DNA of 64,000 nucleotides, taken from assembly GCA_965223325.1 (NCBI GenBank), contig CBDCWI010000001.1, forward strand, positions 1,728,001 through 1,792,000, read 5' to 3'. The DNA comes from Candidatus Multivoradales bacterium (GTDB lineage Bacteria; Acidobacteriota; Thermoanaerobaculia; Multivoradales; Multivoraceae). The translations under genes were made by a program, and so were the position numbers. The notes beneath the pieces were generated by a model. It was not told the DNA's origin and ran no database searches. It saw only the letters and a list, made by a program, of their open reading frames with translations. Below are positions 1 through 64,000 of the stretch, one piece after another. Position 1 is the stretch's first letter. Each line of letters opens with the position of its first letter.

Positions 1-295
1 CCACAAACGAGAGGGGACTAGGCCTCGCGGCGCCTACAAGACGATGCAGGTGAGTCCGATGCGCCGTCCGAGGAACCTCGATTGGGGGCCGAGGCCTCGG
101 GTCATCGCGTCGGACTCGTACGAACGCAATCGCCTGCTTTCGGTTTTCGATGCGGTGAGGCGGGCGCATCGCGCGGCACGGGATCTTCTGTGGAGTGGTG
201 ATCTGGAGGCGAGCTTTCCGCCGGGTACGTTCCCAAGCCCGCTGCCGTTTGTGGCCTTGGAAGGGCCCGGGCCGGGTGCACGCGACGGTCCCTGA
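1..295 (+). CDS. 3' end of a RAYT-like (Y1 HUH) transposase, 5' part outside the window
   Basis: Frame 2 is open from the window edge. The tail (PRPRVIAS...AARDLLWSGDLEASFPPGTFP) resembles the C-terminus of the transposase at 61596-62585 (ERPKVHAA...ASARLRKG...FPEHAFIP). Confidence 0.55.
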   Translation, partial: HKREGTRPRGAYKTMQVSPMRRPRNLDWGPRPRVIASDSYERNRLLSVFDAVRRAHRAARDLLWSGDLEASFPPGTFPSPLPFVALEGPGPGARDGP

Positions 296-1134
296 AGGCC
301 CAGGCCGCCAACAAAGAGGTGGTTGACGGGGTTGGGGGAGACGCACCGGCAGGTGTGGTGGCGGAGCTGCGCCTGTCGGGCGGAATGTCGAGGGCCATGA
401 GCGGCGAAGGCGAGGGTTCGGCCCTTGGGATGCCGCATCGAGGTAGTGGAGGAGGGCCGACGGAGTGCTCCGGAAACGCTGTGCGCCGCCCAGTACGGCC
501 CCGCCGTCAGAACTTACCCCCTACCCTGCTGCGCCTGCTGCGGCATCGACGTGACCCCGAGCCTGGCTCAGAGTTCAAAGTGACTCGCGCCGCGTCTTTC
601 TCGATCGAGTCCTCGAACTGATGGAGCACCTCCATAACCGAGGCGGCAGCGGTGCTCGATGAGTCCTGCGAGCCCTGACAACCTCCTTTCCCCGACGATT
701 TCAGTCGGACGTCGCACCCAACGACCGGCGCAGTCACGAGGAATCTTCGATCGCTCTGCACGGTCGCTTGCGGCGCCCGCCATTTCCCACAAGTCGAAAC
801 TTTGCAAGCGCGTCTCACGTGCGGCGCTCGATCGATCCGGCTGAAACCCGTCGCCTCTCCGCCAACCTTCTGAGAACACGGGACTTCTCAGAACTGTTCG
901 CACGACTCCGAACCAGAGCCCGACCTGGACCTCATCCCTTCTTGAAACAGGGGTTGTTCCGGGCCGTCAGAATCTTTACAGTGCCAACCAAGAAACCTTC
1001 ACAGTCTGAGTCAAGACTCACGATCCAATCCCGCCAACCGGACCCTTGGTTGGCGTACTCAGAAAGTCATTTCACGCTCGACCTGGAGCCAGCGGAACGC
1101 TCTGCTGGCGCGCGAGCCTCAAAGAGGAAGAACA

Positions 1135-4122
1135 ATGATGAGTCGAACCCGAAACACTCTCGCGGTCGTCGCGTGCGTGCTTTTTGTCGCCTGCCTCACG
1201 ACCGGAGCGGCATCGGCACAGATTCTCGGCACCATCAACGGTTACATCAGCGCCAGTAACGGTGATGCGCTCCCGGGCGTCACCGTCACGGTCACCAATC
1301 AGGACACCGGCGTCGCTCGCTCGGCCATCACTGGGGCCGACGGCTTCTACATCGTGCGCTCGCTGCCTTCCGGCACCTATTCGGTGACCGGCGCGCTCGA
1401 AGGCATGCAGACGACCCGCCAGGAGGACGTTCTTCTCCTCGTCGGCCAGCAGATCGGCATCGACCTCACGATGGGTGTTGCCACCCAGGAAGAGGTCATC
1501 ACGGTCACCGCCGATACGCCGCTGATCGAGGTCAGCCGGTCTTCTGCCGCCTCCTACATCCGCGAAGAAGAGATCGAGAACATTCCGGTTGCCGGCCGCG
1601 ACTTCAAGCAGTTCGCCCTGCTCGCGCCCACCGTCAACGACGATCCACAGCGCGGCTTCATCTCGATGAGCGGCCAGCGTGGCATTTACTCGGGTCTGCG
1701 CATCGATGGCACCTCGGGCAAGAACGCCTTCTTCGGCTACGGCAATGGCGGCGAGGCCACTGAGAACGACGGTCTGGTCATCGGCCAGGAGTCGGTCAAG
1801 GAGTTCCAGGTCATCACCAACGGTTTCAACCCCGAGTACGGTCTCGATGGCGGCGGTTTCGTCAACGTCGTCACGCGCTCGGGCTCGAACGAGATCAAGG
1901 GCTCAGCTTTTGCGTTCTACACCGACGACTCACTGTCGTCAGACATCCCGGCGAGTGACCTCGACCGGTTCCGCGACCCGAACGCCCGAGACTTCGAGCC
2001 GTCCGAGTTCGAGCGCAAGAACTGGGGCGCCACCATCGGTGGGCCGATCAAACGGGATCGAGTGCACTACTTCTTCTCCTACGACCAGACCGATCGCACG
2101 AACCCGTTCATCGATCGCCTCCGCACTCGCGGCGCCTACGACGCGGTCCTCCAACGCGCCCAGGACAACCCGGCATTCGCGGACCTGGTCGCTGACTACA
2201 CCCCCAACGACGATGGCATCGCCGCTCCGGACCCGATCAACGGTCGCACCGCCAGTGGCGTCTTCAACCGCAACGTCGACAACATCATCCTGCTCGGCAA
2301 GGTCGACTTCGCACCAAACGCCCAGAACAACGTTTCGTTGCGCTACAACTACACAGACTACGAGCGCACTTCGACCTTCCGGGACGAGGAGTCACTGAAG
2401 CAGGAAGAGGTCAACACGATCGTCGGCTCCTGGGTCTACGTACCCAACGACCAGAGCGTCGTCGACTCGCGCTTGCAGTACGCGACCGACGACCTCAACC
2501 GCGGCAACCTGCGCGTTGGTACACCGATCGAGGCGTTGATTCGCTTCCGCGGTCGCGACGGATCGAGCAGCGATCAGGTTGGCAAGTTCGACTTCCTGCC
2601 GATCGTTGCCAACACCGAGGCGATCGAATTCCGCAGCAGCTACTCGTACCTGTTCGGGGAACATGATCTGAAGTTCGGTATCGACTACGCCTCCGACAAC
2701 ATGCAGCAGATCTTTGCGGGCTCGAAGGATGGTCGCTACGACTTCAACACCATCGAGGACTTCCTCAACAACAACGCCAGTCAGGTGCGCATCTACTTCG
2801 GCAACGTCCAGTTCCCGAACTACGACGAGACCCAGGAAGTCTCGGCGCTGTTCGCCCAGGACAGCTGGCGCCCGAACGACAACCTGACCATCAACTACGG
2901 CCTGCGCTACGAACGGACCGACAATCCCGACAACATCCCGCACGTCCTTCCCGAGGGTCGCGACATTCCGGACGATGACCACATCGCCCCTCGTCTCGGC
3001 TTCGTGTGGCAGATCAGCCCTGAGCGCGGTGACGTTCTGCGCGGTGGCTTCGGCGTGTTCTACGGTCGTACGCCCACCCTCCTGTTCGCCAGCCAGGTCC
3101 AGGAGAACGGCATCTACCCGAACTACGGCCGCATCACGGTGCGCCCCGGCCAGACCGGTTTCGTGCCGCTGGGCACCCCGATCGACAACGAGAACCCGCC
3201 GGTCTCGACGATCCCGTCGACCTCGTTCCTCGATCCAGCGTTCAAGGATGCCAAGAACACGCGCATCAACCTCGGCTACGAGATCCCCATCGGTCGCAAC
3301 TGGTCAGCCGGCGCCGACCTGCTCTACGCCGAGGGCAAGAACAACCAGCGTAACTTCAACGACAACCTGCAGATCGAGAGCTTCGACGCGTTCGGCCGTC
3401 CGCAATACTCGCGTGATCTGCCGAACCCGAACTTCAACACGATCTTCGTGCGTCGTTCGATTGGTGAGTCCGAGTACCGGGCAGCCACGCTGAAGGTCAC
3501 GCGCCGTTACACCGGTCGCTACACCTTCCAGGCGCACTACACCAACGCCAGCGACGAAGACGACGACTCGAACGAGAGAAACGCCACAGACGTCACGGTG
3601 TCGAACCTGCTCGACCCGAGCTACGACTACGGTACGTCGTATCGCGAGGTCGAGCATCGCTTCGTCGCCTTCGGTGTCGTTGACCTGCCGGCGGGTTTCC
3701 GGATCGGCGGAACATTCAAGTTCCAGTCGGGCTCGCCCTACACGGCGATCGACGCCAACCAGTTCGGTGCTGGCTGCCCGACCACGGTGTGCCCCGCACC
3801 CCGTGCAGTCATTAACGGGCAACTGGTGGGCCGCAACACCTTCCAGAACGACGACTGGACGCAGTTCGACCTGCGTCTGGGGTGGAACGGAGATCTCGGC
3901 AACGCAGGTTCGATCGAGATCTTCGCCGAAGCGTTCAACCTGTTCGACGAGAAGTCCTTCGCGGTCAACTCGCCGTTCAACCAGACGCTGAGTCCCTTCA
4001 ACACCACGTCGCAGCAGGAGCCCCTGCTCAGCAATGGCAACCCGAACCCCGAGTTCGGAATCGGTGACAACCGGGTGCTGCAACCACGCCGCATCCAGTT
4101 CGGAGCTCGCTACCGTTTCTAG
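1135..4122 (+). CDS. TonB-dependent receptor, Oar-like, with N-terminal carboxypeptidase-regulatory-like domain
   Basis: 995 aa; signal peptide; LPGVTVTVTN domain; ESVKEFQV..NGFNPEYG plug motif; FAQDSWR..NLTINYGLRYE; C-terminal PRRIQFGARYRF. Confidence 0.93.
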   Translation: MMSRTRNTLAVVACVLFVACLTTGAASAQILGTINGYISASNGDALPGVTVTVTNQDTGVARSAITGADGFYIVRSLPSGTYSVTGALEGMQTTRQEDVLLLVGQQIGIDLTMGVATQEEVITVTADTPLIEVSRSSAASYIREEEIENIPVAGRDFKQFALLAPTVNDDPQRGFISMSGQRGIYSGLRIDGTSGKNAFFGYGNGGEATENDGLVIGQESVKEFQVITNGFNPEYGLDGGGFVNVVTRSGSNEIKGSAFAFYTDDSLSSDIPASDLDRFRDPNARDFEPSEFERKNWGATIGGPIKRDRVHYFFSYDQTDRTNPFIDRLRTRGAYDAVLQRAQDNPAFADLVADYTPNDDGIAAPDPINGRTASGVFNRNVDNIILLGKVDFAPNAQNNVSLRYNYTDYERTSTFRDEESLKQEEVNTIVGSWVYVPNDQSVVDSRLQYATDDLNRGNLRVGTPIEALIRFRGRDGSSSDQVGKFDFLPIVANTEAIEFRSSYSYLFGEHDLKFGIDYASDNMQQIFAGSKDGRYDFNTIEDFLNNNASQVRIYFGNVQFPNYDETQEVSALFAQDSWRPNDNLTINYGLRYERTDNPDNIPHVLPEGRDIPDDDHIAPRLGFVWQISPERGDVLRGGFGVFYGRTPTLLFASQVQENGIYPNYGRITVRPGQTGFVPLGTPIDNENPPVSTIPSTSFLDPAFKDAKNTRINLGYEIPIGRNWSAGADLLYAEGKNNQRNFNDNLQIESFDAFGRPQYSRDLPNPNFNTIFVRRSIGESEYRAATLKVTRRYTGRYTFQAHYTNASDEDDDSNERNATDVTVSNLLDPSYDYGTSYREVEHRFVAFGVVDLPAGFRIGGTFKFQSGSPYTAIDANQFGAGCPTTVCPAPRAVINGQLVGRNTFQNDDWTQFDLRLGWNGDLGNAGSIEIFAEAFNLFDEKSFAVNSPFNQTLSPFNTTSQQEPLLSNGNPNPEFGIGDNRVLQPRRIQFGARYRF

Positions 4123-4157
4123 GCATGACCTGAAAACGTTAGATCGCTGACGAAGGG

Positions 4158-4197
4158 AAAGGAGGGAGCCACTTGTTTGTGCGCTCCCTCCTTTTTT
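4158..4197 (+). terminator. Intrinsic terminator-like hairpin
   Basis: aaaGGAGGGAGC-loop-GCTCCCTCCtttttt, shortly after the receptor stop codon. Confidence 0.7.
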
Positions 4198-5954
4198 GGT
4201 GCCTGGTCGCAAGCGGCCAGTGGGGTCTCGCGGACCCGGCCGCCGCGCAAAGAGAGCCGGTTGACGTGTCAGCGCGGTGGAGCGAACGCACAGCCGAGCT
4301 CGGCATTGCGTTTCGCCACCGGCACTTCGGAAGCGGCGAGAAGTACATGCCCGAGAACATGGCACCGGGTGTCGCGGTTTTCGACGCCAACGGCGACGGT
4401 CGACTCGACCTCTTCTTCCCCCAGGGCGCTCCTCTCGAGACCAACTCCGCGACGGGGCCGGTGCCGGTCAGCGCAGACTCCGGTTTGGCGATCACCGACC
4501 ACTATTACGAGCAACACGAAAACGGAAGCTTCGTGAACAAAACAGGGATCGCCGGACTGGCACGCTCGGCCTACGGCATGGGCGCCTACACAGGTGACAT
4601 CAACGGCGATGGCTGGCTCGACCTCTACGTCACTCGCTTCGGCCCCAACGATCTCTACGTCAATCGCGGCGATGGAACGTTCGAACACCAGAGCGGCGAA
4701 CGTTCGGCTGCCAACGAGGCCTGGAGTACCGGCGCCGGATTCTTCGACCCAGACGCCGATGGCGACCTCGATCTCCTGGTCGTCAACTACGTCGACTTCG
4801 CTTTCGATCGCCATCGCTTCTGCGGCGACGCGCGGCGCCAGCTGCGCTCTTACTGTCATCCCGACGTCTACTCCGGCCTCGCCGACACCTTCTATTTGAA
4901 CGATGGCCGCGGCCACTTCACACACTCTCCTGGCGTTGGGCTCGCCTCGCCATCCAAGGAGAAGGGCCTGGGCGTCATCTTTTCGGACTTCGACGGTGAT
5001 GGAAGGCCGGATGCCTACATCGCCAACGACTCGACGATGAATCGGCTTTATGTGAGCCGCATGGCGCCCGACGGCAGCCTGCGCTTCGAAGAAGGCGCGC
5101 TTCTCGCTGGCGTTGCGGTCAACGGGAGTGGCAAGGCGGAGGCGAGCATGGGGCTGGCAGCCGGTGATGTCGACGGTGACGGCCATCTCGACCTCTTCGC
5201 CACCCATCTCGACCAGGAGACCAACACGCTCTATCGCAACCTGGGCAACGGGAGCTGGACCGACGTCACCGAACGTTCGGGCTTGGCGTCGCCGAGCCTT
5301 CCATGGGTCGGTTTCGGCACCGTGCTCTTCGACCAGGACAACGACGGTGACCTCGACTTGTTCGTGACCAACGGCCACATCATCGACAACATCAGCGAAC
5401 TCGATGATAGCCGCCAGCATGCGCAGCCTACGCAGCTCTTCGACAACCAGGGCAATGGAAAGTTCCACGACATTTCGGCCTCACTTGGTCTGAGCCGCCC
5501 GCTCGTCGGTCGTGGCGCCGTGGGTGCGGACCTCGATCGTGACGGTGACCTCGACCTGGTGATCACCCAGAACGACGGTCCCGCGATCGTGCTTTCGAAC
5601 GACCTCTCGGGCAGCTCGCAGTCGCTCGAGGTCCGGCTCATCGGTAGAGAAAGCAACCGCTTCGGGCTCGGGGCACGGCTGGAGCTGGTTGGACAGGACG
5701 GTAAGAAGCAGGTGCGCGACCTGCAGAGCTCATCGAGCTACCTCTCGCAGGGCCCACCCGAAGTGCACTTCGGCCTCGGCAGCGCAGGAAGGATCGCCCA
5801 GCTGACCGTCGAGTGGCCGTCGGGGCAGATCGACCGCTACCAGAACCTGGAAGCGGGGTACCTCTACACGCTGGTCGAAGGGGAAACTGCCTCGGGAGCC
5901 GCCGAAGCTTCCTCACCACCCGCCATCGAAAGAACGGCCTTCAACCGTCGCTGA
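4173..5954 (+). CDS. CRTAC1-family / ASPIC-UnbV protein with FG-GAP-like repeats
   Basis: Repeated DxNGDGxLDL / DxDGDGxxD motifs; SMGLAAGD; C-terminal IGRESNRFGLGARL...SYLSQ..VHFGLG..VEWPSG. Confidence 0.9.
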   Translation: MFVRSLLFWCLVASGQWGLADPAAAQREPVDVSARWSERTAELGIAFRHRHFGSGEKYMPENMAPGVAVFDANGDGRLDLFFPQGAPLETNSATGPVPVSADSGLAITDHYYEQHENGSFVNKTGIAGLARSAYGMGAYTGDINGDGWLDLYVTRFGPNDLYVNRGDGTFEHQSGERSAANEAWSTGAGFFDPDADGDLDLLVVNYVDFAFDRHRFCGDARRQLRSYCHPDVYSGLADTFYLNDGRGHFTHSPGVGLASPSKEKGLGVIFSDFDGDGRPDAYIANDSTMNRLYVSRMAPDGSLRFEEGALLAGVAVNGSGKAEASMGLAAGDVDGDGHLDLFATHLDQETNTLYRNLGNGSWTDVTERSGLASPSLPWVGFGTVLFDQDNDGDLDLFVTNGHIIDNISELDDSRQHAQPTQLFDNQGNGKFHDISASLGLSRPLVGRGAVGADLDRDGDLDLVITQNDGPAIVLSNDLSGSSQSLEVRLIGRESNRFGLGARLELVGQDGKKQVRDLQSSSSYLSQGPPEVHFGLGSAGRIAQLTVEWPSGQIDRYQNLEAGYLYTLVEGETASGAAEASSPPAIERTAFNRR

Positions 5955-7395
5955 ACTTCCGGTACGCCTCGAGTTGCACGGCGCTCTCGGCGTCACGGCC
6001 GAGACTCGCCAGCGCCTCGGCCCAGGCAAGCCGAAGTTCCGGGTTGTCGGCGTCGAGCTCCAGTGCGCGCTCGAAGTACGGAATTGCCTCTTGCGCGCGG
6101 CCCGACTTGAGCAACGCGACACCGAGCATCTGATGAGCCAGAGCCTCTCGATCGTCGATCGCGAGGGCGCGCCGCAACGCCTTCTCGGCGGCCGGCAGCT
6201 CTTCGAGGGTCAGCCTGAAGACCCCTTCCAGGTAGTGCGGTTCGAGAAGGCCGGGCGCCAAACGCGCCGCGCTGGCCATCGCTAGCGCGGCCTCCGAGCG
6301 CTTGCCCATCGAAAACAGGACTTTGCCCTTGAGAATGAGGGCGCGAAACTCGTCGGGCCGTTCGTTCAAAAGCTGGTCGAGCACCCCTATCGCCTCGTCG
6401 AGCCGGTTCTGACTGGCAGCCTGCTGCGCCTCGTTGAGGGTGGTCCCGATCCGCTTGTCGTCCCAGTCCGCCGCGTCGGTCCCGGCGCTCAAAGCCTGAA
6501 AACGCTCGAGCGCCTTCGCCGCACGGTCTTGATCTCCAGCCCGGCCGAGGGCTGTCCCGAGCCGGTAGTGCGCCTCCGCCGATTCAGGTTCGAGCGCCAC
6601 CGCCTGCTCGAGGGTCTCGACTGCTTCATCGACCTGGCCCGCTTCGAGCTGCAGGCTACCTAGTTCGAGAGCGATCCGCCCATCTCGAACCCCCTCTGCC
6701 CTACCCGCTTCAAAGGCCCGTCGCAACCAGGGAAGAGCCTCGGCGCGCCGCGCGGGAACGGATGCGAGCGCCAGGCCCCAAGGGAGAGCGAGATGGTCAG
6801 GCGCGACCTCGACATGCGGCGCCAGACGCTCGGCGGCCTCTTCGGCACGCCCTTCAGAGACCAGGAGCAGCGCAAGCTCACGGAGCAGCAAGGTGGCGTC
6901 GACGCCTTCGGCGGCGGATAGGAGCTCGATCGCTTCCGCGTGCCTTCCCATATCGCGCAACAGGAGGGCCGGGAGAATCCAGCCCTCGTGATTCTCGGGG
7001 GCGAGGCGACGCAGGCGCTCGAACGACTGCAGGGCCTGGTCGACCGCACCAATTCGCGACAGTAGGCGGCCGATCGCAAGCACCGCGAGCGGCGACTCCG
7101 AATCCAGGGCCTGGGCCCGACGAGCGGCCTCGAGGGCTTCGAAGTGATCTCCGCGGCGCTCTCGCGCATGCGCCAGTGCCAGCCAGGCGCGCTGGTCTCC
7201 GGCCGCCGCCTCTGTCGCTTGCGTGAAGATCTCGAGGGCGGCAACCACATCTCCGTTCTCGAGGAGTCGTCCGCCGCGCGTGAGAAGCGCATCCACGTCG
7301 ATTCGGCTCTCGGGGCTCGAAACCCTGTCCTGAGCGACCGCCGGTTGCAGCAGAAGAACGAACAGGGTGAAGTATCCAAGACAAAAGCGCATCAC
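5941..7395 (-). CDS. Secreted tetratricopeptide-repeat protein
   Basis: Signal peptide followed by many TPR-like helices (AEAHYRLGTAL, AHQMLGVALL, FERALELD). Confidence 0.85.
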   Translation of the reverse strand: MMRFCLGYFTLFVLLLQPAVAQDRVSSPESRIDVDALLTRGGRLLENGDVVAALEIFTQATEAAAGDQRAWLALAHARERRGDHFEALEAARRAQALDSESPLAVLAIGRLLSRIGAVDQALQSFERLRRLAPENHEGWILPALLLRDMGRHAEAIELLSAAEGVDATLLLRELALLLVSEGRAEEAAERLAPHVEVAPDHLALPWGLALASVPARRAEALPWLRRAFEAGRAEGVRDGRIALELGSLQLEAGQVDEAVETLEQAVALEPESAEAHYRLGTALGRAGDQDRAAKALERFQALSAGTDAADWDDKRIGTTLNEAQQAASQNRLDEAIGVLDQLLNERPDEFRALILKGKVLFSMGKRSEAALAMASAARLAPGLLEPHYLEGVFRLTLEELPAAEKALRRALAIDDREALAHQMLGVALLKSGRAQEAIPYFERALELDADNPELRLAWAEALASLGRDAESAVQLEAYRKFSDG

Positions 7396-7426
7396 ACCAG
7401 TTTATGGCAGCCGGTATGGTTCGCAG

Positions 7427-8344
7427 ATGCCCGCAGCAGATCTCGAAACCCGCCTCGTCCTCGACGACGACCATGACGCTCTGGCGGTGGCGCACGGCAC
7501 GATCGCCACCATCGGTGACCCCGCCGAACGGCGACGGGGCAACGAGCTGCTGCGCGCCCGGCGAACGCCCGCCGGCCCAGCGACCGTCTGGCTCCGTCAG
7601 CGGGCGGCGACTCTCGAAGCGCGCTTCTGGGGGCCGGGCTCAGCGTGGGCCTTCGACCAACTACCGCGCTTGATCGGTCTCGACGATTGCCAAGCACGCG
7701 AGTTCTGCCCCACTCAGCTCGAAGGCGCGGCGAAGTTCGCCGAGCCGCGGCCACAGGTGATTCGCATCGGTGCCTCCGACACCGTGTTCGAAGCGTGCGT
7801 CGGAGCGATTCTCGGGCAGAAGGTCGTCGGCAAGGAGGCCGCTATGTCCTACCGCGCGATGAGCCGGGAATGGGGCGAGGCCGCCCCCGGTCCCGGGAAA
7901 CTCAGGCTCCCACCTGCCCCGCGAACCTTGCTCGCGCACGACTACGCAGAGTTCCACCGTTTCGGTATCGAACGCCGGCGTGCACAGACGGTGCTCGAGG
8001 CGGCACGCTCCGCCCATCGACTCGAAGAGATTCCTGCAATGGAACGAGGGGCGGCCACCGAACGGCTCCGCAGCCTGCCGGGAGTGGGGGCGTGGACAAC
8101 GGCGCTCGTCCGCGTCGCAGCCCTTGGTGACCCCGACGCCGTCCTGGTCGGCGACTACCACCTTCCCAACCTGGTCACCTGGAACCTCGCTGGCGAACCG
8201 CGCGGCTCTGACCGCCGCATGCTGGAGCTACTCGAGCCCTACCGCGGGCACCGGGCCCGCGTGCTGCGCTGGCTGAAGCGCCACGGTCGCGACGCGCCGC
8301 GCTATGGCCCCCGGCTCGAGTTTCGGCGCGTCGAGCGCTGGTGA
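7427..8344 (+). CDS. DNA-3-methyladenine glycosylase 2 family (AlkA-like HhH-GPD)
   Basis: AILGQKV, HhH motif LRSLPGVGAWT, GDPDAVLVGDYHLP, LEPYRGHR. Start set at ATG 7427. Confidence 0.85.
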   Translation: MPAADLETRLVLDDDHDALAVAHGTIATIGDPAERRRGNELLRARRTPAGPATVWLRQRAATLEARFWGPGSAWAFDQLPRLIGLDDCQAREFCPTQLEGAAKFAEPRPQVIRIGASDTVFEACVGAILGQKVVGKEAAMSYRAMSREWGEAAPGPGKLRLPPAPRTLLAHDYAEFHRFGIERRRAQTVLEAARSAHRLEEIPAMERGAATERLRSLPGVGAWTTALVRVAALGDPDAVLVGDYHLPNLVTWNLAGEPRGSDRRMLELLEPYRGHRARVLRWLKRHGRDAPRYGPRLEFRRVERW

Positions 8345-8348
8345 CCTG

Positions 8349-9602
8349 TCAGGGGAGGCGGTAGACGAGCGGACGCGTCTCGTCGTCGGGCTTGGGGTGG
8401 GCCGCCTCTTTCGAGGCTGTTGCCGACCCGCCACCTGCCAGCACCGATCGCGGAAGTGCCATCGCGCGCGCCTGTCGCGGCACGAGCCGTGGTCGCGGAG
8501 CCAGTTCGGGAGCCCGAGCGGATGCTTCGACTTCGAACTGCGCGAGGTGATGTGCATGCGCGAAGGCAAGCAGCCAGTTGTCCAACAACCGCCACGAAGC
8601 CGACAGCCGTGCGGCGGTGACCTCCTCGGCGCTTCGCAAGCACATCCGCTCGATCCAATCCGCTACGCGAAGCAGACTGCGACTCGTCGCCGGGCGGTCA
8701 CCGTCATCGACCAACAAGCCGGCTACGATCTCACCTTGCACTTCGATGGCCGCCAGCCAGGCACCGAGGCTCTCGAGCCGGTGAGCTTCACGAGGCGCGA
8801 GGCGCGACAGAAGAGAACCGAGACGCGCATCGCGCATCGCGACCGGGTTGGCGACCTCGCCGGTTGCGCTCTGAAAGCGCATGCCCGCGGGCAGCAGGCA
8901 TGCGAGCCACGCGGTACGACCATCGTCTGCAAGGGTCCCCAACGGACCTGCCATTTGCTCGGTGGTGAAGGCAAAATCGTTGAGATCCTCGAGCAGATCG
9001 AGGGAAGCCGCTCCCGTCGACCGCACCTTTGACGGCGCGATCCGCTCGTGCCAGACCGCCGCCAGCCGGCGCTCCAAGATCTGACGCTGGCGCGCCGACG
9101 ATGCGGCCGCACAGGCACGCAGAACATCCTCGCCGCGCGCTCCGAGGTCAGCGGGCGTAATCACCCGGTAGATACCGTGCTGCCAGGAGAGGACTTCTTG
9201 CAAGTCGGCCACCGCGACCGCCGCCAGTGCCTCCTGAAGTGCTGCCTCGGTCACCGCGCGCTGCTCGAGCAGCAATGTGCCGAGTGGCAGCGGAGCGCCG
9301 GCCTGATTCTGTTGCGAGCGCGCGAGATCGATCGCTTCGTGGCCGATGACGCGGCGCATTTCGAGATGATTGAGTACCCGTTCTTCGACTCCATTGCGCA
9401 CGGCGTAGCGGATGCCGCCGTTATGCAACACCAGAACGGCCTGCCCACGACGGTGGGTCACTGCCACCAGGCGGGTTCCCCGGCCACGACCGACCATTTC
9501 CAAAATCGAGTGAAGGTGCCCGGCGATGCGCCCGCTGGACATGGTCTCGAAGACCGGCCTGGAGCCCGCCTGTTGAGCGGACTGATCGCGTGCTTCGATC
9601 AC
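8349..9602 (-). CDS. DUF4388 (PatA-N-like) domain protein
   Basis: N-terminal SGRI..LHSILEMV...LHNGGIRYA...PLGTLLLEQRAVTEAALQEAL...VLSWQHG pattern. Confidence 0.65.
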   Translation of the reverse strand: MIEARDQSAQQAGSRPVFETMSSGRIAGHLHSILEMVGRGRGTRLVAVTHRRGQAVLVLHNGGIRYAVRNGVEERVLNHLEMRRVIGHEAIDLARSQQNQAGAPLPLGTLLLEQRAVTEAALQEALAAVAVADLQEVLSWQHGIYRVITPADLGARGEDVLRACAAASSARQRQILERRLAAVWHERIAPSKVRSTGAASLDLLEDLNDFAFTTEQMAGPLGTLADDGRTAWLACLLPAGMRFQSATGEVANPVAMRDARLGSLLSRLAPREAHRLESLGAWLAAIEVQGEIVAGLLVDDGDRPATSRSLLRVADWIERMCLRSAEEVTAARLSASWRLLDNWLLAFAHAHHLAQFEVEASARAPELAPRPRLVPRQARAMALPRSVLAGGGSATASKEAAHPKPDDETRPLVYRLP

Positions 9603-10690
9603 GGTCCAGCCTCGACGAGAGGCCGCACCGGCGAATAGACCTCGGGAGCCTTTTTCGGAGGGTCCCCCTGTTCTGTCGGCGACGACTCAGGCCGCCGGAG
9701 TACCGAGAGAAGCGCGGGGTCAGCTGACGGCTGATGCGGAAGGTGGTATGCATCGGGGGCTTCGTTCGCCCCGGAAGCGAAGTCGTGTGTCCATCGGTAG
9801 AGCAACTCTCGTTCGAGCGCCTCACAAGCGGCGTCGCGACTGCGCTGAGTTGGTGCCAGTGACAGTCGCCCACCGGCAATGCTGTCGCAGTAGAGAACCA
9901 GGCTCGCCCGACCCTCGATGATGAGAGGCAGAGCCACCGCGAGTTCCGGAACGACGCCGCGCAGGCCCTCGACCAACAACTCGTTTCCCTCGAGCGGCGC
10001 CAGGTGCCCGATGACGTCGCGACCGGACTCCTTCGCCTGCCCGAGCGTCGAGCGCAGCGACGCCGGAATGAACAGCTCGAGCTCTGAGTCAATCGAACGG
10101 CCGCGAGCCGCGACACACTCGAGTCCACCGGGCCGGTCGAGGAAGACGAGCGCGCGGTCGAATGTTCGAAGGGCATCTTCGAGCAGCTCGTTGATGACCT
10201 CGCGGCCGCGATCGATCGACTCGGCCGGCGCCACATTGCCGAACGCCGTCGCCGCACGCTGGGATGGTGCGGCGGGCTCCTCGCCCAGCAGGTCGTCGGC
10301 GGTCGGCAGGCTGGCATCGTCCACGGTAAGAGCAGTGGAGTCTTCAGGCCTCTCGCTCTCCACCGGACGGTGCCTCTCCTTCGGGCGCTCGACTGGACGC
10401 GCGGCAAGCAATTCGTCGAGGACCTCGGTTGGTTCATCGGTCGCGGCCGGGTCCTCGGTCGGGAGCGGTTCACGACGGACCGAATCAGCATCGACCTCCG
10501 GAGCCAGGGCCGGCGCTCCCAGGATGCCGGCGTAGGCAACTCTGTGCCCGCGGTACGGCTTGATCTCGAGTCCAGAAGGTGACCACTCGCGCGACGCCTG
10601 GTCGACGAAAGGGTTACCCGACTCGCTGCGCTTTGCCGGGGAGAGAAACCTCAGCAAGCGATCGAGGGTGCCAGTACTCTTCGATTCCAT
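9599..10690 (-). CDS. Hypothetical protein: acidic low-complexity linker plus GAF-like C-terminal region
   Basis: 363 aa; RBS ggag upstream; 4-nt overlap with the DUF4388 gene; FDRALVF...AVALPLIIEGRASLVLYCD is GAF-like. Confidence 0.55.
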   Translation of the reverse strand: MESKSTGTLDRLLRFLSPAKRSESGNPFVDQASREWSPSGLEIKPYRGHRVAYAGILGAPALAPEVDADSVRREPLPTEDPAATDEPTEVLDELLAARPVERPKERHRPVESERPEDSTALTVDDASLPTADDLLGEEPAAPSQRAATAFGNVAPAESIDRGREVINELLEDALRTFDRALVFLDRPGGLECVAARGRSIDSELELFIPASLRSTLGQAKESGRDVIGHLAPLEGNELLVEGLRGVVPELAVALPLIIEGRASLVLYCDSIAGGRLSLAPTQRSRDAACEALERELLYRWTHDFASGANEAPDAYHLPHQPSADPALLSVLRRPESSPTEQGDPPKKAPEVYSPVRPLVEAGP

Positions 10691-10784
10691 TGTGCAGCTC
10701 CAGCGAGGCGGAGATTCGAACCATCAGCTCGGAAGGAAAGGGGATGGGGCACAAGGAAAGCAAATCAGCGAACACCTGTCTAGA

Positions 10785-10801
10785 AGCAACGCCTGTGCCA
10801 A
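10785..10801 (-). promoter_or_regulatory. Sigma-54 (-24/-12) promoter of the 10690/9602 operon
   Basis: Minus strand TTGGCACAGGCGTTGCT matches TGGCAC-N5-TTGC with exact GG-N10-GC spacing, about 95 nt upstream of the start codon. Confidence 0.75.
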
Positions 10802-11183
10802 CCGTGTCAGGTGACCCGGGTTCCCACAAGTCGGCACCCTGGCGCCGCGGCGCGTCCGTTTAGAAACACCCCTCGGGCGGCTCGAACGGCCGGGCGTACC
10901 GGAATGAACCCGCTGCACTCGAAGACCAGGCTTCCAGCCGTTACGCTCTTCCGAGATCCATGCTCAATGGGTCTCAGATAGCTCTTTAACAATACCTCCA
11001 CAGTCGAAACTGAGGCGCGACTGAGCATCGACCCCGAGACGGCGTTGCGGCGGGCCGCCACGCTGCGGTGCCAGAAAGTTGGGGTCGCCCGGAATGAGAG
11101 GTAGACGCAGAGCGTCGATGTTATCGAGCGGGCGAGCCACTTCAGAGAGCGGCGAACCGGTCAATTGCCGACGGATATCTGCC

Positions 11184-11447
11184 CTAAACCGAACCACGAG
11201 ACCGTCCCCCGGGAGCCCAGCGGTCGAGAACCGGCATTCCGCTGCCCTCTAGGAGTAGCTCGCGCGCAGGGTCAAGCCAGTCGGTTCCGACGGGGACCCG
11301 AATCTCCCCCGGCTTACTGTTCGCTGGGAGCCGCGGCGAGGAGGCTTGGCGGACCCGCAAATGGTCCGCAGAGCTCTCAAAGAGGTCTTCGCCGGCTGGC
11401 CGCCCTGGCCAAAGGCCTGGCAACGAATCGTCATAGCAACCGTTCAT
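11184..11447 (-). CDS. Candidate small hypothetical protein (87 aa, MNGCYDDSLPGLW...)
   Basis: GAGGAG Shine-Dalgarno about 10 nt before ATG 11447, inside an otherwise empty 1.1-kb gap. No motif recognised. Confidence 0.35.
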   Translation of the reverse strand: MNGCYDDSLPGLWPGRPAGEDLFESSADHLRVRQASSPRLPANSKPGEIRVPVGTDWLDPARELLLEGSGMPVLDRWAPGGRSRGSV

Positions 11448-11777
11448 GTTGTAAGTCTCCTCGCTGTTGTACGGTGGCCCTGGGTCGCCATCCTGGCGTG
11501 GGGGCTGTGCCTGGAACGGTGACTTCCCCGGCGGGATGCGAACGAACAAGCAGGAGACGGAAACCCCCTTCGGCCTCGAAGGAAGTGTTGAAAACCCTCG
11601 AAAGAGGACCTGACGCGGTCGAAAACTTCCGAACGACTTTCATGTGAATGCAATGACGATACCACAACATTTCATTCGTTTTTTCCCCAATAAAACTGAT
11701 CACTGCTCGGTTCAGCGGTCTTTTTTCTACCCTTTCTAGCCATCCACCGATTCCTTCTGCGCCGTTTTCGTCATCCC

Positions 11778-14021
11778 ATGGACCGCACCCGTTTCCACAC
11801 GCTGTTGGCTCTGTTGCTCGCCTTCACGATGCTGGCGTTGCCGGCAACTGCCCAGGAGGCAACTGCGCATAGCGACGCCAACGACCGGCGACCCACCTTT
11901 CACCTGCCGCGGCTCGAGGGTGATGTCCGCATCGACGGCGTCCTCGACGACGCGATTTGGCAAGACGCGCTGGTCCTCCACCTGCACTACGAAACCCAGC
12001 CCGGTGAGAACGTTCCACCACCCGACCCGACCGAGTGCCGGCTGTTCTACGACCATCACGCCCTCTACTACGGCTGCCGCGCGTCCGACAGCAATCCAGA
12101 CGCCATTCGAGCGCGCTTCGCCGATCGCGACCAGACGGCGTTCTCCGACGACACGATTGGAATCGCCATTGATCCGTTCGACACCAACAAGCGCAGCTTC
12201 GTGCTCGACGTCAACCCCTATGGCATTCAGAACGATCGTCTCTACAGCGAAGCCACTGGCAGGTCCGACTCCAGCTGGGATGCCGTCTGGAGATCGGCGG
12301 GACGCATCACCGACAAGGGCTACGAAGTCGAGGCGGCCATTCCCTTTGCCTCGCTGCGCTTCCCTCGCACGGCTGGTGAGCAGCGTTGGACGCTAAGCGT
12401 TAGGCGTTACCTGCCGCGCGAAGTGATTCGCCGAGTCGCGCTCACGCCCAACGATCGCAACAACCCCTGCCGAACCTGCCAGAGCGCGGTCCTGGTTGGC
12501 TTCGTCGACATCGACGCCGGGCGCCACCTCGAAGTCACCCCCACGCTGACGGGAATCGCAACGACTGACAATGTCGCCGACTCTCGTGATGACCAACTCG
12601 ACCCTGGCATCACGGCACGCTGGGGAGTCACGCCCAACCTGGCGCTCTCGGCCACGCTCAATCCAGACTTCTCTCAGGTCGAAGCCGACGAAGCGCAACT
12701 CGCCGTCAATCAACAGTTCGCGCTTTTCTTCCAAGAACGCCGGCCCTTCTTTCTCGAAGGAAGCGAGTTCTTCGACAGCAACCTCAACGCCGTCCACACG
12801 CGCTCGGTCGCCGATCCGTCCTGGGGACTCAAAGCAACCGGCAAAGAGGGGCGCTACGGGATCGGTGCCTTCCTCGCCCGTGATGAAACCACAAACCTGC
12901 TCCTTCCAGGTCGAGAGTCCTCCCAGACGACGTTCATCGACCGCGCATCGGACGCCGCGGTCCTCCGCGTGCAGCGCGATGTGGGCAGGGAGTCACGCCT
13001 GGGGTTCTTGTTCACCAACCGCGACGCCGGACCCTACGAGAACCGAGTCGGTGGACTCGACGGTCGATTCAGACTCGGGCGCTCCGACACGCTGACGCTG
13101 CAGGCGCTGACCTCGCGCACCGTCTATCCCAACACCCTTACAGCCCAAGGTCAGGCGCCAACCGGCGTGCTCGACGACGAGGCCTGGTACGTGCGCTACC
13201 AACATCAAGAGCGCAACTGGACCTGGAACACGGTCTACCAGGATATCGGCGACGACTTTCGGGCCGACCTCGGTTTTCTTCCGCAAGTCGGCATCCGACA
13301 CCTGACGAGCTACGGCGAATACCGCCTCCACGGAGGCAACGACCGCTGGTTCACCTCCATCGAGTTCTCCGGCAGGATCGCGCGCAAAGAAACACAGGAC
13401 GGTGACCTGTCGTCGGCTCGCAACGAGGCCTGGGTGGTATGGAACGGGCGCCCTCAGGCCGATTTCGCCTTTGGCGGAGGGCTGAACCGACGCACCCACC
13501 GTGGAGTCGCCTTCGACTACACCGACTGGTGGCTCGCCTTCTCGCTGCAACCGATCCGCCAGGTCTTCGTCGGCGCCGACTACCAGGGTGGACGCACCGT
13601 CGACTTCGTCGGCGTTCGGGAGGGGGACAACTTCGAGGTCAGCGGCTTCTCGAAGGTGACGCTCGGTAAACACCTCACAGCCTCGCTGTCACACCGCCTC
13701 CGCCAACTCGACCTCGACGCCGGCAACCTGTTCGAAGCGAATCAGAGCGAGCTCCGTTTCGTCTACCAGTGGAACGCCCGCGCTCTGGTTCGTGCCATCG
13801 CCCAGCGAACCCTGCTCGACCGCAACACCTCGCTCTACCCGTTCACGGTCGACGAACGAACCGACGCCGTCTTCGGGCAACTGGTCGTAAGCTACAAGCT
13901 CAACCCCGAGACCGCCATCTACATCGGCTATGCCGCCGACTGGTTCGAGGTCGGCGAGGGTGGGCTGATCGAGCTTGGCGATACGGCCTTTCTCAAACTC
14001 AGTTGGGCCTGGAGACCCTGA
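11778..14021 (+). CDS. CBM9-like + DUF5916 outer-membrane protein
   Basis: Signal peptide; IDGVLDD..W; WDAVWRSAG; ATLNPDFSQVEAD; FFQERRPFFLEG; C-terminal FLKLSWAWRP. Confidence 0.88.
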   Translation: MDRTRFHTLLALLLAFTMLALPATAQEATAHSDANDRRPTFHLPRLEGDVRIDGVLDDAIWQDALVLHLHYETQPGENVPPPDPTECRLFYDHHALYYGCRASDSNPDAIRARFADRDQTAFSDDTIGIAIDPFDTNKRSFVLDVNPYGIQNDRLYSEATGRSDSSWDAVWRSAGRITDKGYEVEAAIPFASLRFPRTAGEQRWTLSVRRYLPREVIRRVALTPNDRNNPCRTCQSAVLVGFVDIDAGRHLEVTPTLTGIATTDNVADSRDDQLDPGITARWGVTPNLALSATLNPDFSQVEADEAQLAVNQQFALFFQERRPFFLEGSEFFDSNLNAVHTRSVADPSWGLKATGKEGRYGIGAFLARDETTNLLLPGRESSQTTFIDRASDAAVLRVQRDVGRESRLGFLFTNRDAGPYENRVGGLDGRFRLGRSDTLTLQALTSRTVYPNTLTAQGQAPTGVLDDEAWYVRYQHQERNWTWNTVYQDIGDDFRADLGFLPQVGIRHLTSYGEYRLHGGNDRWFTSIEFSGRIARKETQDGDLSSARNEAWVVWNGRPQADFAFGGGLNRRTHRGVAFDYTDWWLAFSLQPIRQVFVGADYQGGRTVDFVGVREGDNFEVSGFSKVTLGKHLTASLSHRLRQLDLDAGNLFEANQSELRFVYQWNARALVRAIAQRTLLDRNTSLYPFTVDERTDAVFGQLVVSYKLNPETAIYIGYAADWFEVGEGGLIELGDTAFLKLSWAWRP

Positions 14022-14031
14022 GGAGCTTGGC

Positions 14032-15123
14032 ATGACTTCGGACACGAGCGGCCGCCGCGCCAAAGGAACCCGCAGCACGAAACACTGCGACGTAGAGGAC
14101 TTCGATCTCGAACCGCTTGCCGCCCTCGATCTCGGCGCGGTCGACTCCTTCGGTGAGCTGCTCGTTGCGATGCGCTCGACTTCCTTCGGCGGTCGCCAAC
14201 TCGGCGAGGCGGCTGACGTTCTGCAGGCGATGGTTGAGGACCCGGATTGCCTGGTCGTTGGCACGTTTTCCGGTGCGATGACGGTCGCCAAGCAAGGCCT
14301 GGTGCTCTGCGACATGATCGACAACGGCATGCTCGACATCATCGTCTCGACCGGCGCTCTGATGGCGCACGGCTTGGTCGAGGCCACCGGGCGGGCGCAC
14401 TTCAAGGCGCCGCCAGATCTCGACGATCGCGAGCTCTACTACGCTGGTTTCGATCGGGTCTACGACACCCTCGAACTGGAACAGAACCTCGACGACATCG
14501 AAGAGATCTTTCGCGCGATCCTGGAGAGGTGGCCGGCTGGTGACACCGCGTCGTCGCACGCACTCTGTCGCGCGCTCGGAGAGTGGCTCGACGAAGACGA
14601 CGCTGGTCGTGGGATTCTTCGCTCCGCGTTTCTTCGCGACGTTCCGGTCTACATTCCAGCCTTCAGCGACTCGGAGCTCGGCCTCGACTTCGTGATCTCC
14701 AACCGCATCCGTCAGCGCGACGGCCGTGAAGCGATCGCCTTCGACCCGTTCCTCGACCTCGAGCACTATGCTGCGCGTGTTTTCGAGTCCACGCGCCTGG
14801 GAATCTTTACCATTGGCGGCGGTGTTCCACGCAATTGGGCACAACAGGTGGGTCCGTTTCTCGACATCGCCGAGAAGCGAGGCGTCGGCGAACCAGCTCT
14901 CCGGCGCTTTCGCTACGCCGTGCGCATCTGCCCCGAGCCGGTTCACTGGGGCGGCCTATCCGGCTGTACCTACAGTGAAGGGGTCTCCTGGGGGAAGTTC
15001 GTACCACCCTCTGAGGGCGGCCGCTTTGCCGAGGTCGCCGCGGACGCGACGCTGGTCTGGCCACTATTGGTAAAGGGCGTCCTCGAGCGCCTGTCGAACA
15101 GCTCCACCTCCGACCGACCCTGA
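14032..15123 (+). CDS. Deoxyhypusine-synthase-family protein (possibly homospermidine synthase activity)
   Basis: SGAMT, STGA, PAFSDSELG, GGGVPRNWAQQ, GGLSGCTYSEGVSWGK with the catalytic Lys; RBS gaggag before ATG 14032. Confidence 0.9.
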   Translation: MTSDTSGRRAKGTRSTKHCDVEDFDLEPLAALDLGAVDSFGELLVAMRSTSFGGRQLGEAADVLQAMVEDPDCLVVGTFSGAMTVAKQGLVLCDMIDNGMLDIIVSTGALMAHGLVEATGRAHFKAPPDLDDRELYYAGFDRVYDTLELEQNLDDIEEIFRAILERWPAGDTASSHALCRALGEWLDEDDAGRGILRSAFLRDVPVYIPAFSDSELGLDFVISNRIRQRDGREAIAFDPFLDLEHYAARVFESTRLGIFTIGGGVPRNWAQQVGPFLDIAEKRGVGEPALRRFRYAVRICPEPVHWGGLSGCTYSEGVSWGKFVPPSEGGRFAEVAADATLVWPLLVKGVLERLSNSSTSDRP

Positions 15124-15152
15124 GCCACCACAGATCAAAGAGAGGCCTCTCT

Positions 15153-15623
15153 ATGAACCTGAATCGAACCGCAGCGATCACAAACGCTGCACTCCTGGTC
15201 GCCCTGATGGGCACCGCCGGCGCGACTGCCCAAGAACCTGAACTCGAGCCAATGGACCCGATCGTCTGTGACGACGGCCAGACGGTGGAGGTAAAGAACC
15301 GTTTGATCGAAACCGATGGCACCGCCATCGAAGCCAATGGCCGCTGCCGCGTCGTCATCCGCGGGTCGCGCATCGTCTCCGAGTCCGTCGCTATCGTGGC
15401 GCGCGTTCGCAGCCACATCGAAATCATCGACAGTGAGATCGAGGGTGCCGGCGGCGTTCTGGCTTTGGCTCGCGGCAAGGTCCTCATTCGCGGTTCACAG
15501 GTCACCGGCGGTGTGCTGGCACGCCACAAGGCCGAGATCGAAGACGTGGGCGGAAACGAAATCGACGGCAAGTACGGTGGCCCCACCACCACCCTCGGTG
15601 CGCGGGCGGCCGGCGACGGCTAG
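15153..15623 (+). CDS. Secreted hypothetical protein, beta-helix-like repeats
   Basis: Signal peptide; repeated AI.A.G...V.I.GS.I units. Confidence 0.6.
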   Translation: MNLNRTAAITNAALLVALMGTAGATAQEPELEPMDPIVCDDGQTVEVKNRLIETDGTAIEANGRCRVVIRGSRIVSESVAIVARVRSHIEIIDSEIEGAGGVLALARGKVLIRGSQVTGGVLARHKAEIEDVGGNEIDGKYGGPTTTLGARAAGDG

Positions 15624-16003
15624 CCTTCGGGCACCTCTTTCGGAGCGCGGTTGTAGCCGCGCTCACCCCACGGTTCGATCTGCTCGCACCAGATCTCGAG
15701 TAACGCCGCTAGATCATCGCTGCCGTTCCAGGAGGGCGGAGCGGCGGCTGGCACTTCGAGTTCCTCGAGGACTTCGAAGGCGAAGGCGTCGGGGCCGAAC
15801 TCTGCCCAGTCGCGCTGGAGCTCGGGATGCAAGAGGAACGAACTTGTACTCAGCTGCATGCGCAACTTGTTCCACACCGCGTTGAGGTTGGGCGACGAAC
15901 CAAGAAGAACTTTCCCGTTCGCCTTGTTGCGCACTCGGTACACTCCCATCGGCTGGCGACTCTCTTTGTACTGGCGCTTCAGCTCTTTGCGTCGATCGTT
16001 CAC
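15620..16003 (-). CDS. GIY-YIG nuclease-family protein
   Basis: MGVYRVRNKANGKVLLGSS..., LQRDWAEFGPDAFAFEVLE. Confidence 0.8.
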   Translation of the reverse strand: MNDRRKELKRQYKESRQPMGVYRVRNKANGKVLLGSSPNLNAVWNKLRMQLSTSSFLLHPELQRDWAEFGPDAFAFEVLEELEVPAAAPPSWNGSDDLAALLEIWCEQIEPWGERGYNRAPKEVPEG

Positions 16004-16036
16004 TTTGACCTCCCGGTACGCAACAGCCTCTACCCT

Positions 16037-16435
16037 ATGCTCCGACTCGCCTTCAGCGGCCTTCTCGCGCTCTCAGCCTTCGCCACCGGCGCGCTCGGCT
16101 CGTTGACCCTGGTCGCGCCCGACCGATTGGCCAGCGGCTTCAACGTCACGTTGCCAGAAGACGTTGACCTGTCCCTGCTGATGGCGGTGCTCGGCGGAGT
16201 GCTGCTTTCCCTGGCGCTCATCGTCGGCCTCGCTGCCCACTGGTCGTTCCAGCAGCGCCCCGAAGGGCGCACCCTCGGCCTCCTCTGTGCGGTCACTCTC
16301 CTGCTGGTCGCAGTGGCCGGCTGGTGGTTCGGCGGTTCGCGCGAGATTCTGCTGCTCGACGGGGTGCGCGGCGTGGTGATCTTTGCGCTCGGCTGGTTCT
16401 GGAAGATCGAGGAACCTCAGGCCCGGCGGTCGTAG
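16037..16435 (+). CDS. Small integral membrane protein (about 4 TM)
   Basis: Four hydrophobic segments from ATG 16037. Confidence 0.6.
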   Translation: MLRLAFSGLLALSAFATGALGSLTLVAPDRLASGFNVTLPEDVDLSLLMAVLGGVLLSLALIVGLAAHWSFQQRPEGRTLGLLCAVTLLLVAVAGWWFGGSREILLLDGVRGVVIFALGWFWKIEEPQARRS

Positions 16436-17556
16436 CGCGCGACAAACCGCCTGAACGCCAAAACGATCGGCAGCCGATCCAACCACGCCGAGGCATCGGC
16501 ACGCGAATCGTCGAGTTCGTGGAGTGCTCCCACGTAACCTTCCGGGATCTGGCTGTGCAGAGAATCGGGATCGTCGTCGTCCTCTAGAAAGTGGTACTCG
16601 TAACCGGGCACGAAGACGTCCTCGTCGGCCACCACCTCGATCGGGCGCACGCCGAAGGTCGTCAACTCGGTCTGCACCGTTTGCGGCGGAATGATCCAGG
16701 CATGTTCCGGGCTTTCAAAGATCAGGTACTGAATCTCGCGATTCCGGGAGAGGAATCGAAAGCGACGGATCACGCCCCGGTAGAGCGAGCTCCGTCCGTG
16801 GGTGACCTCGAGTAGCGCACGCGTCGTGAACTCGGGCTCGAGGCCCGGGGCGATCCACAACGAAGTCGGGTCGTTTCGGCGGGTGAAGCGGAGAGCCTTA
16901 CGCCCCCCATAGACCCGGTCCTTGGGCAGTCGTGCCGCGCGACGACGCGGTTCGACGAACTCACGGTAGGGCTCGATGCGGTTCTTCGGCGCGTGCTGCA
17001 GCACCAGTCCAGGCCCCACAACGTCGTGTTTGGGGCGCCGCACCCGCCGATTGATGGTTTCGACGGCGCTTTGCATCTCGAGCGGCAAGTCGGTGGTCGC
17101 TTCGACCGAGAACTCGATCTCTTCACCGTCGAGCCACTCGGTGCGCGTGTCGCCCTTGCCGATCCACAGCTCTTCGCCGTCTTCGAAGATGTGCGAGGCA
17201 ACGCGCCAGATGAGCGAGATGTCTTTGTAGAAAACGCGCGGATAGATCACTCGGCGGCCGGTGCGCGGATGACGCTGCACGACGTAGGCCACGAAGAAGC
17301 GCAGGTCCGGGTTCTGCCGCGCATGGGTCAGATAGAAGGTCGTGCCGAAGAGATCGATGCGGGCCTTCGGGGTGTAACCGAGGGTCAACAGTCGTTCGGG
17401 ACGATCGCGCGCCGCCCCCACGCAACGGATCGGGGTCCCCGAAGCGACCAGACGTTTGAATTCGTTGGCGATTTGAACCGCCCCGCGTGGGTCCGGCTCG
17501 ACGGATGCAATGGCAGACGGAGAGAAGCGTTGCCGCCTCTTTGAATCAGATGACAT
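16417..17556 (-). CDS. Hypothetical protein (379 aa)
   Basis: Long ORF with globular, aromatic-rich composition. No family recognised. Confidence 0.65.
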   Translation of the reverse strand: MSSDSKRRQRFSPSAIASVEPDPRGAVQIANEFKRLVASGTPIRCVGAARDRPERLLTLGYTPKARIDLFGTTFYLTHARQNPDLRFFVAYVVQRHPRTGRRVIYPRVFYKDISLIWRVASHIFEDGEELWIGKGDTRTEWLDGEEIEFSVEATTDLPLEMQSAVETINRRVRRPKHDVVGPGLVLQHAPKNRIEPYREFVEPRRRAARLPKDRVYGGRKALRFTRRNDPTSLWIAPGLEPEFTTRALLEVTHGRSSLYRGVIRRFRFLSRNREIQYLIFESPEHAWIIPPQTVQTELTTFGVRPIEVVADEDVFVPGYEYHFLEDDDDPDSLHSQIPEGYVGALHELDDSRADASAWLDRLPIVLAFRRFVARYDRRA

Positions 17557-17681
17557 GGATTCCTATTGAATCAGTGGTTGAGCGCCCACCCTATCGCTTG
17601 CACGCTCCTGACCTCGAGCGGGCAAACCGCGAGGGCGCGGACTCCCTGATGAGCGACTAATAGCCAACCTGGAGACTCCCC

Positions 17682-20147
17682 ATGCATTCGCCCTCTCAGC
17701 CGGGTCGCCTTCTCGTGCCCCTTGCTCATGCCAGCCTGCTCGTCGCCCTTGGCAGCGCACTGTCGACCCCACTCGTCGCGCAGCCGACAGAACCTTCCGC
17801 GACCAGCGACCGGGCCTGCACGACCCCCGAAGACTTCACCATCATCGCGCTCCCCGACACCCAGTACTACTCGCAGTCTCACCCCTGGGTCTTCAAGGCA
17901 CAGACCGAGTGGATTGTCGCCAACCGCCAGGCGCTCAACATCGCCTTCGTCGCGCATGAAGGCGATCTGGTGAACACCTGGAACAGTCATGCCCAGTGGC
18001 AAGTCGCCAGCGAAGCGATGTCGACGCTCGAGGACCCGGTCACCACCGGCCGGCCCGAGGGCATTCCCTACCTACCCGCGATCGGCAACCACGACCTCGA
18101 TCTCAACGACAACGCCACCAATCCCACCGCCCACTTCAACCAGTACTTCGGCAGCGATCGCTTCGCGAACCGTTCGTACTACGGCGGCCACATGGGGGCG
18201 AACAACGACAACTCCTATGCCCTGTTCTCGGCAGGTGGAATCGACTTCGTGGCGATCTCCCTGGCCTACCGCAAGACGGTCGATCTCGAGGTGATCGCCT
18301 GGGCCGACTCCCTGCTCAAGCAGTACAGCAACCGCCTCGCCATCGTCACCAGCCACTGGCACATCGACAAGGAGACCGAGGCCGGCTTCAGCGTCCAGGG
18401 AGAAGCCCACTACGAAGTCCTGCGTCACAACCCCAACCTCGTCCTGATGCTCGGTGGCCACGTGCACGGCGAGAACCGACGTGCCGACTTGATGGGCGGC
18501 CGCATCGTGTCGTCGCAGCTTGCCGACTTTCAAAGTCGACCGAACGGCGGCAACGGCTGGCTGCGCATCCTGCGCTTCAGGCCCACGAAGAACAAGATCG
18601 AGGTCTACACACACTCGCCAACGCTCGGACAGTCCGAAACCGACGACAACAGCCGCTTCGACGTGCCCTGGGTCATGGCCGGGCGCTGCAACCCAAACGC
18701 CGGCAACGGAACCTCGCGCTTCGCGGGCTCGGCCATTGCTTCGGGTGACTTCGACGGTAACGGCCATGACGATCTGGTGGTCGGGGCGCCAGGTGCGACC
18801 CAGGGCAACCAGCCGCGCGCCGGTGCGGTGACGGTCTACTGCGGCTCACAACTCGGCCTGTCGACCCCATTGACCCTCGTCCAGGGGAGGGACGGAGTTC
18901 CTGGAGGTGGCGAGCGTGACGACCAGTTCGGCTTCGCGCTCACTGCCGGTGACTGGAACGATGACGGCCTCTCAGACCTCGCGATCGGTGCACCCACCGA
19001 GAACAAGGGCGACACCGTCTCCGCCGGTGCGGTCACCGTTCTCTACGGCGCTCCGGGCGGCCTCGGAACCGGGGCTACCAAACGCTACTTCGAAGGCGAC
19101 TCGGGGCTGCCGGGCTGGCCGGAAGAGGGCGACCAATTCGGCTTCGCGCTCACCACCGGCGACTTCAACGGCGACGGCGTTGACGACCTGGTCATTGGCT
19201 CACCTCTCGAAGACCTGGGCGGCGAACGCGACGCCGGCCGCCTGATGTGGATCCCGGGCAGCGCAGAGGGGCTCTCGAGCGAGCAAGCCCGACTGATCGA
19301 CCAGAACACTCCCGGCATCATCGGCGGAGTCGAAGCGTGGGATCGTTTCGCCTGGGCGCTTGCCGCCGGCGACTTCGACGGCGACGGCCTGAGCGACCTG
19401 GCGGTGGGCGTTCCCTACGAGCAACTCGGGGCGGCGAAGAAGACCGGTGCTGTCAACGTTCTCTACGGCAGCTCGACCGGGCCCTCGGCCATCGGCGACC
19501 AGATGCTGAGCCAAGACTGGCTCAGGGGCAGCGGCGGTGGCGCCGGTAGCGAGTCTGGCGACAACTTCGGTGCCGCCCTGGCAACTGGTGACCTGAACGG
19601 CGACGGGCGCGACGAGTTGATCGTCGGCGCACCGGGCGAAGACATCGGCTCGGCGCAGAACACTGGCGCCTTGAGTGTGGTTCCAGGAAGCAGCTCCGGC
19701 CTGACCTGGCAGGGCTCCCGCATGTGGTGGCAGAACAGCCAGCTCGGAATCGCCTCGGAAAAGGAAGACCGCTTCGCCTCGAGCCTCACCACCGGGGACT
19801 TCGACGACGACGGATTCGCAGATCTGGCGATCGGCATGCCGTTCGAGGCCTGGGGATCTGCCCCACTGCGCTCGGGGGCCGTCATGTTGCTGTCTGGCGG
19901 TCCCGGAGGCCTCGAGGGCAGCAGTCGCCGCGGCCTACGCCCAGCAGACTTCGAGAACGACAACCGTGAGGACTTCTGGGGCTTCGCCCTGGGTGCCGCC
20001 GACCTGCTCGGCGGTGACGAGGACGAACTGGTCATCGGAGTTCCTGGCCGCGACGTGCAGAACCGTGCTGATCGCGGGCAGGTGCGTGTCCTCAGGGGCA
20101 GTCCGGCCGGCGTGATGCTCGCCTTCTCACGCCTGCTCTGGCCCTAG
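17682..20147 (+). CDS. Secreted metallophosphoesterase fused to FG-GAP (integrin-alpha-like) repeats
   Basis: LPDTQ, HEGD, GNHD, GGHVH motifs, then about 7 FG.AL..GDF.GDG.DDL.IGAP repeats. Confidence 0.88.
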   Translation: MHSPSQPGRLLVPLAHASLLVALGSALSTPLVAQPTEPSATSDRACTTPEDFTIIALPDTQYYSQSHPWVFKAQTEWIVANRQALNIAFVAHEGDLVNTWNSHAQWQVASEAMSTLEDPVTTGRPEGIPYLPAIGNHDLDLNDNATNPTAHFNQYFGSDRFANRSYYGGHMGANNDNSYALFSAGGIDFVAISLAYRKTVDLEVIAWADSLLKQYSNRLAIVTSHWHIDKETEAGFSVQGEAHYEVLRHNPNLVLMLGGHVHGENRRADLMGGRIVSSQLADFQSRPNGGNGWLRILRFRPTKNKIEVYTHSPTLGQSETDDNSRFDVPWVMAGRCNPNAGNGTSRFAGSAIASGDFDGNGHDDLVVGAPGATQGNQPRAGAVTVYCGSQLGLSTPLTLVQGRDGVPGGGERDDQFGFALTAGDWNDDGLSDLAIGAPTENKGDTVSAGAVTVLYGAPGGLGTGATKRYFEGDSGLPGWPEEGDQFGFALTTGDFNGDGVDDLVIGSPLEDLGGERDAGRLMWIPGSAEGLSSEQARLIDQNTPGIIGGVEAWDRFAWALAAGDFDGDGLSDLAVGVPYEQLGAAKKTGAVNVLYGSSTGPSAIGDQMLSQDWLRGSGGGAGSESGDNFGAALATGDLNGDGRDELIVGAPGEDIGSAQNTGALSVVPGSSSGLTWQGSRMWWQNSQLGIASEKEDRFASSLTTGDFDDDGFADLAIGMPFEAWGSAPLRSGAVMLLSGGPGGLEGSSRRGLRPADFENDNREDFWGFALGAADLLGGDEDELVIGVPGRDVQNRADRGQVRVLRGSPAGVMLAFSRLLWP

Positions 20148-20163
20148 TCGACGGCCGATTCTT

Positions 20164-22713
20164 CTACCAGTGAAAGGTGACCGTGCCCCACGCGCGGCGC
20201 CCCAGGAGGTCACCGCCCCACGTCTGCCAGTGCTCTTCGTCGGTGGCGTTGGCGACTGCGGCGTCGATGTCGACGAAGTCACTGACGCGAACGCGCAGGC
20301 CGAGATCGAAGACACCGTAGGAATCGACGAAGCCCACGAAGGGTCCCGACGCGAAGAGATAGTCGTCGACCCAGCGATAGTCGCCGCGCACGTTGAAACG
20401 TTCGCCGCTCCAACCCAGGCCCAGGGTTGCGCGGTTCTCGGGCGCATTGGCCCCGAGATGAGGAACCAGGAGGCGCGCGCGCTCTACGGTTGTGTCCAAC
20501 CATGAGTAGTCGAATCGCAGAAGAAGGCCGGCGCCGAGCTCGAGGTCGACGCCGAGATCGGCACCCTGGACTTCGGTATCGCCGACGTTGCCGTAGGTGA
20601 ACAACGCCATGACCGGCGTGCCGTCGAGTTGCGTGCTCAAGAACTGAAACGACGGCCCGAGGGCGCCCTGCAGCTGCGCGAAAATGCTCCCGCGCACATC
20701 GAGCGGCAGCTCCTCGGGCGGTGAGTACGCCTGGTAGTCCGGATTGATCCGGCCAGCCGTCGTCCCGACATTGGGAATCGGCCCGACGATCAGGTCGTCG
20801 TGCTGGGAGAGGTGGTAGCCCACTTCGATCGTGCCCCGCTCCCCCAGCGGAGACCGCACACCGATCTCCAGCGTGTTGGTCTCTTCGGGATCGAGGTTAC
20901 GGTTGCCGAGAAACAACTGCCTCGTGTCTGGCGACGGATCGGAGGCTGCCTGCTCGCCAGTGATGATCGGATCGAGGTCGAACGCACAGACGACGCCGAA
21001 CAACACACACTGTGGCTCGAGACTGGCGAACTGCAGTGCGGGTGCAATATCGAACTGCATTCCGTACTCGGAGTAGTTCGGGAAGCGGAAGGCGCGGGCG
21101 TAGCCAACGCGGACGCTGCCCGCGGAGCCGAACCCCCAGACCAGCGAGGCGCGCGGCGACCACTCCGGCTTGTGAAACGAGGCGTCGTCGTAGCGCGTGC
21201 CGAGCGAGAGGACAAGGCGGTCCGTCGGGCGCCAGTCGACCGATGCATTGAGGGCGTCGCGTTCTTCGTCGATCGAACGCAGGAGGAGACTGTTCTCACG
21301 GCTGACTCCCTGACGGAAGAACGAGCGCGGTAGCCGTCGCGTCAGGTCGAGGGTTTCATCGGTCGCTACTTCTTCATCGCGATGCATGAAACCCGCGGTG
21401 AAGTGCAGAGAGCGCGACAGGTCCCAGCGCGTTTGCAACTCGAAGCGAAAGGACTCGTCGTCGAGCACGACGTTCTGGCCAGTGGCGAGTGCCGTTTGCT
21501 CGCCGGCATCTCGCGCCCGATAGTCACCGAAAAGATCCCAATGCACACTGGGGCTGAAACCGAAGCGCGCCCACTGGTGCGACGCATCGAGGACTTCGAC
21601 CCGACCGATGTCGGTCAACAGCAGGTGACCGTCGAGCTCGCTGCCACCGGCGGCAAACGTCAAGCCGATGCCGGCCGGGGAGCGATAGTCGAGGCGCAGA
21701 CCCGCGTTTGTCGCCTCTTCCTCCGGTCGACGGAGGCTGGTGGCCTCTGCCGGCAGGCAACCGAGCGACGCCACAATAAAGCCGCTCACTCCTGGGCAGA
21801 GACCATCGCCGTACTCAAACGGGCCATTTCGAGACGACCGGAAGCCCTCGGCGGTTCGGTAGTTACCCTGGAGGCCGATACCAAAGTTCGATGTCAGCAT
21901 CTGCGCCCAGCGCACGCCGCCCTCCGCCGTACCGCCCTCACCGCCACCGACCCGAAACGAGCCGTCGCTCCTGGTGACTGTGCGCGTCTCGAGCGACAGC
22001 AAGCCACCCGGAGCATGGCCGGCGAAAACTGTCGAGCCCGGACCGCGGGTGAAGTCGACCGCTGCCAGGGCCGCCGGTGCAACGGCGACCGCGGGCCACT
22101 CCTGGCCACCGAAGAAGAGCAGCGATGGATCACGCCCGTCGACGCGCACCGCGACGCGCTCGCTTCCGTGCGTTGCCATGCCACGGGTTGAGATCGCGTA
22201 GTCCGAAACCGTCGCCTGCTCGGCCGCACCGCCCGTCAGACCTGCCAGGGCACGCGCTACGGGCCAGCGATCGAAGCGCTCACGACTGTTCGGCGTCACC
22301 GCCGACGCGGCGATCGGTGCATAGCGCAGCGATTCAGTACGCGCGCTCGCCGCGGTCACCGCCAGGGCCGCCGCACGCGGCACCGTGTAGGCGAGGCGGT
22401 GCTCGAAAGGCGTCGTCACCAGCCGTTCAATGACCACGCTGACCGTTTCGCTCCAGTCGCCGATCGAGAGCTCGAGCTGCTGCGAACCAGCGGGCAGCGA
22501 CATGGTGAACCGGCCTTCGCTGTTGGACACGGCTGATGCCCAGTCCTCGAGCGCCGCGACCTGGATGCCCGCGACCGGACGCTCCTCCGCGTCGAGCAAG
22601 AGCCCGTGAACACGCCCATCTTGAGCCAAGAGAAGCGAAGTGGCTGAGAAGGCGAAGACGAGGGCACAACAAAGCACCCGAAAGACGCGTTCGATGGCAG
22701 CGGGAAGGCTCAT
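20164..22713 (-). CDS. TonB-dependent receptor
   Basis: RBS caggag before ATG 22713; signal peptide; plug (STRG..VRVDGR..RGPGS); barrel with WSPRASL, NLDPEE, N.TDEE; ends GTVTFHW. Confidence 0.85.
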   Translation of the reverse strand: MSLPAAIERVFRVLCCALVFAFSATSLLLAQDGRVHGLLLDAEERPVAGIQVAALEDWASAVSNSEGRFTMSLPAGSQQLELSIGDWSETVSVVIERLVTTPFEHRLAYTVPRAAALAVTAASARTESLRYAPIAASAVTPNSRERFDRWPVARALAGLTGGAAEQATVSDYAISTRGMATHGSERVAVRVDGRDPSLLFFGGQEWPAVAVAPAALAAVDFTRGPGSTVFAGHAPGGLLSLETRTVTRSDGSFRVGGGEGGTAEGGVRWAQMLTSNFGIGLQGNYRTAEGFRSSRNGPFEYGDGLCPGVSGFIVASLGCLPAEATSLRRPEEEATNAGLRLDYRSPAGIGLTFAAGGSELDGHLLLTDIGRVEVLDASHQWARFGFSPSVHWDLFGDYRARDAGEQTALATGQNVVLDDESFRFELQTRWDLSRSLHFTAGFMHRDEEVATDETLDLTRRLPRSFFRQGVSRENSLLLRSIDEERDALNASVDWRPTDRLVLSLGTRYDDASFHKPEWSPRASLVWGFGSAGSVRVGYARAFRFPNYSEYGMQFDIAPALQFASLEPQCVLFGVVCAFDLDPIITGEQAASDPSPDTRQLFLGNRNLDPEETNTLEIGVRSPLGERGTIEVGYHLSQHDDLIVGPIPNVGTTAGRINPDYQAYSPPEELPLDVRGSIFAQLQGALGPSFQFLSTQLDGTPVMALFTYGNVGDTEVQGADLGVDLELGAGLLLRFDYSWLDTTVERARLLVPHLGANAPENRATLGLGWSGERFNVRGDYRWVDDYLFASGPFVGFVDSYGVFDLGLRVRVSDFVDIDAAVANATDEEHWQTWGGDLLGRRAWGTVTFHW

Positions 22714-22898
22714 GCTGATCTCCTGGACAACAACTCCGGTAGCCGGAGCGAGGAGTGGTAGGCGCGAAGAGGTGGGGAACGGGAGGCGGGATCGGTGAGG
22801 AAGGGAGCGCCTGAACGGCACTCGTGTGGCGGTGATCATGTGTCCAAGGGCGATCTCAGGTCAAGACTCACCAGATGCTCGACCTCCCATCCAAGGAC

Positions 22899-25301
<2,403 letters not shown>

Positions 25302-25428
25302 CCCCCGATGTTGTCCGGTACCAGAGCGCTTGTAAAGCGCTTCTCGGCCAACCGGCCGACTACGACTCAGCCGCTTGGCGTCGATACCATGCGGAGAGGA
25401 CGCGGAATCGCCGCGACGTCTCGAAGCC

Positions 25429-27108
25429 ATGCCAATCATCTCTGTCACCGCCGGCCCACGTGTCGGAACCACCCTGCACTTCGAGGAAACCGCGGTCCTT
25501 GGCCGCGGCGACGGAGCCGATCTCGATCTTGGTGACCGTTCCGCCTCGCGGCTGCACGCCCGCATCGAGCTCGATGGCCGACGCTTCTATCTCGCCGATT
25601 TGGGGAGTGGAAACGGCAGCTTCCTCAACGGCATTCGGGTCATCGGCCGAGCGCCACTCTCCCATCGGGACATCGTGCGGCTCGGCATGAGCCGCCTGGA
25701 GTTTCTGCTCGAGGGCGAGAACCCGCTTCAGGCATCGTCTTCGGCAGTGGCGCTCGTCGACAGCGAGTTGAAGCTCGAACGCTCGCGCTCGTTCGCCCTC
25801 TCGAGTCTCGAAATCGCGCGCCAGATCGGCGGCGATGACCAGTCTGGCGAGGAGGTGACCGCCGGTGGCCTCCATCAGCGCCTCGAACTGCTGCACGACC
25901 TCAGCGCCATCACCACCGAAACGTTGGACCTCCACCGAGTGCTCTCGCGCTCGCTCGAGATCCTGTTCAACAGCTTCAGCACCGTCGATCGCGGCTTCGT
26001 AGTGCGCTACGACGCCCCCACGGGTGAGTTCACCCCGGTTGTCGCTCGCACCCGTGACGGTGAAGCGATCGAGATCCCGGCCAGCCTCACCCTCTTGCGC
26101 GCCGCAGTCACCGCCAGTGAAGTTCTCTTGTGTGCCGACGCCAAACAGGACCAGCGCTACGCCGAGGCGGTCTCGATGCACGAGATCAACCTCCGATCGG
26201 TGGTCTGCGTTCCGCTGGTGATCGAGAATCGCACCTACGGCGTGCTGCAGCTCGACAGCACGAGCGCGCCCTGGGCAGTCACCGACCAGGACCTGGCCAC
26301 CCTCGCCAGCGCCGGCGCCAGCATCGCTCACGCGATGGCCAACGCCGAGCTGCATCGGCGGCTCACCGAGCGCGAGGTCGAGCGACACGACCTCGAGCTC
26401 GCCCGCTCGATCCAGCAACGCTTCCTTCCCACCGCGCCACCTGAGATCAAAGGCTGGGAGTTCGCCGCCGCCTATCAACCCGCGCAAGCGGTCGGCGGTG
26501 ATCTCTACTCCTTCGTCGACTTGGCCGACGGGAAGCTGGGCATCGCACTGGGTGACGTTTCTGGGAAGGGCATCCCGGCCGCGCTCATGATGGCGCGCAT
26601 GATGAGCGATCTGCGTTACCTTTCGGTGCGCTCGGACGACCCGTCGGCAGTCCTCTCGATGCTCAATTCTGAGCTCGCCCAGCGCGGCGGCGACGGTCTC
26701 TTCATGACCATGCTCTACATGGTGCTCGACCTCCAGAAGGGACTGTTGACAATCGCCAACGCCGGCCACATGGACCCGATCGTGCGACGAGCCCATGGTG
26801 CGGTGGCCGACCTCGAGACGTCGAGGGGCCCGGCGCTCGGCCTCGACGAGTTCGCCAGCTACCCACCGGCCCGCGCACACCTCGATCGGGGAGACACAGT
26901 CCTCTTCTACTCCGACGGGCTCACCGAAGCGGCAGGGCACCAGAGTGGCGAGCGCTTCGGCCTCGGTCGACTCTGTCGAGCGCTCTTGGCGAGTGAACCG
27001 AGCGCCAGTCAGCTGGTCGACTCGGTTCTCGGCCAGGTGGCACAGTTCGCCGCCGACGACCGCCCGCAAGACGATCTGACCGCGGTCGCGGTCTCACGTT
27101 CCCCTTGA
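25429..27108 (+). CDS. FHA-GAF-SpoIIE (PP2C-type, RsbU-like) phosphatase
   Basis: FHA (LGRG..SRLHARI..GSGNGSFLNG); GAF (SVVCVPL); PP2C motifs VGGDLY, GDVSGKG, NAGH, YSDGLTEA, QDDLT. Confidence 0.92.
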   Translation: MPIISVTAGPRVGTTLHFEETAVLGRGDGADLDLGDRSASRLHARIELDGRRFYLADLGSGNGSFLNGIRVIGRAPLSHRDIVRLGMSRLEFLLEGENPLQASSSAVALVDSELKLERSRSFALSSLEIARQIGGDDQSGEEVTAGGLHQRLELLHDLSAITTETLDLHRVLSRSLEILFNSFSTVDRGFVVRYDAPTGEFTPVVARTRDGEAIEIPASLTLLRAAVTASEVLLCADAKQDQRYAEAVSMHEINLRSVVCVPLVIENRTYGVLQLDSTSAPWAVTDQDLATLASAGASIAHAMANAELHRRLTEREVERHDLELARSIQQRFLPTAPPEIKGWEFAAAYQPAQAVGGDLYSFVDLADGKLGIALGDVSGKGIPAALMMARMMSDLRYLSVRSDDPSAVLSMLNSELAQRGGDGLFMTMLYMVLDLQKGLLTIANAGHMDPIVRRAHGAVADLETSRGPALGLDEFASYPPARAHLDRGDTVLFYSDGLTEAAGHQSGERFGLGRLCRALLASEPSASQLVDSVLGQVAQFAADDRPQDDLTAVAVSRSP

Positions 27109-27115
27109 AGGGAGC

Positions 27116-27619
27116 TCAGGCCGACGCCTCGCCGCCGCTCAGGAGCTCAGCCGCTAACGCCACCCGCCGGTCGTCACGCATCGCCGGCGACGCCCCGGTT
27201 GCCGACGCTCTATCCGACTCGCCTTCGAGCAGGCCTCGAATCAGGTCACAAATCGCGGCGACCCGGTGACGCTCTTTGAGCTCGCGCAGCGCATCGGCGC
27301 GCGACTTGCGGATATCGAAGAGCCGCTTCATGCCCGCAATCTCGAACACCTGCTCGACGTCCCGGTTGGGCGCACAGACAATCATGTGACCACCCTCAGC
27401 CGACAGTCGGCGCGTTACCATCACCAGCACCCGCAGACCGGCACTCGAGATGTAGTCGAGGCCGGCCAGGTCGAGCAGCAGCTCACGACGGTCATCCTCG
27501 AGCTCGGCATTGAGGACCCGCGACAACTCGTCGCTCGAACGCGAATCGAGCTCACCAGCCAGGACCACCAGACGGACGTTCTGCACGTCGCGCACCTCGG
27601 TGTTGAACGACTGAGACAC
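27116..27619 (-). CDS. STAS-domain anti-sigma-factor antagonist with C-terminal extension
   Basis: LAGELD, LLDLAGLDYISSAGLRVL (phospho-acceptor Ser), VFEIAG. GTG start just after the upstream stop. Confidence 0.88.
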   Translation of the reverse strand: MSQSFNTEVRDVQNVRLVVLAGELDSRSSDELSRVLNAELEDDRRELLLDLAGLDYISSAGLRVLVMVTRRLSAEGGHMIVCAPNRDVEQVFEIAGMKRLFDIRKSRADALRELKERHRVAAICDLIRGLLEGESDRASATGASPAMRDDRRVALAAELLSGGEASA

Positions 27620-27624
27620 CTGGT

Positions 27625-28425
27625 TCAGCCCGGAGTCGTCTGCTTGAAGACCAGATCGACGATCCCGCAGCGCAGGCGAGCACCGTCCTCGAGAGGGTGA
27701 TCGGCGCCTGCGGCGAGCCTCTCGCTGCCCAGGAAAGTGCCATTGGACACACCGGGCTCCTCGCACAGGTAGAACCGATCAGACTTCCAGTGAATGCGCG
27801 CGTGCCGGCGCGACAAAGACCGGCCGGAGTCGATCTCGGTGAGGTCGATCTCGGGCGAGGTCCCGCTCGTCGAGTCGTAACGCCCGATGATCGCGACCTG
27901 CTGGGGTGAAAGCGGGAACTGAGTGCCGCTCGCCTCGTGCACCAACACCGCCGAGGCTGCTGTCGCTCCTGGAAGGGGTGGCGGCTGTGGGCCGTCGCCG
28001 GCGACTGGCGTCTCGAGCTCGGCGCCGGTTCGCAACGGTGCAGCCGCGATTTCGTCTGCCCGTGCCTGCGCAGCTTCGTGCTGATAGAGGCGCCGCGAGA
28101 GCTTGCGGAGCATCCGAATCAGAAGTTCGGGCTCCTGGCGCAAGATCCCAGCGAAAGTGGCCGCATCGATCGGCAGGAGCTGACAGTTCGCCCCGGCCAC
28201 TGCCGTCGCACGCCGTGGGGTGCCCTCGAGCAGCGACATCTCGCCAAAGAAGTCACCCTTTTCGATCACCCCGAGGTCTCGTTCGGCGTTGCCAAAGCGT
28301 CGCACCATGCGCACCGTTCCGGAGGCGACGATGAACATGTCCCTGCCCTCGGAGCCCTGGTCGTAGACCGTCGTGCCCTCTCTGAATGCGACCAGCAGGT
28401 CGCTACTTTCTGATTGCGAACTCAC
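27625..28425 (-). CDS. cNMP-binding + FHA domain protein
   Basis: GDFFGEMSLL..PRRATA phosphate-binding cassette; C-terminal FHA (IGRYD..SRRHARI..SNGTFL). Start uncertain. Confidence 0.85.
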   Translation of the reverse strand: MSSQSESSDLLVAFREGTTVYDQGSEGRDMFIVASGTVRMVRRFGNAERDLGVIEKGDFFGEMSLLEGTPRRATAVAGANCQLLPIDAATFAGILRQEPELLIRMLRKLSRRLYQHEAAQARADEIAAAPLRTGAELETPVAGDGPQPPPLPGATAASAVLVHEASGTQFPLSPQQVAIIGRYDSTSGTSPEIDLTEIDSGRSLSRRHARIHWKSDRFYLCEEPGVSNGTFLGSERLAAGADHPLEDGARLRCGIVDLVFKQTTPG

Positions 28426-28613
28426 GTTGCCGCCTGCCGGGCCTTCGATGGTTGAGTCTGTGGGCTTGTGCTCGATTGGGGCGGCAGTATAGCCGCGCCT
28501 TCGACCGGGCTCCTGCGTCATCGAATCGAGCCAGGGTCGGTGGCATTCCCAGGGATATTTCAGGTTGCGTTTCGGCGTCTTTGTAGGTATCTTCGGAGAT
28601 CCGATTCGCTGGG

Positions 28614-29981
28614 TTGCGCTTTCTTTGCATGATGCCTGAGGAGCAGCGTTCGAAACCGGAAGCTCTCTGGCCTTTCGTCCTCCGAGGAGGCACAACGCAA
28701 CCTCACCGCCGGCCTTTTCGGGACCGCTACCTTCACCTTCACTTGGGGACCACGCGCCCCGAACCTTTGACTTTGACCACCCCAGGCAACAAACCCAGCA
28801 GGCCGAAGACTGGTCCGACATGGCTGGCGCCCTCCGACGGAGCCCTGCGAACCGACACCAAGCTGTCTCCAGTCGCCCGACGGATTCGCGAAGCGTCGAT
28901 CAAACAGTGGGGTGAGGAGAGCGCTGTCGAAATCGTCGGGCGCTCGCAGTCGATGGTGTCGCTCCTGGAGCGCCTCGAGAAGATGGCTCCGTTTGACGAA
29001 CCAGTCCTGATTCTCGGTGAGAGCGGTGTCGGCAAGGAAGCTCTCTCGCAATCCATCTATTTGCTCGGCGAACGCACGGCAAAGCCCCTCGTCCCGGTGA
29101 ACTGCCCGCAGTACCAGGAAGGCAATCTGACCGTCAGCGAGCTCTTCGGGCACAAGAAGGGCAGCTTCACCGGCGCCGCCAGCGATCGCAAGGGCTGCTT
29201 CGAGACCGCCGACGGTGGCATCGTTTTCCTCGACGAGGTCGCCGACCTGCACATGAGCGCCCAGGTGATGTTGCTGCGCGCGCTTGCGAGCGGCGAGTTC
29301 CAGCCACTCGGCTCAGACCAGACCAAACGAGTCGACGTGCGGGTCATCGCCGCAACCAACCGCTCTCTCAACCAGCTGGCCGAGAACCGCGAGTTCCGGC
29401 GTGACCTGATTTTCAGGCTGCGCTACTTCCAGATTCACGTTCCGCCCCTACGCGAACGCGACGGCGACTGGCTCCTGTTGCTCGATCACTTCTTATTGAA
29501 CATGCACCAACGCTACGGCGTCCAGAAGCGCTTCTCCGATGCGTCGCTGCAACTGCTCGAGACCTATCCGTGGCCGGGCAACGTACGCGAGCTGATTACC
29601 GTCACCACGATGGGCTACGCCCTGGCCGAAAGGGACGTCATCGAGCCCCGCGACTTCCTCGCTCAGCTCGAGGAAGAGCGGCAACCCGAAACTCCCGACG
29701 AAAAACTCGCCACGAGCGACGAAGGGCTCGATTCGCTCTATCGCTCGCTGACCTCGAGCGATGGCAACTTCTGGGAGCTGCTCCAGGAGCCGTTCCTCGA
29801 GCGCGACCTCAATCGCCGGCAGGTCCGTCGTCTCGTCGGTCGCGGCCTGCGCGAGACCAACGGCAGCTACCGCGATCTCTGCGCGGTGTGGAACATCCAG
29901 CCCCAGCGCTACCAGAAGTTCATGGATTTCTTGAGGCATCACCGACTCAAGCCCAAGTCGTACCAGGACACAGACCTCTGA
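28614..29981 (+). CDS. Sigma-54-dependent activator (bEBP) without a recognisable N-terminal sensory domain; true start probably further downstream
   Basis: IVGRS, Walker A GESGVGKE, SELFGHKKGSFTGA, FLDEV, RVIAATNR, FRRDLIFRL, WPGNVREL. Confidence 0.9.
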   Translation: MRFLCMMPEEQRSKPEALWPFVLRGGTTQPHRRPFRDRYLHLHLGTTRPEPLTLTTPGNKPSRPKTGPTWLAPSDGALRTDTKLSPVARRIREASIKQWGEESAVEIVGRSQSMVSLLERLEKMAPFDEPVLILGESGVGKEALSQSIYLLGERTAKPLVPVNCPQYQEGNLTVSELFGHKKGSFTGAASDRKGCFETADGGIVFLDEVADLHMSAQVMLLRALASGEFQPLGSDQTKRVDVRVIAATNRSLNQLAENREFRRDLIFRLRYFQIHVPPLRERDGDWLLLLDHFLLNMHQRYGVQKRFSDASLQLLETYPWPGNVRELITVTTMGYALAERDVIEPRDFLAQLEEERQPETPDEKLATSDEGLDSLYRSLTSSDGNFWELLQEPFLERDLNRRQVRRLVGRGLRETNGSYRDLCAVWNIQPQRYQKFMDFLRHHRLKPKSYQDTDL

Positions 29982-30030
29982 TTGCCTACGATGCAAAGGG
30001 CGCACAACGGCCCTCATGTTCTGGAGGCAG

Positions 30031-30048
30031 CGCTCCATCGATGGAGCG
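30031..30048. promoter_or_regulatory. Perfect 18-bp palindrome, candidate activator-binding (UAS) site
   Basis: CGCTCCATCGATGGAGCG, about 125 bp upstream of the -24 element. Confidence 0.4.
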
Positions 30049-30168
30049 ACCGCTCTTTACCGCCCACAACGTTGGCGCCCTCAGGCGGTTGCCAAGCAAC
30101 CAATGCCCTACGGATCAAGTGCCCTGTTTAAAGCACCTTGCAGTCTGCGACGCAACGATCGGGAGTAG

Positions 30169-30185
30169 TTGGCACAGGCTGTGCT
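30169..30185 (+). promoter_or_regulatory. Sigma-54 (-24/-12) promoter of the precursor operon
   Basis: TTGGCACAGGCTGTGCT with GG-N10-GC spacing, about 70 nt before the first precursor and directly downstream of a bEBP gene. Confidence 0.78.
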
Positions 30186-30257
30186 CTCTAGCTGACTGAT
30201 CGTCAACCCCTCTCTCGGCCTGCAACAGGCCATCAATAAACCCAAGGAGATTCAGCA

Positions 30258-30590
30258 ATGGAAATGACCCGAGGCGAAATGCAGGACCTGCTCGGCAAGT
30301 TCGCAGCCGAAAGCAACACCTACCGTGACCGACTCAAGAACGACCCCAAAGAGGTCATTCAGCGCCAGTTCGGCATCGACGTGCCGGGTGCCGTGAACAT
30401 CAAAGTCGTCGAAGAGTCGGCCGACACCGTCTACGTCGTGCTCCCGCACACCGTCGAGCAGGGCGATGAGCTCTCTGACGCCGATCTCGAGGCGGTCGCT
30501 GGCGGCCACTCGATCATCAAAGACGCCAACTGCCAGGACTCGGACGGCGCCCTCAACACCGTCAACAACTTCGAGGCCTCCCTGGTCTAG
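30258..30590 (+). CDS. NHLP-leader RiPP precursor 1; core HSIIKDANCQDSDGALNTVNNFEASLV
   Basis: NHLP leader (YRDRLKNDPKEVI..GIDVP..IKVVEES..YVVLP), ELSDADLEAVAGG double-Gly site, RBS aaggag. Confidence 0.93.
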   Translation: MEMTRGEMQDLLGKFAAESNTYRDRLKNDPKEVIQRQFGIDVPGAVNIKVVEESADTVYVVLPHTVEQGDELSDADLEAVAGGHSIIKDANCQDSDGALNTVNNFEASLV

Positions 30591-30850
30591 AAGCTGCCCG
30601 GACCTCTCGAGGTCCAAGGTGGCGGCGGCCTCTCTGGCGCCGCCACCGAGCGCCTCCGTCACCCGGGGGCGTCCAGGGTGAACCGGGTTGCCCACCTGCG
30701 GCAGCCCGGTCTCACCACCTCCCCTCCCCTCCTCTCTCTTTCCGCCCATTCACTTGTGTTCTAGATGCTGCTGTCCACCAGATAGCGCTCCGGTTTCGAG
30801 TTGTTCGAAGCCGACAGCGCCCCCCACCCAACCAATGGAGGAGATCCACC

Positions 30851-31183
30851 ATGGAAATGACCCGAGGCGAGATGCAAGACCTGCTTGGCAAGTTCGCAGC
30901 CGAAAGCAACAGCTACCGTGAGAAACTGAAGAACGATCCGCGCGAAGTCATCCAGCGCCAGTTCGGAATCGACGTTCCCGGCAGCATGAACATCAAGGTC
31001 CTCGAAGAATCGGCCGACACCGCGTACGTTGTGCTTCCCCACATCGTCGAGCAAGGTGACGAGCTCTCCGACGCCGACCTCGAAGCGGTCGCCGGCGGCC
31101 ACTCGATCATCAAAGAGGCCAACTGCCAGGACTCTGACGGTGCCCTCAACACGGTCAACAACTTCGAGATGTCGCTGGTCTAG
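30851..31183 (+). CDS. NHLP-leader RiPP precursor 2; core HSIIKEANCQDSDGALNTVNNFEMSLV
   Basis: 99/110 aa identical to precursor 1; RBS ggaggag. Confidence 0.93.
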   Translation: MEMTRGEMQDLLGKFAAESNSYREKLKNDPREVIQRQFGIDVPGSMNIKVLEESADTAYVVLPHIVEQGDELSDADLEAVAGGHSIIKEANCQDSDGALNTVNNFEMSLV

Positions 31184-31207
31184 AGCCAGGGACCTCTTTC
31201 GAGATCC

Positions 31208-31252
31208 AACAAGAGCGGGAGCGCCACCTCTGGCGTTCCCGCCTCTTGTTTT
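31208..31252 (+). terminator. Strong hairpin/terminator between the precursors and lanM
   Basis: AACAAGAG-CGGGAGCGCCA / TGGCGTTCCCG-C-CTCTTGTT stem ending in a T run. Confidence 0.7.
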
Positions 31253-31339
31253 CTCGGGCGACACGCAACGTCGTCGCCCGAACCAACCATCGCTTGACAG
31301 CCCGGTCACCGCTTGAACCCTCCACCGTTCGGAGAAGGA

Positions 31340-34300
31340 ATGAACGAGGAGTCAACCTGCGAGGCTCTGACCGCTAGCGCGCGGGTCCTTTCTGAGATTC
31401 GCCTGCGCAGCGAAACGCTGTGGGAGCGGCTCGAGCGCACCCGTGGCGAAGCAGAGGCCGAGGCGCCGACAGCCGAGGCGCTGGCCCGCGCACTCTTGCC
31501 CTGGGCGAAGGCCGTCGCGCGAGGCGACCTCGGCGTCCTGTCGAAGCGGCTCTCCTGGGATGAGGTGACGACCGAAGAGGCCTATCGCGCGGTCACCGCC
31601 GAGGCACCCGACGTAGCTGACGAAACCGGTGACGATTGGACCGCCGACCTCCAACTCTTCAGCCTCTGTGCCCGTCAAACGAAGGACGAGCTCGACCGCG
31701 ACCCCGGCATCCGGGAGACCTTGCGCGCCCACGCCACTGGCCCGTTCCCGGAGATCTGGTTGCCCTGGCGACTGGTCGCAGCCGAGAAGCTGGCCAACCT
31801 GCCAGCCAAGGTGCGAGAAACCTTTGGCTCCGAGGCACTTCAGCAACTCCTGGATGTGGTCCACAACGAGCTGACCTACCTCGGCGAAAGCGCTGCCTTC
31901 AAGCGCTTCGAAACGCTTCGCGCCGAGGCAGGCGGGAACCCATCGGGAATCCACGACGCCTTCGTCGGCGAGGTGCTTTCTGACCCGATTGCCGAGCTCT
32001 ATCAGCACTATCCAGTTCTCGCCCGCCAACAGTGCCGCACGCTCGGTCAGTGGATGGCCGCGGTGCGCGAACTCTCCACCCACATCGAGGCCGCTCGCCC
32101 GCTGCTCGTAGAGACCTTCTGTGGCGCAGCCGAGGGCACCGCCGAGCTCGGCCCCGTCGCGACGCTCGAAGGCGGCCTCGGCGACCGACATCGCGACGGT
32201 CGGCAAGTGCTGCGCCTGGTCTTTGCGAACGGCCTCGAGTTGATCTACAAACCACGCTCACTGGCGGCGGAGGTCGCCTGGCGGCGAATCCTGGAATGGT
32301 GCCGTGAAGCCGGCCTCCTGTGCGCGCCAGCAACTGCGCGCGCCCTCGATTGTGGCGATCACGGCTTCATGGAAGCGGTCGTGCCATCATCACCGATCGG
32401 ACAGGCAGGTGCCGAGGCGTACTACCGCACCGCCGGCTCGCTCGTCGCCCTCGCCTACGTACTGCGGGCCGAAGACCTGCACGGCGAGAATCTGATCGCA
32501 ACCGCGAGCGGCCCGGTCGTCATCGATGCCGAGCTCATGCTGCAGCCCATGCGCGCCGTACAAACGACCGGCGAAGGCCGCGAGCCATCGTTTCTGGGTT
32601 CGGTTCTAGCTTCCGCCCTGCTGACTCAGCTCTTGCCGGGTGGCGAAGAAGACCGCGACCTGGGCGGCCTGCGCTGGCCACGAGAGCGCCTCGAGACCCG
32701 GCGTGGCTGGACGGGTCTGCATGGCGACGAGTTGGCCTTTGCCGCCGAAGAGAAGAAACTGCCGCCGCGCGAGAACGTCGTGACCGACGAGAACGGCAAT
32801 CTGTTGCCGATCGAAGACTGGTCAGAAGCAGTCGAGGACGGCTTCAGCGAAACCTGGCGGTTCCTGACCGACGAGCGCGGTGCGCTCGAAGAACTCCTGC
32901 GCAGTGAGCTCGCCGAAACCACGACCCGAGTTCTCCTGCGGCCGACGCGCGAGTACGGCCAGGTCGTTCAGCTGACCAGCATCGAGCGCAACCAGAAGTC
33001 GGGAACGATGGGGAGCCTCTTGCGCGACGCCCTCGCTAGCCGACTGGTGACCCTCGACCAACGGCCGGAGCAATGGCCCCTGCTGCGGGCGGAGCGCATA
33101 GCGCTCGAACGCCTGGACATCCCGTGGTTCGGCCTGGCGGCAAACACCACCGAGATCGAGACCGAGACCGGTGAGATCGCCCGCGGCCTGTTCGAGACCG
33201 CCGGTCTCGACGCCGTGTGCGGTCGCCTGCAAGCGCTCGACGAACGCGACCATGAGCGCCAGCTCAGGCGGCTCCGTCTCGCCCTCGCCCCAGACGCTGA
33301 GATCTCACCGGTTTCCGAGTTGATCGCTCTGAGCCTGCAGTCTGTCGGCGACGGGCCCTTCGAAGACGCCTGCCTGGCGATGGCGTGGCAGATCGCTGAG
33401 CTGGTCCGCGAGCGAGTCCTCGAGCAACCTCCCGCCGGCTGGTCCCTGTCGACCGGTCGCCTCGGACCGGCAGTCTTGTTTGCCGAACTCGCAACCTCCC
33501 GGCCCGAGACACGTCCTCCTGGCGTCGGAGAAGAGCAAGGCGAGCGCTTCGCTGCCATCGCCCGACAGCTCTCCGCCTGCGATCGCGACCTCACCCAGGA
33601 AGAAACCGAGGCCCTCCGCGACATGCCTCTCGGGGGGCCATCCGGTCTGGGCGGCGTGCTGTTCGTTCTCAACCGGCTCAGCGAAACCCTTGGTGAAACC
33701 GTCTTGCGAGAGCGCGCGCTTCTATGGAGCAGCTTCGCAACCAACGCGCGTATCGAAGCCGACCGGAGTTTCGATCTCGACGGTGGGTGTGCTGGCCTGA
33801 TTCTCGGTCTGCTGGAGCTCCATCGGGGCACCGGCGCTCCCGAGACCCTCGAGCGCGCCATCGCAGCCGGTGACCACCTGCTCGCACACCAGCGCTCTTT
33901 TGGGTCGCTCGGCGCGACCTGGAACAACGCCGCCGGCATTCCCCAGCCGGGGCTCGCCCATGGGGCCGCTGGCATCGCCACGGCGCTCGCACATCTCGGT
34001 GAGGCCACCGGCAAAGCGCGCTTTACCACCGCTGCCCTCGCAGCCATCGCCTGGGAACGCGGCATGTTCGACAGCCAGCACGGCAACTGGCCAGCCCTGG
34101 TGCGCGACCACGCCGGCGACATCAGCCGAGTGTTCATGGCCAGCGTCTGCCGCGGTGCCCCCGGAATCGCCATCGCTCGCCAAGCCCTGCCGCCGAGTCT
34201 CCGAGACAGCAGGCTGGCCGCAGAGATCGAAACCGCCCAGGACACCACCTTCCGCGCCGAGGCCGCAAGCCTCGACCACCTCTGTTGCGGCGCGCTGGGC

Positions 34301-34576
34301 CGCACCGCGGCACTCACCTTCACGACCGACGACAACGTCTCGCTCGCCCGCCGAGAGCAAGCGCTCACCATGGCACGCGCTGTGGTGGCACGAGCCGGCT
34401 CGAGCGGCCACTTCCGGCGTTCCACCGACCTGTACGACAACCGAACCCCCGATGCCGGCTTCCACTACGGCCTGTCCGGAATCGCCTACCAGCTCTACTG
34501 TCTGGCCGCGCCCGCGCGCGCTGCCGGAGACTTCCTGGTGCTGGTGTCTCAACCGAGGGAGGCGCGCGAACCGTGA
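31340..34576 (+). CDS. lanM: Class II lanthipeptide synthetase LanM (DUF4135 dehydratase + LanC-like cyclase)
   Basis: GDRH, IYKPR, DLHGENLIA, IDAE, RVLLRPTREY, LDIPWF; cyclase GLAHGAAGI, VCRGAPG, HLCCG, GFHYGLSGIAY. Confidence 0.92.
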   Translation: MNEESTCEALTASARVLSEIRLRSETLWERLERTRGEAEAEAPTAEALARALLPWAKAVARGDLGVLSKRLSWDEVTTEEAYRAVTAEAPDVADETGDDWTADLQLFSLCARQTKDELDRDPGIRETLRAHATGPFPEIWLPWRLVAAEKLANLPAKVRETFGSEALQQLLDVVHNELTYLGESAAFKRFETLRAEAGGNPSGIHDAFVGEVLSDPIAELYQHYPVLARQQCRTLGQWMAAVRELSTHIEAARPLLVETFCGAAEGTAELGPVATLEGGLGDRHRDGRQVLRLVFANGLELIYKPRSLAAEVAWRRILEWCREAGLLCAPATARALDCGDHGFMEAVVPSSPIGQAGAEAYYRTAGSLVALAYVLRAEDLHGENLIATASGPVVIDAELMLQPMRAVQTTGEGREPSFLGSVLASALLTQLLPGGEEDRDLGGLRWPRERLETRRGWTGLHGDELAFAAEEKKLPPRENVVTDENGNLLPIEDWSEAVEDGFSETWRFLTDERGALEELLRSELAETTTRVLLRPTREYGQVVQLTSIERNQKSGTMGSLLRDALASRLVTLDQRPEQWPLLRAERIALERLDIPWFGLAANTTEIETETGEIARGLFETAGLDAVCGRLQALDERDHERQLRRLRLALAPDAEISPVSELIALSLQSVGDGPFEDACLAMAWQIAELVRERVLEQPPAGWSLSTGRLGPAVLFAELATSRPETRPPGVGEEQGERFAAIARQLSACDRDLTQEETEALRDMPLGGPSGLGGVLFVLNRLSETLGETVLRERALLWSSFATNARIEADRSFDLDGGCAGLILGLLELHRGTGAPETLERAIAAGDHLLAHQRSFGSLGATWNNAAGIPQPGLAHGAAGIATALAHLGEATGKARFTTAALAAIAWERGMFDSQHGNWPALVRDHAGDISRVFMASVCRGAPGIAIARQALPPSLRDSRLAAEIETAQDTTFRAEAASLDHLCCGALGRTAALTFTTDDNVSLARREQALTMARAVVARAGSSGHFRRSTDLYDNRTPDAGFHYGLSGIAYQLYCLAAPARAAGDFLVLVSQPREAREP

Positions 34577-34734
34577 GACATAATTCGCCCCAGTCTGCCC
34601 GAGGACTGTTCACCTCGGCTCTTTCCTCGCCTCTGGACCGCAAGCTGCCGGTTCCAGAAGCCTCTCTGATCTCTTCGTTCTTCGCCGCGGCCCCTTTGCC
34701 GCAGCTCGAAACCGCTCAGCAGGAGGAGCACCCG

Positions 34735-36819
34735 GTGACCACCCCTTCTTCCAGAACTTCGACTTCTTCTAGAACTCTGACCTCTTCCAGAAGTCCTTCT
34801 TTGCGAGCGATCGCCCTGGCCGCTTCGATCGTTTGGCTCATGCTGGCCAGCTCTCTTGCCACGGCCCAACCGCCGGGCAACGCCGAGGTGACCTACGACC
34901 CGCCGGCGTTCTCCTTCGAACAGGGCCACATCGAACTGCTCGAGGCCGTTCGCCTGACCCTCCAGCACGATCCGAACCTCCTCCTGGCACGCGAAGACAG
35001 CCGGGCGAAGTACGGCCTGGCGCTCGAGCTCAGCGGCTTCTTCGACTGGACGATGAACGGCTCGCTGAGCTGGGAGCACCGCGAGCAGGAGCTGCTCGAG
35101 TCGATCAAGCAGGCCGAAACTGACAAGCGAAACCAGTTCCGCGACGGCCAGTTCGTCGCCTGCGAACTGCGCGACGACCTGACCAACGACCTCGCGACCC
35201 TGCAGCAGGCGCGCAACCAGACCCCGAACGGCGCCAACATTCCGCTCACCAGCCTCGACGGCGACAAGGCCTTCGAAGCGCAGCTGCGCATTCTCGAAGC
35301 AGTGATCATCTCGTCGACTCCAGCCCAGCGCAACGCGCTCCTCGGCGAGCGCGCCGCGATCATCGATGCGCAGATCGCCTTTATCCAGAACCGTGGCCTG
35401 CCCGAAGTCCAGCAGGCCTGCGACCGCACCACCGAAGCGCTGGCTCGTCTCGGCGACGAGCCCGAAGAGGAAGAGTTTGATCTCGGTCGCCTGCAGCTGC
35501 AGTTCGACAAGCTGTACCGGAACGGCTTCTTTCTCTCGCCGTTCCTGAAAGGCGCCTACAACAGCACCGGCTACATCGGCAAGGAAGACGGCTTCTTCGT
35601 CACCGATACCGACCCCTTCGGTGTCCCGCGGCGCAGCCCGTCGGGCATTCCACTCGACCGACTGATCGACTTCGGCGGCAAGAACGTCCAGGACACCTAC
35701 ACCTTCGAGGTTGGCTTCGAAGCCAACATGCCGCTCCTGCGAGGCCGCGGAATCGCCACCAGCGGACCGGTCGACGCCGCCGACATCGACTACGAGGCTT
35801 CGCGCCTGCTCGTCGAGCACACTGCCTCGGAGAGTGTCTTGAGCACCGCCCTCGCCTATTGGAGCCTGGTCGCCGCCGAAGAACGCGCCGCCGTCCTCGA
35901 CAACGCCGTTACCCTGCAATCCGATCTGGCCCAGATCACCCGCGATCTCATTGAAGGTGACGCGATTCCAGGAGCCGACCTGTCGCGGGCACTGGCCGGC
36001 GAAGCCAACTCGCGCGCCCAGTACCAGAGCTCTGCCGCTGATCTGGTCAGCGCGCAACTCGCGCTGGTGCGTTCGATGGGCGTTACGGTCTCCGGGCCCG
36101 AGAACCTGCCGTCGGCACAGACGGGCTTCCCGGAACCTCCGACCATCGAAGCGGTGCGACAGATCGCCGAGACGGCACTCACCCAGGGCGCCCTCGAGGC
36201 GCGACTCGATCTACAGGCTGCCCGGGCGGTCATCGAGTCCGGCAAGCTGCTCGCCGATGCAGCCTTGATCGATCTCCGACCGCGACTCGATATCGGCTTC
36301 GGCGCCTCAACGATCACTCGCGGTGAAGGCTCCTTTTCTGAATCCACCGACCGTTTCGCAGCCCCGAGCTGGAAGGTCTCGGCGACCTTCGAGAAGCCAT
36401 TCAGAAACAGGAGCGCCCGCGGCTTGTTGCTGCAGCGGCAGGCACAGGCCAACCAGCTGCAGATCTCGGCCGGCGACCTCGACCGCCTGGTGCGGGTGGG
36501 GGTTGTTCAGACGCTAGGGTCACTCCTCGAAGCCCTCGAGGGTCTGCGCTGGGCCGAAGCGGCCGCGAACTCTGCCGAGGAGACCATCAACTCCGAGGTC
36601 GAGAAGCTCCGGCTTGGCGAAACCACTTTGCTCGACACCATCCTGACTGAGCAGCAGCGCACCTCGTCGCAACTGGCTTTGATTTCCGCCCGCCAGCAGG
36701 TGGCGTCGCTGATCACGCGGCTGCGCTTCGAAACCGGCACCCTTGTTCAGGAAACAGGGAGCGGTCGACGGGTCACACCGACGACGCTCACCACCGTGCC
36801 CACCGGAGCGGACTCGTGA
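34735..36819 (+). CDS. TolC-family outer-membrane channel 1 with large insertion
   Basis: RBS aggaggag + GTG; signal peptide; LLEAVRLTLQHDP, MPLLRGRG, ALAYWSLVAAEE, EKLRLGETTLLD, LRFETGTL. Confidence 0.85.
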   Translation: MTTPSSRTSTSSRTLTSSRSPSLRAIALAASIVWLMLASSLATAQPPGNAEVTYDPPAFSFEQGHIELLEAVRLTLQHDPNLLLAREDSRAKYGLALELSGFFDWTMNGSLSWEHREQELLESIKQAETDKRNQFRDGQFVACELRDDLTNDLATLQQARNQTPNGANIPLTSLDGDKAFEAQLRILEAVIISSTPAQRNALLGERAAIIDAQIAFIQNRGLPEVQQACDRTTEALARLGDEPEEEEFDLGRLQLQFDKLYRNGFFLSPFLKGAYNSTGYIGKEDGFFVTDTDPFGVPRRSPSGIPLDRLIDFGGKNVQDTYTFEVGFEANMPLLRGRGIATSGPVDAADIDYEASRLLVEHTASESVLSTALAYWSLVAAEERAAVLDNAVTLQSDLAQITRDLIEGDAIPGADLSRALAGEANSRAQYQSSAADLVSAQLALVRSMGVTVSGPENLPSAQTGFPEPPTIEAVRQIAETALTQGALEARLDLQAARAVIESGKLLADAALIDLRPRLDIGFGASTITRGEGSFSESTDRFAAPSWKVSATFEKPFRNRSARGLLLQRQAQANQLQISAGDLDRLVRVGVVQTLGSLLEALEGLRWAEAAANSAEETINSEVEKLRLGETTLLDTILTEQQRTSSQLALISARQQVASLITRLRFETGTLVQETGSGRRVTPTTLTTVPTGADS

Positions 36820-38909
36820 CTTCGAGCCGACACAATCGAGCGGGTTGGACGGCTCTGGCCGCCGGGGCGATTCCGGTTGCGCTCGCGCTGTTGTTCCTGG
36901 GAGCGCCCCGCGCCAGCGAGGCGCAGGCTGAGTCCGAAGATCCTGCGGTCCTAGGCGCTCCTTCGGGCGCCCGCCTATCGCTCGAAGAAGCCGTCACTCG
37001 CGGCCTTAGAAACCGCGCCGACACACAGCTCGCCATCCAGCGACTCAGCGAACGCGAAGGCGCACATCAGGAACAGGCGGGCGTCTTCGACCCGTTGTTT
37101 TTCGTCGACACCAGCTTTGAAATGCGCCAGCAGGAGCTCCTGCGTTCGGGCTATGACTTCGAAGTGCGCCGACGCTTGCCGCCAGATCTCGCAATTCCGG
37201 AACTCGAGCGCGCCGTCGGCATCATGGTCGACAACCTGCCGACCTCGGAAAGCCTGCTCTTCCAGGAGTGCACCGCGACCCAGGACCGCTTCAATGTGCT
37301 GGTGAACGCTCCGGAAGGCCCCCTCGAAGTGACCCTTTGCTTCGACGGCTTCGGCGAGCTGCAGCGCATCGTGCCCCGTGGCGATCTACGCGACTCACTC
37401 GATCTGCTGGGAGTCATCGACGTCTTGCGCAAGATCGGTTCGCTCTCTGACGAGGTGAGCCGCGACCTCGAGGCCGGTTTCGCCGACCGACTACGGGTCC
37501 TCGTGCGCGGACTGCGAACGATCATCGCGGCCATGCGTACCCAGCTCGCCAACCTCGGCTGCTTTCCTTCCGACAATTACCCCGCCGAAGTCGGCTTTTG
37601 CATCTTCCCGGAGATCGAGCAGTCTCTCGACCTGCGATTCGAAATGGGCCAACAGTGGCGTTTCCATAACGGGATCGCCGTCACCGCTAGCCTGCAGCTC
37701 GCCGGAACCGAAGACAACTATCGCGGCAAACCGCTCGACCCAGTCCTCGGCGACCAGGTTGCTCCAAACACCTTCAGCACCACCGGCAGTCTCAGCCTCG
37801 ACATCCCACTCGCGAAGGGCCGCGGCAAGAAGGCAACTGCAGCAGCTCTGCGCGCCACCGAGGTAGCAGTCGATGCCGAGCGCAACGTGTTGCTGCACAC
37901 CACGGCGGGTACGGCCTTGTTCACCATTCAGTCGTACTGGGAGCTGGCCGCAGCAGAGAAGCGCCTGGCGCTCTTGGTGGACTCGGCCCGGGTGCAAACC
38001 GAACTGCTCGAGAACACCCGCGCCCTCATCGACGAAGACGCGCTGGCTGGAGCCGAGGCCTATCGGGTCGAGGCAAGCTACGCAGATGCCTTGAACCGAG
38101 TCGCCACAGCGCGACGCACATTGATCGAGACCCGGCTCGATCTCGTCGACGCCATGGGGCAGCATCTCGAACGCATCACCGAAGCGCCGCTCGCCGCCGA
38201 CCCGCTGCCAACCGCAGAAGATACGACCCTGGATGCAGAAGCGTGGGTCGACACCGCCTACGCGAACCGCTGGGACCTAGAAGGCAATCGGCTGGCAACG
38301 CGTGCGAGCGAGATCCTGGTAGACGCCGCGCGCGCCAACCTGCGCCACCAGGTCGACCTGACCCTGAACGTCTCTTACAACGGCTTCCACGAGAGCTTCG
38401 ACGATCGCCTCTACGATTTTGGTGGCTATAGCGACGCCGCCTCGGGTCTTATCTCAGGACCGAGCTACCTGATTCGGCTGCGCTGGAAAGTCCCCTTCAG
38501 GAACCGCAGCGCGCGCGGTCGCCTGGTGCAGGCGCGGGCGTCGGTCAACCAGAGTCGCATCAACGAGACCGAGCTCGAGCGCCAGATTCGTCTGGCAATC
38601 TTCGAGTTGGTCAAGCGAATCGATGCCAAGAAGCTCGAGCTCGAACAGCAAGCGCAGAACCTCAGCAGCCTCGAAGACAGCCTCGAGGCGAGCCTCGAGC
38701 GCTTCCGGCTAGGCGACCTGACGCTGATCGATACCCTGACCACCGAGCAGCAACTGACAGCCGCCCGGCTGGCACTGGTCGACATCGAGAGTGAACTGGC
38801 CATCCTGCTGTCACAATTGCGCTTTGAGTCCGGCACTCTAGTCGAGGCTCCAGAAGACTTCGAGGAGTTCGACACCAGCGACGTGAGACTTCTCGGGAAC
38901 GACTCCTGA
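36816..38909 (+). CDS. TolC-family outer-membrane channel 2 with large insertion
   Basis: Overlapping start; signal peptide; LSLEEAV, IPLAKGRG, SYWELAAAE, RFRLGDLTLID, LRFESGTL. Paralog of the previous gene. Confidence 0.85.
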   Translation: MTSSRHNRAGWTALAAGAIPVALALLFLGAPRASEAQAESEDPAVLGAPSGARLSLEEAVTRGLRNRADTQLAIQRLSEREGAHQEQAGVFDPLFFVDTSFEMRQQELLRSGYDFEVRRRLPPDLAIPELERAVGIMVDNLPTSESLLFQECTATQDRFNVLVNAPEGPLEVTLCFDGFGELQRIVPRGDLRDSLDLLGVIDVLRKIGSLSDEVSRDLEAGFADRLRVLVRGLRTIIAAMRTQLANLGCFPSDNYPAEVGFCIFPEIEQSLDLRFEMGQQWRFHNGIAVTASLQLAGTEDNYRGKPLDPVLGDQVAPNTFSTTGSLSLDIPLAKGRGKKATAAALRATEVAVDAERNVLLHTTAGTALFTIQSYWELAAAEKRLALLVDSARVQTELLENTRALIDEDALAGAEAYRVEASYADALNRVATARRTLIETRLDLVDAMGQHLERITEAPLAADPLPTAEDTTLDAEAWVDTAYANRWDLEGNRLATRASEILVDAARANLRHQVDLTLNVSYNGFHESFDDRLYDFGGYSDAASGLISGPSYLIRLRWKVPFRNRSARGRLVQARASVNQSRINETELERQIRLAIFELVKRIDAKKLELEQQAQNLSSLEDSLEASLERFRLGDLTLIDTLTTEQQLTAARLALVDIESELAILLSQLRFESGTLVEAPEDFEEFDTSDVRLLGNDS

Positions 38910-38981
38910 GGCGCGACGACCCACACCCCAATGAGCGGCGAAACGTCGCCTCGGCAACCAGACGACTAGACGGAGAACGCG

Positions 38982-40133
38982 ATGGCCGGAGTCCAACACC
39001 TTCTGCGTAAGGCCGCGATCGAGAAGATGGCGTCGCCCGAGCAGCTCGACATGGCAATGCGTGTTACTTCGCCCTGGAGCTGGCTGGCCCTCGCGACACT
39101 CGGCACGATGGTGGTGGCGGCCGTCGGCGCCAGCATCATTTTCGAAATGTCGGTCAAAGTGGACGGCGACGGCATTCTCATGCGCGGCGACACCGTCCAG
39201 ACGATTCAGGTTTCGGCCAACGGCACCGTCGCCCAACTGCTCGTCGACGAAGGCGACACGATCACCGAAGGCCAGGCGGTCGCCAAGCTCGACCTGCCGG
39301 AACTCGAGCGCGAGATCGCCACCACCCGCGATCGCGTCCTCCAACTGCAGGGTCAGGTCTCCGTCGAGGAACAACGGGTTGGCTCGATGGTGTCGTCCTA
39401 CAAGAGCCAGCTCAACCAGCTCTACACGCAGAAGCGTCAGAAGCAACGTCTGCTCGAGAAGAGGCTCGCCACTCGCGGCGACGTCGCAGCGATCGACGCC
39501 CAGATCAACAGCGTCAAGGCTCAGATCAACCAGCAGGAAACCGGTCTCGTGCGAGCCAGAACAGATCTCGAGGAGCAGAACCGCCGCCTTAGGCAACAGG
39601 AGCAGCAGCTCAGTGACAATTCGGTTGTCCGTAGCCGGGCCTCGGGCCGGGTCGCCGCCATCCTCAGGCCGGAAGGCCAGATCATCAAGGCAGGCGAGCG
39701 TTTGATCAACCTGGAAGACCCCGACTCGCCGATTCACGTGCTCTTGTTCGTGCCGGTTGCCGAAGGCAAGAAGGTCAAGGAGGGCATGCGAGTACGCATC
39801 GCCCCGAGTACCGTGAAGCCGGAGGAGTACGGCTTCATTCTCGGCGAGATCGTTTCCGTTTCGACCCAACCGGTGACGCCTCAGGAAGTGCGCTCGACGC
39901 TCAACAACGATCGTCTAGCCGCCAAGTTCGAACAAGACGCACCGTTTCGCGTGCGCGCCGAGCCGCTCAAGGACCCGAACAACCCGAGTGGTTTCCAGTG
40001 GACGTCGGCCGGTGGCCCGCCGATCGTCATCGACGCCAACACCCCCTGCACCGCGCAGATCGTCGTCGACAAGAAGCGCCCGATCTCCTACGTCATTCCG
40101 ACGGTCAAGAAGACCCTGGGCATGGCGTCCTAG
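38982..40133 (+). CDS. NHLP bacteriocin-system secretion protein (HlyD-like adaptor)
   Basis: RKAAIEKMASPEQLD, lipoyl-like VDEGDTI, coiled coil, PSTVKPEEYGFI, SGFQWTS, RPISYVIP. Confidence 0.93.
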   Translation: MAGVQHLLRKAAIEKMASPEQLDMAMRVTSPWSWLALATLGTMVVAAVGASIIFEMSVKVDGDGILMRGDTVQTIQVSANGTVAQLLVDEGDTITEGQAVAKLDLPELEREIATTRDRVLQLQGQVSVEEQRVGSMVSSYKSQLNQLYTQKRQKQRLLEKRLATRGDVAAIDAQINSVKAQINQQETGLVRARTDLEEQNRRLRQQEQQLSDNSVVRSRASGRVAAILRPEGQIIKAGERLINLEDPDSPIHVLLFVPVAEGKKVKEGMRVRIAPSTVKPEEYGFILGEIVSVSTQPVTPQEVRSTLNNDRLAAKFEQDAPFRVRAEPLKDPNNPSGFQWTSAGGPPIVIDANTPCTAQIVVDKKRPISYVIPTVKKTLGMAS

Positions 40134-40157
40134 CTCACGGCTACGGGGAACCAGGCA

Positions 40158-42383
40158 GTGGCAGATCCCAAGCCCGTTGTGCCAAAGGCGGAGGAACCGG
40201 AGACACCCGAACTCCCCAAGCCGCCCAACCGGCGCGTCAAGACGCCCACCATCCTGCAGATGGAGGCGGTGGAGTGCGGTGCCGCCGCGCTGGCGATCGT
40301 GCTGGGCTACTTCGAGCGCATCGTGCCGCTCGAGGAGTTGCGGGTTGAGTGCGGTGTCTCCCGCGACGGCAGTAAGGCCTCCAATGTCCTCAAGGCGGCG
40401 CGTAAATACGGGCTCGAGGCAAAGGGCTTCAAGTACGACATAGAGAACCTGTTCGAGATCGACTACCCGGCGATTCTGTTCTGGAACGCCAACCACTTCG
40501 TGGTCCTCGAGGGGTTCAAGAACGGGAAGGTGTACCTGATGGATCCCGGCCAGGGGCCGCGGGTGATCACCATGGAAGAACTCGACGCTTCGTTCTCGGG
40601 CGTCGTTCTGACGTTCAAGCCGGGCCCTGACTTTGAGCCTGGCGGCGAAAAGCGGAGCATGATGGCGGCTCTGCGGCGACGCCTGGTGGGTTCGGAGAAG
40701 GCGCTCCTTTTCACCATGCTGTGCGGCCTCTTCCTGGTTGTTCCGGGCCTGGTGATCCCGACCTTCTCGCGCATTTTCGTCGATGAGTTCCTGGTCGCCG
40801 GCCGGCCGGCGATCGTGCAACCGCTCCTGGTCGGGATGTTGTTGACCGCACTGGTCAACATCGCGCTCACCTTCCTCCAGGAGTACTACCTCCTGCGATT
40901 GGAAACCAAGCTCTCCTTGACGACTTCGAGCCGCTTCTTCCAGCACATCCTGCGACTGCCAGTGGCCTACTTTGGCCAACGCTTCGCCGGCGAGATCGGC
41001 TCGCGCGTAATGATCAACGACAAGGTCGCGCGGGTGGTCTCCGGCAAGCTCGCCACCACCGCCATCGACATGGTGATGATCGTCTTCTACGCCGGCCTCA
41101 TGATGCTCTACAGCGTCAGCCTGACGTTTCTGGTCATCGCCCTGGCCGCTCTCAACGTTGTAGCAGTCAAGCTGGTATCGCGGATTCGGATCGATGCCAG
41201 CCGCCGCCTGATGCAGGACAAGGGCAAGTTGATGGGTACGGCGATGAACGGCCTCGCCATGATCGAGACCCTGAAAGCCACCGGCGGCGAAGCCGAGTTC
41301 TTCTCGCGCTGGGCGGGCTATCAGGCCAAGACCCTGCGCGCCGAACAGCAGCTGCAACGCATGTCGGATCTGGTGACCATCGTGCCGACCTTCGTCAATA
41401 CGCTGATCACCGCAAGCGTGCTTCTAGTCGGTGGCCTCAAGGTAATGAACGGCGAGCTCACGGTAGGTCTCCTGGTGGCGTACCAGTCGCTGACGGGGTT
41501 CTTTGTCAAACCGCTCAACAACTTCGTCACCTTCGGCAACATGCTGCAGGAGCTCGAGGCCGACATGAACCGCCTCGACGACGTCCTGCGCTACCCCCAG
41601 GACGAGATGTACACCCGCGAGCCCAACAAGGCCGTCGCGGCACAGTTGTCGCGCAAGCTCAAGCTCGACGGGCTGATCGAGCTCCGAGACATCACCTTCG
41701 GCTACTCGCCACTCGACAAACCACTGATCGAGAACTTCTCGCTCACCATCCAACCTGGGCAACGGGTGGCTTTGGTCGGCGGCTCGGGGTCAGGCAAGTC
41801 GACTGTCGCGCGGTTGGTCTCGGGACTGTACGAGCCCTGGGAGGGGTCGATCATGTTCGACGGCGTCGATCGCACCGATCTGCCGCGCGAGTTGATCTCG
41901 AATTCGGTGGGCATGGTCGACCAGGAAGTCTTTCTCTTCACCGGCACGATCAAAGAGAACGTGACCATGTGGGACTCGACGATTCCCGCCGCCCGCATCA
42001 CGACCGCCTGCCGCGACGCCGCGATCGCCGACGTCATCGAAACGCGCGACGGTTCCTACGGTGCGCGCGTCGGCGAGGGCGGTGGCAACTTCAGCGGTGG
42101 CCAGCGCCAACGACTCGAGATCGCACGCGCACTGGTCGGCGAACCCACCGTTCTAATTCTCGACGAAGCAACCTCGGCGCTGGACCCCACCACCGAAGCC
42201 GCAATCGACGACAGCTTGAGGCGACGCGGTTGTACCTGCATCGTCATTGCACATCGCTTGAGCACCATTCGCGACTGCGACGAGATCGTCGTCATGGAGC
42301 GCGGCAAGATCGTCCAGCGCGGCACCCACGACGAAATGAAGGACGCCGACGGCCCCTACGCCCGGCTGATCGAGGAGCACTAG
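40158..42383 (+). CDS. NHLP-family ABC exporter, C39 peptidase/permease/ATPase subunit
   Basis: TPTILQMEAVECGAAAL (catalytic Cys), NHFVV, GGSGSGKST, FSGGQRQR, LDEATSALD. Confidence 0.95.
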   Translation: MADPKPVVPKAEEPETPELPKPPNRRVKTPTILQMEAVECGAAALAIVLGYFERIVPLEELRVECGVSRDGSKASNVLKAARKYGLEAKGFKYDIENLFEIDYPAILFWNANHFVVLEGFKNGKVYLMDPGQGPRVITMEELDASFSGVVLTFKPGPDFEPGGEKRSMMAALRRRLVGSEKALLFTMLCGLFLVVPGLVIPTFSRIFVDEFLVAGRPAIVQPLLVGMLLTALVNIALTFLQEYYLLRLETKLSLTTSSRFFQHILRLPVAYFGQRFAGEIGSRVMINDKVARVVSGKLATTAIDMVMIVFYAGLMMLYSVSLTFLVIALAALNVVAVKLVSRIRIDASRRLMQDKGKLMGTAMNGLAMIETLKATGGEAEFFSRWAGYQAKTLRAEQQLQRMSDLVTIVPTFVNTLITASVLLVGGLKVMNGELTVGLLVAYQSLTGFFVKPLNNFVTFGNMLQELEADMNRLDDVLRYPQDEMYTREPNKAVAAQLSRKLKLDGLIELRDITFGYSPLDKPLIENFSLTIQPGQRVALVGGSGSGKSTVARLVSGLYEPWEGSIMFDGVDRTDLPRELISNSVGMVDQEVFLFTGTIKENVTMWDSTIPAARITTACRDAAIADVIETRDGSYGARVGEGGGNFSGGQRQRLEIARALVGEPTVLILDEATSALDPTTEAAIDDSLRRRGCTCIVIAHRLSTIRDCDEIVVMERGKIVQRGTHDEMKDADGPYARLIEEH

Positions 42384-42389
42384 GCGGTC

Positions 42390-45300
42390 GTGTCAGAGCA
42401 GGCGAACCAGGAAACCCGTCTCAGGGTCGTGCAAACGACGGTTGCCGAGGCGCAGAACGTCGAGCTGACACTCGGCCCCGAGCCGCAGTTCATCGGTCGC
42501 GACCCGAGTTGCGACCTCACCGTCGCCGACAAGAGCATGTCGCGTCGTCACGCCAGCGTCTGGCTGGCGGCCGACGGTCGCGTCATGGTGCGCGACAACA
42601 AGAGCTCGAACGGGGTCTTCGTCGAGGGTCATCGAGTCGCCGAGCTGGCAGTGGCCAACGGTCAGAAGCTCACCATGGGCGGTACGACCTTCATCGTCGA
42701 CATGCCAGCGGCCGAGCCCGAGGAAGCAATAGACCTCGACGCCACCGCCCTTAACGAGGTCTCGGTTGATCGCACCGTCCAGATCTCGAACTTCGCCGAA
42801 GTCGCACAGCAGTTCGAGAAGCCGCGCGCGCTCGAGGAGCTCGGCCAGGGCGAAGTCACCACCGCTAACCGACCCTTCCTGATCTCGGACGCCAGCACGA
42901 TGTGGATCCTCGAAGAGGGGAAGATCGAGATCTTTACCGTCAACATAAAGAACGGTGAGCCCGTAGGAGCCCGCACCCACTTCGTCACCGTCGAACCAGG
43001 CGAGGCGTTCTTCGGGCTCGAAAGTGACTACCTCGGCTTCGACTCGGGGTTTCTCGCCGTCGGCAAGGCGGGCTCCGAGCTCGTCCGCATGGACATTGAG
43101 CAGCTCGAGCGTTTCGCCCCGGTACCCGAGCACAAGAAGCGCATTGCCGGTTTCGTTTCGCAGTGGGTGACGTCGCTCTCGAAACGTCTGGTGAGCGATC
43201 TGCCCAAGATTCCGCGCGCCGAGATCGCGCTGCGGCCCGGCGAGACGACGCTGATCGAGCCCGAGAAGGTCACCGCCCCCGGAACCGAGGTGCTGTGGAT
43301 CGAAATGCCGGCGGCGCGCTTCCTCTTCGACAGCATGGGCAGTCTGTCTTGGGAGGTCGAGGGTGTGCTGTTCCCATTGGCACCTTCTTCATGGATCGAG
43401 TTGCTGGCCAGCGACACGCCGATCGAGTTCACCCCCTACCGCACCGAAGAAGTCATCGGCGACCCGCGCCTCTGGGCCGGCTTGCAGGCGTTCCATCGCA
43501 CCTTCATGGAGTGCGAATTCATCAACAAGCGCCTGGCGGTCGTCGATGAATTCAACCGCTTGCAGCGCAAGGCCGAACGCGCCGACGCAGCGCGCGACGC
43601 CGGCATCGGTGCCATCGAGTCGGTGCTGGCGGGAACCGGCGTGTGGCGGCTGCCGAACTTCGGCAGCGACGTCGGCCCGGTCTTCGACTGCTGTGCGGCA
43701 ATCGCTCAATACCTGGGCATCGAGGTCAAACGACCGGTCGGTGATCTTGAGGACCTCAGCTTCGAAGACACGGTGCTCGCCGTGGCAACGGCGTCTCGTT
43801 TCCGCGTGCGACGGATTTCACTGGTCGACAACTGGTGGGATCTCGACCAGGGGCCCCTGCTCGCCCAACGCGAAGAGTCAAACGCACCGGTGGCTCTGGT
43901 TCCCAAAGGTCGACGCGGTGGCTACACCCTGATCGACCCGGCGACCAACGAGCGCGAGACTTTGACCGAGGACATGGCCGAGGGCCTGATCCCCTTCGCC
44001 TACAGTTTCTATCGGCGCTTCCCAGATGGCGTGCTCGGCGCCCGCGACCTGATTCGCTTCGGCACCTACGGGCTCAGACCTGAGTTCCGCGAAGTCGCAC
44101 TCATGGGAATTGCCACCGGTCTGCTCGGCACCGTCGTTCCCGCAATCACCGGCCAGGTCTTCGATTCGGCCATTCCGCAAGCCGAGCGCGCCTTCTTATG
44201 GCAGCTCTGCCTGGGCCTCTTCATGGTTGCCCTCTCGACCTCTGCGTTCAAGATCGTGCAGAACATGGCGATGCTGCGCGTGCAGTCGAAGATGGACTAC
44301 TCGGTACAGGCCGCGGTCTGGGACAGGCTGCTCGATTTGCCAATGACCTTCTTCCGCGAGTACTCGGCTGGTGACCTGGCCGACCGCGCCTCGGCGGTCG
44401 ACAAGATTCGTTCGATCATCGCCGGTGCCGGCATCGGCGCCATTCTCGGCTCTTTCGCGTCGCTGTTCAATGCCATCCAGATGGCCTTCTACAGTCTTGC
44501 GTTGGCCGGCGTCGCCATCGGTCTGACCCTCATCTACGTGTCGCTCACCACCCTTTGCAACTACTTGAAGCTGCGCCTGCAGCGCACCGAGTTCCATCGC
44601 CGCGGCATGATCACCGGCCTGGTGCTGCAGCTCATTTCGGGAGTCGGCAAGTTGCGCGTTTCGGGCACCGAGGATCATGCCTTCAAGGCCTGGGCGACCG
44701 AGTTCGCCGGCATGCGCCGCACTGGCTTCGCCGTCGGCCGGATCGGCAACTTCATGCCAGTGCTCAACGCCGGCTTTCCGGTGCTCTCCTCAATGGCGAT
44801 CTTCTTCACCATGGCGAAGCTCCAGCAGTCGGCGCTCGAGAAGGGCGAGGTGTTCGACCTCACCACCGGCGACTTCCTCGCTTTCAGCTCGGCCTACGGC
44901 ATCTTCCTGGCTGCCATGCAAGCCCTCGGCGACGTCTCCGTAAGCATGTTGGGCGTGGTGCCCATCTTCGAGCGCCTGAAGCCGCTCCTCGAAGAGGAGT
45001 CGGAGATTGATGCGAGCAAGGCTGCCCCGGCCGCACTGCGCGGCAAGATCGAGCTTTCGAACCTGTCGTTTCGTTACACCGAAGACGGCCCGCTGGTGCT
45101 CAAAAACATCAACCTCGAAATCGAGCCCGGCCAGTTCGTCGCCTTCGTGGGCGGCTCGGGCTCCGGCAAGTCGACGATGATGAAAGTCATGCTGGGCTTC
45201 CTTTCGCCCGAGAGCGGCAGCGTCTATTACGACGGGATGGATCTCTCGACGCTGGACGTGCGCATGGTGCGCCAGCAGCTCGGCGTCGTGCTGCAGGAGA

Positions 45301-45758
45301 GTCGTCTGCTGCCGGCGGATATCTACCGCAACATCGTTGGCTCGTCGTCGAAAACCGTTGCCGACGCCTGGGACGCGGCGCGCAAAGCTGGCCTTTCTGA
45401 CGACATCAAGCGCCTACCGATGGGAATGCACACCTACGTCTCAGAAGGTGGCGGCGGTTTCTCGGGCGGCCAGAAGCAGCGCCTGATGATCGCGCGAGCG
45501 CTGGTGCACAACCCGCGCATCCTCTACCTCGACGAGGCCACCAGTGCGCTCGACAACCGCACCCAGGCGATCGTCACCCAGAGCATGGACCGCCTGAACG
45601 CCACCCGCATTGTCATTGCTCACCGCCTGTCAACGGTCGTTAACGCCGACATCATCTGCTACCTCGAAGACGGCGAGCTCAAGGAAAAGGGCTCCTTCGA
45701 AGAGCTCAAGGCACTCGGCGGCGCCTTCGCCGAGCTCGCCGCCCGTCAGGAGGCTTGA
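42390..45758 (+). CDS. NHLP-family ABC exporter permease/ATPase subunit with N-terminal FHA and cNMP-like domains
   Basis: FHA (IGRDP..SRRHASV..SSNGVFV); cNMP-like WILEEGKIEIF..GEAFFG; inactive C39-like RVRRISL..WW.DQGPLL; GGSGSGKST; FSGGQKQR. Confidence 0.92.
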   Translation: MSEQANQETRLRVVQTTVAEAQNVELTLGPEPQFIGRDPSCDLTVADKSMSRRHASVWLAADGRVMVRDNKSSNGVFVEGHRVAELAVANGQKLTMGGTTFIVDMPAAEPEEAIDLDATALNEVSVDRTVQISNFAEVAQQFEKPRALEELGQGEVTTANRPFLISDASTMWILEEGKIEIFTVNIKNGEPVGARTHFVTVEPGEAFFGLESDYLGFDSGFLAVGKAGSELVRMDIEQLERFAPVPEHKKRIAGFVSQWVTSLSKRLVSDLPKIPRAEIALRPGETTLIEPEKVTAPGTEVLWIEMPAARFLFDSMGSLSWEVEGVLFPLAPSSWIELLASDTPIEFTPYRTEEVIGDPRLWAGLQAFHRTFMECEFINKRLAVVDEFNRLQRKAERADAARDAGIGAIESVLAGTGVWRLPNFGSDVGPVFDCCAAIAQYLGIEVKRPVGDLEDLSFEDTVLAVATASRFRVRRISLVDNWWDLDQGPLLAQREESNAPVALVPKGRRGGYTLIDPATNERETLTEDMAEGLIPFAYSFYRRFPDGVLGARDLIRFGTYGLRPEFREVALMGIATGLLGTVVPAITGQVFDSAIPQAERAFLWQLCLGLFMVALSTSAFKIVQNMAMLRVQSKMDYSVQAAVWDRLLDLPMTFFREYSAGDLADRASAVDKIRSIIAGAGIGAILGSFASLFNAIQMAFYSLALAGVAIGLTLIYVSLTTLCNYLKLRLQRTEFHRRGMITGLVLQLISGVGKLRVSGTEDHAFKAWATEFAGMRRTGFAVGRIGNFMPVLNAGFPVLSSMAIFFTMAKLQQSALEKGEVFDLTTGDFLAFSSAYGIFLAAMQALGDVSVSMLGVVPIFERLKPLLEEESEIDASKAAPAALRGKIELSNLSFRYTEDGPLVLKNINLEIEPGQFVAFVGGSGSGKSTMMKVMLGFLSPESGSVYYDGMDLSTLDVRMVRQQLGVVLQESRLLPADIYRNIVGSSSKTVADAWDAARKAGLSDDIKRLPMGMHTYVSEGGGGFSGGQKQRLMIARALVHNPRILYLDEATSALDNRTQAIVTQSMDRLNATRIVIAHRLSTVVNADIICYLEDGELKEKGSFEELKALGGAFAELAARQEA

Positions 45759-45772
45759 GGGACGATGGGATC

Positions 45773-47389
45773 ATGAAAGGACCCGACTCTCCTCTCATCG
45801 CCCGACGGCGGGCAGTGATTGCCGGGCTTGGAGTGAGCACCGATCTCGAAGACGAGCTCGTCGGTTACCTCGACAACCCCTACGCCGGTTCAGGTGGTGC
45901 GGCCGATCGGGAGGCCACCGACGACGAGGACGAGCCCCACGTCGCGGCGTGGCGACGTTACGCCCGCGAGGCAATGGCCGGCAGCGCAGCAAAGGTGCTT
46001 ACCGAGAAACTCGTGCAACTGCGGTTCGAGGTAGCCCCGGGTACCAGTACCGACGCCTCCTACCGGGCTGCCACGCGGCGCGGTGATATGAGCGGCGTTC
46101 CGAAAGAGCCGCCCGCCTGGGAAGACCCGCCTTCCATCGAGCTCCTCATCCACCCAACCGCCGGCGGCGCCGTTCCGGTCGTCTTCGCCGCTCATCGTGG
46201 CGACTTCGAGCGCTTGGTGCGCTCCCTCGCCGGCCGCAACGAACCCATTCCAGTCCCCCCGTCAATGGGTGCCTGTCTGGTCAAAGGGTTGATCAACCAG
46301 GACCGGGTCTCGACCTGGCGCGAAGGCCTGGAACGCGATCGCGGTCGAGCCCTCGACAAAGAAGAGTGGAGCGCGGCGTTGCGCGAGATGGCACCGCGCA
46401 AAGACCTCTACCAGGACCGCGTCTTGATTCTCTCGCGCGGCCCCTACGCCGGAAGCGAAAGGCAACAAGGCGACGGCACGCTCAACGAACAGTGGGTCCG
46501 CGACTCGACCCGACTGCGCCTCGAGCACGAGTGCTTCCACTACCTCACCTGGCGGCGCTTCGGCTTGATCCGCAGCAACCTGCTCGACGAACTGTTGGCC
46601 GACTTCACCGGCATGATCGCCGCCCTCGGCGCCTACGACCCCGAAGCCGCGCTTACCTTCCTCGGAGTGGAGCGAGGAGCCGAAGAAGCCGGCGCACATC
46701 GCCTGCTCCCCGACGCCAGGCTTCGCCTCTACCGCGGCGAGCCCGAGCTCAGCGAAGCCGCCCTTCCCGCCCTCGCCCTGCTCGCCGTCCGCGCCAGTCA
46801 CCGTCTAGCCGAGCTCACCCAGAGCCTGCCCGACCGTGAAGGCGCCACCCGACGACCAGAACTCCTCGCTCTGGCCGCAGCGGGGCTGGGAATCGAAGGC
46901 TGGTTCGAGCCAGATGCCCCAAAGAACCTGTTGGCCCGGCTCAAGAACCTTCAGCGTAAGCCACGCGAGACCAACCGCCTACTCGAGCTCAGGCGCCCGG
47001 CCGACCAGGAAGGAGTCGGCGCCTGTCTAGACGGCTTCATGAGCACCGCCCGCGCCCGCGGAATGAGCGACCGCCTACGCCGGCGCATCGCACTCACCCT
47101 AGACGAAATTCTCACCAACATCGCCAAGTACGCCTACGACAAAGGCAGCTGCGGCGACCTCTGGTTTCGCCTCTCACAACCCAGCGAAGACGTCTGGCGA
47201 CTCGACTTCGAAGACGCCGGCAAGCCATTCAACCCCATGAACCAGCCCGGCCCCGACCTCGGCCTCGACGCCCTCACCCACCGCGAAGGCGGCCTCGGCC
47301 TATGGCTTGTACGCCACCTGTCAGCCAACATGCGCTACCGCCGCCGCCTGGACCGCAACCACCTCTCGATCGCCATCCGCGACAGCTGA
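45773..47389 (+). CDS. HExxH-containing domain (DUF7005-like) fused to a C-terminal RsbW/SpoIIAB-like HATPase kinase
   Basis: LSRGPY..RLEHECFHY..LLDELLADF; C-terminal LDEILTNIAKYAY, EDAGKPFNP, GGLGLWLV. Confidence 0.8.
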   Translation: MKGPDSPLIARRRAVIAGLGVSTDLEDELVGYLDNPYAGSGGAADREATDDEDEPHVAAWRRYAREAMAGSAAKVLTEKLVQLRFEVAPGTSTDASYRAATRRGDMSGVPKEPPAWEDPPSIELLIHPTAGGAVPVVFAAHRGDFERLVRSLAGRNEPIPVPPSMGACLVKGLINQDRVSTWREGLERDRGRALDKEEWSAALREMAPRKDLYQDRVLILSRGPYAGSERQQGDGTLNEQWVRDSTRLRLEHECFHYLTWRRFGLIRSNLLDELLADFTGMIAALGAYDPEAALTFLGVERGAEEAGAHRLLPDARLRLYRGEPELSEAALPALALLAVRASHRLAELTQSLPDREGATRRPELLALAAAGLGIEGWFEPDAPKNLLARLKNLQRKPRETNRLLELRRPADQEGVGACLDGFMSTARARGMSDRLRRRIALTLDEILTNIAKYAYDKGSCGDLWFRLSQPSEDVWRLDFEDAGKPFNPMNQPGPDLGLDALTHREGGLGLWLVRHLSANMRYRRRLDRNHLSIAIRDS

Positions 47390-47724
47390 ACCTACCCTGC
47401 TCGCGGACCGCAAGATCAGCCGTTCTTTAGAACGTAGAAACTCGCGGGTTCCCTACACGCAGCACAGATCGTTTTGCGCTGACCGAACTACCCGACACAA
47501 GGCGAACACCGCTGATCATCGGCGACCGTGTGTTCGTTCCGCTGGGAGGCGACCCTGAGAACAATGTCGCCTCCCTCGGCGCCTTCGAGAAAGCCACGGT
47601 CAACTCGAGGGAAGCACGGAGCTCCTTTGGCTCCAGCTCCTAGGAGAGCACTTGTCACATCGGCGCCTGACGAACGAAAAGGGGCCGTGGGGACTTCGGT
47701 CCCGTCGAGTACCGCCGCACCGGA

Positions 47725-48072
47725 ATGTTCGATGACCTGGCGAAGTTGTCAACCAAGAACCCGGAGAGCCCCGTGGTCGTGCTCGGCAAGTTCATGCAGG
47801 ACGGAGTTTCTTATCTTCAAGTGGCGAAACAGTCCAAGTCGAGCTACTTCCTGGCCGACAACTGGGACAGGCTCGCTGGTAGCATGACGAGAGACGAAAT
47901 GTGGAAAATCAACCGATCGTTTCTTCTCCAGCAGGTGCAGGAGGGCAAGCGCTTCACGCTGTCGCACGATCCCGCTTCAGCCACCGGCGCCTTTCTGAAG
48001 GAGGTTGAATTCCTCAGGGATCAGGGCTATCGGTTCATCAAGGATGGCAACGTGTGGAGAGCGACCAGATGA
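47725..48072 (+). CDS. Orphan polymorphic-toxin C-terminal domain (probable)
   Basis: VVLGKF..SY..W..MWKINRSFLLQQ..GKRFTLSHDP..FLKEVEFL resembles toxin tips. ATGA-coupled to a small downstream gene. Confidence 0.5.
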   Translation: MFDDLAKLSTKNPESPVVVLGKFMQDGVSYLQVAKQSKSSYFLADNWDRLAGSMTRDEMWKINRSFLLQQVQEGKRFTLSHDPASATGAFLKEVEFLRDQGYRFIKDGNVWRATR

Positions 48073-48437
48073 GCAACCTCCCCACCAAAGAGGACATCGC
48101 CCGCGCCGACTCGAAGATGAGGGAACGCGAACGCGGCCTCGACACGGTTGAAGGAAACCTTTCTAAGCGCTTCCAAGGACGCGGCGGCTTTCACAAGATC
48201 TTCGTCATGTGGCAGAAAGACGTGGACTTTCGCGCCTACGTCTTCTTCCGCCTGGACAAAGACGCAGAGACCGCACGGGAAAGCGGACTGCTTGACGAAA
48301 TCGAAGACGCGTTTCTTGAAGAACTAGAGAAGGTCGACCGCGCTCGCCGTGGAGAGACGAAGGTAGCTCTTGAAATCGACTCGCACGAGAACGTCGAACG
48401 CAACTATCGGAGCAGCTACTTCCTCAGAATGAGGTAG
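48069..48437 (+). CDS. Putative immunity protein
   Basis: 122 aa, translationally coupled to the toxin-like ORF. Confidence 0.5.
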   Translation: MSNLPTKEDIARADSKMRERERGLDTVEGNLSKRFQGRGGFHKIFVMWQKDVDFRAYVFFRLDKDAETARESGLLDEIEDAFLEELEKVDRARRGETKVALEIDSHENVERNYRSSYFLRMR

Positions 48438-48652
48438 CCAGGAACAACCCGTGAGCAACGGCTCGCAGGCAGGTGCTCTTCACACCAGAGGTCCTCGAGA
48501 AGACTGTTCGCCGCCGGCGCTTCGGCCCTGCGCGACAAAAGAAGGGGCCGAGCCGGCGTGCACAAAGTCGAGCCGTTGAAGATCACGCGACTCGATTGCC
48601 GACGCGATAGATGGCGCGATCGATGATGTTGCCCGGTAACTCAGCCAGGCTT

Positions 48653-50134
48653 CTACAAGGGGGGCTTTCGCCCGGCCCTCTCAACTCGCCTGACCAACCC
48701 ATCAATCGCCACGTCCAGATCGAGCCGATCCCCATTCCATAGCGGCATCGTGTATCGACCAAGCCGCAAGCCCTGCCTCAAGTTGTCACGGCACAGCCTC
48801 CCCGGAGCCGTCTCGTCGACCACCAAAGGCGGGCCAACCTCAGGTACAAGGCAACCCCCGGGCCGGAAGAACGCCACGCCCTCCGCGGTCCGCTCAACAG
48901 AGAAACCGCCCTCATGCAGGGCGCGGTGATGAAAACGGCACAACAACACCAGATTGTCCAGCCGCGTCTCGCCCCCATCGGCCCAGTGCTCGATGTGATG
49001 AGCCTCGCAAAACTTCGAATCACAACCAGGGAAGCGACATCCCTGATCGCGATGCTGCAAAGCACGCCGAATCGCAGGCGGAATCGTCCGGCGACTGCGC
49101 CCGACATCGAGCACCGAACCATCGCTGCCATGAACCATCTCCACCAGACTGGCGTCGCACGCCATCCGCCGCGACGTTTCCGCGGAAACGCCTGGCCCAT
49201 GCTCGATGAACGCCTGCGCAACGGTCTCTGGCACCCCAGCATCTGCATCACCGGCGTCTAGCTGCGAAGAATCTGGCGGCGCCATCGCCAGCACCGGCTC
49301 ATCGACGTGCACAACAACACGCAAGCTCTCAGCCCGCTGGGGATTCTCCGACCCGGCGCGCAGCGAACGCTCCGCGAGCAGACCCAGCGCATCAGCCCGG
49401 CGCTGTTTCGGTTCCATGCGCTCGACACGCTGCTCGAACGCCTCGATCGTTTCCTCGCGCCGTTCCTTTTCACGCTCAGCTTCGAACAAGTCATCACCAG
49501 CCGCCTCGAGCGCCTTCAGAAAAACAGCACCAACCTCAGGCTCGAGCCGGCCACGCACCACCAGCATGCCGTCCTCATCCCATGAGCTCGAGAACCCCCG
49601 GCTAGCCCGCCGCAACGCGTCGTGCTGGTTCTCCATCCGCCGCGACACCCTGCGCCAACTCCGACACACCCTCTCGAGCTGCGAAGCCGTCGTATGCCGC
49701 GCCAGCTCCACCAGATCACGCTCCGTTTCAGGCGCCGCAACCCGCGTGATCGCTCGCACCTTTGAGAACGAAACCTCACCCCGCTCCATCGCCCGCGCCA
49801 AAAGCGGAAGCTCAGCCAGACGCCGCGCCACCCGTACCTTCTCGCGCGCCGCCCCCATGCCAAGCCCAATGCGCCAATTCAGCCAATGCGCACAAGACCG
49901 CCAACCCGCCCAACCCGAGCGCGCGTCAAACTCCGCAATCATCACCAGCAATCGATACGTGGCCGCAGTGATATTCGCCGACAAAGTCACAATCTGATTG
50001 CCGAGGTCCTCGAGGTCGTTCTCAACCCGCATTCCCAGCGGCCTTTCGAGCGGTGCCGGAGAGGTGCGTACGGGCGGCTTCGAGGCAATCGGCGGAGAGG
50101 TAATGGTCTTCTCGAGGAGTTGAGTCGAGGACAT
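48653..50134 (-). CDS. DUF222 + HNH endonuclease protein
   Basis: SCAHWLNWR, VSFSKVRAITR, RRMACDA, RDQGCRFPGC..CEAHHIEHWADGGET.LDNLVLLCRFHH. Confidence 0.92.
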   Translation of the reverse strand: MSSTQLLEKTITSPPIASKPPVRTSPAPLERPLGMRVENDLEDLGNQIVTLSANITAATYRLLVMIAEFDARSGWAGWRSCAHWLNWRIGLGMGAAREKVRVARRLAELPLLARAMERGEVSFSKVRAITRVAAPETERDLVELARHTTASQLERVCRSWRRVSRRMENQHDALRRASRGFSSSWDEDGMLVVRGRLEPEVGAVFLKALEAAGDDLFEAEREKERREETIEAFEQRVERMEPKQRRADALGLLAERSLRAGSENPQRAESLRVVVHVDEPVLAMAPPDSSQLDAGDADAGVPETVAQAFIEHGPGVSAETSRRMACDASLVEMVHGSDGSVLDVGRSRRTIPPAIRRALQHRDQGCRFPGCDSKFCEAHHIEHWADGGETRLDNLVLLCRFHHRALHEGGFSVERTAEGVAFFRPGGCLVPEVGPPLVVDETAPGRLCRDNLRQGLRLGRYTMPLWNGDRLDLDVAIDGLVRRVERAGRKPPL

Positions 50135-50299
50135 GGCGGCGCTCCGTTTCTACGTTCGGTTTACGCCTTCGAAAGTACCACGATAGGGCCCCAGAGTCCA
50201 GCAGAATCAGCTGTTTGCAGCGCTCTTCCAGCCCATTGCACCCAATCAATTCACCGGGAGCAATTGCTCAATCGAAGATGTTGAATTAAGGTAATTCGA
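49673..50299. repeat. Near-identical direct repeat of 62749-63375 (5' part of the DUF222-HNH gene plus upstream region)
   Basis: Colinear match at offset 13076 with few substitutions. Confidence 0.9.
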
Positions 50300-50377
50300 C
50301 TGGCGGCGTGGGTTGACGAGCTCGATCCAGTTCTCGAAGACGCGGAGACGCCGGTTCACTCGCCCATCGCCGCTAGA

Positions 50378-50764
50378 GTGGATCAACCGGCATGCGCATT
50401 CGACGCGTTGGCGGTCGGCGCTATCGACGATATGGGACTCGTAGCAAACAGTGAGCTGACGATCTACTCAGGAGATGCCTCCTACTTCTCGACGCATTAT
50501 GGGGAGGCCATCGATTTCTGGGCACCCGGCGTCGACATCAAGATCAGAAGAGCAACGGGCGACTCCACGCAAACTGGAACCTACGCGCGCCAGTGGGGGA
50601 CTTCTTTCAGCGCACCTCACGTGGCAGCGGTTTGGGCACGACTCCGGGCGCAATGCCCACAGCTCAACTTCGATCAGCTGCTCAACAAGCTCAAAACACA
50701 GTGTCCGACGGTATCGTTCGGTGGCATGACACGACCTGAAATCTGTCTTCCTCCGGGCTGCTGA
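50378..50764 (+). pseudogene. C-terminal fragment of a subtilisin-like S8 protease
   Basis: PAC..ALAVGA, IDFWAPGVDI, GTSFSAPHVA (catalytic Ser). The Asp/His region is missing. Confidence 0.75.
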
Positions 50765-50766
50765 GC

Positions 50767-51630
50767 ATGGAGGGCTCTCGTCTGAAGCTCCTACGCTCCT
50801 TCACGAAAGTGACTCCGTGGACCGTAGTGACCATGCTTGTCGCCGCCTTCCAGGGCGAAGCTGTCGTGGCGGCCGTGGGCGCGGCCGGTGGCGAACGGCA
50901 GTCCATAGAGGCCTCGGACAGGTCATACGAGTTGATCTATTCGCCGTTCGAGGCCGACGACCGGGTCGAGTTCGCAGCCGCCCTCGAGGTCGCCGAAGAA
51001 GTCGAAGCCATCAACGCCTGCTTGTCGTACTCCTCGAACGGAAAATTGATCACTCAAGTCGTCGCCAGCCTTTACGAAGGAGGAGACCTTCCCGGAGATG
51101 TCTTGGTTTCACGCGAGGCGACCGTCCAGTTGCAAACCGGCCTGAGCTGTTTCGAAGTGGAGATCGAACCCTCGCTCACCGTCAACGGTGAGATCTGGAT
51201 TGGGCTCGAATACTCGATCGCACGAGCAGAGAGAATCGCAATCCCCCTCGACGTGGATGGAGCTGTTCCGTACAAGACGCTGATTCGAGTCGACGACGCG
51301 AGGAACAACTGGTACTGGGACGAGGTAAGCCGCGGCTATCCGCTCGGCGTGATCTACCGGACCAGCGAATCGGCATGCATCCAATCTCCGGGAGTGGAGT
51401 GCCTTCGCGATGGCCGCTTCGAGGTGAAGGTCAGCTGGAGCGACGGCGAGGGCCTTCAACCCGCCGGACTTCTCCCGTTCACGGACCAGAGCCTCCTCGG
51501 CTACTTCGCCAGCTCAGAGAACATCGAGCTGATCGTTAAAGTGCTCGACGGTTGCTCGATCAACGGGCACTTCTGGTTGTTCGCCGGTGGTGCTACGGAT
51601 CGAGAGGTCAGTGTAGCGGTCTTGGTTTAG
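50767..51630 (+). CDS. Secreted protein with a Thermoanaerobaculia-type C-terminal domain, 3' end cut by the IS
   Basis: Signal-like N-terminus; CLRDGRFEVKVSW..ENIELIVKVLDGCSINGHFWLFAGGAT. The stop codon lies inside the IS end (51612 onward). Confidence 0.7.
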   Translation: MEGSRLKLLRSFTKVTPWTVVTMLVAAFQGEAVVAAVGAAGGERQSIEASDRSYELIYSPFEADDRVEFAAALEVAEEVEAINACLSYSSNGKLITQVVASLYEGGDLPGDVLVSREATVQLQTGLSCFEVEIEPSLTVNGEIWIGLEYSIARAERIAIPLDVDGAVPYKTLIRVDDARNNWYWDEVSRGYPLGVIYRTSESACIQSPGVECLRDGRFEVKVSWSDGEGLQPAGLLPFTDQSLLGYFASSENIELIVKVLDGCSINGHFWLFAGGATDREVSVAVLV

Positions 51631-51753
51631 TGGACAGTTGTTTGTGATGACGGCGATTCTGCCTCGTCGCCTTGGGAATCGGATCGCGAGGTTGCCCTGT
51701 GTTGGGCTTCTCGCGGGTGTTGCATGGTGCAGGTACCGCCATCGTGGCGCTCC

Positions 51754-52674
51754 TCAGGCGGCCTTTGAGAGCTTCCACTCTGAACGGATCTGAGCGGGCG
51801 TCAGGTAGCCGTGCTTCTCGACCAGCCAGTTCTGGTTGTACTTCGCCTTGAAGTCGAGCAACGCGAGACGCAGGTCTTCGACGGTGTCGAATCTCTTCAC
51901 CCAGAGCAGCTGCTCCTTCAGGGTTCGGATGAAGCGCTCGGCGACACCGTTGCCTTCCGGAGCCCGCACGAAGCTCGGCGACGAGCAGATGCCCAGAAAG
52001 TCGATCTCCTGCTGGAAGTCTCGGCTGGCGTACGCGCTGCCCCAGTCGTGGCGCAGGCCCAGGCCCAGCGCGACGCCCTGATCGGGCTCGCCGAAGTGCT
52101 CACGAACGCCCTGGCGCACAGGCTCGAGAGCCTCGAAGCGATTCCCCGACCTCGAGGCGTGGATCCCGATGCACTCGCTGGTGCAGTGATCCACGGCGAC
52201 GAAGATCCAGGCCAGGCCTTCCTCTCTCGTCCAGGTCATCGTTGCGTCGGTGCCCCACATCAGATCGGGCTCTGGCATCGTGATCGTCCCGTCGTGGACC
52301 CGAGGGCCACGCTCGCGACCCACGCGAGTAGGTGCAAGAAGCGAGTTCTCGCGCATCAGGCGTAGCACTCGCTCTCGACCCACGTGGACGTCGCGTGCCC
52401 TCAGGCGAGCCCTCACCTTGCGATGCCCTTCGCCACGCAAGCCGGTCTCCTGCTCGAGCTCGCGCACGACCTCTTGGATCATGGCCACCAGCTCCTGATC
52501 CGAGACCGCCGTCTTCGGGCCGGTCTTGCGCTTCTCGATCCCGCAAGACTCGCGGCGCTTGCGCGCGGCGTAGAAGCCAGACCGGGCAACCTCCCAGAGA
52601 CGACAGACCCGTGATATGCCGTAGCGGATTCCTGTGGAGGGAGAGGGTGCGGCACTCACTTCCTCGACCTCCAT
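51754..52674 (-). CDS. IS3-family transposase OrfB (DDE)
   Basis: WGTD, VAVDHC, RHDWGS, GNGVAERFIRTLKE. Confidence 0.93.
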   Translation of the reverse strand: MEVEEVSAAPSPSTGIRYGISRVCRLWEVARSGFYAARKRRESCGIEKRKTGPKTAVSDQELVAMIQEVVRELEQETGLRGEGHRKVRARLRARDVHVGRERVLRLMRENSLLAPTRVGRERGPRVHDGTITMPEPDLMWGTDATMTWTREEGLAWIFVAVDHCTSECIGIHASRSGNRFEALEPVRQGVREHFGEPDQGVALGLGLRHDWGSAYASRDFQQEIDFLGICSSPSFVRAPEGNGVAERFIRTLKEQLLWVKRFDTVEDLRLALLDFKAKYNQNWLVEKHGYLTPAQIRSEWKLSKAA

Positions 52675-53003
52675 CCAAGAAAAGGCTTCTCGCCCTCCAA
52701 GCGATGGATCTTCTCGAACAGAAGCTCCTGATCCATCGTCAGTTCACCGATCTTCGCCTGCAGCCGCCGCTTGTCCTCGACAAGAGACTCGACCACCGGA
52801 TCCTCGGTACGGGCTTTCAAGCCCTCCTCACCTGCGCTCAGGAAGGACTCGCGCCACTCGCTCAGACGAGCCACCGTCAGGCCGGTCTCGCGCGACACCT
52901 CGTCAAGCGACTCGCCGCGAAGAAGACGCAGGACCACAGAGGCCTTGCGCTTTGCGGACCAACGGCCCTTCGTCTTCGGAGCTCTTCGTTTCGTCTTCGA
53001 CAT
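52656..53003 (-). CDS. IS3-family OrfA (HTH)
   Basis: RWSAKRKASVVLRLLRGESLDEVSRE; overlaps orfB. Confidence 0.9.
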   Translation of the reverse strand: MSKTKRRAPKTKGRWSAKRKASVVLRLLRGESLDEVSRETGLTVARLSEWRESFLSAGEEGLKARTEDPVVESLVEDKRRLQAKIGELTMDQELLFEKIHRLEGEKPFLGWRSRK

Positions 53004-53063
53004 TCGACACCTCCAACCCGAACTTAGCTCGGGTCATGTGTCCAACGAAAACCCAGGCCGACA

Positions 53064-54152
53064 GAGAAGGGAGGAGGCGGGCCTTACGAAGAGGCCTGAT
53101 GCTGGCGAAAGAAGCGCACTGTCGGCAAAGAAGTTCTCGCCAGCCAACCCTCGGCGAGCGGTGATCTTACCCTTGAAGGAGCGAACCACATCCCTCGCTG
53201 CCTCGGGCGAGAAACCTCGCTGTTCAAGAAGTCGACGAGCACCCTTGTTGTTGATCTTCGCAGGGGCCTGGCTAAGACCCCGGCCAAGATTCGACGCCTC
53301 TCGAGCGCGGCGACTCTGAGCAATGTTCTGAGTCACCCGCTGACGAATCTCGCTCCGCGCTCGTGGTAAGGCCCTGACACCTGCCTGCAGCAAGGCCGGA
53401 GGAGGCGATGGCGCCGCCTCATTGGCAGCCCGCACCGCACTACGAGCTCTGCTCGTCCGATTCAAAGACTTGACCGCATCTGCAGCACTGCCGACGGACC
53501 TCCTCGCAGCGCTACTGGCTGTTCCAGCGCCCTTGCTCAGCAAAACCTCCGCAAGAATCTCGGTCTTGAACGCCTGGACCTTGGCAATGGTCTCTGGGTC
53601 GCCCGAGGCAAGTTTCCCGGACGTGCTGGCCACTGCCTTGACCGCGGCGGAAGCCGCCTCGCTTGGATGCTCGACGACGTAGCTGACTCCAGCCTTCACG
53701 CTCTCGATCGTCGACTCAATCGATTCCTCGAGCTCGAGTGCCGCTTCCTGAGCGATCGGGTTGTCGGAGCCCAGGGCAGTGGCGGCACCAACGTTCGCCG
53801 AGAAGTTCAGGAAGCCGACACCCCGATCGACGAGCCCAAGTGCCCCCGCAGCTGAGCCCTTGATCTTCGCTTCTGCCCTGCCTGCGAGGTTCCCCAGCAC
53901 GGTATCTTCGCCGAACACCGCGTCACTGATGCTGGCAGCCCCAGCAATGATCTCGGCCTTCTTGGCTCGGATCCTTTCCTGCAGTGCACGCAGCTCAGCG
54001 ATGCGCCCATCCGGGTCGACCCAGACGGTCGGATTCACCTTGCCGTAGGTGTACCAATGCAGCGACGGCGGGTCACTCAGATCCCCGAAGACGGGATCCT
54101 CGGTGAGGAAGCGACCTAGTTGTGGGTCATAGAAGCGGGCTTCTGAATGTCC
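53064..54152 (-). pseudogene. Orphan Rhs core end + toxin C-terminus, truncated by IS copy 1
   Basis: ARFYDPQLGRFLTEDP..HWYTYGKVNPTVWVDPDG. An in-frame stop lies just upstream (54153-54155), and the frame runs into the IS end. Confidence 0.85.
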
Positions 54153-54302
54153 CTACCGCGATCTCACCCTAAGTCGCTGATTCCATTGAGCTTGCTCGGA
54201 CCCGAGGGTTGGTATGCCCCCATCGTGCTCTTTCGGGATCGCGAGGCCGCCGAACCCCTCGGGAAAATCCCTCCGACCGCGCGCGATAAAGCCGCGCGAG
54301 GT

Positions 54303-54797
54303 CTAGGAGTGAATACCGGTCCAGTCGTACCAATCCGCTCTACACATCTCTGGTCGGATGATCTCGGTGGTGGCAACGTCCACTTCGATCAGCGCGTCGC
54401 CGATCAGCTCCCTTGCCTTGCCAGCCAGACTGCCTACCCCCAGAGGATCCTCTGGCGCTGCCACGAGAACGTAGGCGTGAAGCGAACGCTGATAGTCATA
54501 CGAGTGAAAGCCACGGCGAGCGAAGTCTTCAGATGCGGCAAAGAAGCGATCTCGTTTTTCTTCGGTATCGGCCCAATCAAGAACTCGTTCGACCTCCGTT
54601 CCTCTTCTGAAACCACATCGAGTAGCGAGCTCCTCAACCAAGTCCATCAGACACTCATTCTCTTCACGGGAAACACGCCATTTCTCAAGAATCGGCCCCT
54701 GTCCGGCTGTCGAGAAATGAAGGAGGTTTCCATTCATGTCCAAGGCGAACCACTCAAGATCGGTCGTTTCCAGATCGATGTCTCTGTAGGTTGTCAT
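54303..54797 (-). CDS. Putative immunity protein of the deaminase toxin
   Basis: 164 aa directly after the toxin fragment; EWFALD.NG.LLHFSTAG.G, FARRGFHSYD, Y.LVAAP. Confidence 0.6.
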   Translation of the reverse strand: MTTYRDIDLETTDLEWFALDMNGNLLHFSTAGQGPILEKWRVSREENECLMDLVEELATRCGFRRGTEVERVLDWADTEEKRDRFFAASEDFARRGFHSYDYQRSLHAYVLVAAPEDPLGVGSLAGKARELIGDALIEVDVATTEIIRPEMCRADWYDWTGIHS

Positions 54798-54810
54798 TCG
54801 ATTATCGGCC

Positions 54811-55103
54811 TCAGTCGAAGGGTGTACCTGGCGCGAACTGGCCCCTATCGAAGATCGTGCTGCAGTTCTTGCACACTGGCACAGGCTGGCCTCGAGAAGG
54901 GCGGATCGGCTGGGAAAAGCGAATCTCCTCCAGCCGGAGACTCGGGTTAGCATGGAGCAGCTGGTTGGCGGCGTCAATCTCAGCACATGCGCCAGGGGAG
55001 TTCTTGCACAGTCCCGGCGGAAGATCTTCGACGAGCGGCCTCAGTCGTGGATCCAGCTTGCCTATTTGCGGAGGCTGGGCACGTCCTACTACTGCCCGCC
55101 CTC
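54811..55103 (-). pseudogene. Deaminase-type toxin C-terminal domain, 5' end cut by IS copy 2
   Basis: PGACAEIDAANQ and PVCKNC fit the [HC]AE...PCxxC Zn-deaminase signature (here with one extra residue). Confidence 0.7.
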
Positions 55104-55163
55104 TGTCGGCCTGGGTTTTCGTTGGACACATGACCCGAGCTAAGTTCGGGTTGGAGGTGTCGA

Positions 55164-55511
55164 ATGTCGAAGACGAAACGAAGAGCTCCGAAGACGAAGG
55201 GCCGTTGGTCCGCAAAGCGCAAGGCCTCTGTGGTCCTGCGTCTTCTTCGCGGCGAGTCGCTTGACGAGGTGTCGCGCGAGACCGGCCTGACGGTGGCTCG
55301 TCTGAGCGAGTGGCGCGAGTCCTTCCTGAGCGCAGGTGAGGAGGGCTTGAAAGCCCGTACCGAGGATCCGGTGGTCGAGTCTCTTGTCGAGGACAAGCGG
55401 CGGCTGCAGGCGAAGATCGGTGAACTGACGATGGATCAGGAGCTTCTGTTCGAGAAGATCCATCGCTTGGAGGGCGAGAAGCCTTTTCTTGGATGGAGGT
55501 CGAGGAAGTGA
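55164..55511 (+). CDS. IS3-family OrfA
   Basis: Same protein as 52656-53003. Confidence 0.9.
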   Translation: MSKTKRRAPKTKGRWSAKRKASVVLRLLRGESLDEVSRETGLTVARLSEWRESFLSAGEEGLKARTEDPVVESLVEDKRRLQAKIGELTMDQELLFEKIHRLEGEKPFLGWRSRK

Positions 55512-56413
55512 GTGCCGCACCCTCTCCCTCCACAGGAATCCGCTACGGCATATCACGGGTCTGTCGTCTCTGGGAGGTTGCCCGGTCTGGCTTCTACGCC
55601 GCGCGCAAGCGCCGCGAGTCTTGCGGGATCGAGAAGCGCAAGACCGGCCCGAAGACGGCGGTCTCGGATCAGGAGCTGGTGGCCATGATCCAAGAGGTCG
55701 TGCGCGAGCTCGAGCAGGAGACCGGCTTGCGTGGCGAAGGGCATCGCAAGGTGAGGGCTCGCCTGAGGGCACGCGACGTCCACGTGGGTCGAGAGCGAGT
55801 GCTACGCCTGATGCGCGAGAACTCGCTTCTTGCACCTACTCGCGTGGGTCGCGAGCGTGGCCCTCGGGTCCACGACGGGACGATCACGATGCCAGAGCCC
55901 GATCTGATGTGGGGCACCGACGCAACGATGACCTGGACGAGAGAGGAAGGCCTGGCCTGGATCTTCGTCGCCGTGGATCACTGCACCAGCGAGTGCATCG
56001 GGATCCACGCCTCGAGGTCGGGGAATCGCTTCGAGGCTCTCGAGCCTGTGCGCCAGGGCGTTCGTGAGCACTTCGGCGAGCCCGATCAGGGCGTCGCGCT
56101 GGGCCTGGGCCTGCGCCACGACTGGGGCAGCGCGTACGCCAGCCGAGACTTCCAGCAGGAGATCGACTTTCTGGGCATCTGCTCGTCGCCGAGCTTCGTG
56201 CGGGCTCCGGAAGGCAACGGTGTCGCCGAGCGCTTCATCCGAACCCTGAAGGAGCAGCTGCTCTGGGTGAAGAGATTCGACACCGTCGAAGACCTGCGTC
56301 TCGCGTTGCTCGACTTCAAGGCGAAGTACAACCAGAACTGGCTGGTCGAGAAGCACGGCTACCTGACGCCCGCTCAGATCCGTTCAGAGTGGAAGCTCTC
56401 AAAGGCCGCCTGA
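55493..56413 (+). CDS. IS3-family transposase OrfB
   Basis: Same protein as 51754-52674; GTGA overlap with the orfA stop at 55508-55511. Confidence 0.93.
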   Translation: MEVEEVSAAPSPSTGIRYGISRVCRLWEVARSGFYAARKRRESCGIEKRKTGPKTAVSDQELVAMIQEVVRELEQETGLRGEGHRKVRARLRARDVHVGRERVLRLMRENSLLAPTRVGRERGPRVHDGTITMPEPDLMWGTDATMTWTREEGLAWIFVAVDHCTSECIGIHASRSGNRFEALEPVRQGVREHFGEPDQGVALGLGLRHDWGSAYASRDFQQEIDFLGICSSPSFVRAPEGNGVAERFIRTLKEQLLWVKRFDTVEDLRLALLDFKAKYNQNWLVEKHGYLTPAQIRSEWKLSKAA

Positions 56414-56555
56414 GGAGCGCCACGATGGCGGTACCTGCACCATGCAACACCCGCGAGAAGCCCAACACAGGGCAACCTCGCGATCCGATTCCCAAGGCGA
56501 CGAGGCAGAATCGCCGTCATCACAAACAACTGTCCACTAAACCAAGACCGCTACA

Positions 56556-59500
56556 CCCAGACCCATCGGCGACTGGCGTGCTGGGAACGCTAGCGTCCCT
56601 ATCCTCGAAAGTGTTTCGATGCCGGTTTCGACGGTGCAGCCGTATTCCTTCATCTACTACGGCGCGCCTGGCGGTCCAACCGCCGACAATCTGAACACGG
56701 GCAAGCTGGAATCGCTGACGCTGCCCACTCTTGGAAAACTTAGGTACACGTGGCGTGGCTGGAAGATCCCAACCATGGTCGACTGTGAGCAAACCGGCGA
56801 GTCGAACCCTGAGAGATTTCACGCACCCCAGACAACACCTGGTATCGGCACAAGGCAGAAGACCACCAACTCCAACACTGTTCTAGGGGTGTGGACCTAC
56901 GACAACGACTGGGGTGGCAGTGTAGCGGTGGCCTGTGCGGGGGGAAGCGCCAGCGACCAGACGAAGCACCAGTACACGGTAACTACGGTGACAACGCCGC
57001 TTCTCGACCAGGAGAAGCACTATTTTGCGGCGTGGATGGGTGTTTCCGGCCAATCCCCCCTTGGGCACCGGAGCGAAGAACAAGGGCTGCCGTTTTCGAG
57101 GCACGCATCCACCGTTGATGGCGGAGTGACCCGATACCTCTCCCGGGAGATTCTCGATTGCACATCTTCTGGCACCTGTGGCACTCCTGTTCGAAAGATC
57201 TATTCGGGATGGGAGTTCAACAACGATTCGTGTGAGGTGAAGAGCGCTTGCGGGAATCGCCGAGAATGGACCTCGTTGACCAAGTACCTTGACGATGGAA
57301 GCAAGTTGACCTACGTCGAAAGAGACTGCTTTGACGGAATGGGTCACTACCGCAAGGAGACCTCAGGCGGGACAATTGCTGGGGGCGGAGACAAGGTCGT
57401 TCGTACCGAGTACAATCCCGGCCGAGGGATTCTTGCGGTTGACGATGATGGAAACCAGGTGCCCGCGGGCAGCGCCTGCTTCCCACTCACGGATTTCACA
57501 CCTTGGCCGGTCGGCGATCAATGGGTGCTTGGGACCTACCAGTTCCAAACGGTTTCTGAACCTTCTGCCGGTGACGGCCGGACAGACTTCGGATTCGACT
57601 TGAACACGGGTTTCCTTTCGACCAAGCGCATACGCCTCGTCCCGGGGACGACTGGTTCAGATGATGTAGTGACTACGTGGACTCGCACCGATCTTGGTGG
57701 GGGCGAAGTCCGAATCATCGAGAAACACTTTGGCGGCGATGTTCACGACGCGTCCTCTTCAACCTATGCGTTCAAGCGGGACAGTCGCTACCACTACGGC
57801 ACGCTGAAGCGCTCAGGCTTCGATGGGTTCCCGACCGATCTGAACGGCCTGATTGACAAGAACACCGGCCTGTTCTCCCGCACGGTAGACGGAACGGGCC
57901 TGAAGATCGACTACTCGTACGACAAGATGGGGCGGATTACGAGAATCAAGAACGAGCAAGGCACCTGGGTCCAGTACCAGTACACCGCTCCCTCAGGAAA
58001 CAGCGGTGGGCGCGTGACCACCTACTATAGGGAGAACGGGCAAACCAGCGGATCGGATCTAGCGCGCGAGCAGGTTCGGTTCGATGGCCTGGGCCGCGTC
58101 GTTAGAGAGCGCCGCCTCATGCCGGGTGCTATCTGGAGCGATCGCTTCACGACCTACGACGAGGCTGGGAACAAGAAGTACTTCTCGGAATGGGGCGATG
58201 CCAACAAACGAACGCAGTTCAAGCAGTACGACGCGTTCGGCCGAGCGAGTCGGATCGTTCCCCCTGAGGGAGCGAGCTATGAACGGTTCCTGGCCTACAC
58301 GGGCGTGCGGCTCGTCGAAGAGACGAGCAAGGTTGGAATCGGTGGAAGCGGCGGGACCGTCACTTTGGCCGACGTGACGAAGAAGCTCCACTACGATCGC
58401 CATGGTCGACTCCGATTGGTTGAAGAAGACTCCGCAGGTTCTGGCACCAAGGTCGACACGACCTACTCTTACGACTTCGCGGATCGCCTCACGTCGGCCA
58501 GCACCAGCCACAATGGGACGACACAGACGCGCTCGTTCGCCTATGACCCTCGCGGCTTCCTAACGAGTGAGAACCATCCCGAACGATCAACTGCAGCCAC
58601 CTACTCCCTCTATGACTCCCTAGGCAACGTGGGGTACAAGACGGATGCGTGGAGGAAACTTTGCTACCGCTATGACGGTGCTGGGCGCCCAACGAAAGTA
58701 GAGCGCTTGTCGACAGGACCCTGCGATGCTCAAATGCCCGATGCGCACCCTCTAAAGGAGTGGACCTACGCCACATCGAACGGCAGTGGGGACTGGCGCA
58801 AAGGAAAAGTCACCCGCGCCACGCGGCATAACCTGATCTTCCTGTTCGAACCAACGCAACAGTTTGATGTTGCCGTTCATGAAGACTACGTCTATGGGGG
58901 TATCGACGGCCGAGTCTCTTCTAGAGTTACGGAGGTTAGAACCCACGGAATTCCCTACGACCCGAGTTCAGGATCGCTTGAGAACATCTTTTCTCAGGGA
59001 TTCACCTACAACGCACTGGGAGCGATCTCGAGTTTGTCCTACCCAAAGTGCGATGCGGGTAACTGCCTGAACTACGGCGGCGCCGACCGTACTGTGAGCC
59101 GCAACTACGACAGCGGCTTCTTGGCTTCGATTCCTGGGTACGTCAACTCGATCTCGTACCACAGCAACCAGGCGATCAATCAGATCGCCTTCGCCAGCGG
59201 CGTCGGCGAGACCCACGATCTTGATCCGTACAACCGCCAGCGAACCCGCCGCATCCAAACAACCGGGGTGGTGGGAAGCAACAATTGGGACACCGGGACC
59301 TACTCGTATGACGGGGTCGGCAACGTGACTAGGATTGGCACCAGCTGGTACAGATACGATGAAGTCAGCCGGCTCAAAGACTCAGGCATCTACCTCGGCC
59401 TCGGCGGTGGCGGCACGTCGAGGACCCAGAGCTATTCCTACGATGCGTTTGGAAACCTCACGAACACGACGGGCAACGACGGCGTGTCGAGCCCCGTTGT

Positions 59501-60659
59501 TGCCTCGACCAATCGACTGAATGTCGCAGGCGCGGTCTTCGAAGGTGACGGCAGCCTCAAGGAGCTCGTGGGCAAGGTCATGAGGTACAACGAGTTCGGG
59601 CTCATCTACTGCTACAGCACGGTGTTTCCGAACAATCGCTGCAACCCCACAGAGGGTGACCCGCAGACGGGTGTTCATACGGCGCACATCTACACTGCAG
59701 ATGACGAGCGCATCTGGTCGTACGACCTGCTTCAGAGAGCGGAGTGGGCGATCCGAGATCTCGGCGGCCAGATTCTCCGTGAGTACACCGCCGACGGTGG
59801 CGTGTGGACGGCAGAAGACAACATCTACGGTGCCGGCCGACTTCTCGCCGCCGAAACATCGGCGGGTCGACGGTACATGCACACGGACCACCTCGGGACC
59901 GTACGTCTGATTACGGATTCAGCAAAGAACAAGGTCGCGTACCATGTCTACTACCCGTTCGGGAAAGAGGCCACTGCCTGGAACCAGGACACGTACCAGA
60001 TGAAGTTCACCGGGCATGAGAGAGACTTCCACCACTTTGGAACTCCAGGTGATGACGTGGACTACATGCATGCCAGGTACTACTACCCCGTCTACTCACG
60101 TTTCACCTCCACTGACCCCATCAACTCCGGGAAGCCCGCGTTTCCGCAAAGCTGGAACAAGTACACCTACGCCAGGGGTAACCCTCTGAAGTTCATCGAC
60201 CCGGATGGGTTGGAAGTGATCGTTCCCAAGTTGATCCAGGGCTTGGTGGATTCTGCCCTCGAGGACAGTCCACTGCTCAAGGGGCTCTTCGAGATTCTGG
60301 ACGCTGATGATCGAGTTTCACTGACTCTGGAGCTTGTGAGCGATTCATCAAAGATCGCAAGTTCGTCTACGGAAGCGAAAACCACCTTCAAGTCTCCCTT
60401 TAGGAGCCCCAACGGGGACCTGCGTCTAGTAGGTACGAGTACACTACCGAGGCTGAATTTCGAGAAGAAGTTGGCACACGAATTGACGCACACGTTCGAA
60501 GCGCTTTTTTTCGATACGACGCCGAATATGGTGCCGGGAGCAAAGAAGAACGCTGATGGATATGAGACCGGTGGACCCGACTTGGTCGAGGAAGCCGTTG
60601 GCGAGGAGCTCAAGGAATCTCGCCGTGCGAAGAAAAAGAAAAAGAGGAAGAAGGAGTGA
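56556..60659 (+). CDS. Rhs/YD-repeat protein with HExxH C-terminal toxin domain, 5'-truncated by IS copy 2
   Basis: Many YD repeats; TDHLGTVR, YYPFG, FTGHERD, YMHARYY, NPLKFIDPDG; tip has LAHELTH. The frame is open back to the IS end (first ATG 56619). Confidence 0.9.
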   Translation, partial: PRPIGDWRAGNASVPILESVSMPVSTVQPYSFIYYGAPGGPTADNLNTGKLESLTLPTLGKLRYTWRGWKIPTMVDCEQTGESNPERFHAPQTTPGIGTRQKTTNSNTVLGVWTYDNDWGGSVAVACAGGSASDQTKHQYTVTTVTTPLLDQEKHYFAAWMGVSGQSPLGHRSEEQGLPFSRHASTVDGGVTRYLSREILDCTSSGTCGTPVRKIYSGWEFNNDSCEVKSACGNRREWTSLTKYLDDGSKLTYVERDCFDGMGHYRKETSGGTIAGGGDKVVRTEYNPGRGILAVDDDGNQVPAGSACFPLTDFTPWPVGDQWVLGTYQFQTVSEPSAGDGRTDFGFDLNTGFLSTKRIRLVPGTTGSDDVVTTWTRTDLGGGEVRIIEKHFGGDVHDASSSTYAFKRDSRYHYGTLKRSGFDGFPTDLNGLIDKNTGLFSRTVDGTGLKIDYSYDKMGRITRIKNEQGTWVQYQYTAPSGNSGGRVTTYYRENGQTSGSDLAREQVRFDGLGRVVRERRLMPGAIWSDRFTTYDEAGNKKYFSEWGDANKRTQFKQYDAFGRASRIVPPEGASYERFLAYTGVRLVEETSKVGIGGSGGTVTLADVTKKLHYDRHGRLRLVEEDSAGSGTKVDTTYSYDFADRLTSASTSHNGTTQTRSFAYDPRGFLTSENHPERSTAATYSLYDSLGNVGYKTDAWRKLCYRYDGAGRPTKVERLSTGPCDAQMPDAHPLKEWTYATSNGSGDWRKGKVTRATRHNLIFLFEPTQQFDVAVHEDYVYGGIDGRVSSRVTEVRTHGIPYDPSSGSLENIFSQGFTYNALGAISSLSYPKCDAGNCLNYGGADRTVSRNYDSGFLASIPGYVNSISYHSNQAINQIAFASGVGETHDLDPYNRQRTRRIQTTGVVGSNNWDTGTYSYDGVGNVTRIGTSWYRYDEVSRLKDSGIYLGLGGGGTSRTQSYSYDAFGNLTNTTGNDGVSSPVVASTNRLNVAGAVFEGDGSLKELVGKVMRYNEFGLIYCYSTVFPNNRCNPTEGDPQTGVHTAHIYTADDERIWSYDLLQRAEWAIRDLGGQILREYTADGGVWTAEDNIYGAGRLLAAETSAGRRYMHTDHLGTVRLITDSAKNKVAYHVYYPFGKEATAWNQDTYQMKFTGHERDFHHFGTPGDDVDYMHARYYYPVYSRFTSTDPINSGKPAFPQSWNKYTYARGNPLKFIDPDGLEVIVPKLIQGLVDSALEDSPLLKGLFEILDADDRVSLTLELVSDSSKIASSSTEAKTTFKSPFRSPNGDLRLVGTSTLPRLNFEKKLAHELTHTFEALFFDTTPNMVPGAKKNADGYETGGPDLVEEAVGEELKESRRAKKKKKRKKE

Positions 60660-61237
60660 TGCCAGTGGGTTCCGTGTACGCCCTCATTCTGGCCTTGAGC
60701 CTTGGGGCATGGGAATCGTCGAGCGTGATCCCAGTGCTTCAGCCATGTACGGTTCCGACGGCGGGTGACGAGGCAGAGGAGTGGCGTCGAATCCTACTGG
60801 CTCTTGGGAAAGACCAGGCCTCCGGTCCTGAGCAACCTGCGATCAGGATGTTGTTCATACCAGCAGGTCGCGGCGAGGAACTTCTTGAGGTAACGCGGCA
60901 AGAGAGCGGTTTCTCATCGGTGGTGTACAGGGTGGCGTCGAAGCCCGCCAGAGTGGAAAACCACGCACCGGTTCGAGTCTCTGAGGAATCGGTGCTTGTG
61001 GACTGGAACGCTGTGGAGCCATCGGTTCGTTTGCTCGAAAGTCACCTGCGAAGAAGTGGCTACTCACCTTCGTTCGAAATTGCCACCCATCCCAGCTGGA
61101 TGTACGTCTTCTACTGGCCAACGAGTGGCGCCCCTGTCCAATGTGGTGTTGCTACGCCGCTTGACTGGGGAGAGGGGCGAAGGCACTGGGAGCTACGTGA
61201 GTTGTGGGAGGGGCTGGTTTCCGCGATTCGAGGGTGA
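60656..61237 (+). CDS. Putative immunity protein with signal peptide
   Basis: GTGA-coupled to the Rhs stop; hydrophobic N-terminus. Confidence 0.6.
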   Translation: MMPVGSVYALILALSLGAWESSSVIPVLQPCTVPTAGDEAEEWRRILLALGKDQASGPEQPAIRMLFIPAGRGEELLEVTRQESGFSSVVYRVASKPARVENHAPVRVSEESVLVDWNAVEPSVRLLESHLRRSGYSPSFEIATHPSWMYVFYWPTSGAPVQCGVATPLDWGEGRRHWELRELWEGLVSAIRG

Positions 61238-61249
61238 GCCTTCCAGGGC

Positions 61250-61322
61250 CAGCCCGCAGTCCGGTCAGCGACGTGTCGACCTCGATCGCCAGGCACTCGC
61301 GGGTGGCGTCGTCGACGACGTT
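61250..61322 (-). pseudogene. Relic of a different IS3-family integrase
   Basis: Minus strand encodes NVVDDATRECLAIEVDTSLTGLR. Confidence 0.7.
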
Positions 61323-61335
61323 TGGGGTACGTGTA

Positions 61336-61379
61336 CCGGGTAGTTCGGGTAGAACCGCCGGGTAGTTCGGGTAGAACCG
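61336..61379 (+). repeat. 2 x 22-bp tandem repeat CCGGGTAGTTCGGGTAGAACCG
   Basis: Direct read; overlaps the left inverted repeat. Confidence 0.85.
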
Positions 61380-61595
61380 CGGCGCGTGGGAGTCGCTTTG
61401 GCGGTTCGTGCTCGTATCGACAGCCGCTTCGGCTAGGCAGACACAGTTTCAGTGCACTAGTTCAGGCTGAGAAGGTGCCTGACCCACGATGTAGCTGCCA
61501 CAAGGCGCACCCCACCCTGGAAGAGCCCCACCCTCTTCTTAAAATGCCCCATCTGGTGATGAGCGGCCGGACGGACCCGACCACTCGCAAGGACG

Positions 61596-62585
61596 CTACG
61601 GTGGCGGCAACCCCTCGGGAGCGGGCATGTAGAGACCTGTCGGGATGAACGCATGCTCGGGAAACTCATCAAGGGCTTCCCTGATGCCCTTTCGCAGTCG
61701 AGCCGATGCAAGGCGGTAACGGTCGATCCACAGGTCGCGCATGTCGACGTAGTGCTGCCACATCTCAAACGTCGCAGCGTGGACCTTCGGGCGCTCACTC
61801 TTCTTCGAGTGCTCCGGCTGGTAGGCGAACTGACTCTTGTCGGTCAGGCGCTTCTTGTAGTCGCGCGGGACGCAGGCACGCGCCCCGGCGTGTTCCACGA
61901 GGAGCTCGTTGCACAGTTCCCGGGAGCGTCGTGTGATCTCGGCAGGATCAAGGCCGTCCCAGCAGGGCAGCGGTGAAAGCTCGAGGGTGAGCCGGTCTTC
62001 GAACTGCTTGGGGTCGAAGCGCTTCTTCCGACGAACCCGCTGGCGCCTCTCGAGCCTTTGTCTGGTTCGGGTCACGTCGTACATCTCACTGCGCCTCACC
62101 CACACCCCGGTGTGCTTCATGCTGCCGGAGAGAAGCGCTTTGGCAGAGTGAACGCCGGGCCACTTCGAGGGGTGAGGAACCAGACCCTCCTTCAAGCCCT
62201 GCGACATGAGGTAGCGCAGGCGGGCGATCTGGGCCTCTGGTTCATGGGTCACGATCGTGATCTCGGGACGACCAGCGAAGATACCTCCAGTCCACTTGCG
62301 GATGGGTCGAAAGAAGCGTTGCACCTCTTTGGCGATCTGGGAGTCGGCCAGGCAGAGGAAGTCACGGATCTGCTCAGCCGACTCAGCACGGACTAGGAGA
62401 TGGACGTGATTCGTCATGAACACGACGAAGCACAGGCCGAGGCCGAACTTCGCCTGGGCGTAGGCGAGGACTCCGATGAGGAGTTCGTTTAGCCTCTTGG
62501 AGGGGATAAAGAAGAACCTGCTCTGGAAGGTCTTCAGGGTCACTTCGTACAAGTTGTCGGGCGGAAGCCACCGGGGGCTTCTCAT
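61596..62585 (-). CDS. REP-associated tyrosine transposase-like (Y1 HUH) protein
   Basis: YEVTLKT..SRF, HUH motif FMTNHVHLLV, RLRYLMSQGLKEGLV..WPGVHS. Confidence 0.8.
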   Translation of the reverse strand: MRSPRWLPPDNLYEVTLKTFQSRFFFIPSKRLNELLIGVLAYAQAKFGLGLCFVVFMTNHVHLLVRAESAEQIRDFLCLADSQIAKEVQRFFRPIRKWTGGIFAGRPEITIVTHEPEAQIARLRYLMSQGLKEGLVPHPSKWPGVHSAKALLSGSMKHTGVWVRRSEMYDVTRTRQRLERRQRVRRKKRFDPKQFEDRLTLELSPLPCWDGLDPAEITRRSRELCNELLVEHAGARACVPRDYKKRLTDKSQFAYQPEHSKKSERPKVHAATFEMWQHYVDMRDLWIDRYRLASARLRKGIREALDEFPEHAFIPTGLYMPAPEGLPPP

Positions 62586-62748
62586 ACCCCTATGAGACGC
62601 AAGCCGGCCGCGAACCCTGACTGCGCAGCAGCCGTCGTCACCGAGGTAGGAACCGCCGTCTTCTAAGACGCAGAAGCCCGCGAGTTCCTTACAGACTGCC
62701 AATGCCGCTTCGCGCTGCCCGAACTACCCGGTACCCGTGCTCCACACA

Positions 62749-63210
62749 CTCGAGCTGCGAAGCCGTCGTATGCCGCGCCAGCTCCACCAGATCACGCTCC
62801 GTTTCAGGCGCCGCAACCCGCGTGATCGCTCGCACCTTTGAGAACGAAACCTCACCCCGCTCCATCGCCCGCACCAAAAGCGGAAGCTCAGCCAGACGCC
62901 GCGCCACCCGTACCTTCTCGCGCGCCGCCCCCATGCCAAGCCCAATGCGCCAATTCAGCCAATGCGCACAAGACCGCCAACCCGCCCAACCCGAGCGCGC
63001 GTCAAACTCCGCAATCATCACCAGCAATCGATACGTGGCCGCAGTGATATTCGCCGACAAAGTCACAATCTGATTGCCGAGGTCCTCGAGGTCGTTCTCA
63101 ACCCGCATTCCCAGCGGCCTTTCGAGCGGTGCCGGAGAGGTGCGTACGGGCGGCTTCGAGGCAATCGGCGGAGAGGTAATGGTCTTCTCGAGGAGTTGAG
63201 TCGAGGACAT
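62749..63210 (-). pseudogene. Truncated second copy of the DUF222-HNH gene
   Basis: Near-identical to 49673-50134; stops matching at the RAYT-element inverted repeat; HNH domain absent. Confidence 0.88.
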
Positions 63211-63468
63211 GGCGGCGCTCCGTTTCTACGTTCGATTTACGCCTTCGAAGGTACCACGGTAGGGCCGCAGAGTCCAGCAAAATCAGCTGTTTGCAGCGTT
63301 CTTCCAGCCCATTGCGCCCAATCAATTCACCGGGAGCAATTGCTTAGTGGAAAATGTTGAATTAGAGGAATTCGAGGTTTATAATAGCCGCCCACGGCTC
63401 CTGTCCCTCATCCAGGCCCTCCTCCTCGCGAGCCCTCCCCACACCACCTGTCAGGTCGTCCCGCCGCG

Positions 63469-64000
63469 ATGCCTTCCCTCGCCGACACGCTCCTTGAGCG
63501 CAGCCTCAACGATGCCTCTCTATCCGAGCGCGAGCGCGACTTGATCCTGGCGGCGTGGGTTGACGAGCTCGACTCGATGATCGAGTCGCCAGCCGGCTCC
63601 TTCGCGCGCCCCGCGCCAGCCGCGGAACTCGAAGAAGAGAGAGCCAGCCCAGTTGAGGCCTTTCTTCAATCGATTGAGGTTGCGGGGTTTCGAGGCATTG
63701 GCGAACGCTCACGACTCGATCTCGAGCCTGGCCCGGGCCTCACCCTGGTTGTCGGCCGCAACGGTTCCGGCAAGTCCAGCTTCGCCGAGGCGCTCGAACT
63801 CTTGATGACCGGCACGAACCACCGTTGGAGCAATAGCCGCTCGAAGATCTGGCGCGACGGTTGGCGCAACCTCCACTTTGCTGGCTCCCCCTGGATCGAA
63901 GCAAAGCTCACCGTGACCGGCCAGGAGGGGCCAACGGTGATTCGCCATCAGTGGGGAGAGGATCCAGTTCTCGAAGACGCGGAGACGCGGGTTCACTCGC
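63469..64000 (+). CDS. SMC/SbcC/RecF-like AAA ATPase, runs off the window end (not in the ORF track)
   Basis: Frame 1 from ATG 63469: FLQSIEVAGFRGIG..LTLVVGRNGSGKSSFAEALE..GWRNLH. Confidence 0.85.
   Translation, partial: MPSLADTLLERSLNDASLSERERDLILAAWVDELDSMIESPAGSFARPAPAAELEEERASPVEAFLQSIEVAGFRGIGERSRLDLEPGPGLTLVVGRNGSGKSSFAEALELLMTGTNHRWSNSRSKIWRDGWRNLHFAGSPWIEAKLTVTGQEGPTVIRHQWGEDPVLEDAETRVHS

Follow-up and report, generated by a model that had tools for sequence, protein, structure and literature searches.

The analysed region, positions 25429..47389 of a 64,000-nt stretch of DNA (the window) from a soil-type bacterium, is probably best explained as a whole by a conserved Acidobacteriota cluster of 13 genes for the synthesis and export of one small class II lanthipeptide, with a regulatory module of its own. 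Domains were called with Pfam and NCBIfam (TIGR) profiles and their family cut-offs. All domains that an earlier note had listed for this DNA were recovered in their places by these profiles. The gene list thus stood as to its domains; the strand of the STAS and cNMP-FHA genes, however, had to be corrected to minus, so that both diverge from the gene of the sigma-54 activator (bEBP). The note had also reported radical SAM, YcaO and methyltransferase genes as missing, and indeed the Pfam and NCBIfam searches gave no match for them in the cluster. Since the intergenic gaps within 25429..47389 are 276 nt or less, there is no space for such a gene. The searches made also detected no membrane receptor in the cluster, and a sigma-70-family domain was not matched in any cluster protein (Pfam, NCBIfam); neither a sigma factor nor a Hanks-type kinase is encoded there.

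Two NHLP precursor genes are present, preA1 (30258..30590, +; TIGR03793, 69.0 bits, cut-off 50.9) and preA2 (30851..31183, +; 66.5 bits, same cut-off). By direct reading, the preA1 leader ends with the double-glycine site AVAGG and is followed by the core HSIIKDANCQDSDGALNTVNNFEASLV, from which the preA2 core differs at two positions. These cores contain the Ser/Thr and Cys needed for a thioether, as is expected of a class II lanthipeptide. Between preA2 and the LanM gene lies a terminator-like hairpin of 12 pairs with a T-rich tail (31215..31242, +). LanM, the class II lanthipeptide synthetase (31340..34576, +; TIGR03897, 509.6 bits, cut-off 304), is the only LanM of the genome and combines a dehydratase domain (DUF4135, 6.4e-74) with a cyclase domain (LANC_like, 5.6e-31), both called by Pfam. 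Its sequence contains the motifs VCRGAPG, HLCCGALG (CCG type, ProcM-like) and EDLHGENL on direct reading; going by known LanM enzymes, we take the first two to be the cyclase zinc ligands and the third to be the kinase-type catalytic loop. Downstream are two outer-membrane efflux proteins of the OEP/TolC family (34735..36819, +, start at 34573 or 34735, OEP 3e-28; and 36816..38909, +, OEP 8.8e-25, overlapping the former by 4 nt), the HlyD-type adaptor of the NHLP system (38982..40133, +; TIGR03794, 277.1 bits, cut-off 156.2), the C39 peptidase-ABC exporter (PCAT; 40158..42383, +; TIGR03796, 1094.7 bits, cut-off 853.3; Peptidase_C39, 1e-35) and a second exporter ABC subunit, FHA-ABC (42390..45758, +; TIGR03797, 849 bits, over the cut-off; FHA, 3e-14). 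The FHA domain of this subunit is N-terminal and the TIGR03797 match starts at residue 430, while about 330 residues in between (100-430) matched no Pfam family. From LanM to the gene for DUF7005 the gaps range from -4 to 158 nt, which is operon geometry. Judged from the sequence, LanM, the NHLP-leader precursors with their double-glycine site, the three-gene NHLP exporter and the two outer-membrane proteins are one tight operon.

The core peptides were compared across genomes. One Cys and one Thr are invariant in the cores of 15 precursors from nine genomes. LanM would dehydrate this Thr and close a single methyllanthionine ring to the Cys, after which the C39-ABC exporter would cleave behind AVAGG and export the peptide. 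In G028 there is no Ser or Thr N-terminal to the Cys, so there the ring would have to run the less usual way, from Cys to a downstream Thr. Core identity (52-63%) was close to leader identity (59-64%) in the comparison with G401, G403 and G404, and paralogous precursor copies within one genome were identical or nearly so.

The best-supported step of the proposed mechanism is the predicted link from the bEBP through its upstream site to the sigma-54 promoter. The bEBP gene (28743..29981, +, start approximate; Sigma54_activat PF00158, 4e-57) belongs to an ORF that opens at 28614, and orthologues, with 51-65% identity, align from about residue 45-80. The protein carries GSFTGA, a GAFTGA-type loop (direct reading), and scored 229 bits against TIGR02974 (pspF), under the cut-off of 443.55. 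Its first 112 and last 93 residues had no Pfam match: there is no N-terminal sensory domain, and no HTH family was matched by the C-terminal 93 residues, though the C-terminus is conserved among orthologues. The genome contains rpoN. A -24/-12 promoter, TGGCACaggctGTGC (30170..30184, +), is located 88 nt before the preA1 ATG and is preceded by the tandem sites TGGAGGcagcGCTCCA and TGGAGCgaccGCTCtt, 20 bp apart (30022..30057, +), which are putative bEBP sites. A -24/-12 promoter was found ahead of the first precursor gene in all ten promoter regions from eight genomes, with a variant -12 element in G401; tandem TGGAGC-N4-GCTCCA sites, 20-21 bp apart and ~100 bp upstream of the -24 element, were present in eight of these ten regions and not found in those of G403 and G404. 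Of the 144 sigma-54-like motifs in the whole genome, only four have a good upstream site, and three of these four are precursor loci. The pair of promoter and upstream site recurs in distant genomes and, in this one, marks all four precursor genes, at three loci, including two orphan precursor genes elsewhere in the genome. The exact palindrome occurs only three times in 6.69 Mb, once upstream of the orphan preA3. With one mismatch allowed, the 16-mer was counted 55 times per strand, fewer than the 274 of the reversed control; the motif alone is thus weak, and position and conservation carry the argument. For the LanM-exporter operon and the regulatory genes no promoter was identified. In the proposed mechanism, the sensor-less, PspF-like bEBP would bind the TGGAGC-N4-GCTCCA sites and drive precursor transcription, and the hairpin after the last precursor gene would let only part of this transcription reach the LanM-exporter operon. 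Because it has no sensory domain, the bEBP might itself be controlled in trans. A sigma-54 activator of this sensor-less kind is PspF, which PspA restrains in trans.

The remaining regulatory genes encode parts of a partner switch and a cNMP-binding protein. An FHA-GAF-PP2C phosphatase of the SpoIIE/RsbU type (25429..27108, +; SpoIIE 6.1e-48, FHA 7.7e-16, GAF 5.7e-12) has full-length orthologues of 33-42% identity in G305, G028, G307, G235 and G401-G404. The STAS protein, of the anti-sigma-antagonist type and with a C-terminal tail (27116..27619, minus strand; PF01740, 1.4e-18; TIGR00377, 84.5 bits, cut-off 53.45), has a phosphorylatable Ser that is invariant in 5/5 aligned orthologues. The cNMP-binding and FHA protein (27625..28521, minus strand; cNMP_binding 1.5e-20, FHA 3.6e-8) was given its start at the ATG where the orthologue alignment begins. 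Together with the RsbW/SpoIIAB-like serine kinase described below, the PP2C and the STAS protein with its Ser provide by domain and fold matches the three components of a partner switch; a sigma factor as the alternative partner of the kinase is not encoded with the system, and therefore it is not classed here among the canonical sigma-regulating switches, although it may work like one on another target. Upstream of the PP2C gene, and divergent from it, lies a Lon protease paralog (22899..25565, minus strand; Lon_C 2.3e-79; TIGR00763, 769.7 bits), the listed ORF of which runs long, with the family match beginning at residue 105. It scores lowest of the four full Lon paralogs of the genome, and a Lon gene is found at the same place in two of the four relatives with the same gene order (G402 and G403). 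It is a possible accessory of the cluster, its membership being uncertain.

The earlier note had described a fusion of an HExxH domain to RsbW, which proved correct; the HExxH domain is known in Pfam as DUF7005 (45773..47389, +; PF22541, 6.1e-89; HATPase_c_2 PF13581, 4.3e-14). The C-terminal kinase domain matched the RsbW structure 6m37_A (E 6.9e-5, target TM-score 0.78). At least 17 of 80 loci have DUF7005 and the kinase in one protein, and separate, neighbouring genes encode them in L058, L088, G028 and G307. Exporter genes were present in the DUF7005 neighbourhood in all 11 loci of the phylum, and the domain adjoins NHLP exporter genes in Acidobacteriota, Gemmatimonadota and Cyanobacteria. 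Across phyla, 405 loci were found. In 49 sequences H252, E253, H256, E273 and D277 are invariant (HECFH in the window), an HExxH...ExxxD pattern that we take to be a thermolysin-like signature. The structure model of DUF7005 (pLDDT 92) had no convincing structural relative in Foldseek, where the best E was 0.49, and the best Z in VIA was 4.5; VIA did not place thermolysin (Z 3.9, rmsd 6.3, 177 aligned), collagenase G (3.8), an M36 protease (3.7) or pseudolysin (3.5) above unrelated rows. Neither a signal peptide nor a membrane segment was visible on direct reading. DUF7005 is put forward as a candidate, predicted zinc hydrolase, which might have the leader as its substrate or be responsible for a second step of processing.

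The signalling parts could in principle be general regulators (PP2C, STAS, cNMP-FHA and bEBP) that merely adjoin a RiPP cluster. Such domains abound in genomes of this kind, and the regulatory genes form separate transcription units. This possibility is nevertheless hardly credible, as it is already contradicted by synteny. At least eight further genomes of Acidobacteriota have the same gene set (G305, G028, G307, G401-G404 and, minus the partner switch, G373), so that these genes accompany the cluster in several families and in two gene orders: that of the window in G401-G404, and a different one in G305 and G028, both of which have the complete set. In G307 the set is present up to the contig end. 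The cNMP-FHA gene was found in 10/10 loci of the cluster's type, PP2C and STAS in 8/10, and the bEBP in all eight loci for which DNA upstream of the precursors was available. Among 401 genomes of the phylum, 15 have a full LanM; six of these are of the cluster's type, all with cNMP-FHA, whereas the other nine carry an unrelated LanM and in none of them did the signalling genes accompany it. The kinase is, moreover, fused to a cluster protein, an FHA domain is fused to the exporter in 22/80 loci, and a bEBP-type site with its promoter stands ahead of the precursor genes, the two orphan copies included. The earlier note had named beforehand, as fatal to its reading, homologous LanM/precursor loci that do not retain the signalling genes; on the contrary, these loci retain them, and the signalling genes are a conserved part of the cluster. 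The gene set forms a conserved unit rather than a chance neighbourhood. Within the DNA examined, G373 and the Gemmatimonadota loci have no partner switch; the switch is therefore an accessory layer, dispensable in some versions.

The way in which the PP2C/STAS/kinase switch and the three FHA domains connect to this system can only be inferred. FHA-GAF-PP2C, STAS and the RsbW-like kinase might constitute a partner switch without a sigma factor, which would most likely gate DUF7005, the predicted zinc hydrolase at the exporter, because the kinase is fused or adjacent to it; alternatively, the switch might report its own state back to the bEBP. The cNMP, GAF and FHA domains might bring in intracellular signals. 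In a rival reading the switch would have the bEBP, not DUF7005, as its target: the AAA+ activator would be bound by STAS or by the kinase domain (cf. PspA-PspF), and DUF7005 would only sense the leader or precursor load. This would fit with the lack of a regulatory domain in the bEBP and with the transcription of STAS and cNMP-FHA, which diverges from that of the bEBP in the window as well as in G401-G404. We regard it as rather unlikely, as the bEBP is kept without the switch in G373 and the Gemmatimonadota loci, and so can work without it. It is conceivable, if improbable, that the FHA domains of the phosphatase, the cNMP protein and the second ABC subunit all read a phosphothreonine that LanM makes of the invariant Thr in the core. 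No other enzyme encoded in the window's cluster phosphorylates Thr, and LanM is present in 10/10 of the FHA-bearing loci examined, while an FHA domain is missing from the four DUF7005 loci that have no LanM nearby. On that long shot the cluster would sense its own biosynthetic intermediate and thereby couple modification, export and transcription; if true, this would be a new principle of regulation, in which an intermediate of RiPP biosynthesis serves as a phospho-signal. As for the product, it is quite possible that the cluster makes an ordinary regulated bacteriocin, with export alone for protection and with the sigma-54, partner-switch and cyclic-nucleotide parts just timing a costly production. 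This is compatible with every regulatory step proposed above and differs solely in the function of the product. NHLP or Nif11 leaders with LanM and a three-gene exporter are a known RiPP layout (Haft et al. 2010; PMC2887384), and a related cyanobacterial class II product was reported as antibacterial and antifungal in the abstract of PMC13060382. Against this stand the cores, which are about as conserved between families as the leaders, their identical or nearly identical paralogous copies, the net charge of about -3 of the window core (direct reading), and the absence of an immunity gene from the cluster in domain searches that were not aimed at small immunity proteins. Cores that are conserved rather than hypervariable, identical paralogs, a single ring, a negative charge and no immunity genes speak for a signalling or structural peptide: a conserved, anionic, single-ring peptide that several identical genes encode may do something other than kill competitors. 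Antibiotic activity would be compatible with all of these points.

It is mostly for their enzymes that RiPP clusters are mined; how they are controlled is seldom understood, which is one reason why many stay silent in the laboratory. The cluster offers a defined candidate switch, made up of a single activator, a palindromic site and a sigma-54 promoter and conserved in a phylum of which little has been cultured; it could serve to turn on such clusters. It would also represent a partner-switching module without a sigma factor, wired to a peptide exporter, and it provides a first functional context for the DUF7005 family. In the literature searched we found no description of a cluster with a conserved sigma-54 switch and a phosphorylation circuit, nor did a characterised cluster with the same layout turn up, which was the other finding that the earlier note had named as fatal to its reading.

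Compared with RsbU/RsbV/RsbW and SpoIIE/SpoIIAA/SpoIIAB, the cluster shares the PP2C, the STAS protein with a conserved Ser and a GHKL serine kinase of the RsbW/SpoIIAB fold. Unlike these systems, it has no sigma factor, its kinase is fused to the predicted zinc hydrolase of a peptide exporter, and its phosphatase bears FHA and GAF input domains. SypE/SypA in Vibrio fischeri is a non-sigma partner switch beside the sigma-54 activator SypG. Like PspF, the bEBP of the window is an AAA+ sigma-54 activator without an N-terminal regulatory domain; in contrast to that system, no PspA-like gene is present in the cluster, and the candidate trans-regulators are the STAS protein, the RsbW-like kinase and the cNMP-FHA protein. 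With the NHLP/Nif11 class II clusters of the prochlorosin/ProcM type, as presented in the accessible part of Haft et al. (2010; PMC2887384), it has in common an NHLP leader over the cut-off, the CCG motif of LanM, the double-glycine site and the TIGR03794/TIGR03796/TIGR03797 exporter. It differs from them in having, instead of many diverse cores, a single conserved core with one Cys that is present in several identical copies, and in adding two outer-membrane proteins, the bEBP with its sigma-54 promoter, the partner switch, cNMP-FHA, an FHA domain on the second ABC subunit and the DUF7005-kinase fusion; the words FHA, sigma, cyclic nucleotide and Acidobacteri- are absent from that part of the text. 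A class II lanthipeptide cluster of Myxococcus fulvus pairs a PCAT with the M61 zinc protease MfuP, according to section 7 of a review (PMC10885120), and so sets a precedent for such a pairing. As far as that section describes it, both are Gram-negative class II clusters with a C39-ABC and a second, HExxH-type metalloenzyme (putative here), but DUF7005 is not an M61 protein, has no solved relative and is fused to a kinase.

The earlier note had listed the parts of a lanthipeptide cluster between 25.4 and 47.4 kb, and every one of them was recovered when the long open reading frames were scanned with Pfam and NCBIfam. An FHA-GAF-PP2C phosphatase gene (25429-27108, plus strand) is followed by genes for a STAS protein (27116-27619) and a cNMP-binding/FHA protein (27625-28521), both on the minus strand. 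On the plus strand then come the sigma-54 activator (bEBP; about 28743-29981), the NHLP precursors preA1 (30258-30590) and preA2 (30851-31183), LanM (31340-34576), two outer-membrane efflux proteins (34735-38909), an NHLP-system adaptor, a C39-ABC protein, the second ABC subunit and, as the last gene of the operon, a DUF7005/HATPase_c_2 fusion that ends at 47389. The NHLP, LanM and all three exporter families exceeded the curated NCBIfam cut-offs. From LanM through the last gene the intergenic gaps range from -4 to 158 nt, and a strong terminator-like hairpin, at 31215-31242, is located 3′ of the second precursor gene. A search for RNA records over 27000-36000 of the window returned none. The earlier note had seen no radical SAM, YcaO, methyltransferase or immunity genes; the cluster leaves no space for additional enzymes. 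A genome search returned only this one LanM, whose translation shows both the CCG zinc motif and a catalytic loop as expected. Both efflux proteins measure ∼690 residues, as compared to 414 positions in the TolC model, which covers just their C-terminal parts, and the pair is kept in loci of Acidobacteriota and Gemmatimonadota.

Whether the signalling genes belong to this cluster was assessed from the side of LanM and from that of DUF7005. Among 401 genomes of the phylum, LanM scored over the cut-off in 15. Six of these were of the window type, with a LanM 30-39% identical to that of the window (the match in G316 was split and spanned this range), and the cNMP-FHA gene was kept in all six. In contrast, the other nine genomes encode an unrelated LanM (24-29% identity), and the signalling genes were detected in none of them. 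One genome, G373, contains all parts save the PP2C, STAS and kinase genes. The earlier note had regarded the signalling genes as part of the cluster and had named their loss from homologous LanM/precursor loci as evidence to the contrary; the loci of this type compared here retain them.

Few genomes of the phylum encode DUF7005 (13 of 401 sampled); in nine genomes of the window's own family, neither it nor LanM was found. The DNA around 11 of these DUF7005 loci was compared with the window's proteins by tblastn. NHLP exporter genes neighbour DUF7005 in all 11, and the second ABC subunit in 10, the eleventh contig being just 7 kb long. The complete set, namely the bEBP, two to three precursors, LanM, two outer-membrane efflux proteins, adaptor, both ABC proteins, DUF7005 with the kinase, PP2C, cNMP-FHA and STAS, is present in G305 from the same class and in G028 from another family, with the regulatory genes placed differently than in the window. 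In G307 the set is present as far as the contig end, and G235 has a partial set on a 15-kb contig. DUF7005 and the exporter occur without a nearby LanM in G334, G365, G176 and G285, where tblastn around DUF7005 detected no bEBP, STAS or cNMP-FHA and a partial PP2C-like match in G334 only.

A wider scan with a 12-sequence DUF7005 alignment (A3) as query, using one genome per GTDB species, yielded 405 confirmed loci from Acidobacteriota (Thermoanaerobaculia, Vicinamibacteria and Terriglobia), Gemmatimonadota, Cyanobacteria, two Actinomycetota and one betaproteobacterial MAG. The best 80 of these 405 were tabulated with up to 10 kb per side and with taxa as named in the sequence records. Among these 80, the 40 acidobacterial loci included 14 with PP2C, 17 with STAS and 11 with cNMP-FHA, and the three genes were detected in none of the 6 Gemmatimonadota and 26 cyanobacterial loci within these flanks. 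Five of the six Gemmatimonadota loci did contain a bEBP, together with a precursor, LanM, efflux proteins and exporter. When four short-flank loci, G401 (Candidatus Multivoraceae) and G402-G404, were re-examined with extended flanks, their gene order proved to be exactly that of the window.

A sigma-54 promoter, TGGCACaggctGTGC, is located 88 nt ahead of the first precursor ATG, and rpoN is present in the genome. We compared ten upstream regions, comprising those of the first precursor in the window, G305, G028, G401-G404 and locus L112, and those of two orphan precursors elsewhere in the window's genome. All ten contain a -24/-12 element 88-132 nt 5′ of the ATG, with a variant -12 element in G401. 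In eight of the ten, the palindrome TGGAGC-N4-GCTCCA (two mismatches at most) lies about 80-190 nt upstream of this element, mostly as tandem sites spaced by 20-21 bp; it was not found upstream of the first precursor in G403 and G404. The bEBP has no Pfam domain N-terminal to its AAA+ module, is 51-65% identical to its orthologues and is conserved at the C-terminus. On this sequence evidence, we infer that the bEBP binds the palindromic upstream sites.

The orphan precursors were encountered without prior expectation through a genome-wide search for the palindrome. Exact copies number three, one of which lies on the other contig, 264 nt 5′ of a third precursor gene. A fourth precursor gene, detected by family search, has a promoter and two one-mismatch sites. 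The two orphan genes (G000:C2:3680731-3680970, L036/L131; G000:C1:1343907-1344146, L130) are distant from the cluster, and both encode a core identical to that of preA2 behind their own sigma-54 promoter and TGGAGC-N4-GCTCCA site or sites. The upstream motif itself is not enriched genome-wide (55 copies versus 274 for the reversed control). Of 144 sigma-54-like motifs in the whole genome, only four have a good site no more than 320 nt upstream. Three of these belong to the precursor loci; the fourth site-promoter pair (G000:C2:4355778-4356944, minus strand; L138) stands ahead of a small ORF (75 residues) without a family and a gene for a membrane protein of the PAQR/TrhA (HlyIII) family. Homologues of the latter in G305 and G402-G404 have neither site nor promoter within 1.5 kb, and none was found in G401; because the pair is absent in the relatives, we did not count this gene as a conserved regulon member. 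Another canonical sigma-54 motif, TGGCACaggcgTTGCT, is located at about 10800 on the minus strand of the window, upstream of a 363-residue ORF (9599-10690) without a Pfam family.

In 15 aligned precursors from nine genomes, one Cys and one Thr are invariant, the Thr being located 6-13 residues downstream of the Cys. Leaders are 42-66% and cores 22-63% identical to those of preA1; in G401, G403 and G404, core (52-63%) and leader (59-64%) are similarly conserved. Precursors from the same genome differ little or not at all, and three of the four in the window's genome encode the same core. The predicted product is most likely 25-37 residues long and has one methyllanthionine ring, which in preA1 and preA2 would join Cys9 and Thr18. 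In G028 the core lacks any Ser or Thr N-terminal to the Cys, suggesting that the ring there runs from the Cys to the Thr that follows it.

The PP2C, STAS and RsbW-like kinase proteins form a candidate partner switch. The STAS Ser is invariant in all five orthologues compared, and no sigma factor is encoded in the cluster. The C-terminal domain fused to DUF7005 resembles RsbW, SpoIIAB and UsfX in a structure search with the full-length model, and such fusions occur in at least 17 of the best 80 of 405 loci; in G028, G307, L058 and L088 the kinase is encoded beside DUF7005. Judged from gene fusion only, the switch would most probably pair with or act on DUF7005, since the kinase is fused to it in some genomes and adjacent in others. 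Complex prediction for DUF7005 (residues 1-395) with the kinase (402-538) allowed no call, neither for nor against (score 0.00; mark 0.32).

DUF7005 itself was modelled with a pLDDT of 92 and a pTM of 0.92. Residues H252, E253, H256, E273 and D277 are invariant in 49 sequences, giving an HExxH...ExxxD pattern that we take to be thermolysin-like. By sequence, a single chance-level match to solved structures was obtained (E 0.06); Foldseek with the full-length DUF7005-kinase model matched the kinase domain only, and structure searches with the domain-only model returned no clear solved relative. That a further processing step may occur has a precedent in a class II cluster described in a review (PMC10885120, section 7), which encodes a second zinc protease in addition to a PCAT.

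The FHA domain of the second ABC subunit spans residues 35-97, and the family model match begins only at residue 430. For residues ∼105-440, no Pfam family and, by sequence search, no PDB relative was found; ESM Atlas led to cNMP-binding clusters, all sub-threshold (scores 0.79-0.83). The G-R, S-x-x-H and N-G residues are retained in the translations of all three FHA domains of the cluster. Among the best 80 of 405 DUF7005 loci, 22 encode a second ABC subunit with a fused FHA domain. No Thr kinase besides LanM is encoded in the window.

Of the four full Lon paralogs in the genome, the one beside the cluster (22899-25565, minus strand) diverges most; it may degrade leaders or regulators. G402 and G403 have a Lon gene in the corresponding place. 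In five relatives, a gene for a HAD-phosphatase/kinase-like protein of ∼495 residues lies directly 3′ of the bEBP gene, before the precursor promoter (L124:12148-13644; same place in L125, L126, L127 and G305), and in G401 it overlaps the bEBP gene by 4 nt. In this protein, a HAD phosphatase domain (8.6e-22) is joined to a C-terminal domain that has a DLRPRN motif, looks kinase-like and has no PDB sequence relative; no orthologue was found in the window's genome. Directly downstream of the cluster, positions 48653-56413 hold a DUF222/HNH endonuclease gene and two IS3-type transposase copies with identical Pfam scores, followed by a gene for an RHS-repeat protein (56619-60659). The cluster may lie on the border of a mobile region.

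The earlier note knew of no characterised cluster with this layout, and none emerged from the literature searched. No paper was found that joins NHLP or LanM with sigma-54, antagonist or enhancer-binding terms, nor one on DUF7005 (PF22541), though supplementary cluster figures of PMC13060382 and PMC10787088 might show such genes; further searches on the cluster gave nothing relevant. The biosynthetic and export core has the layout described by Haft et al. 2010 (PMC2887384), a paper in which the words FHA, sigma and cyclic nucleotide are absent. We regard the cluster as belonging to a known type of RiPP, under a conserved layer of control that appears to be undescribed, and as a new context for DUF7005.
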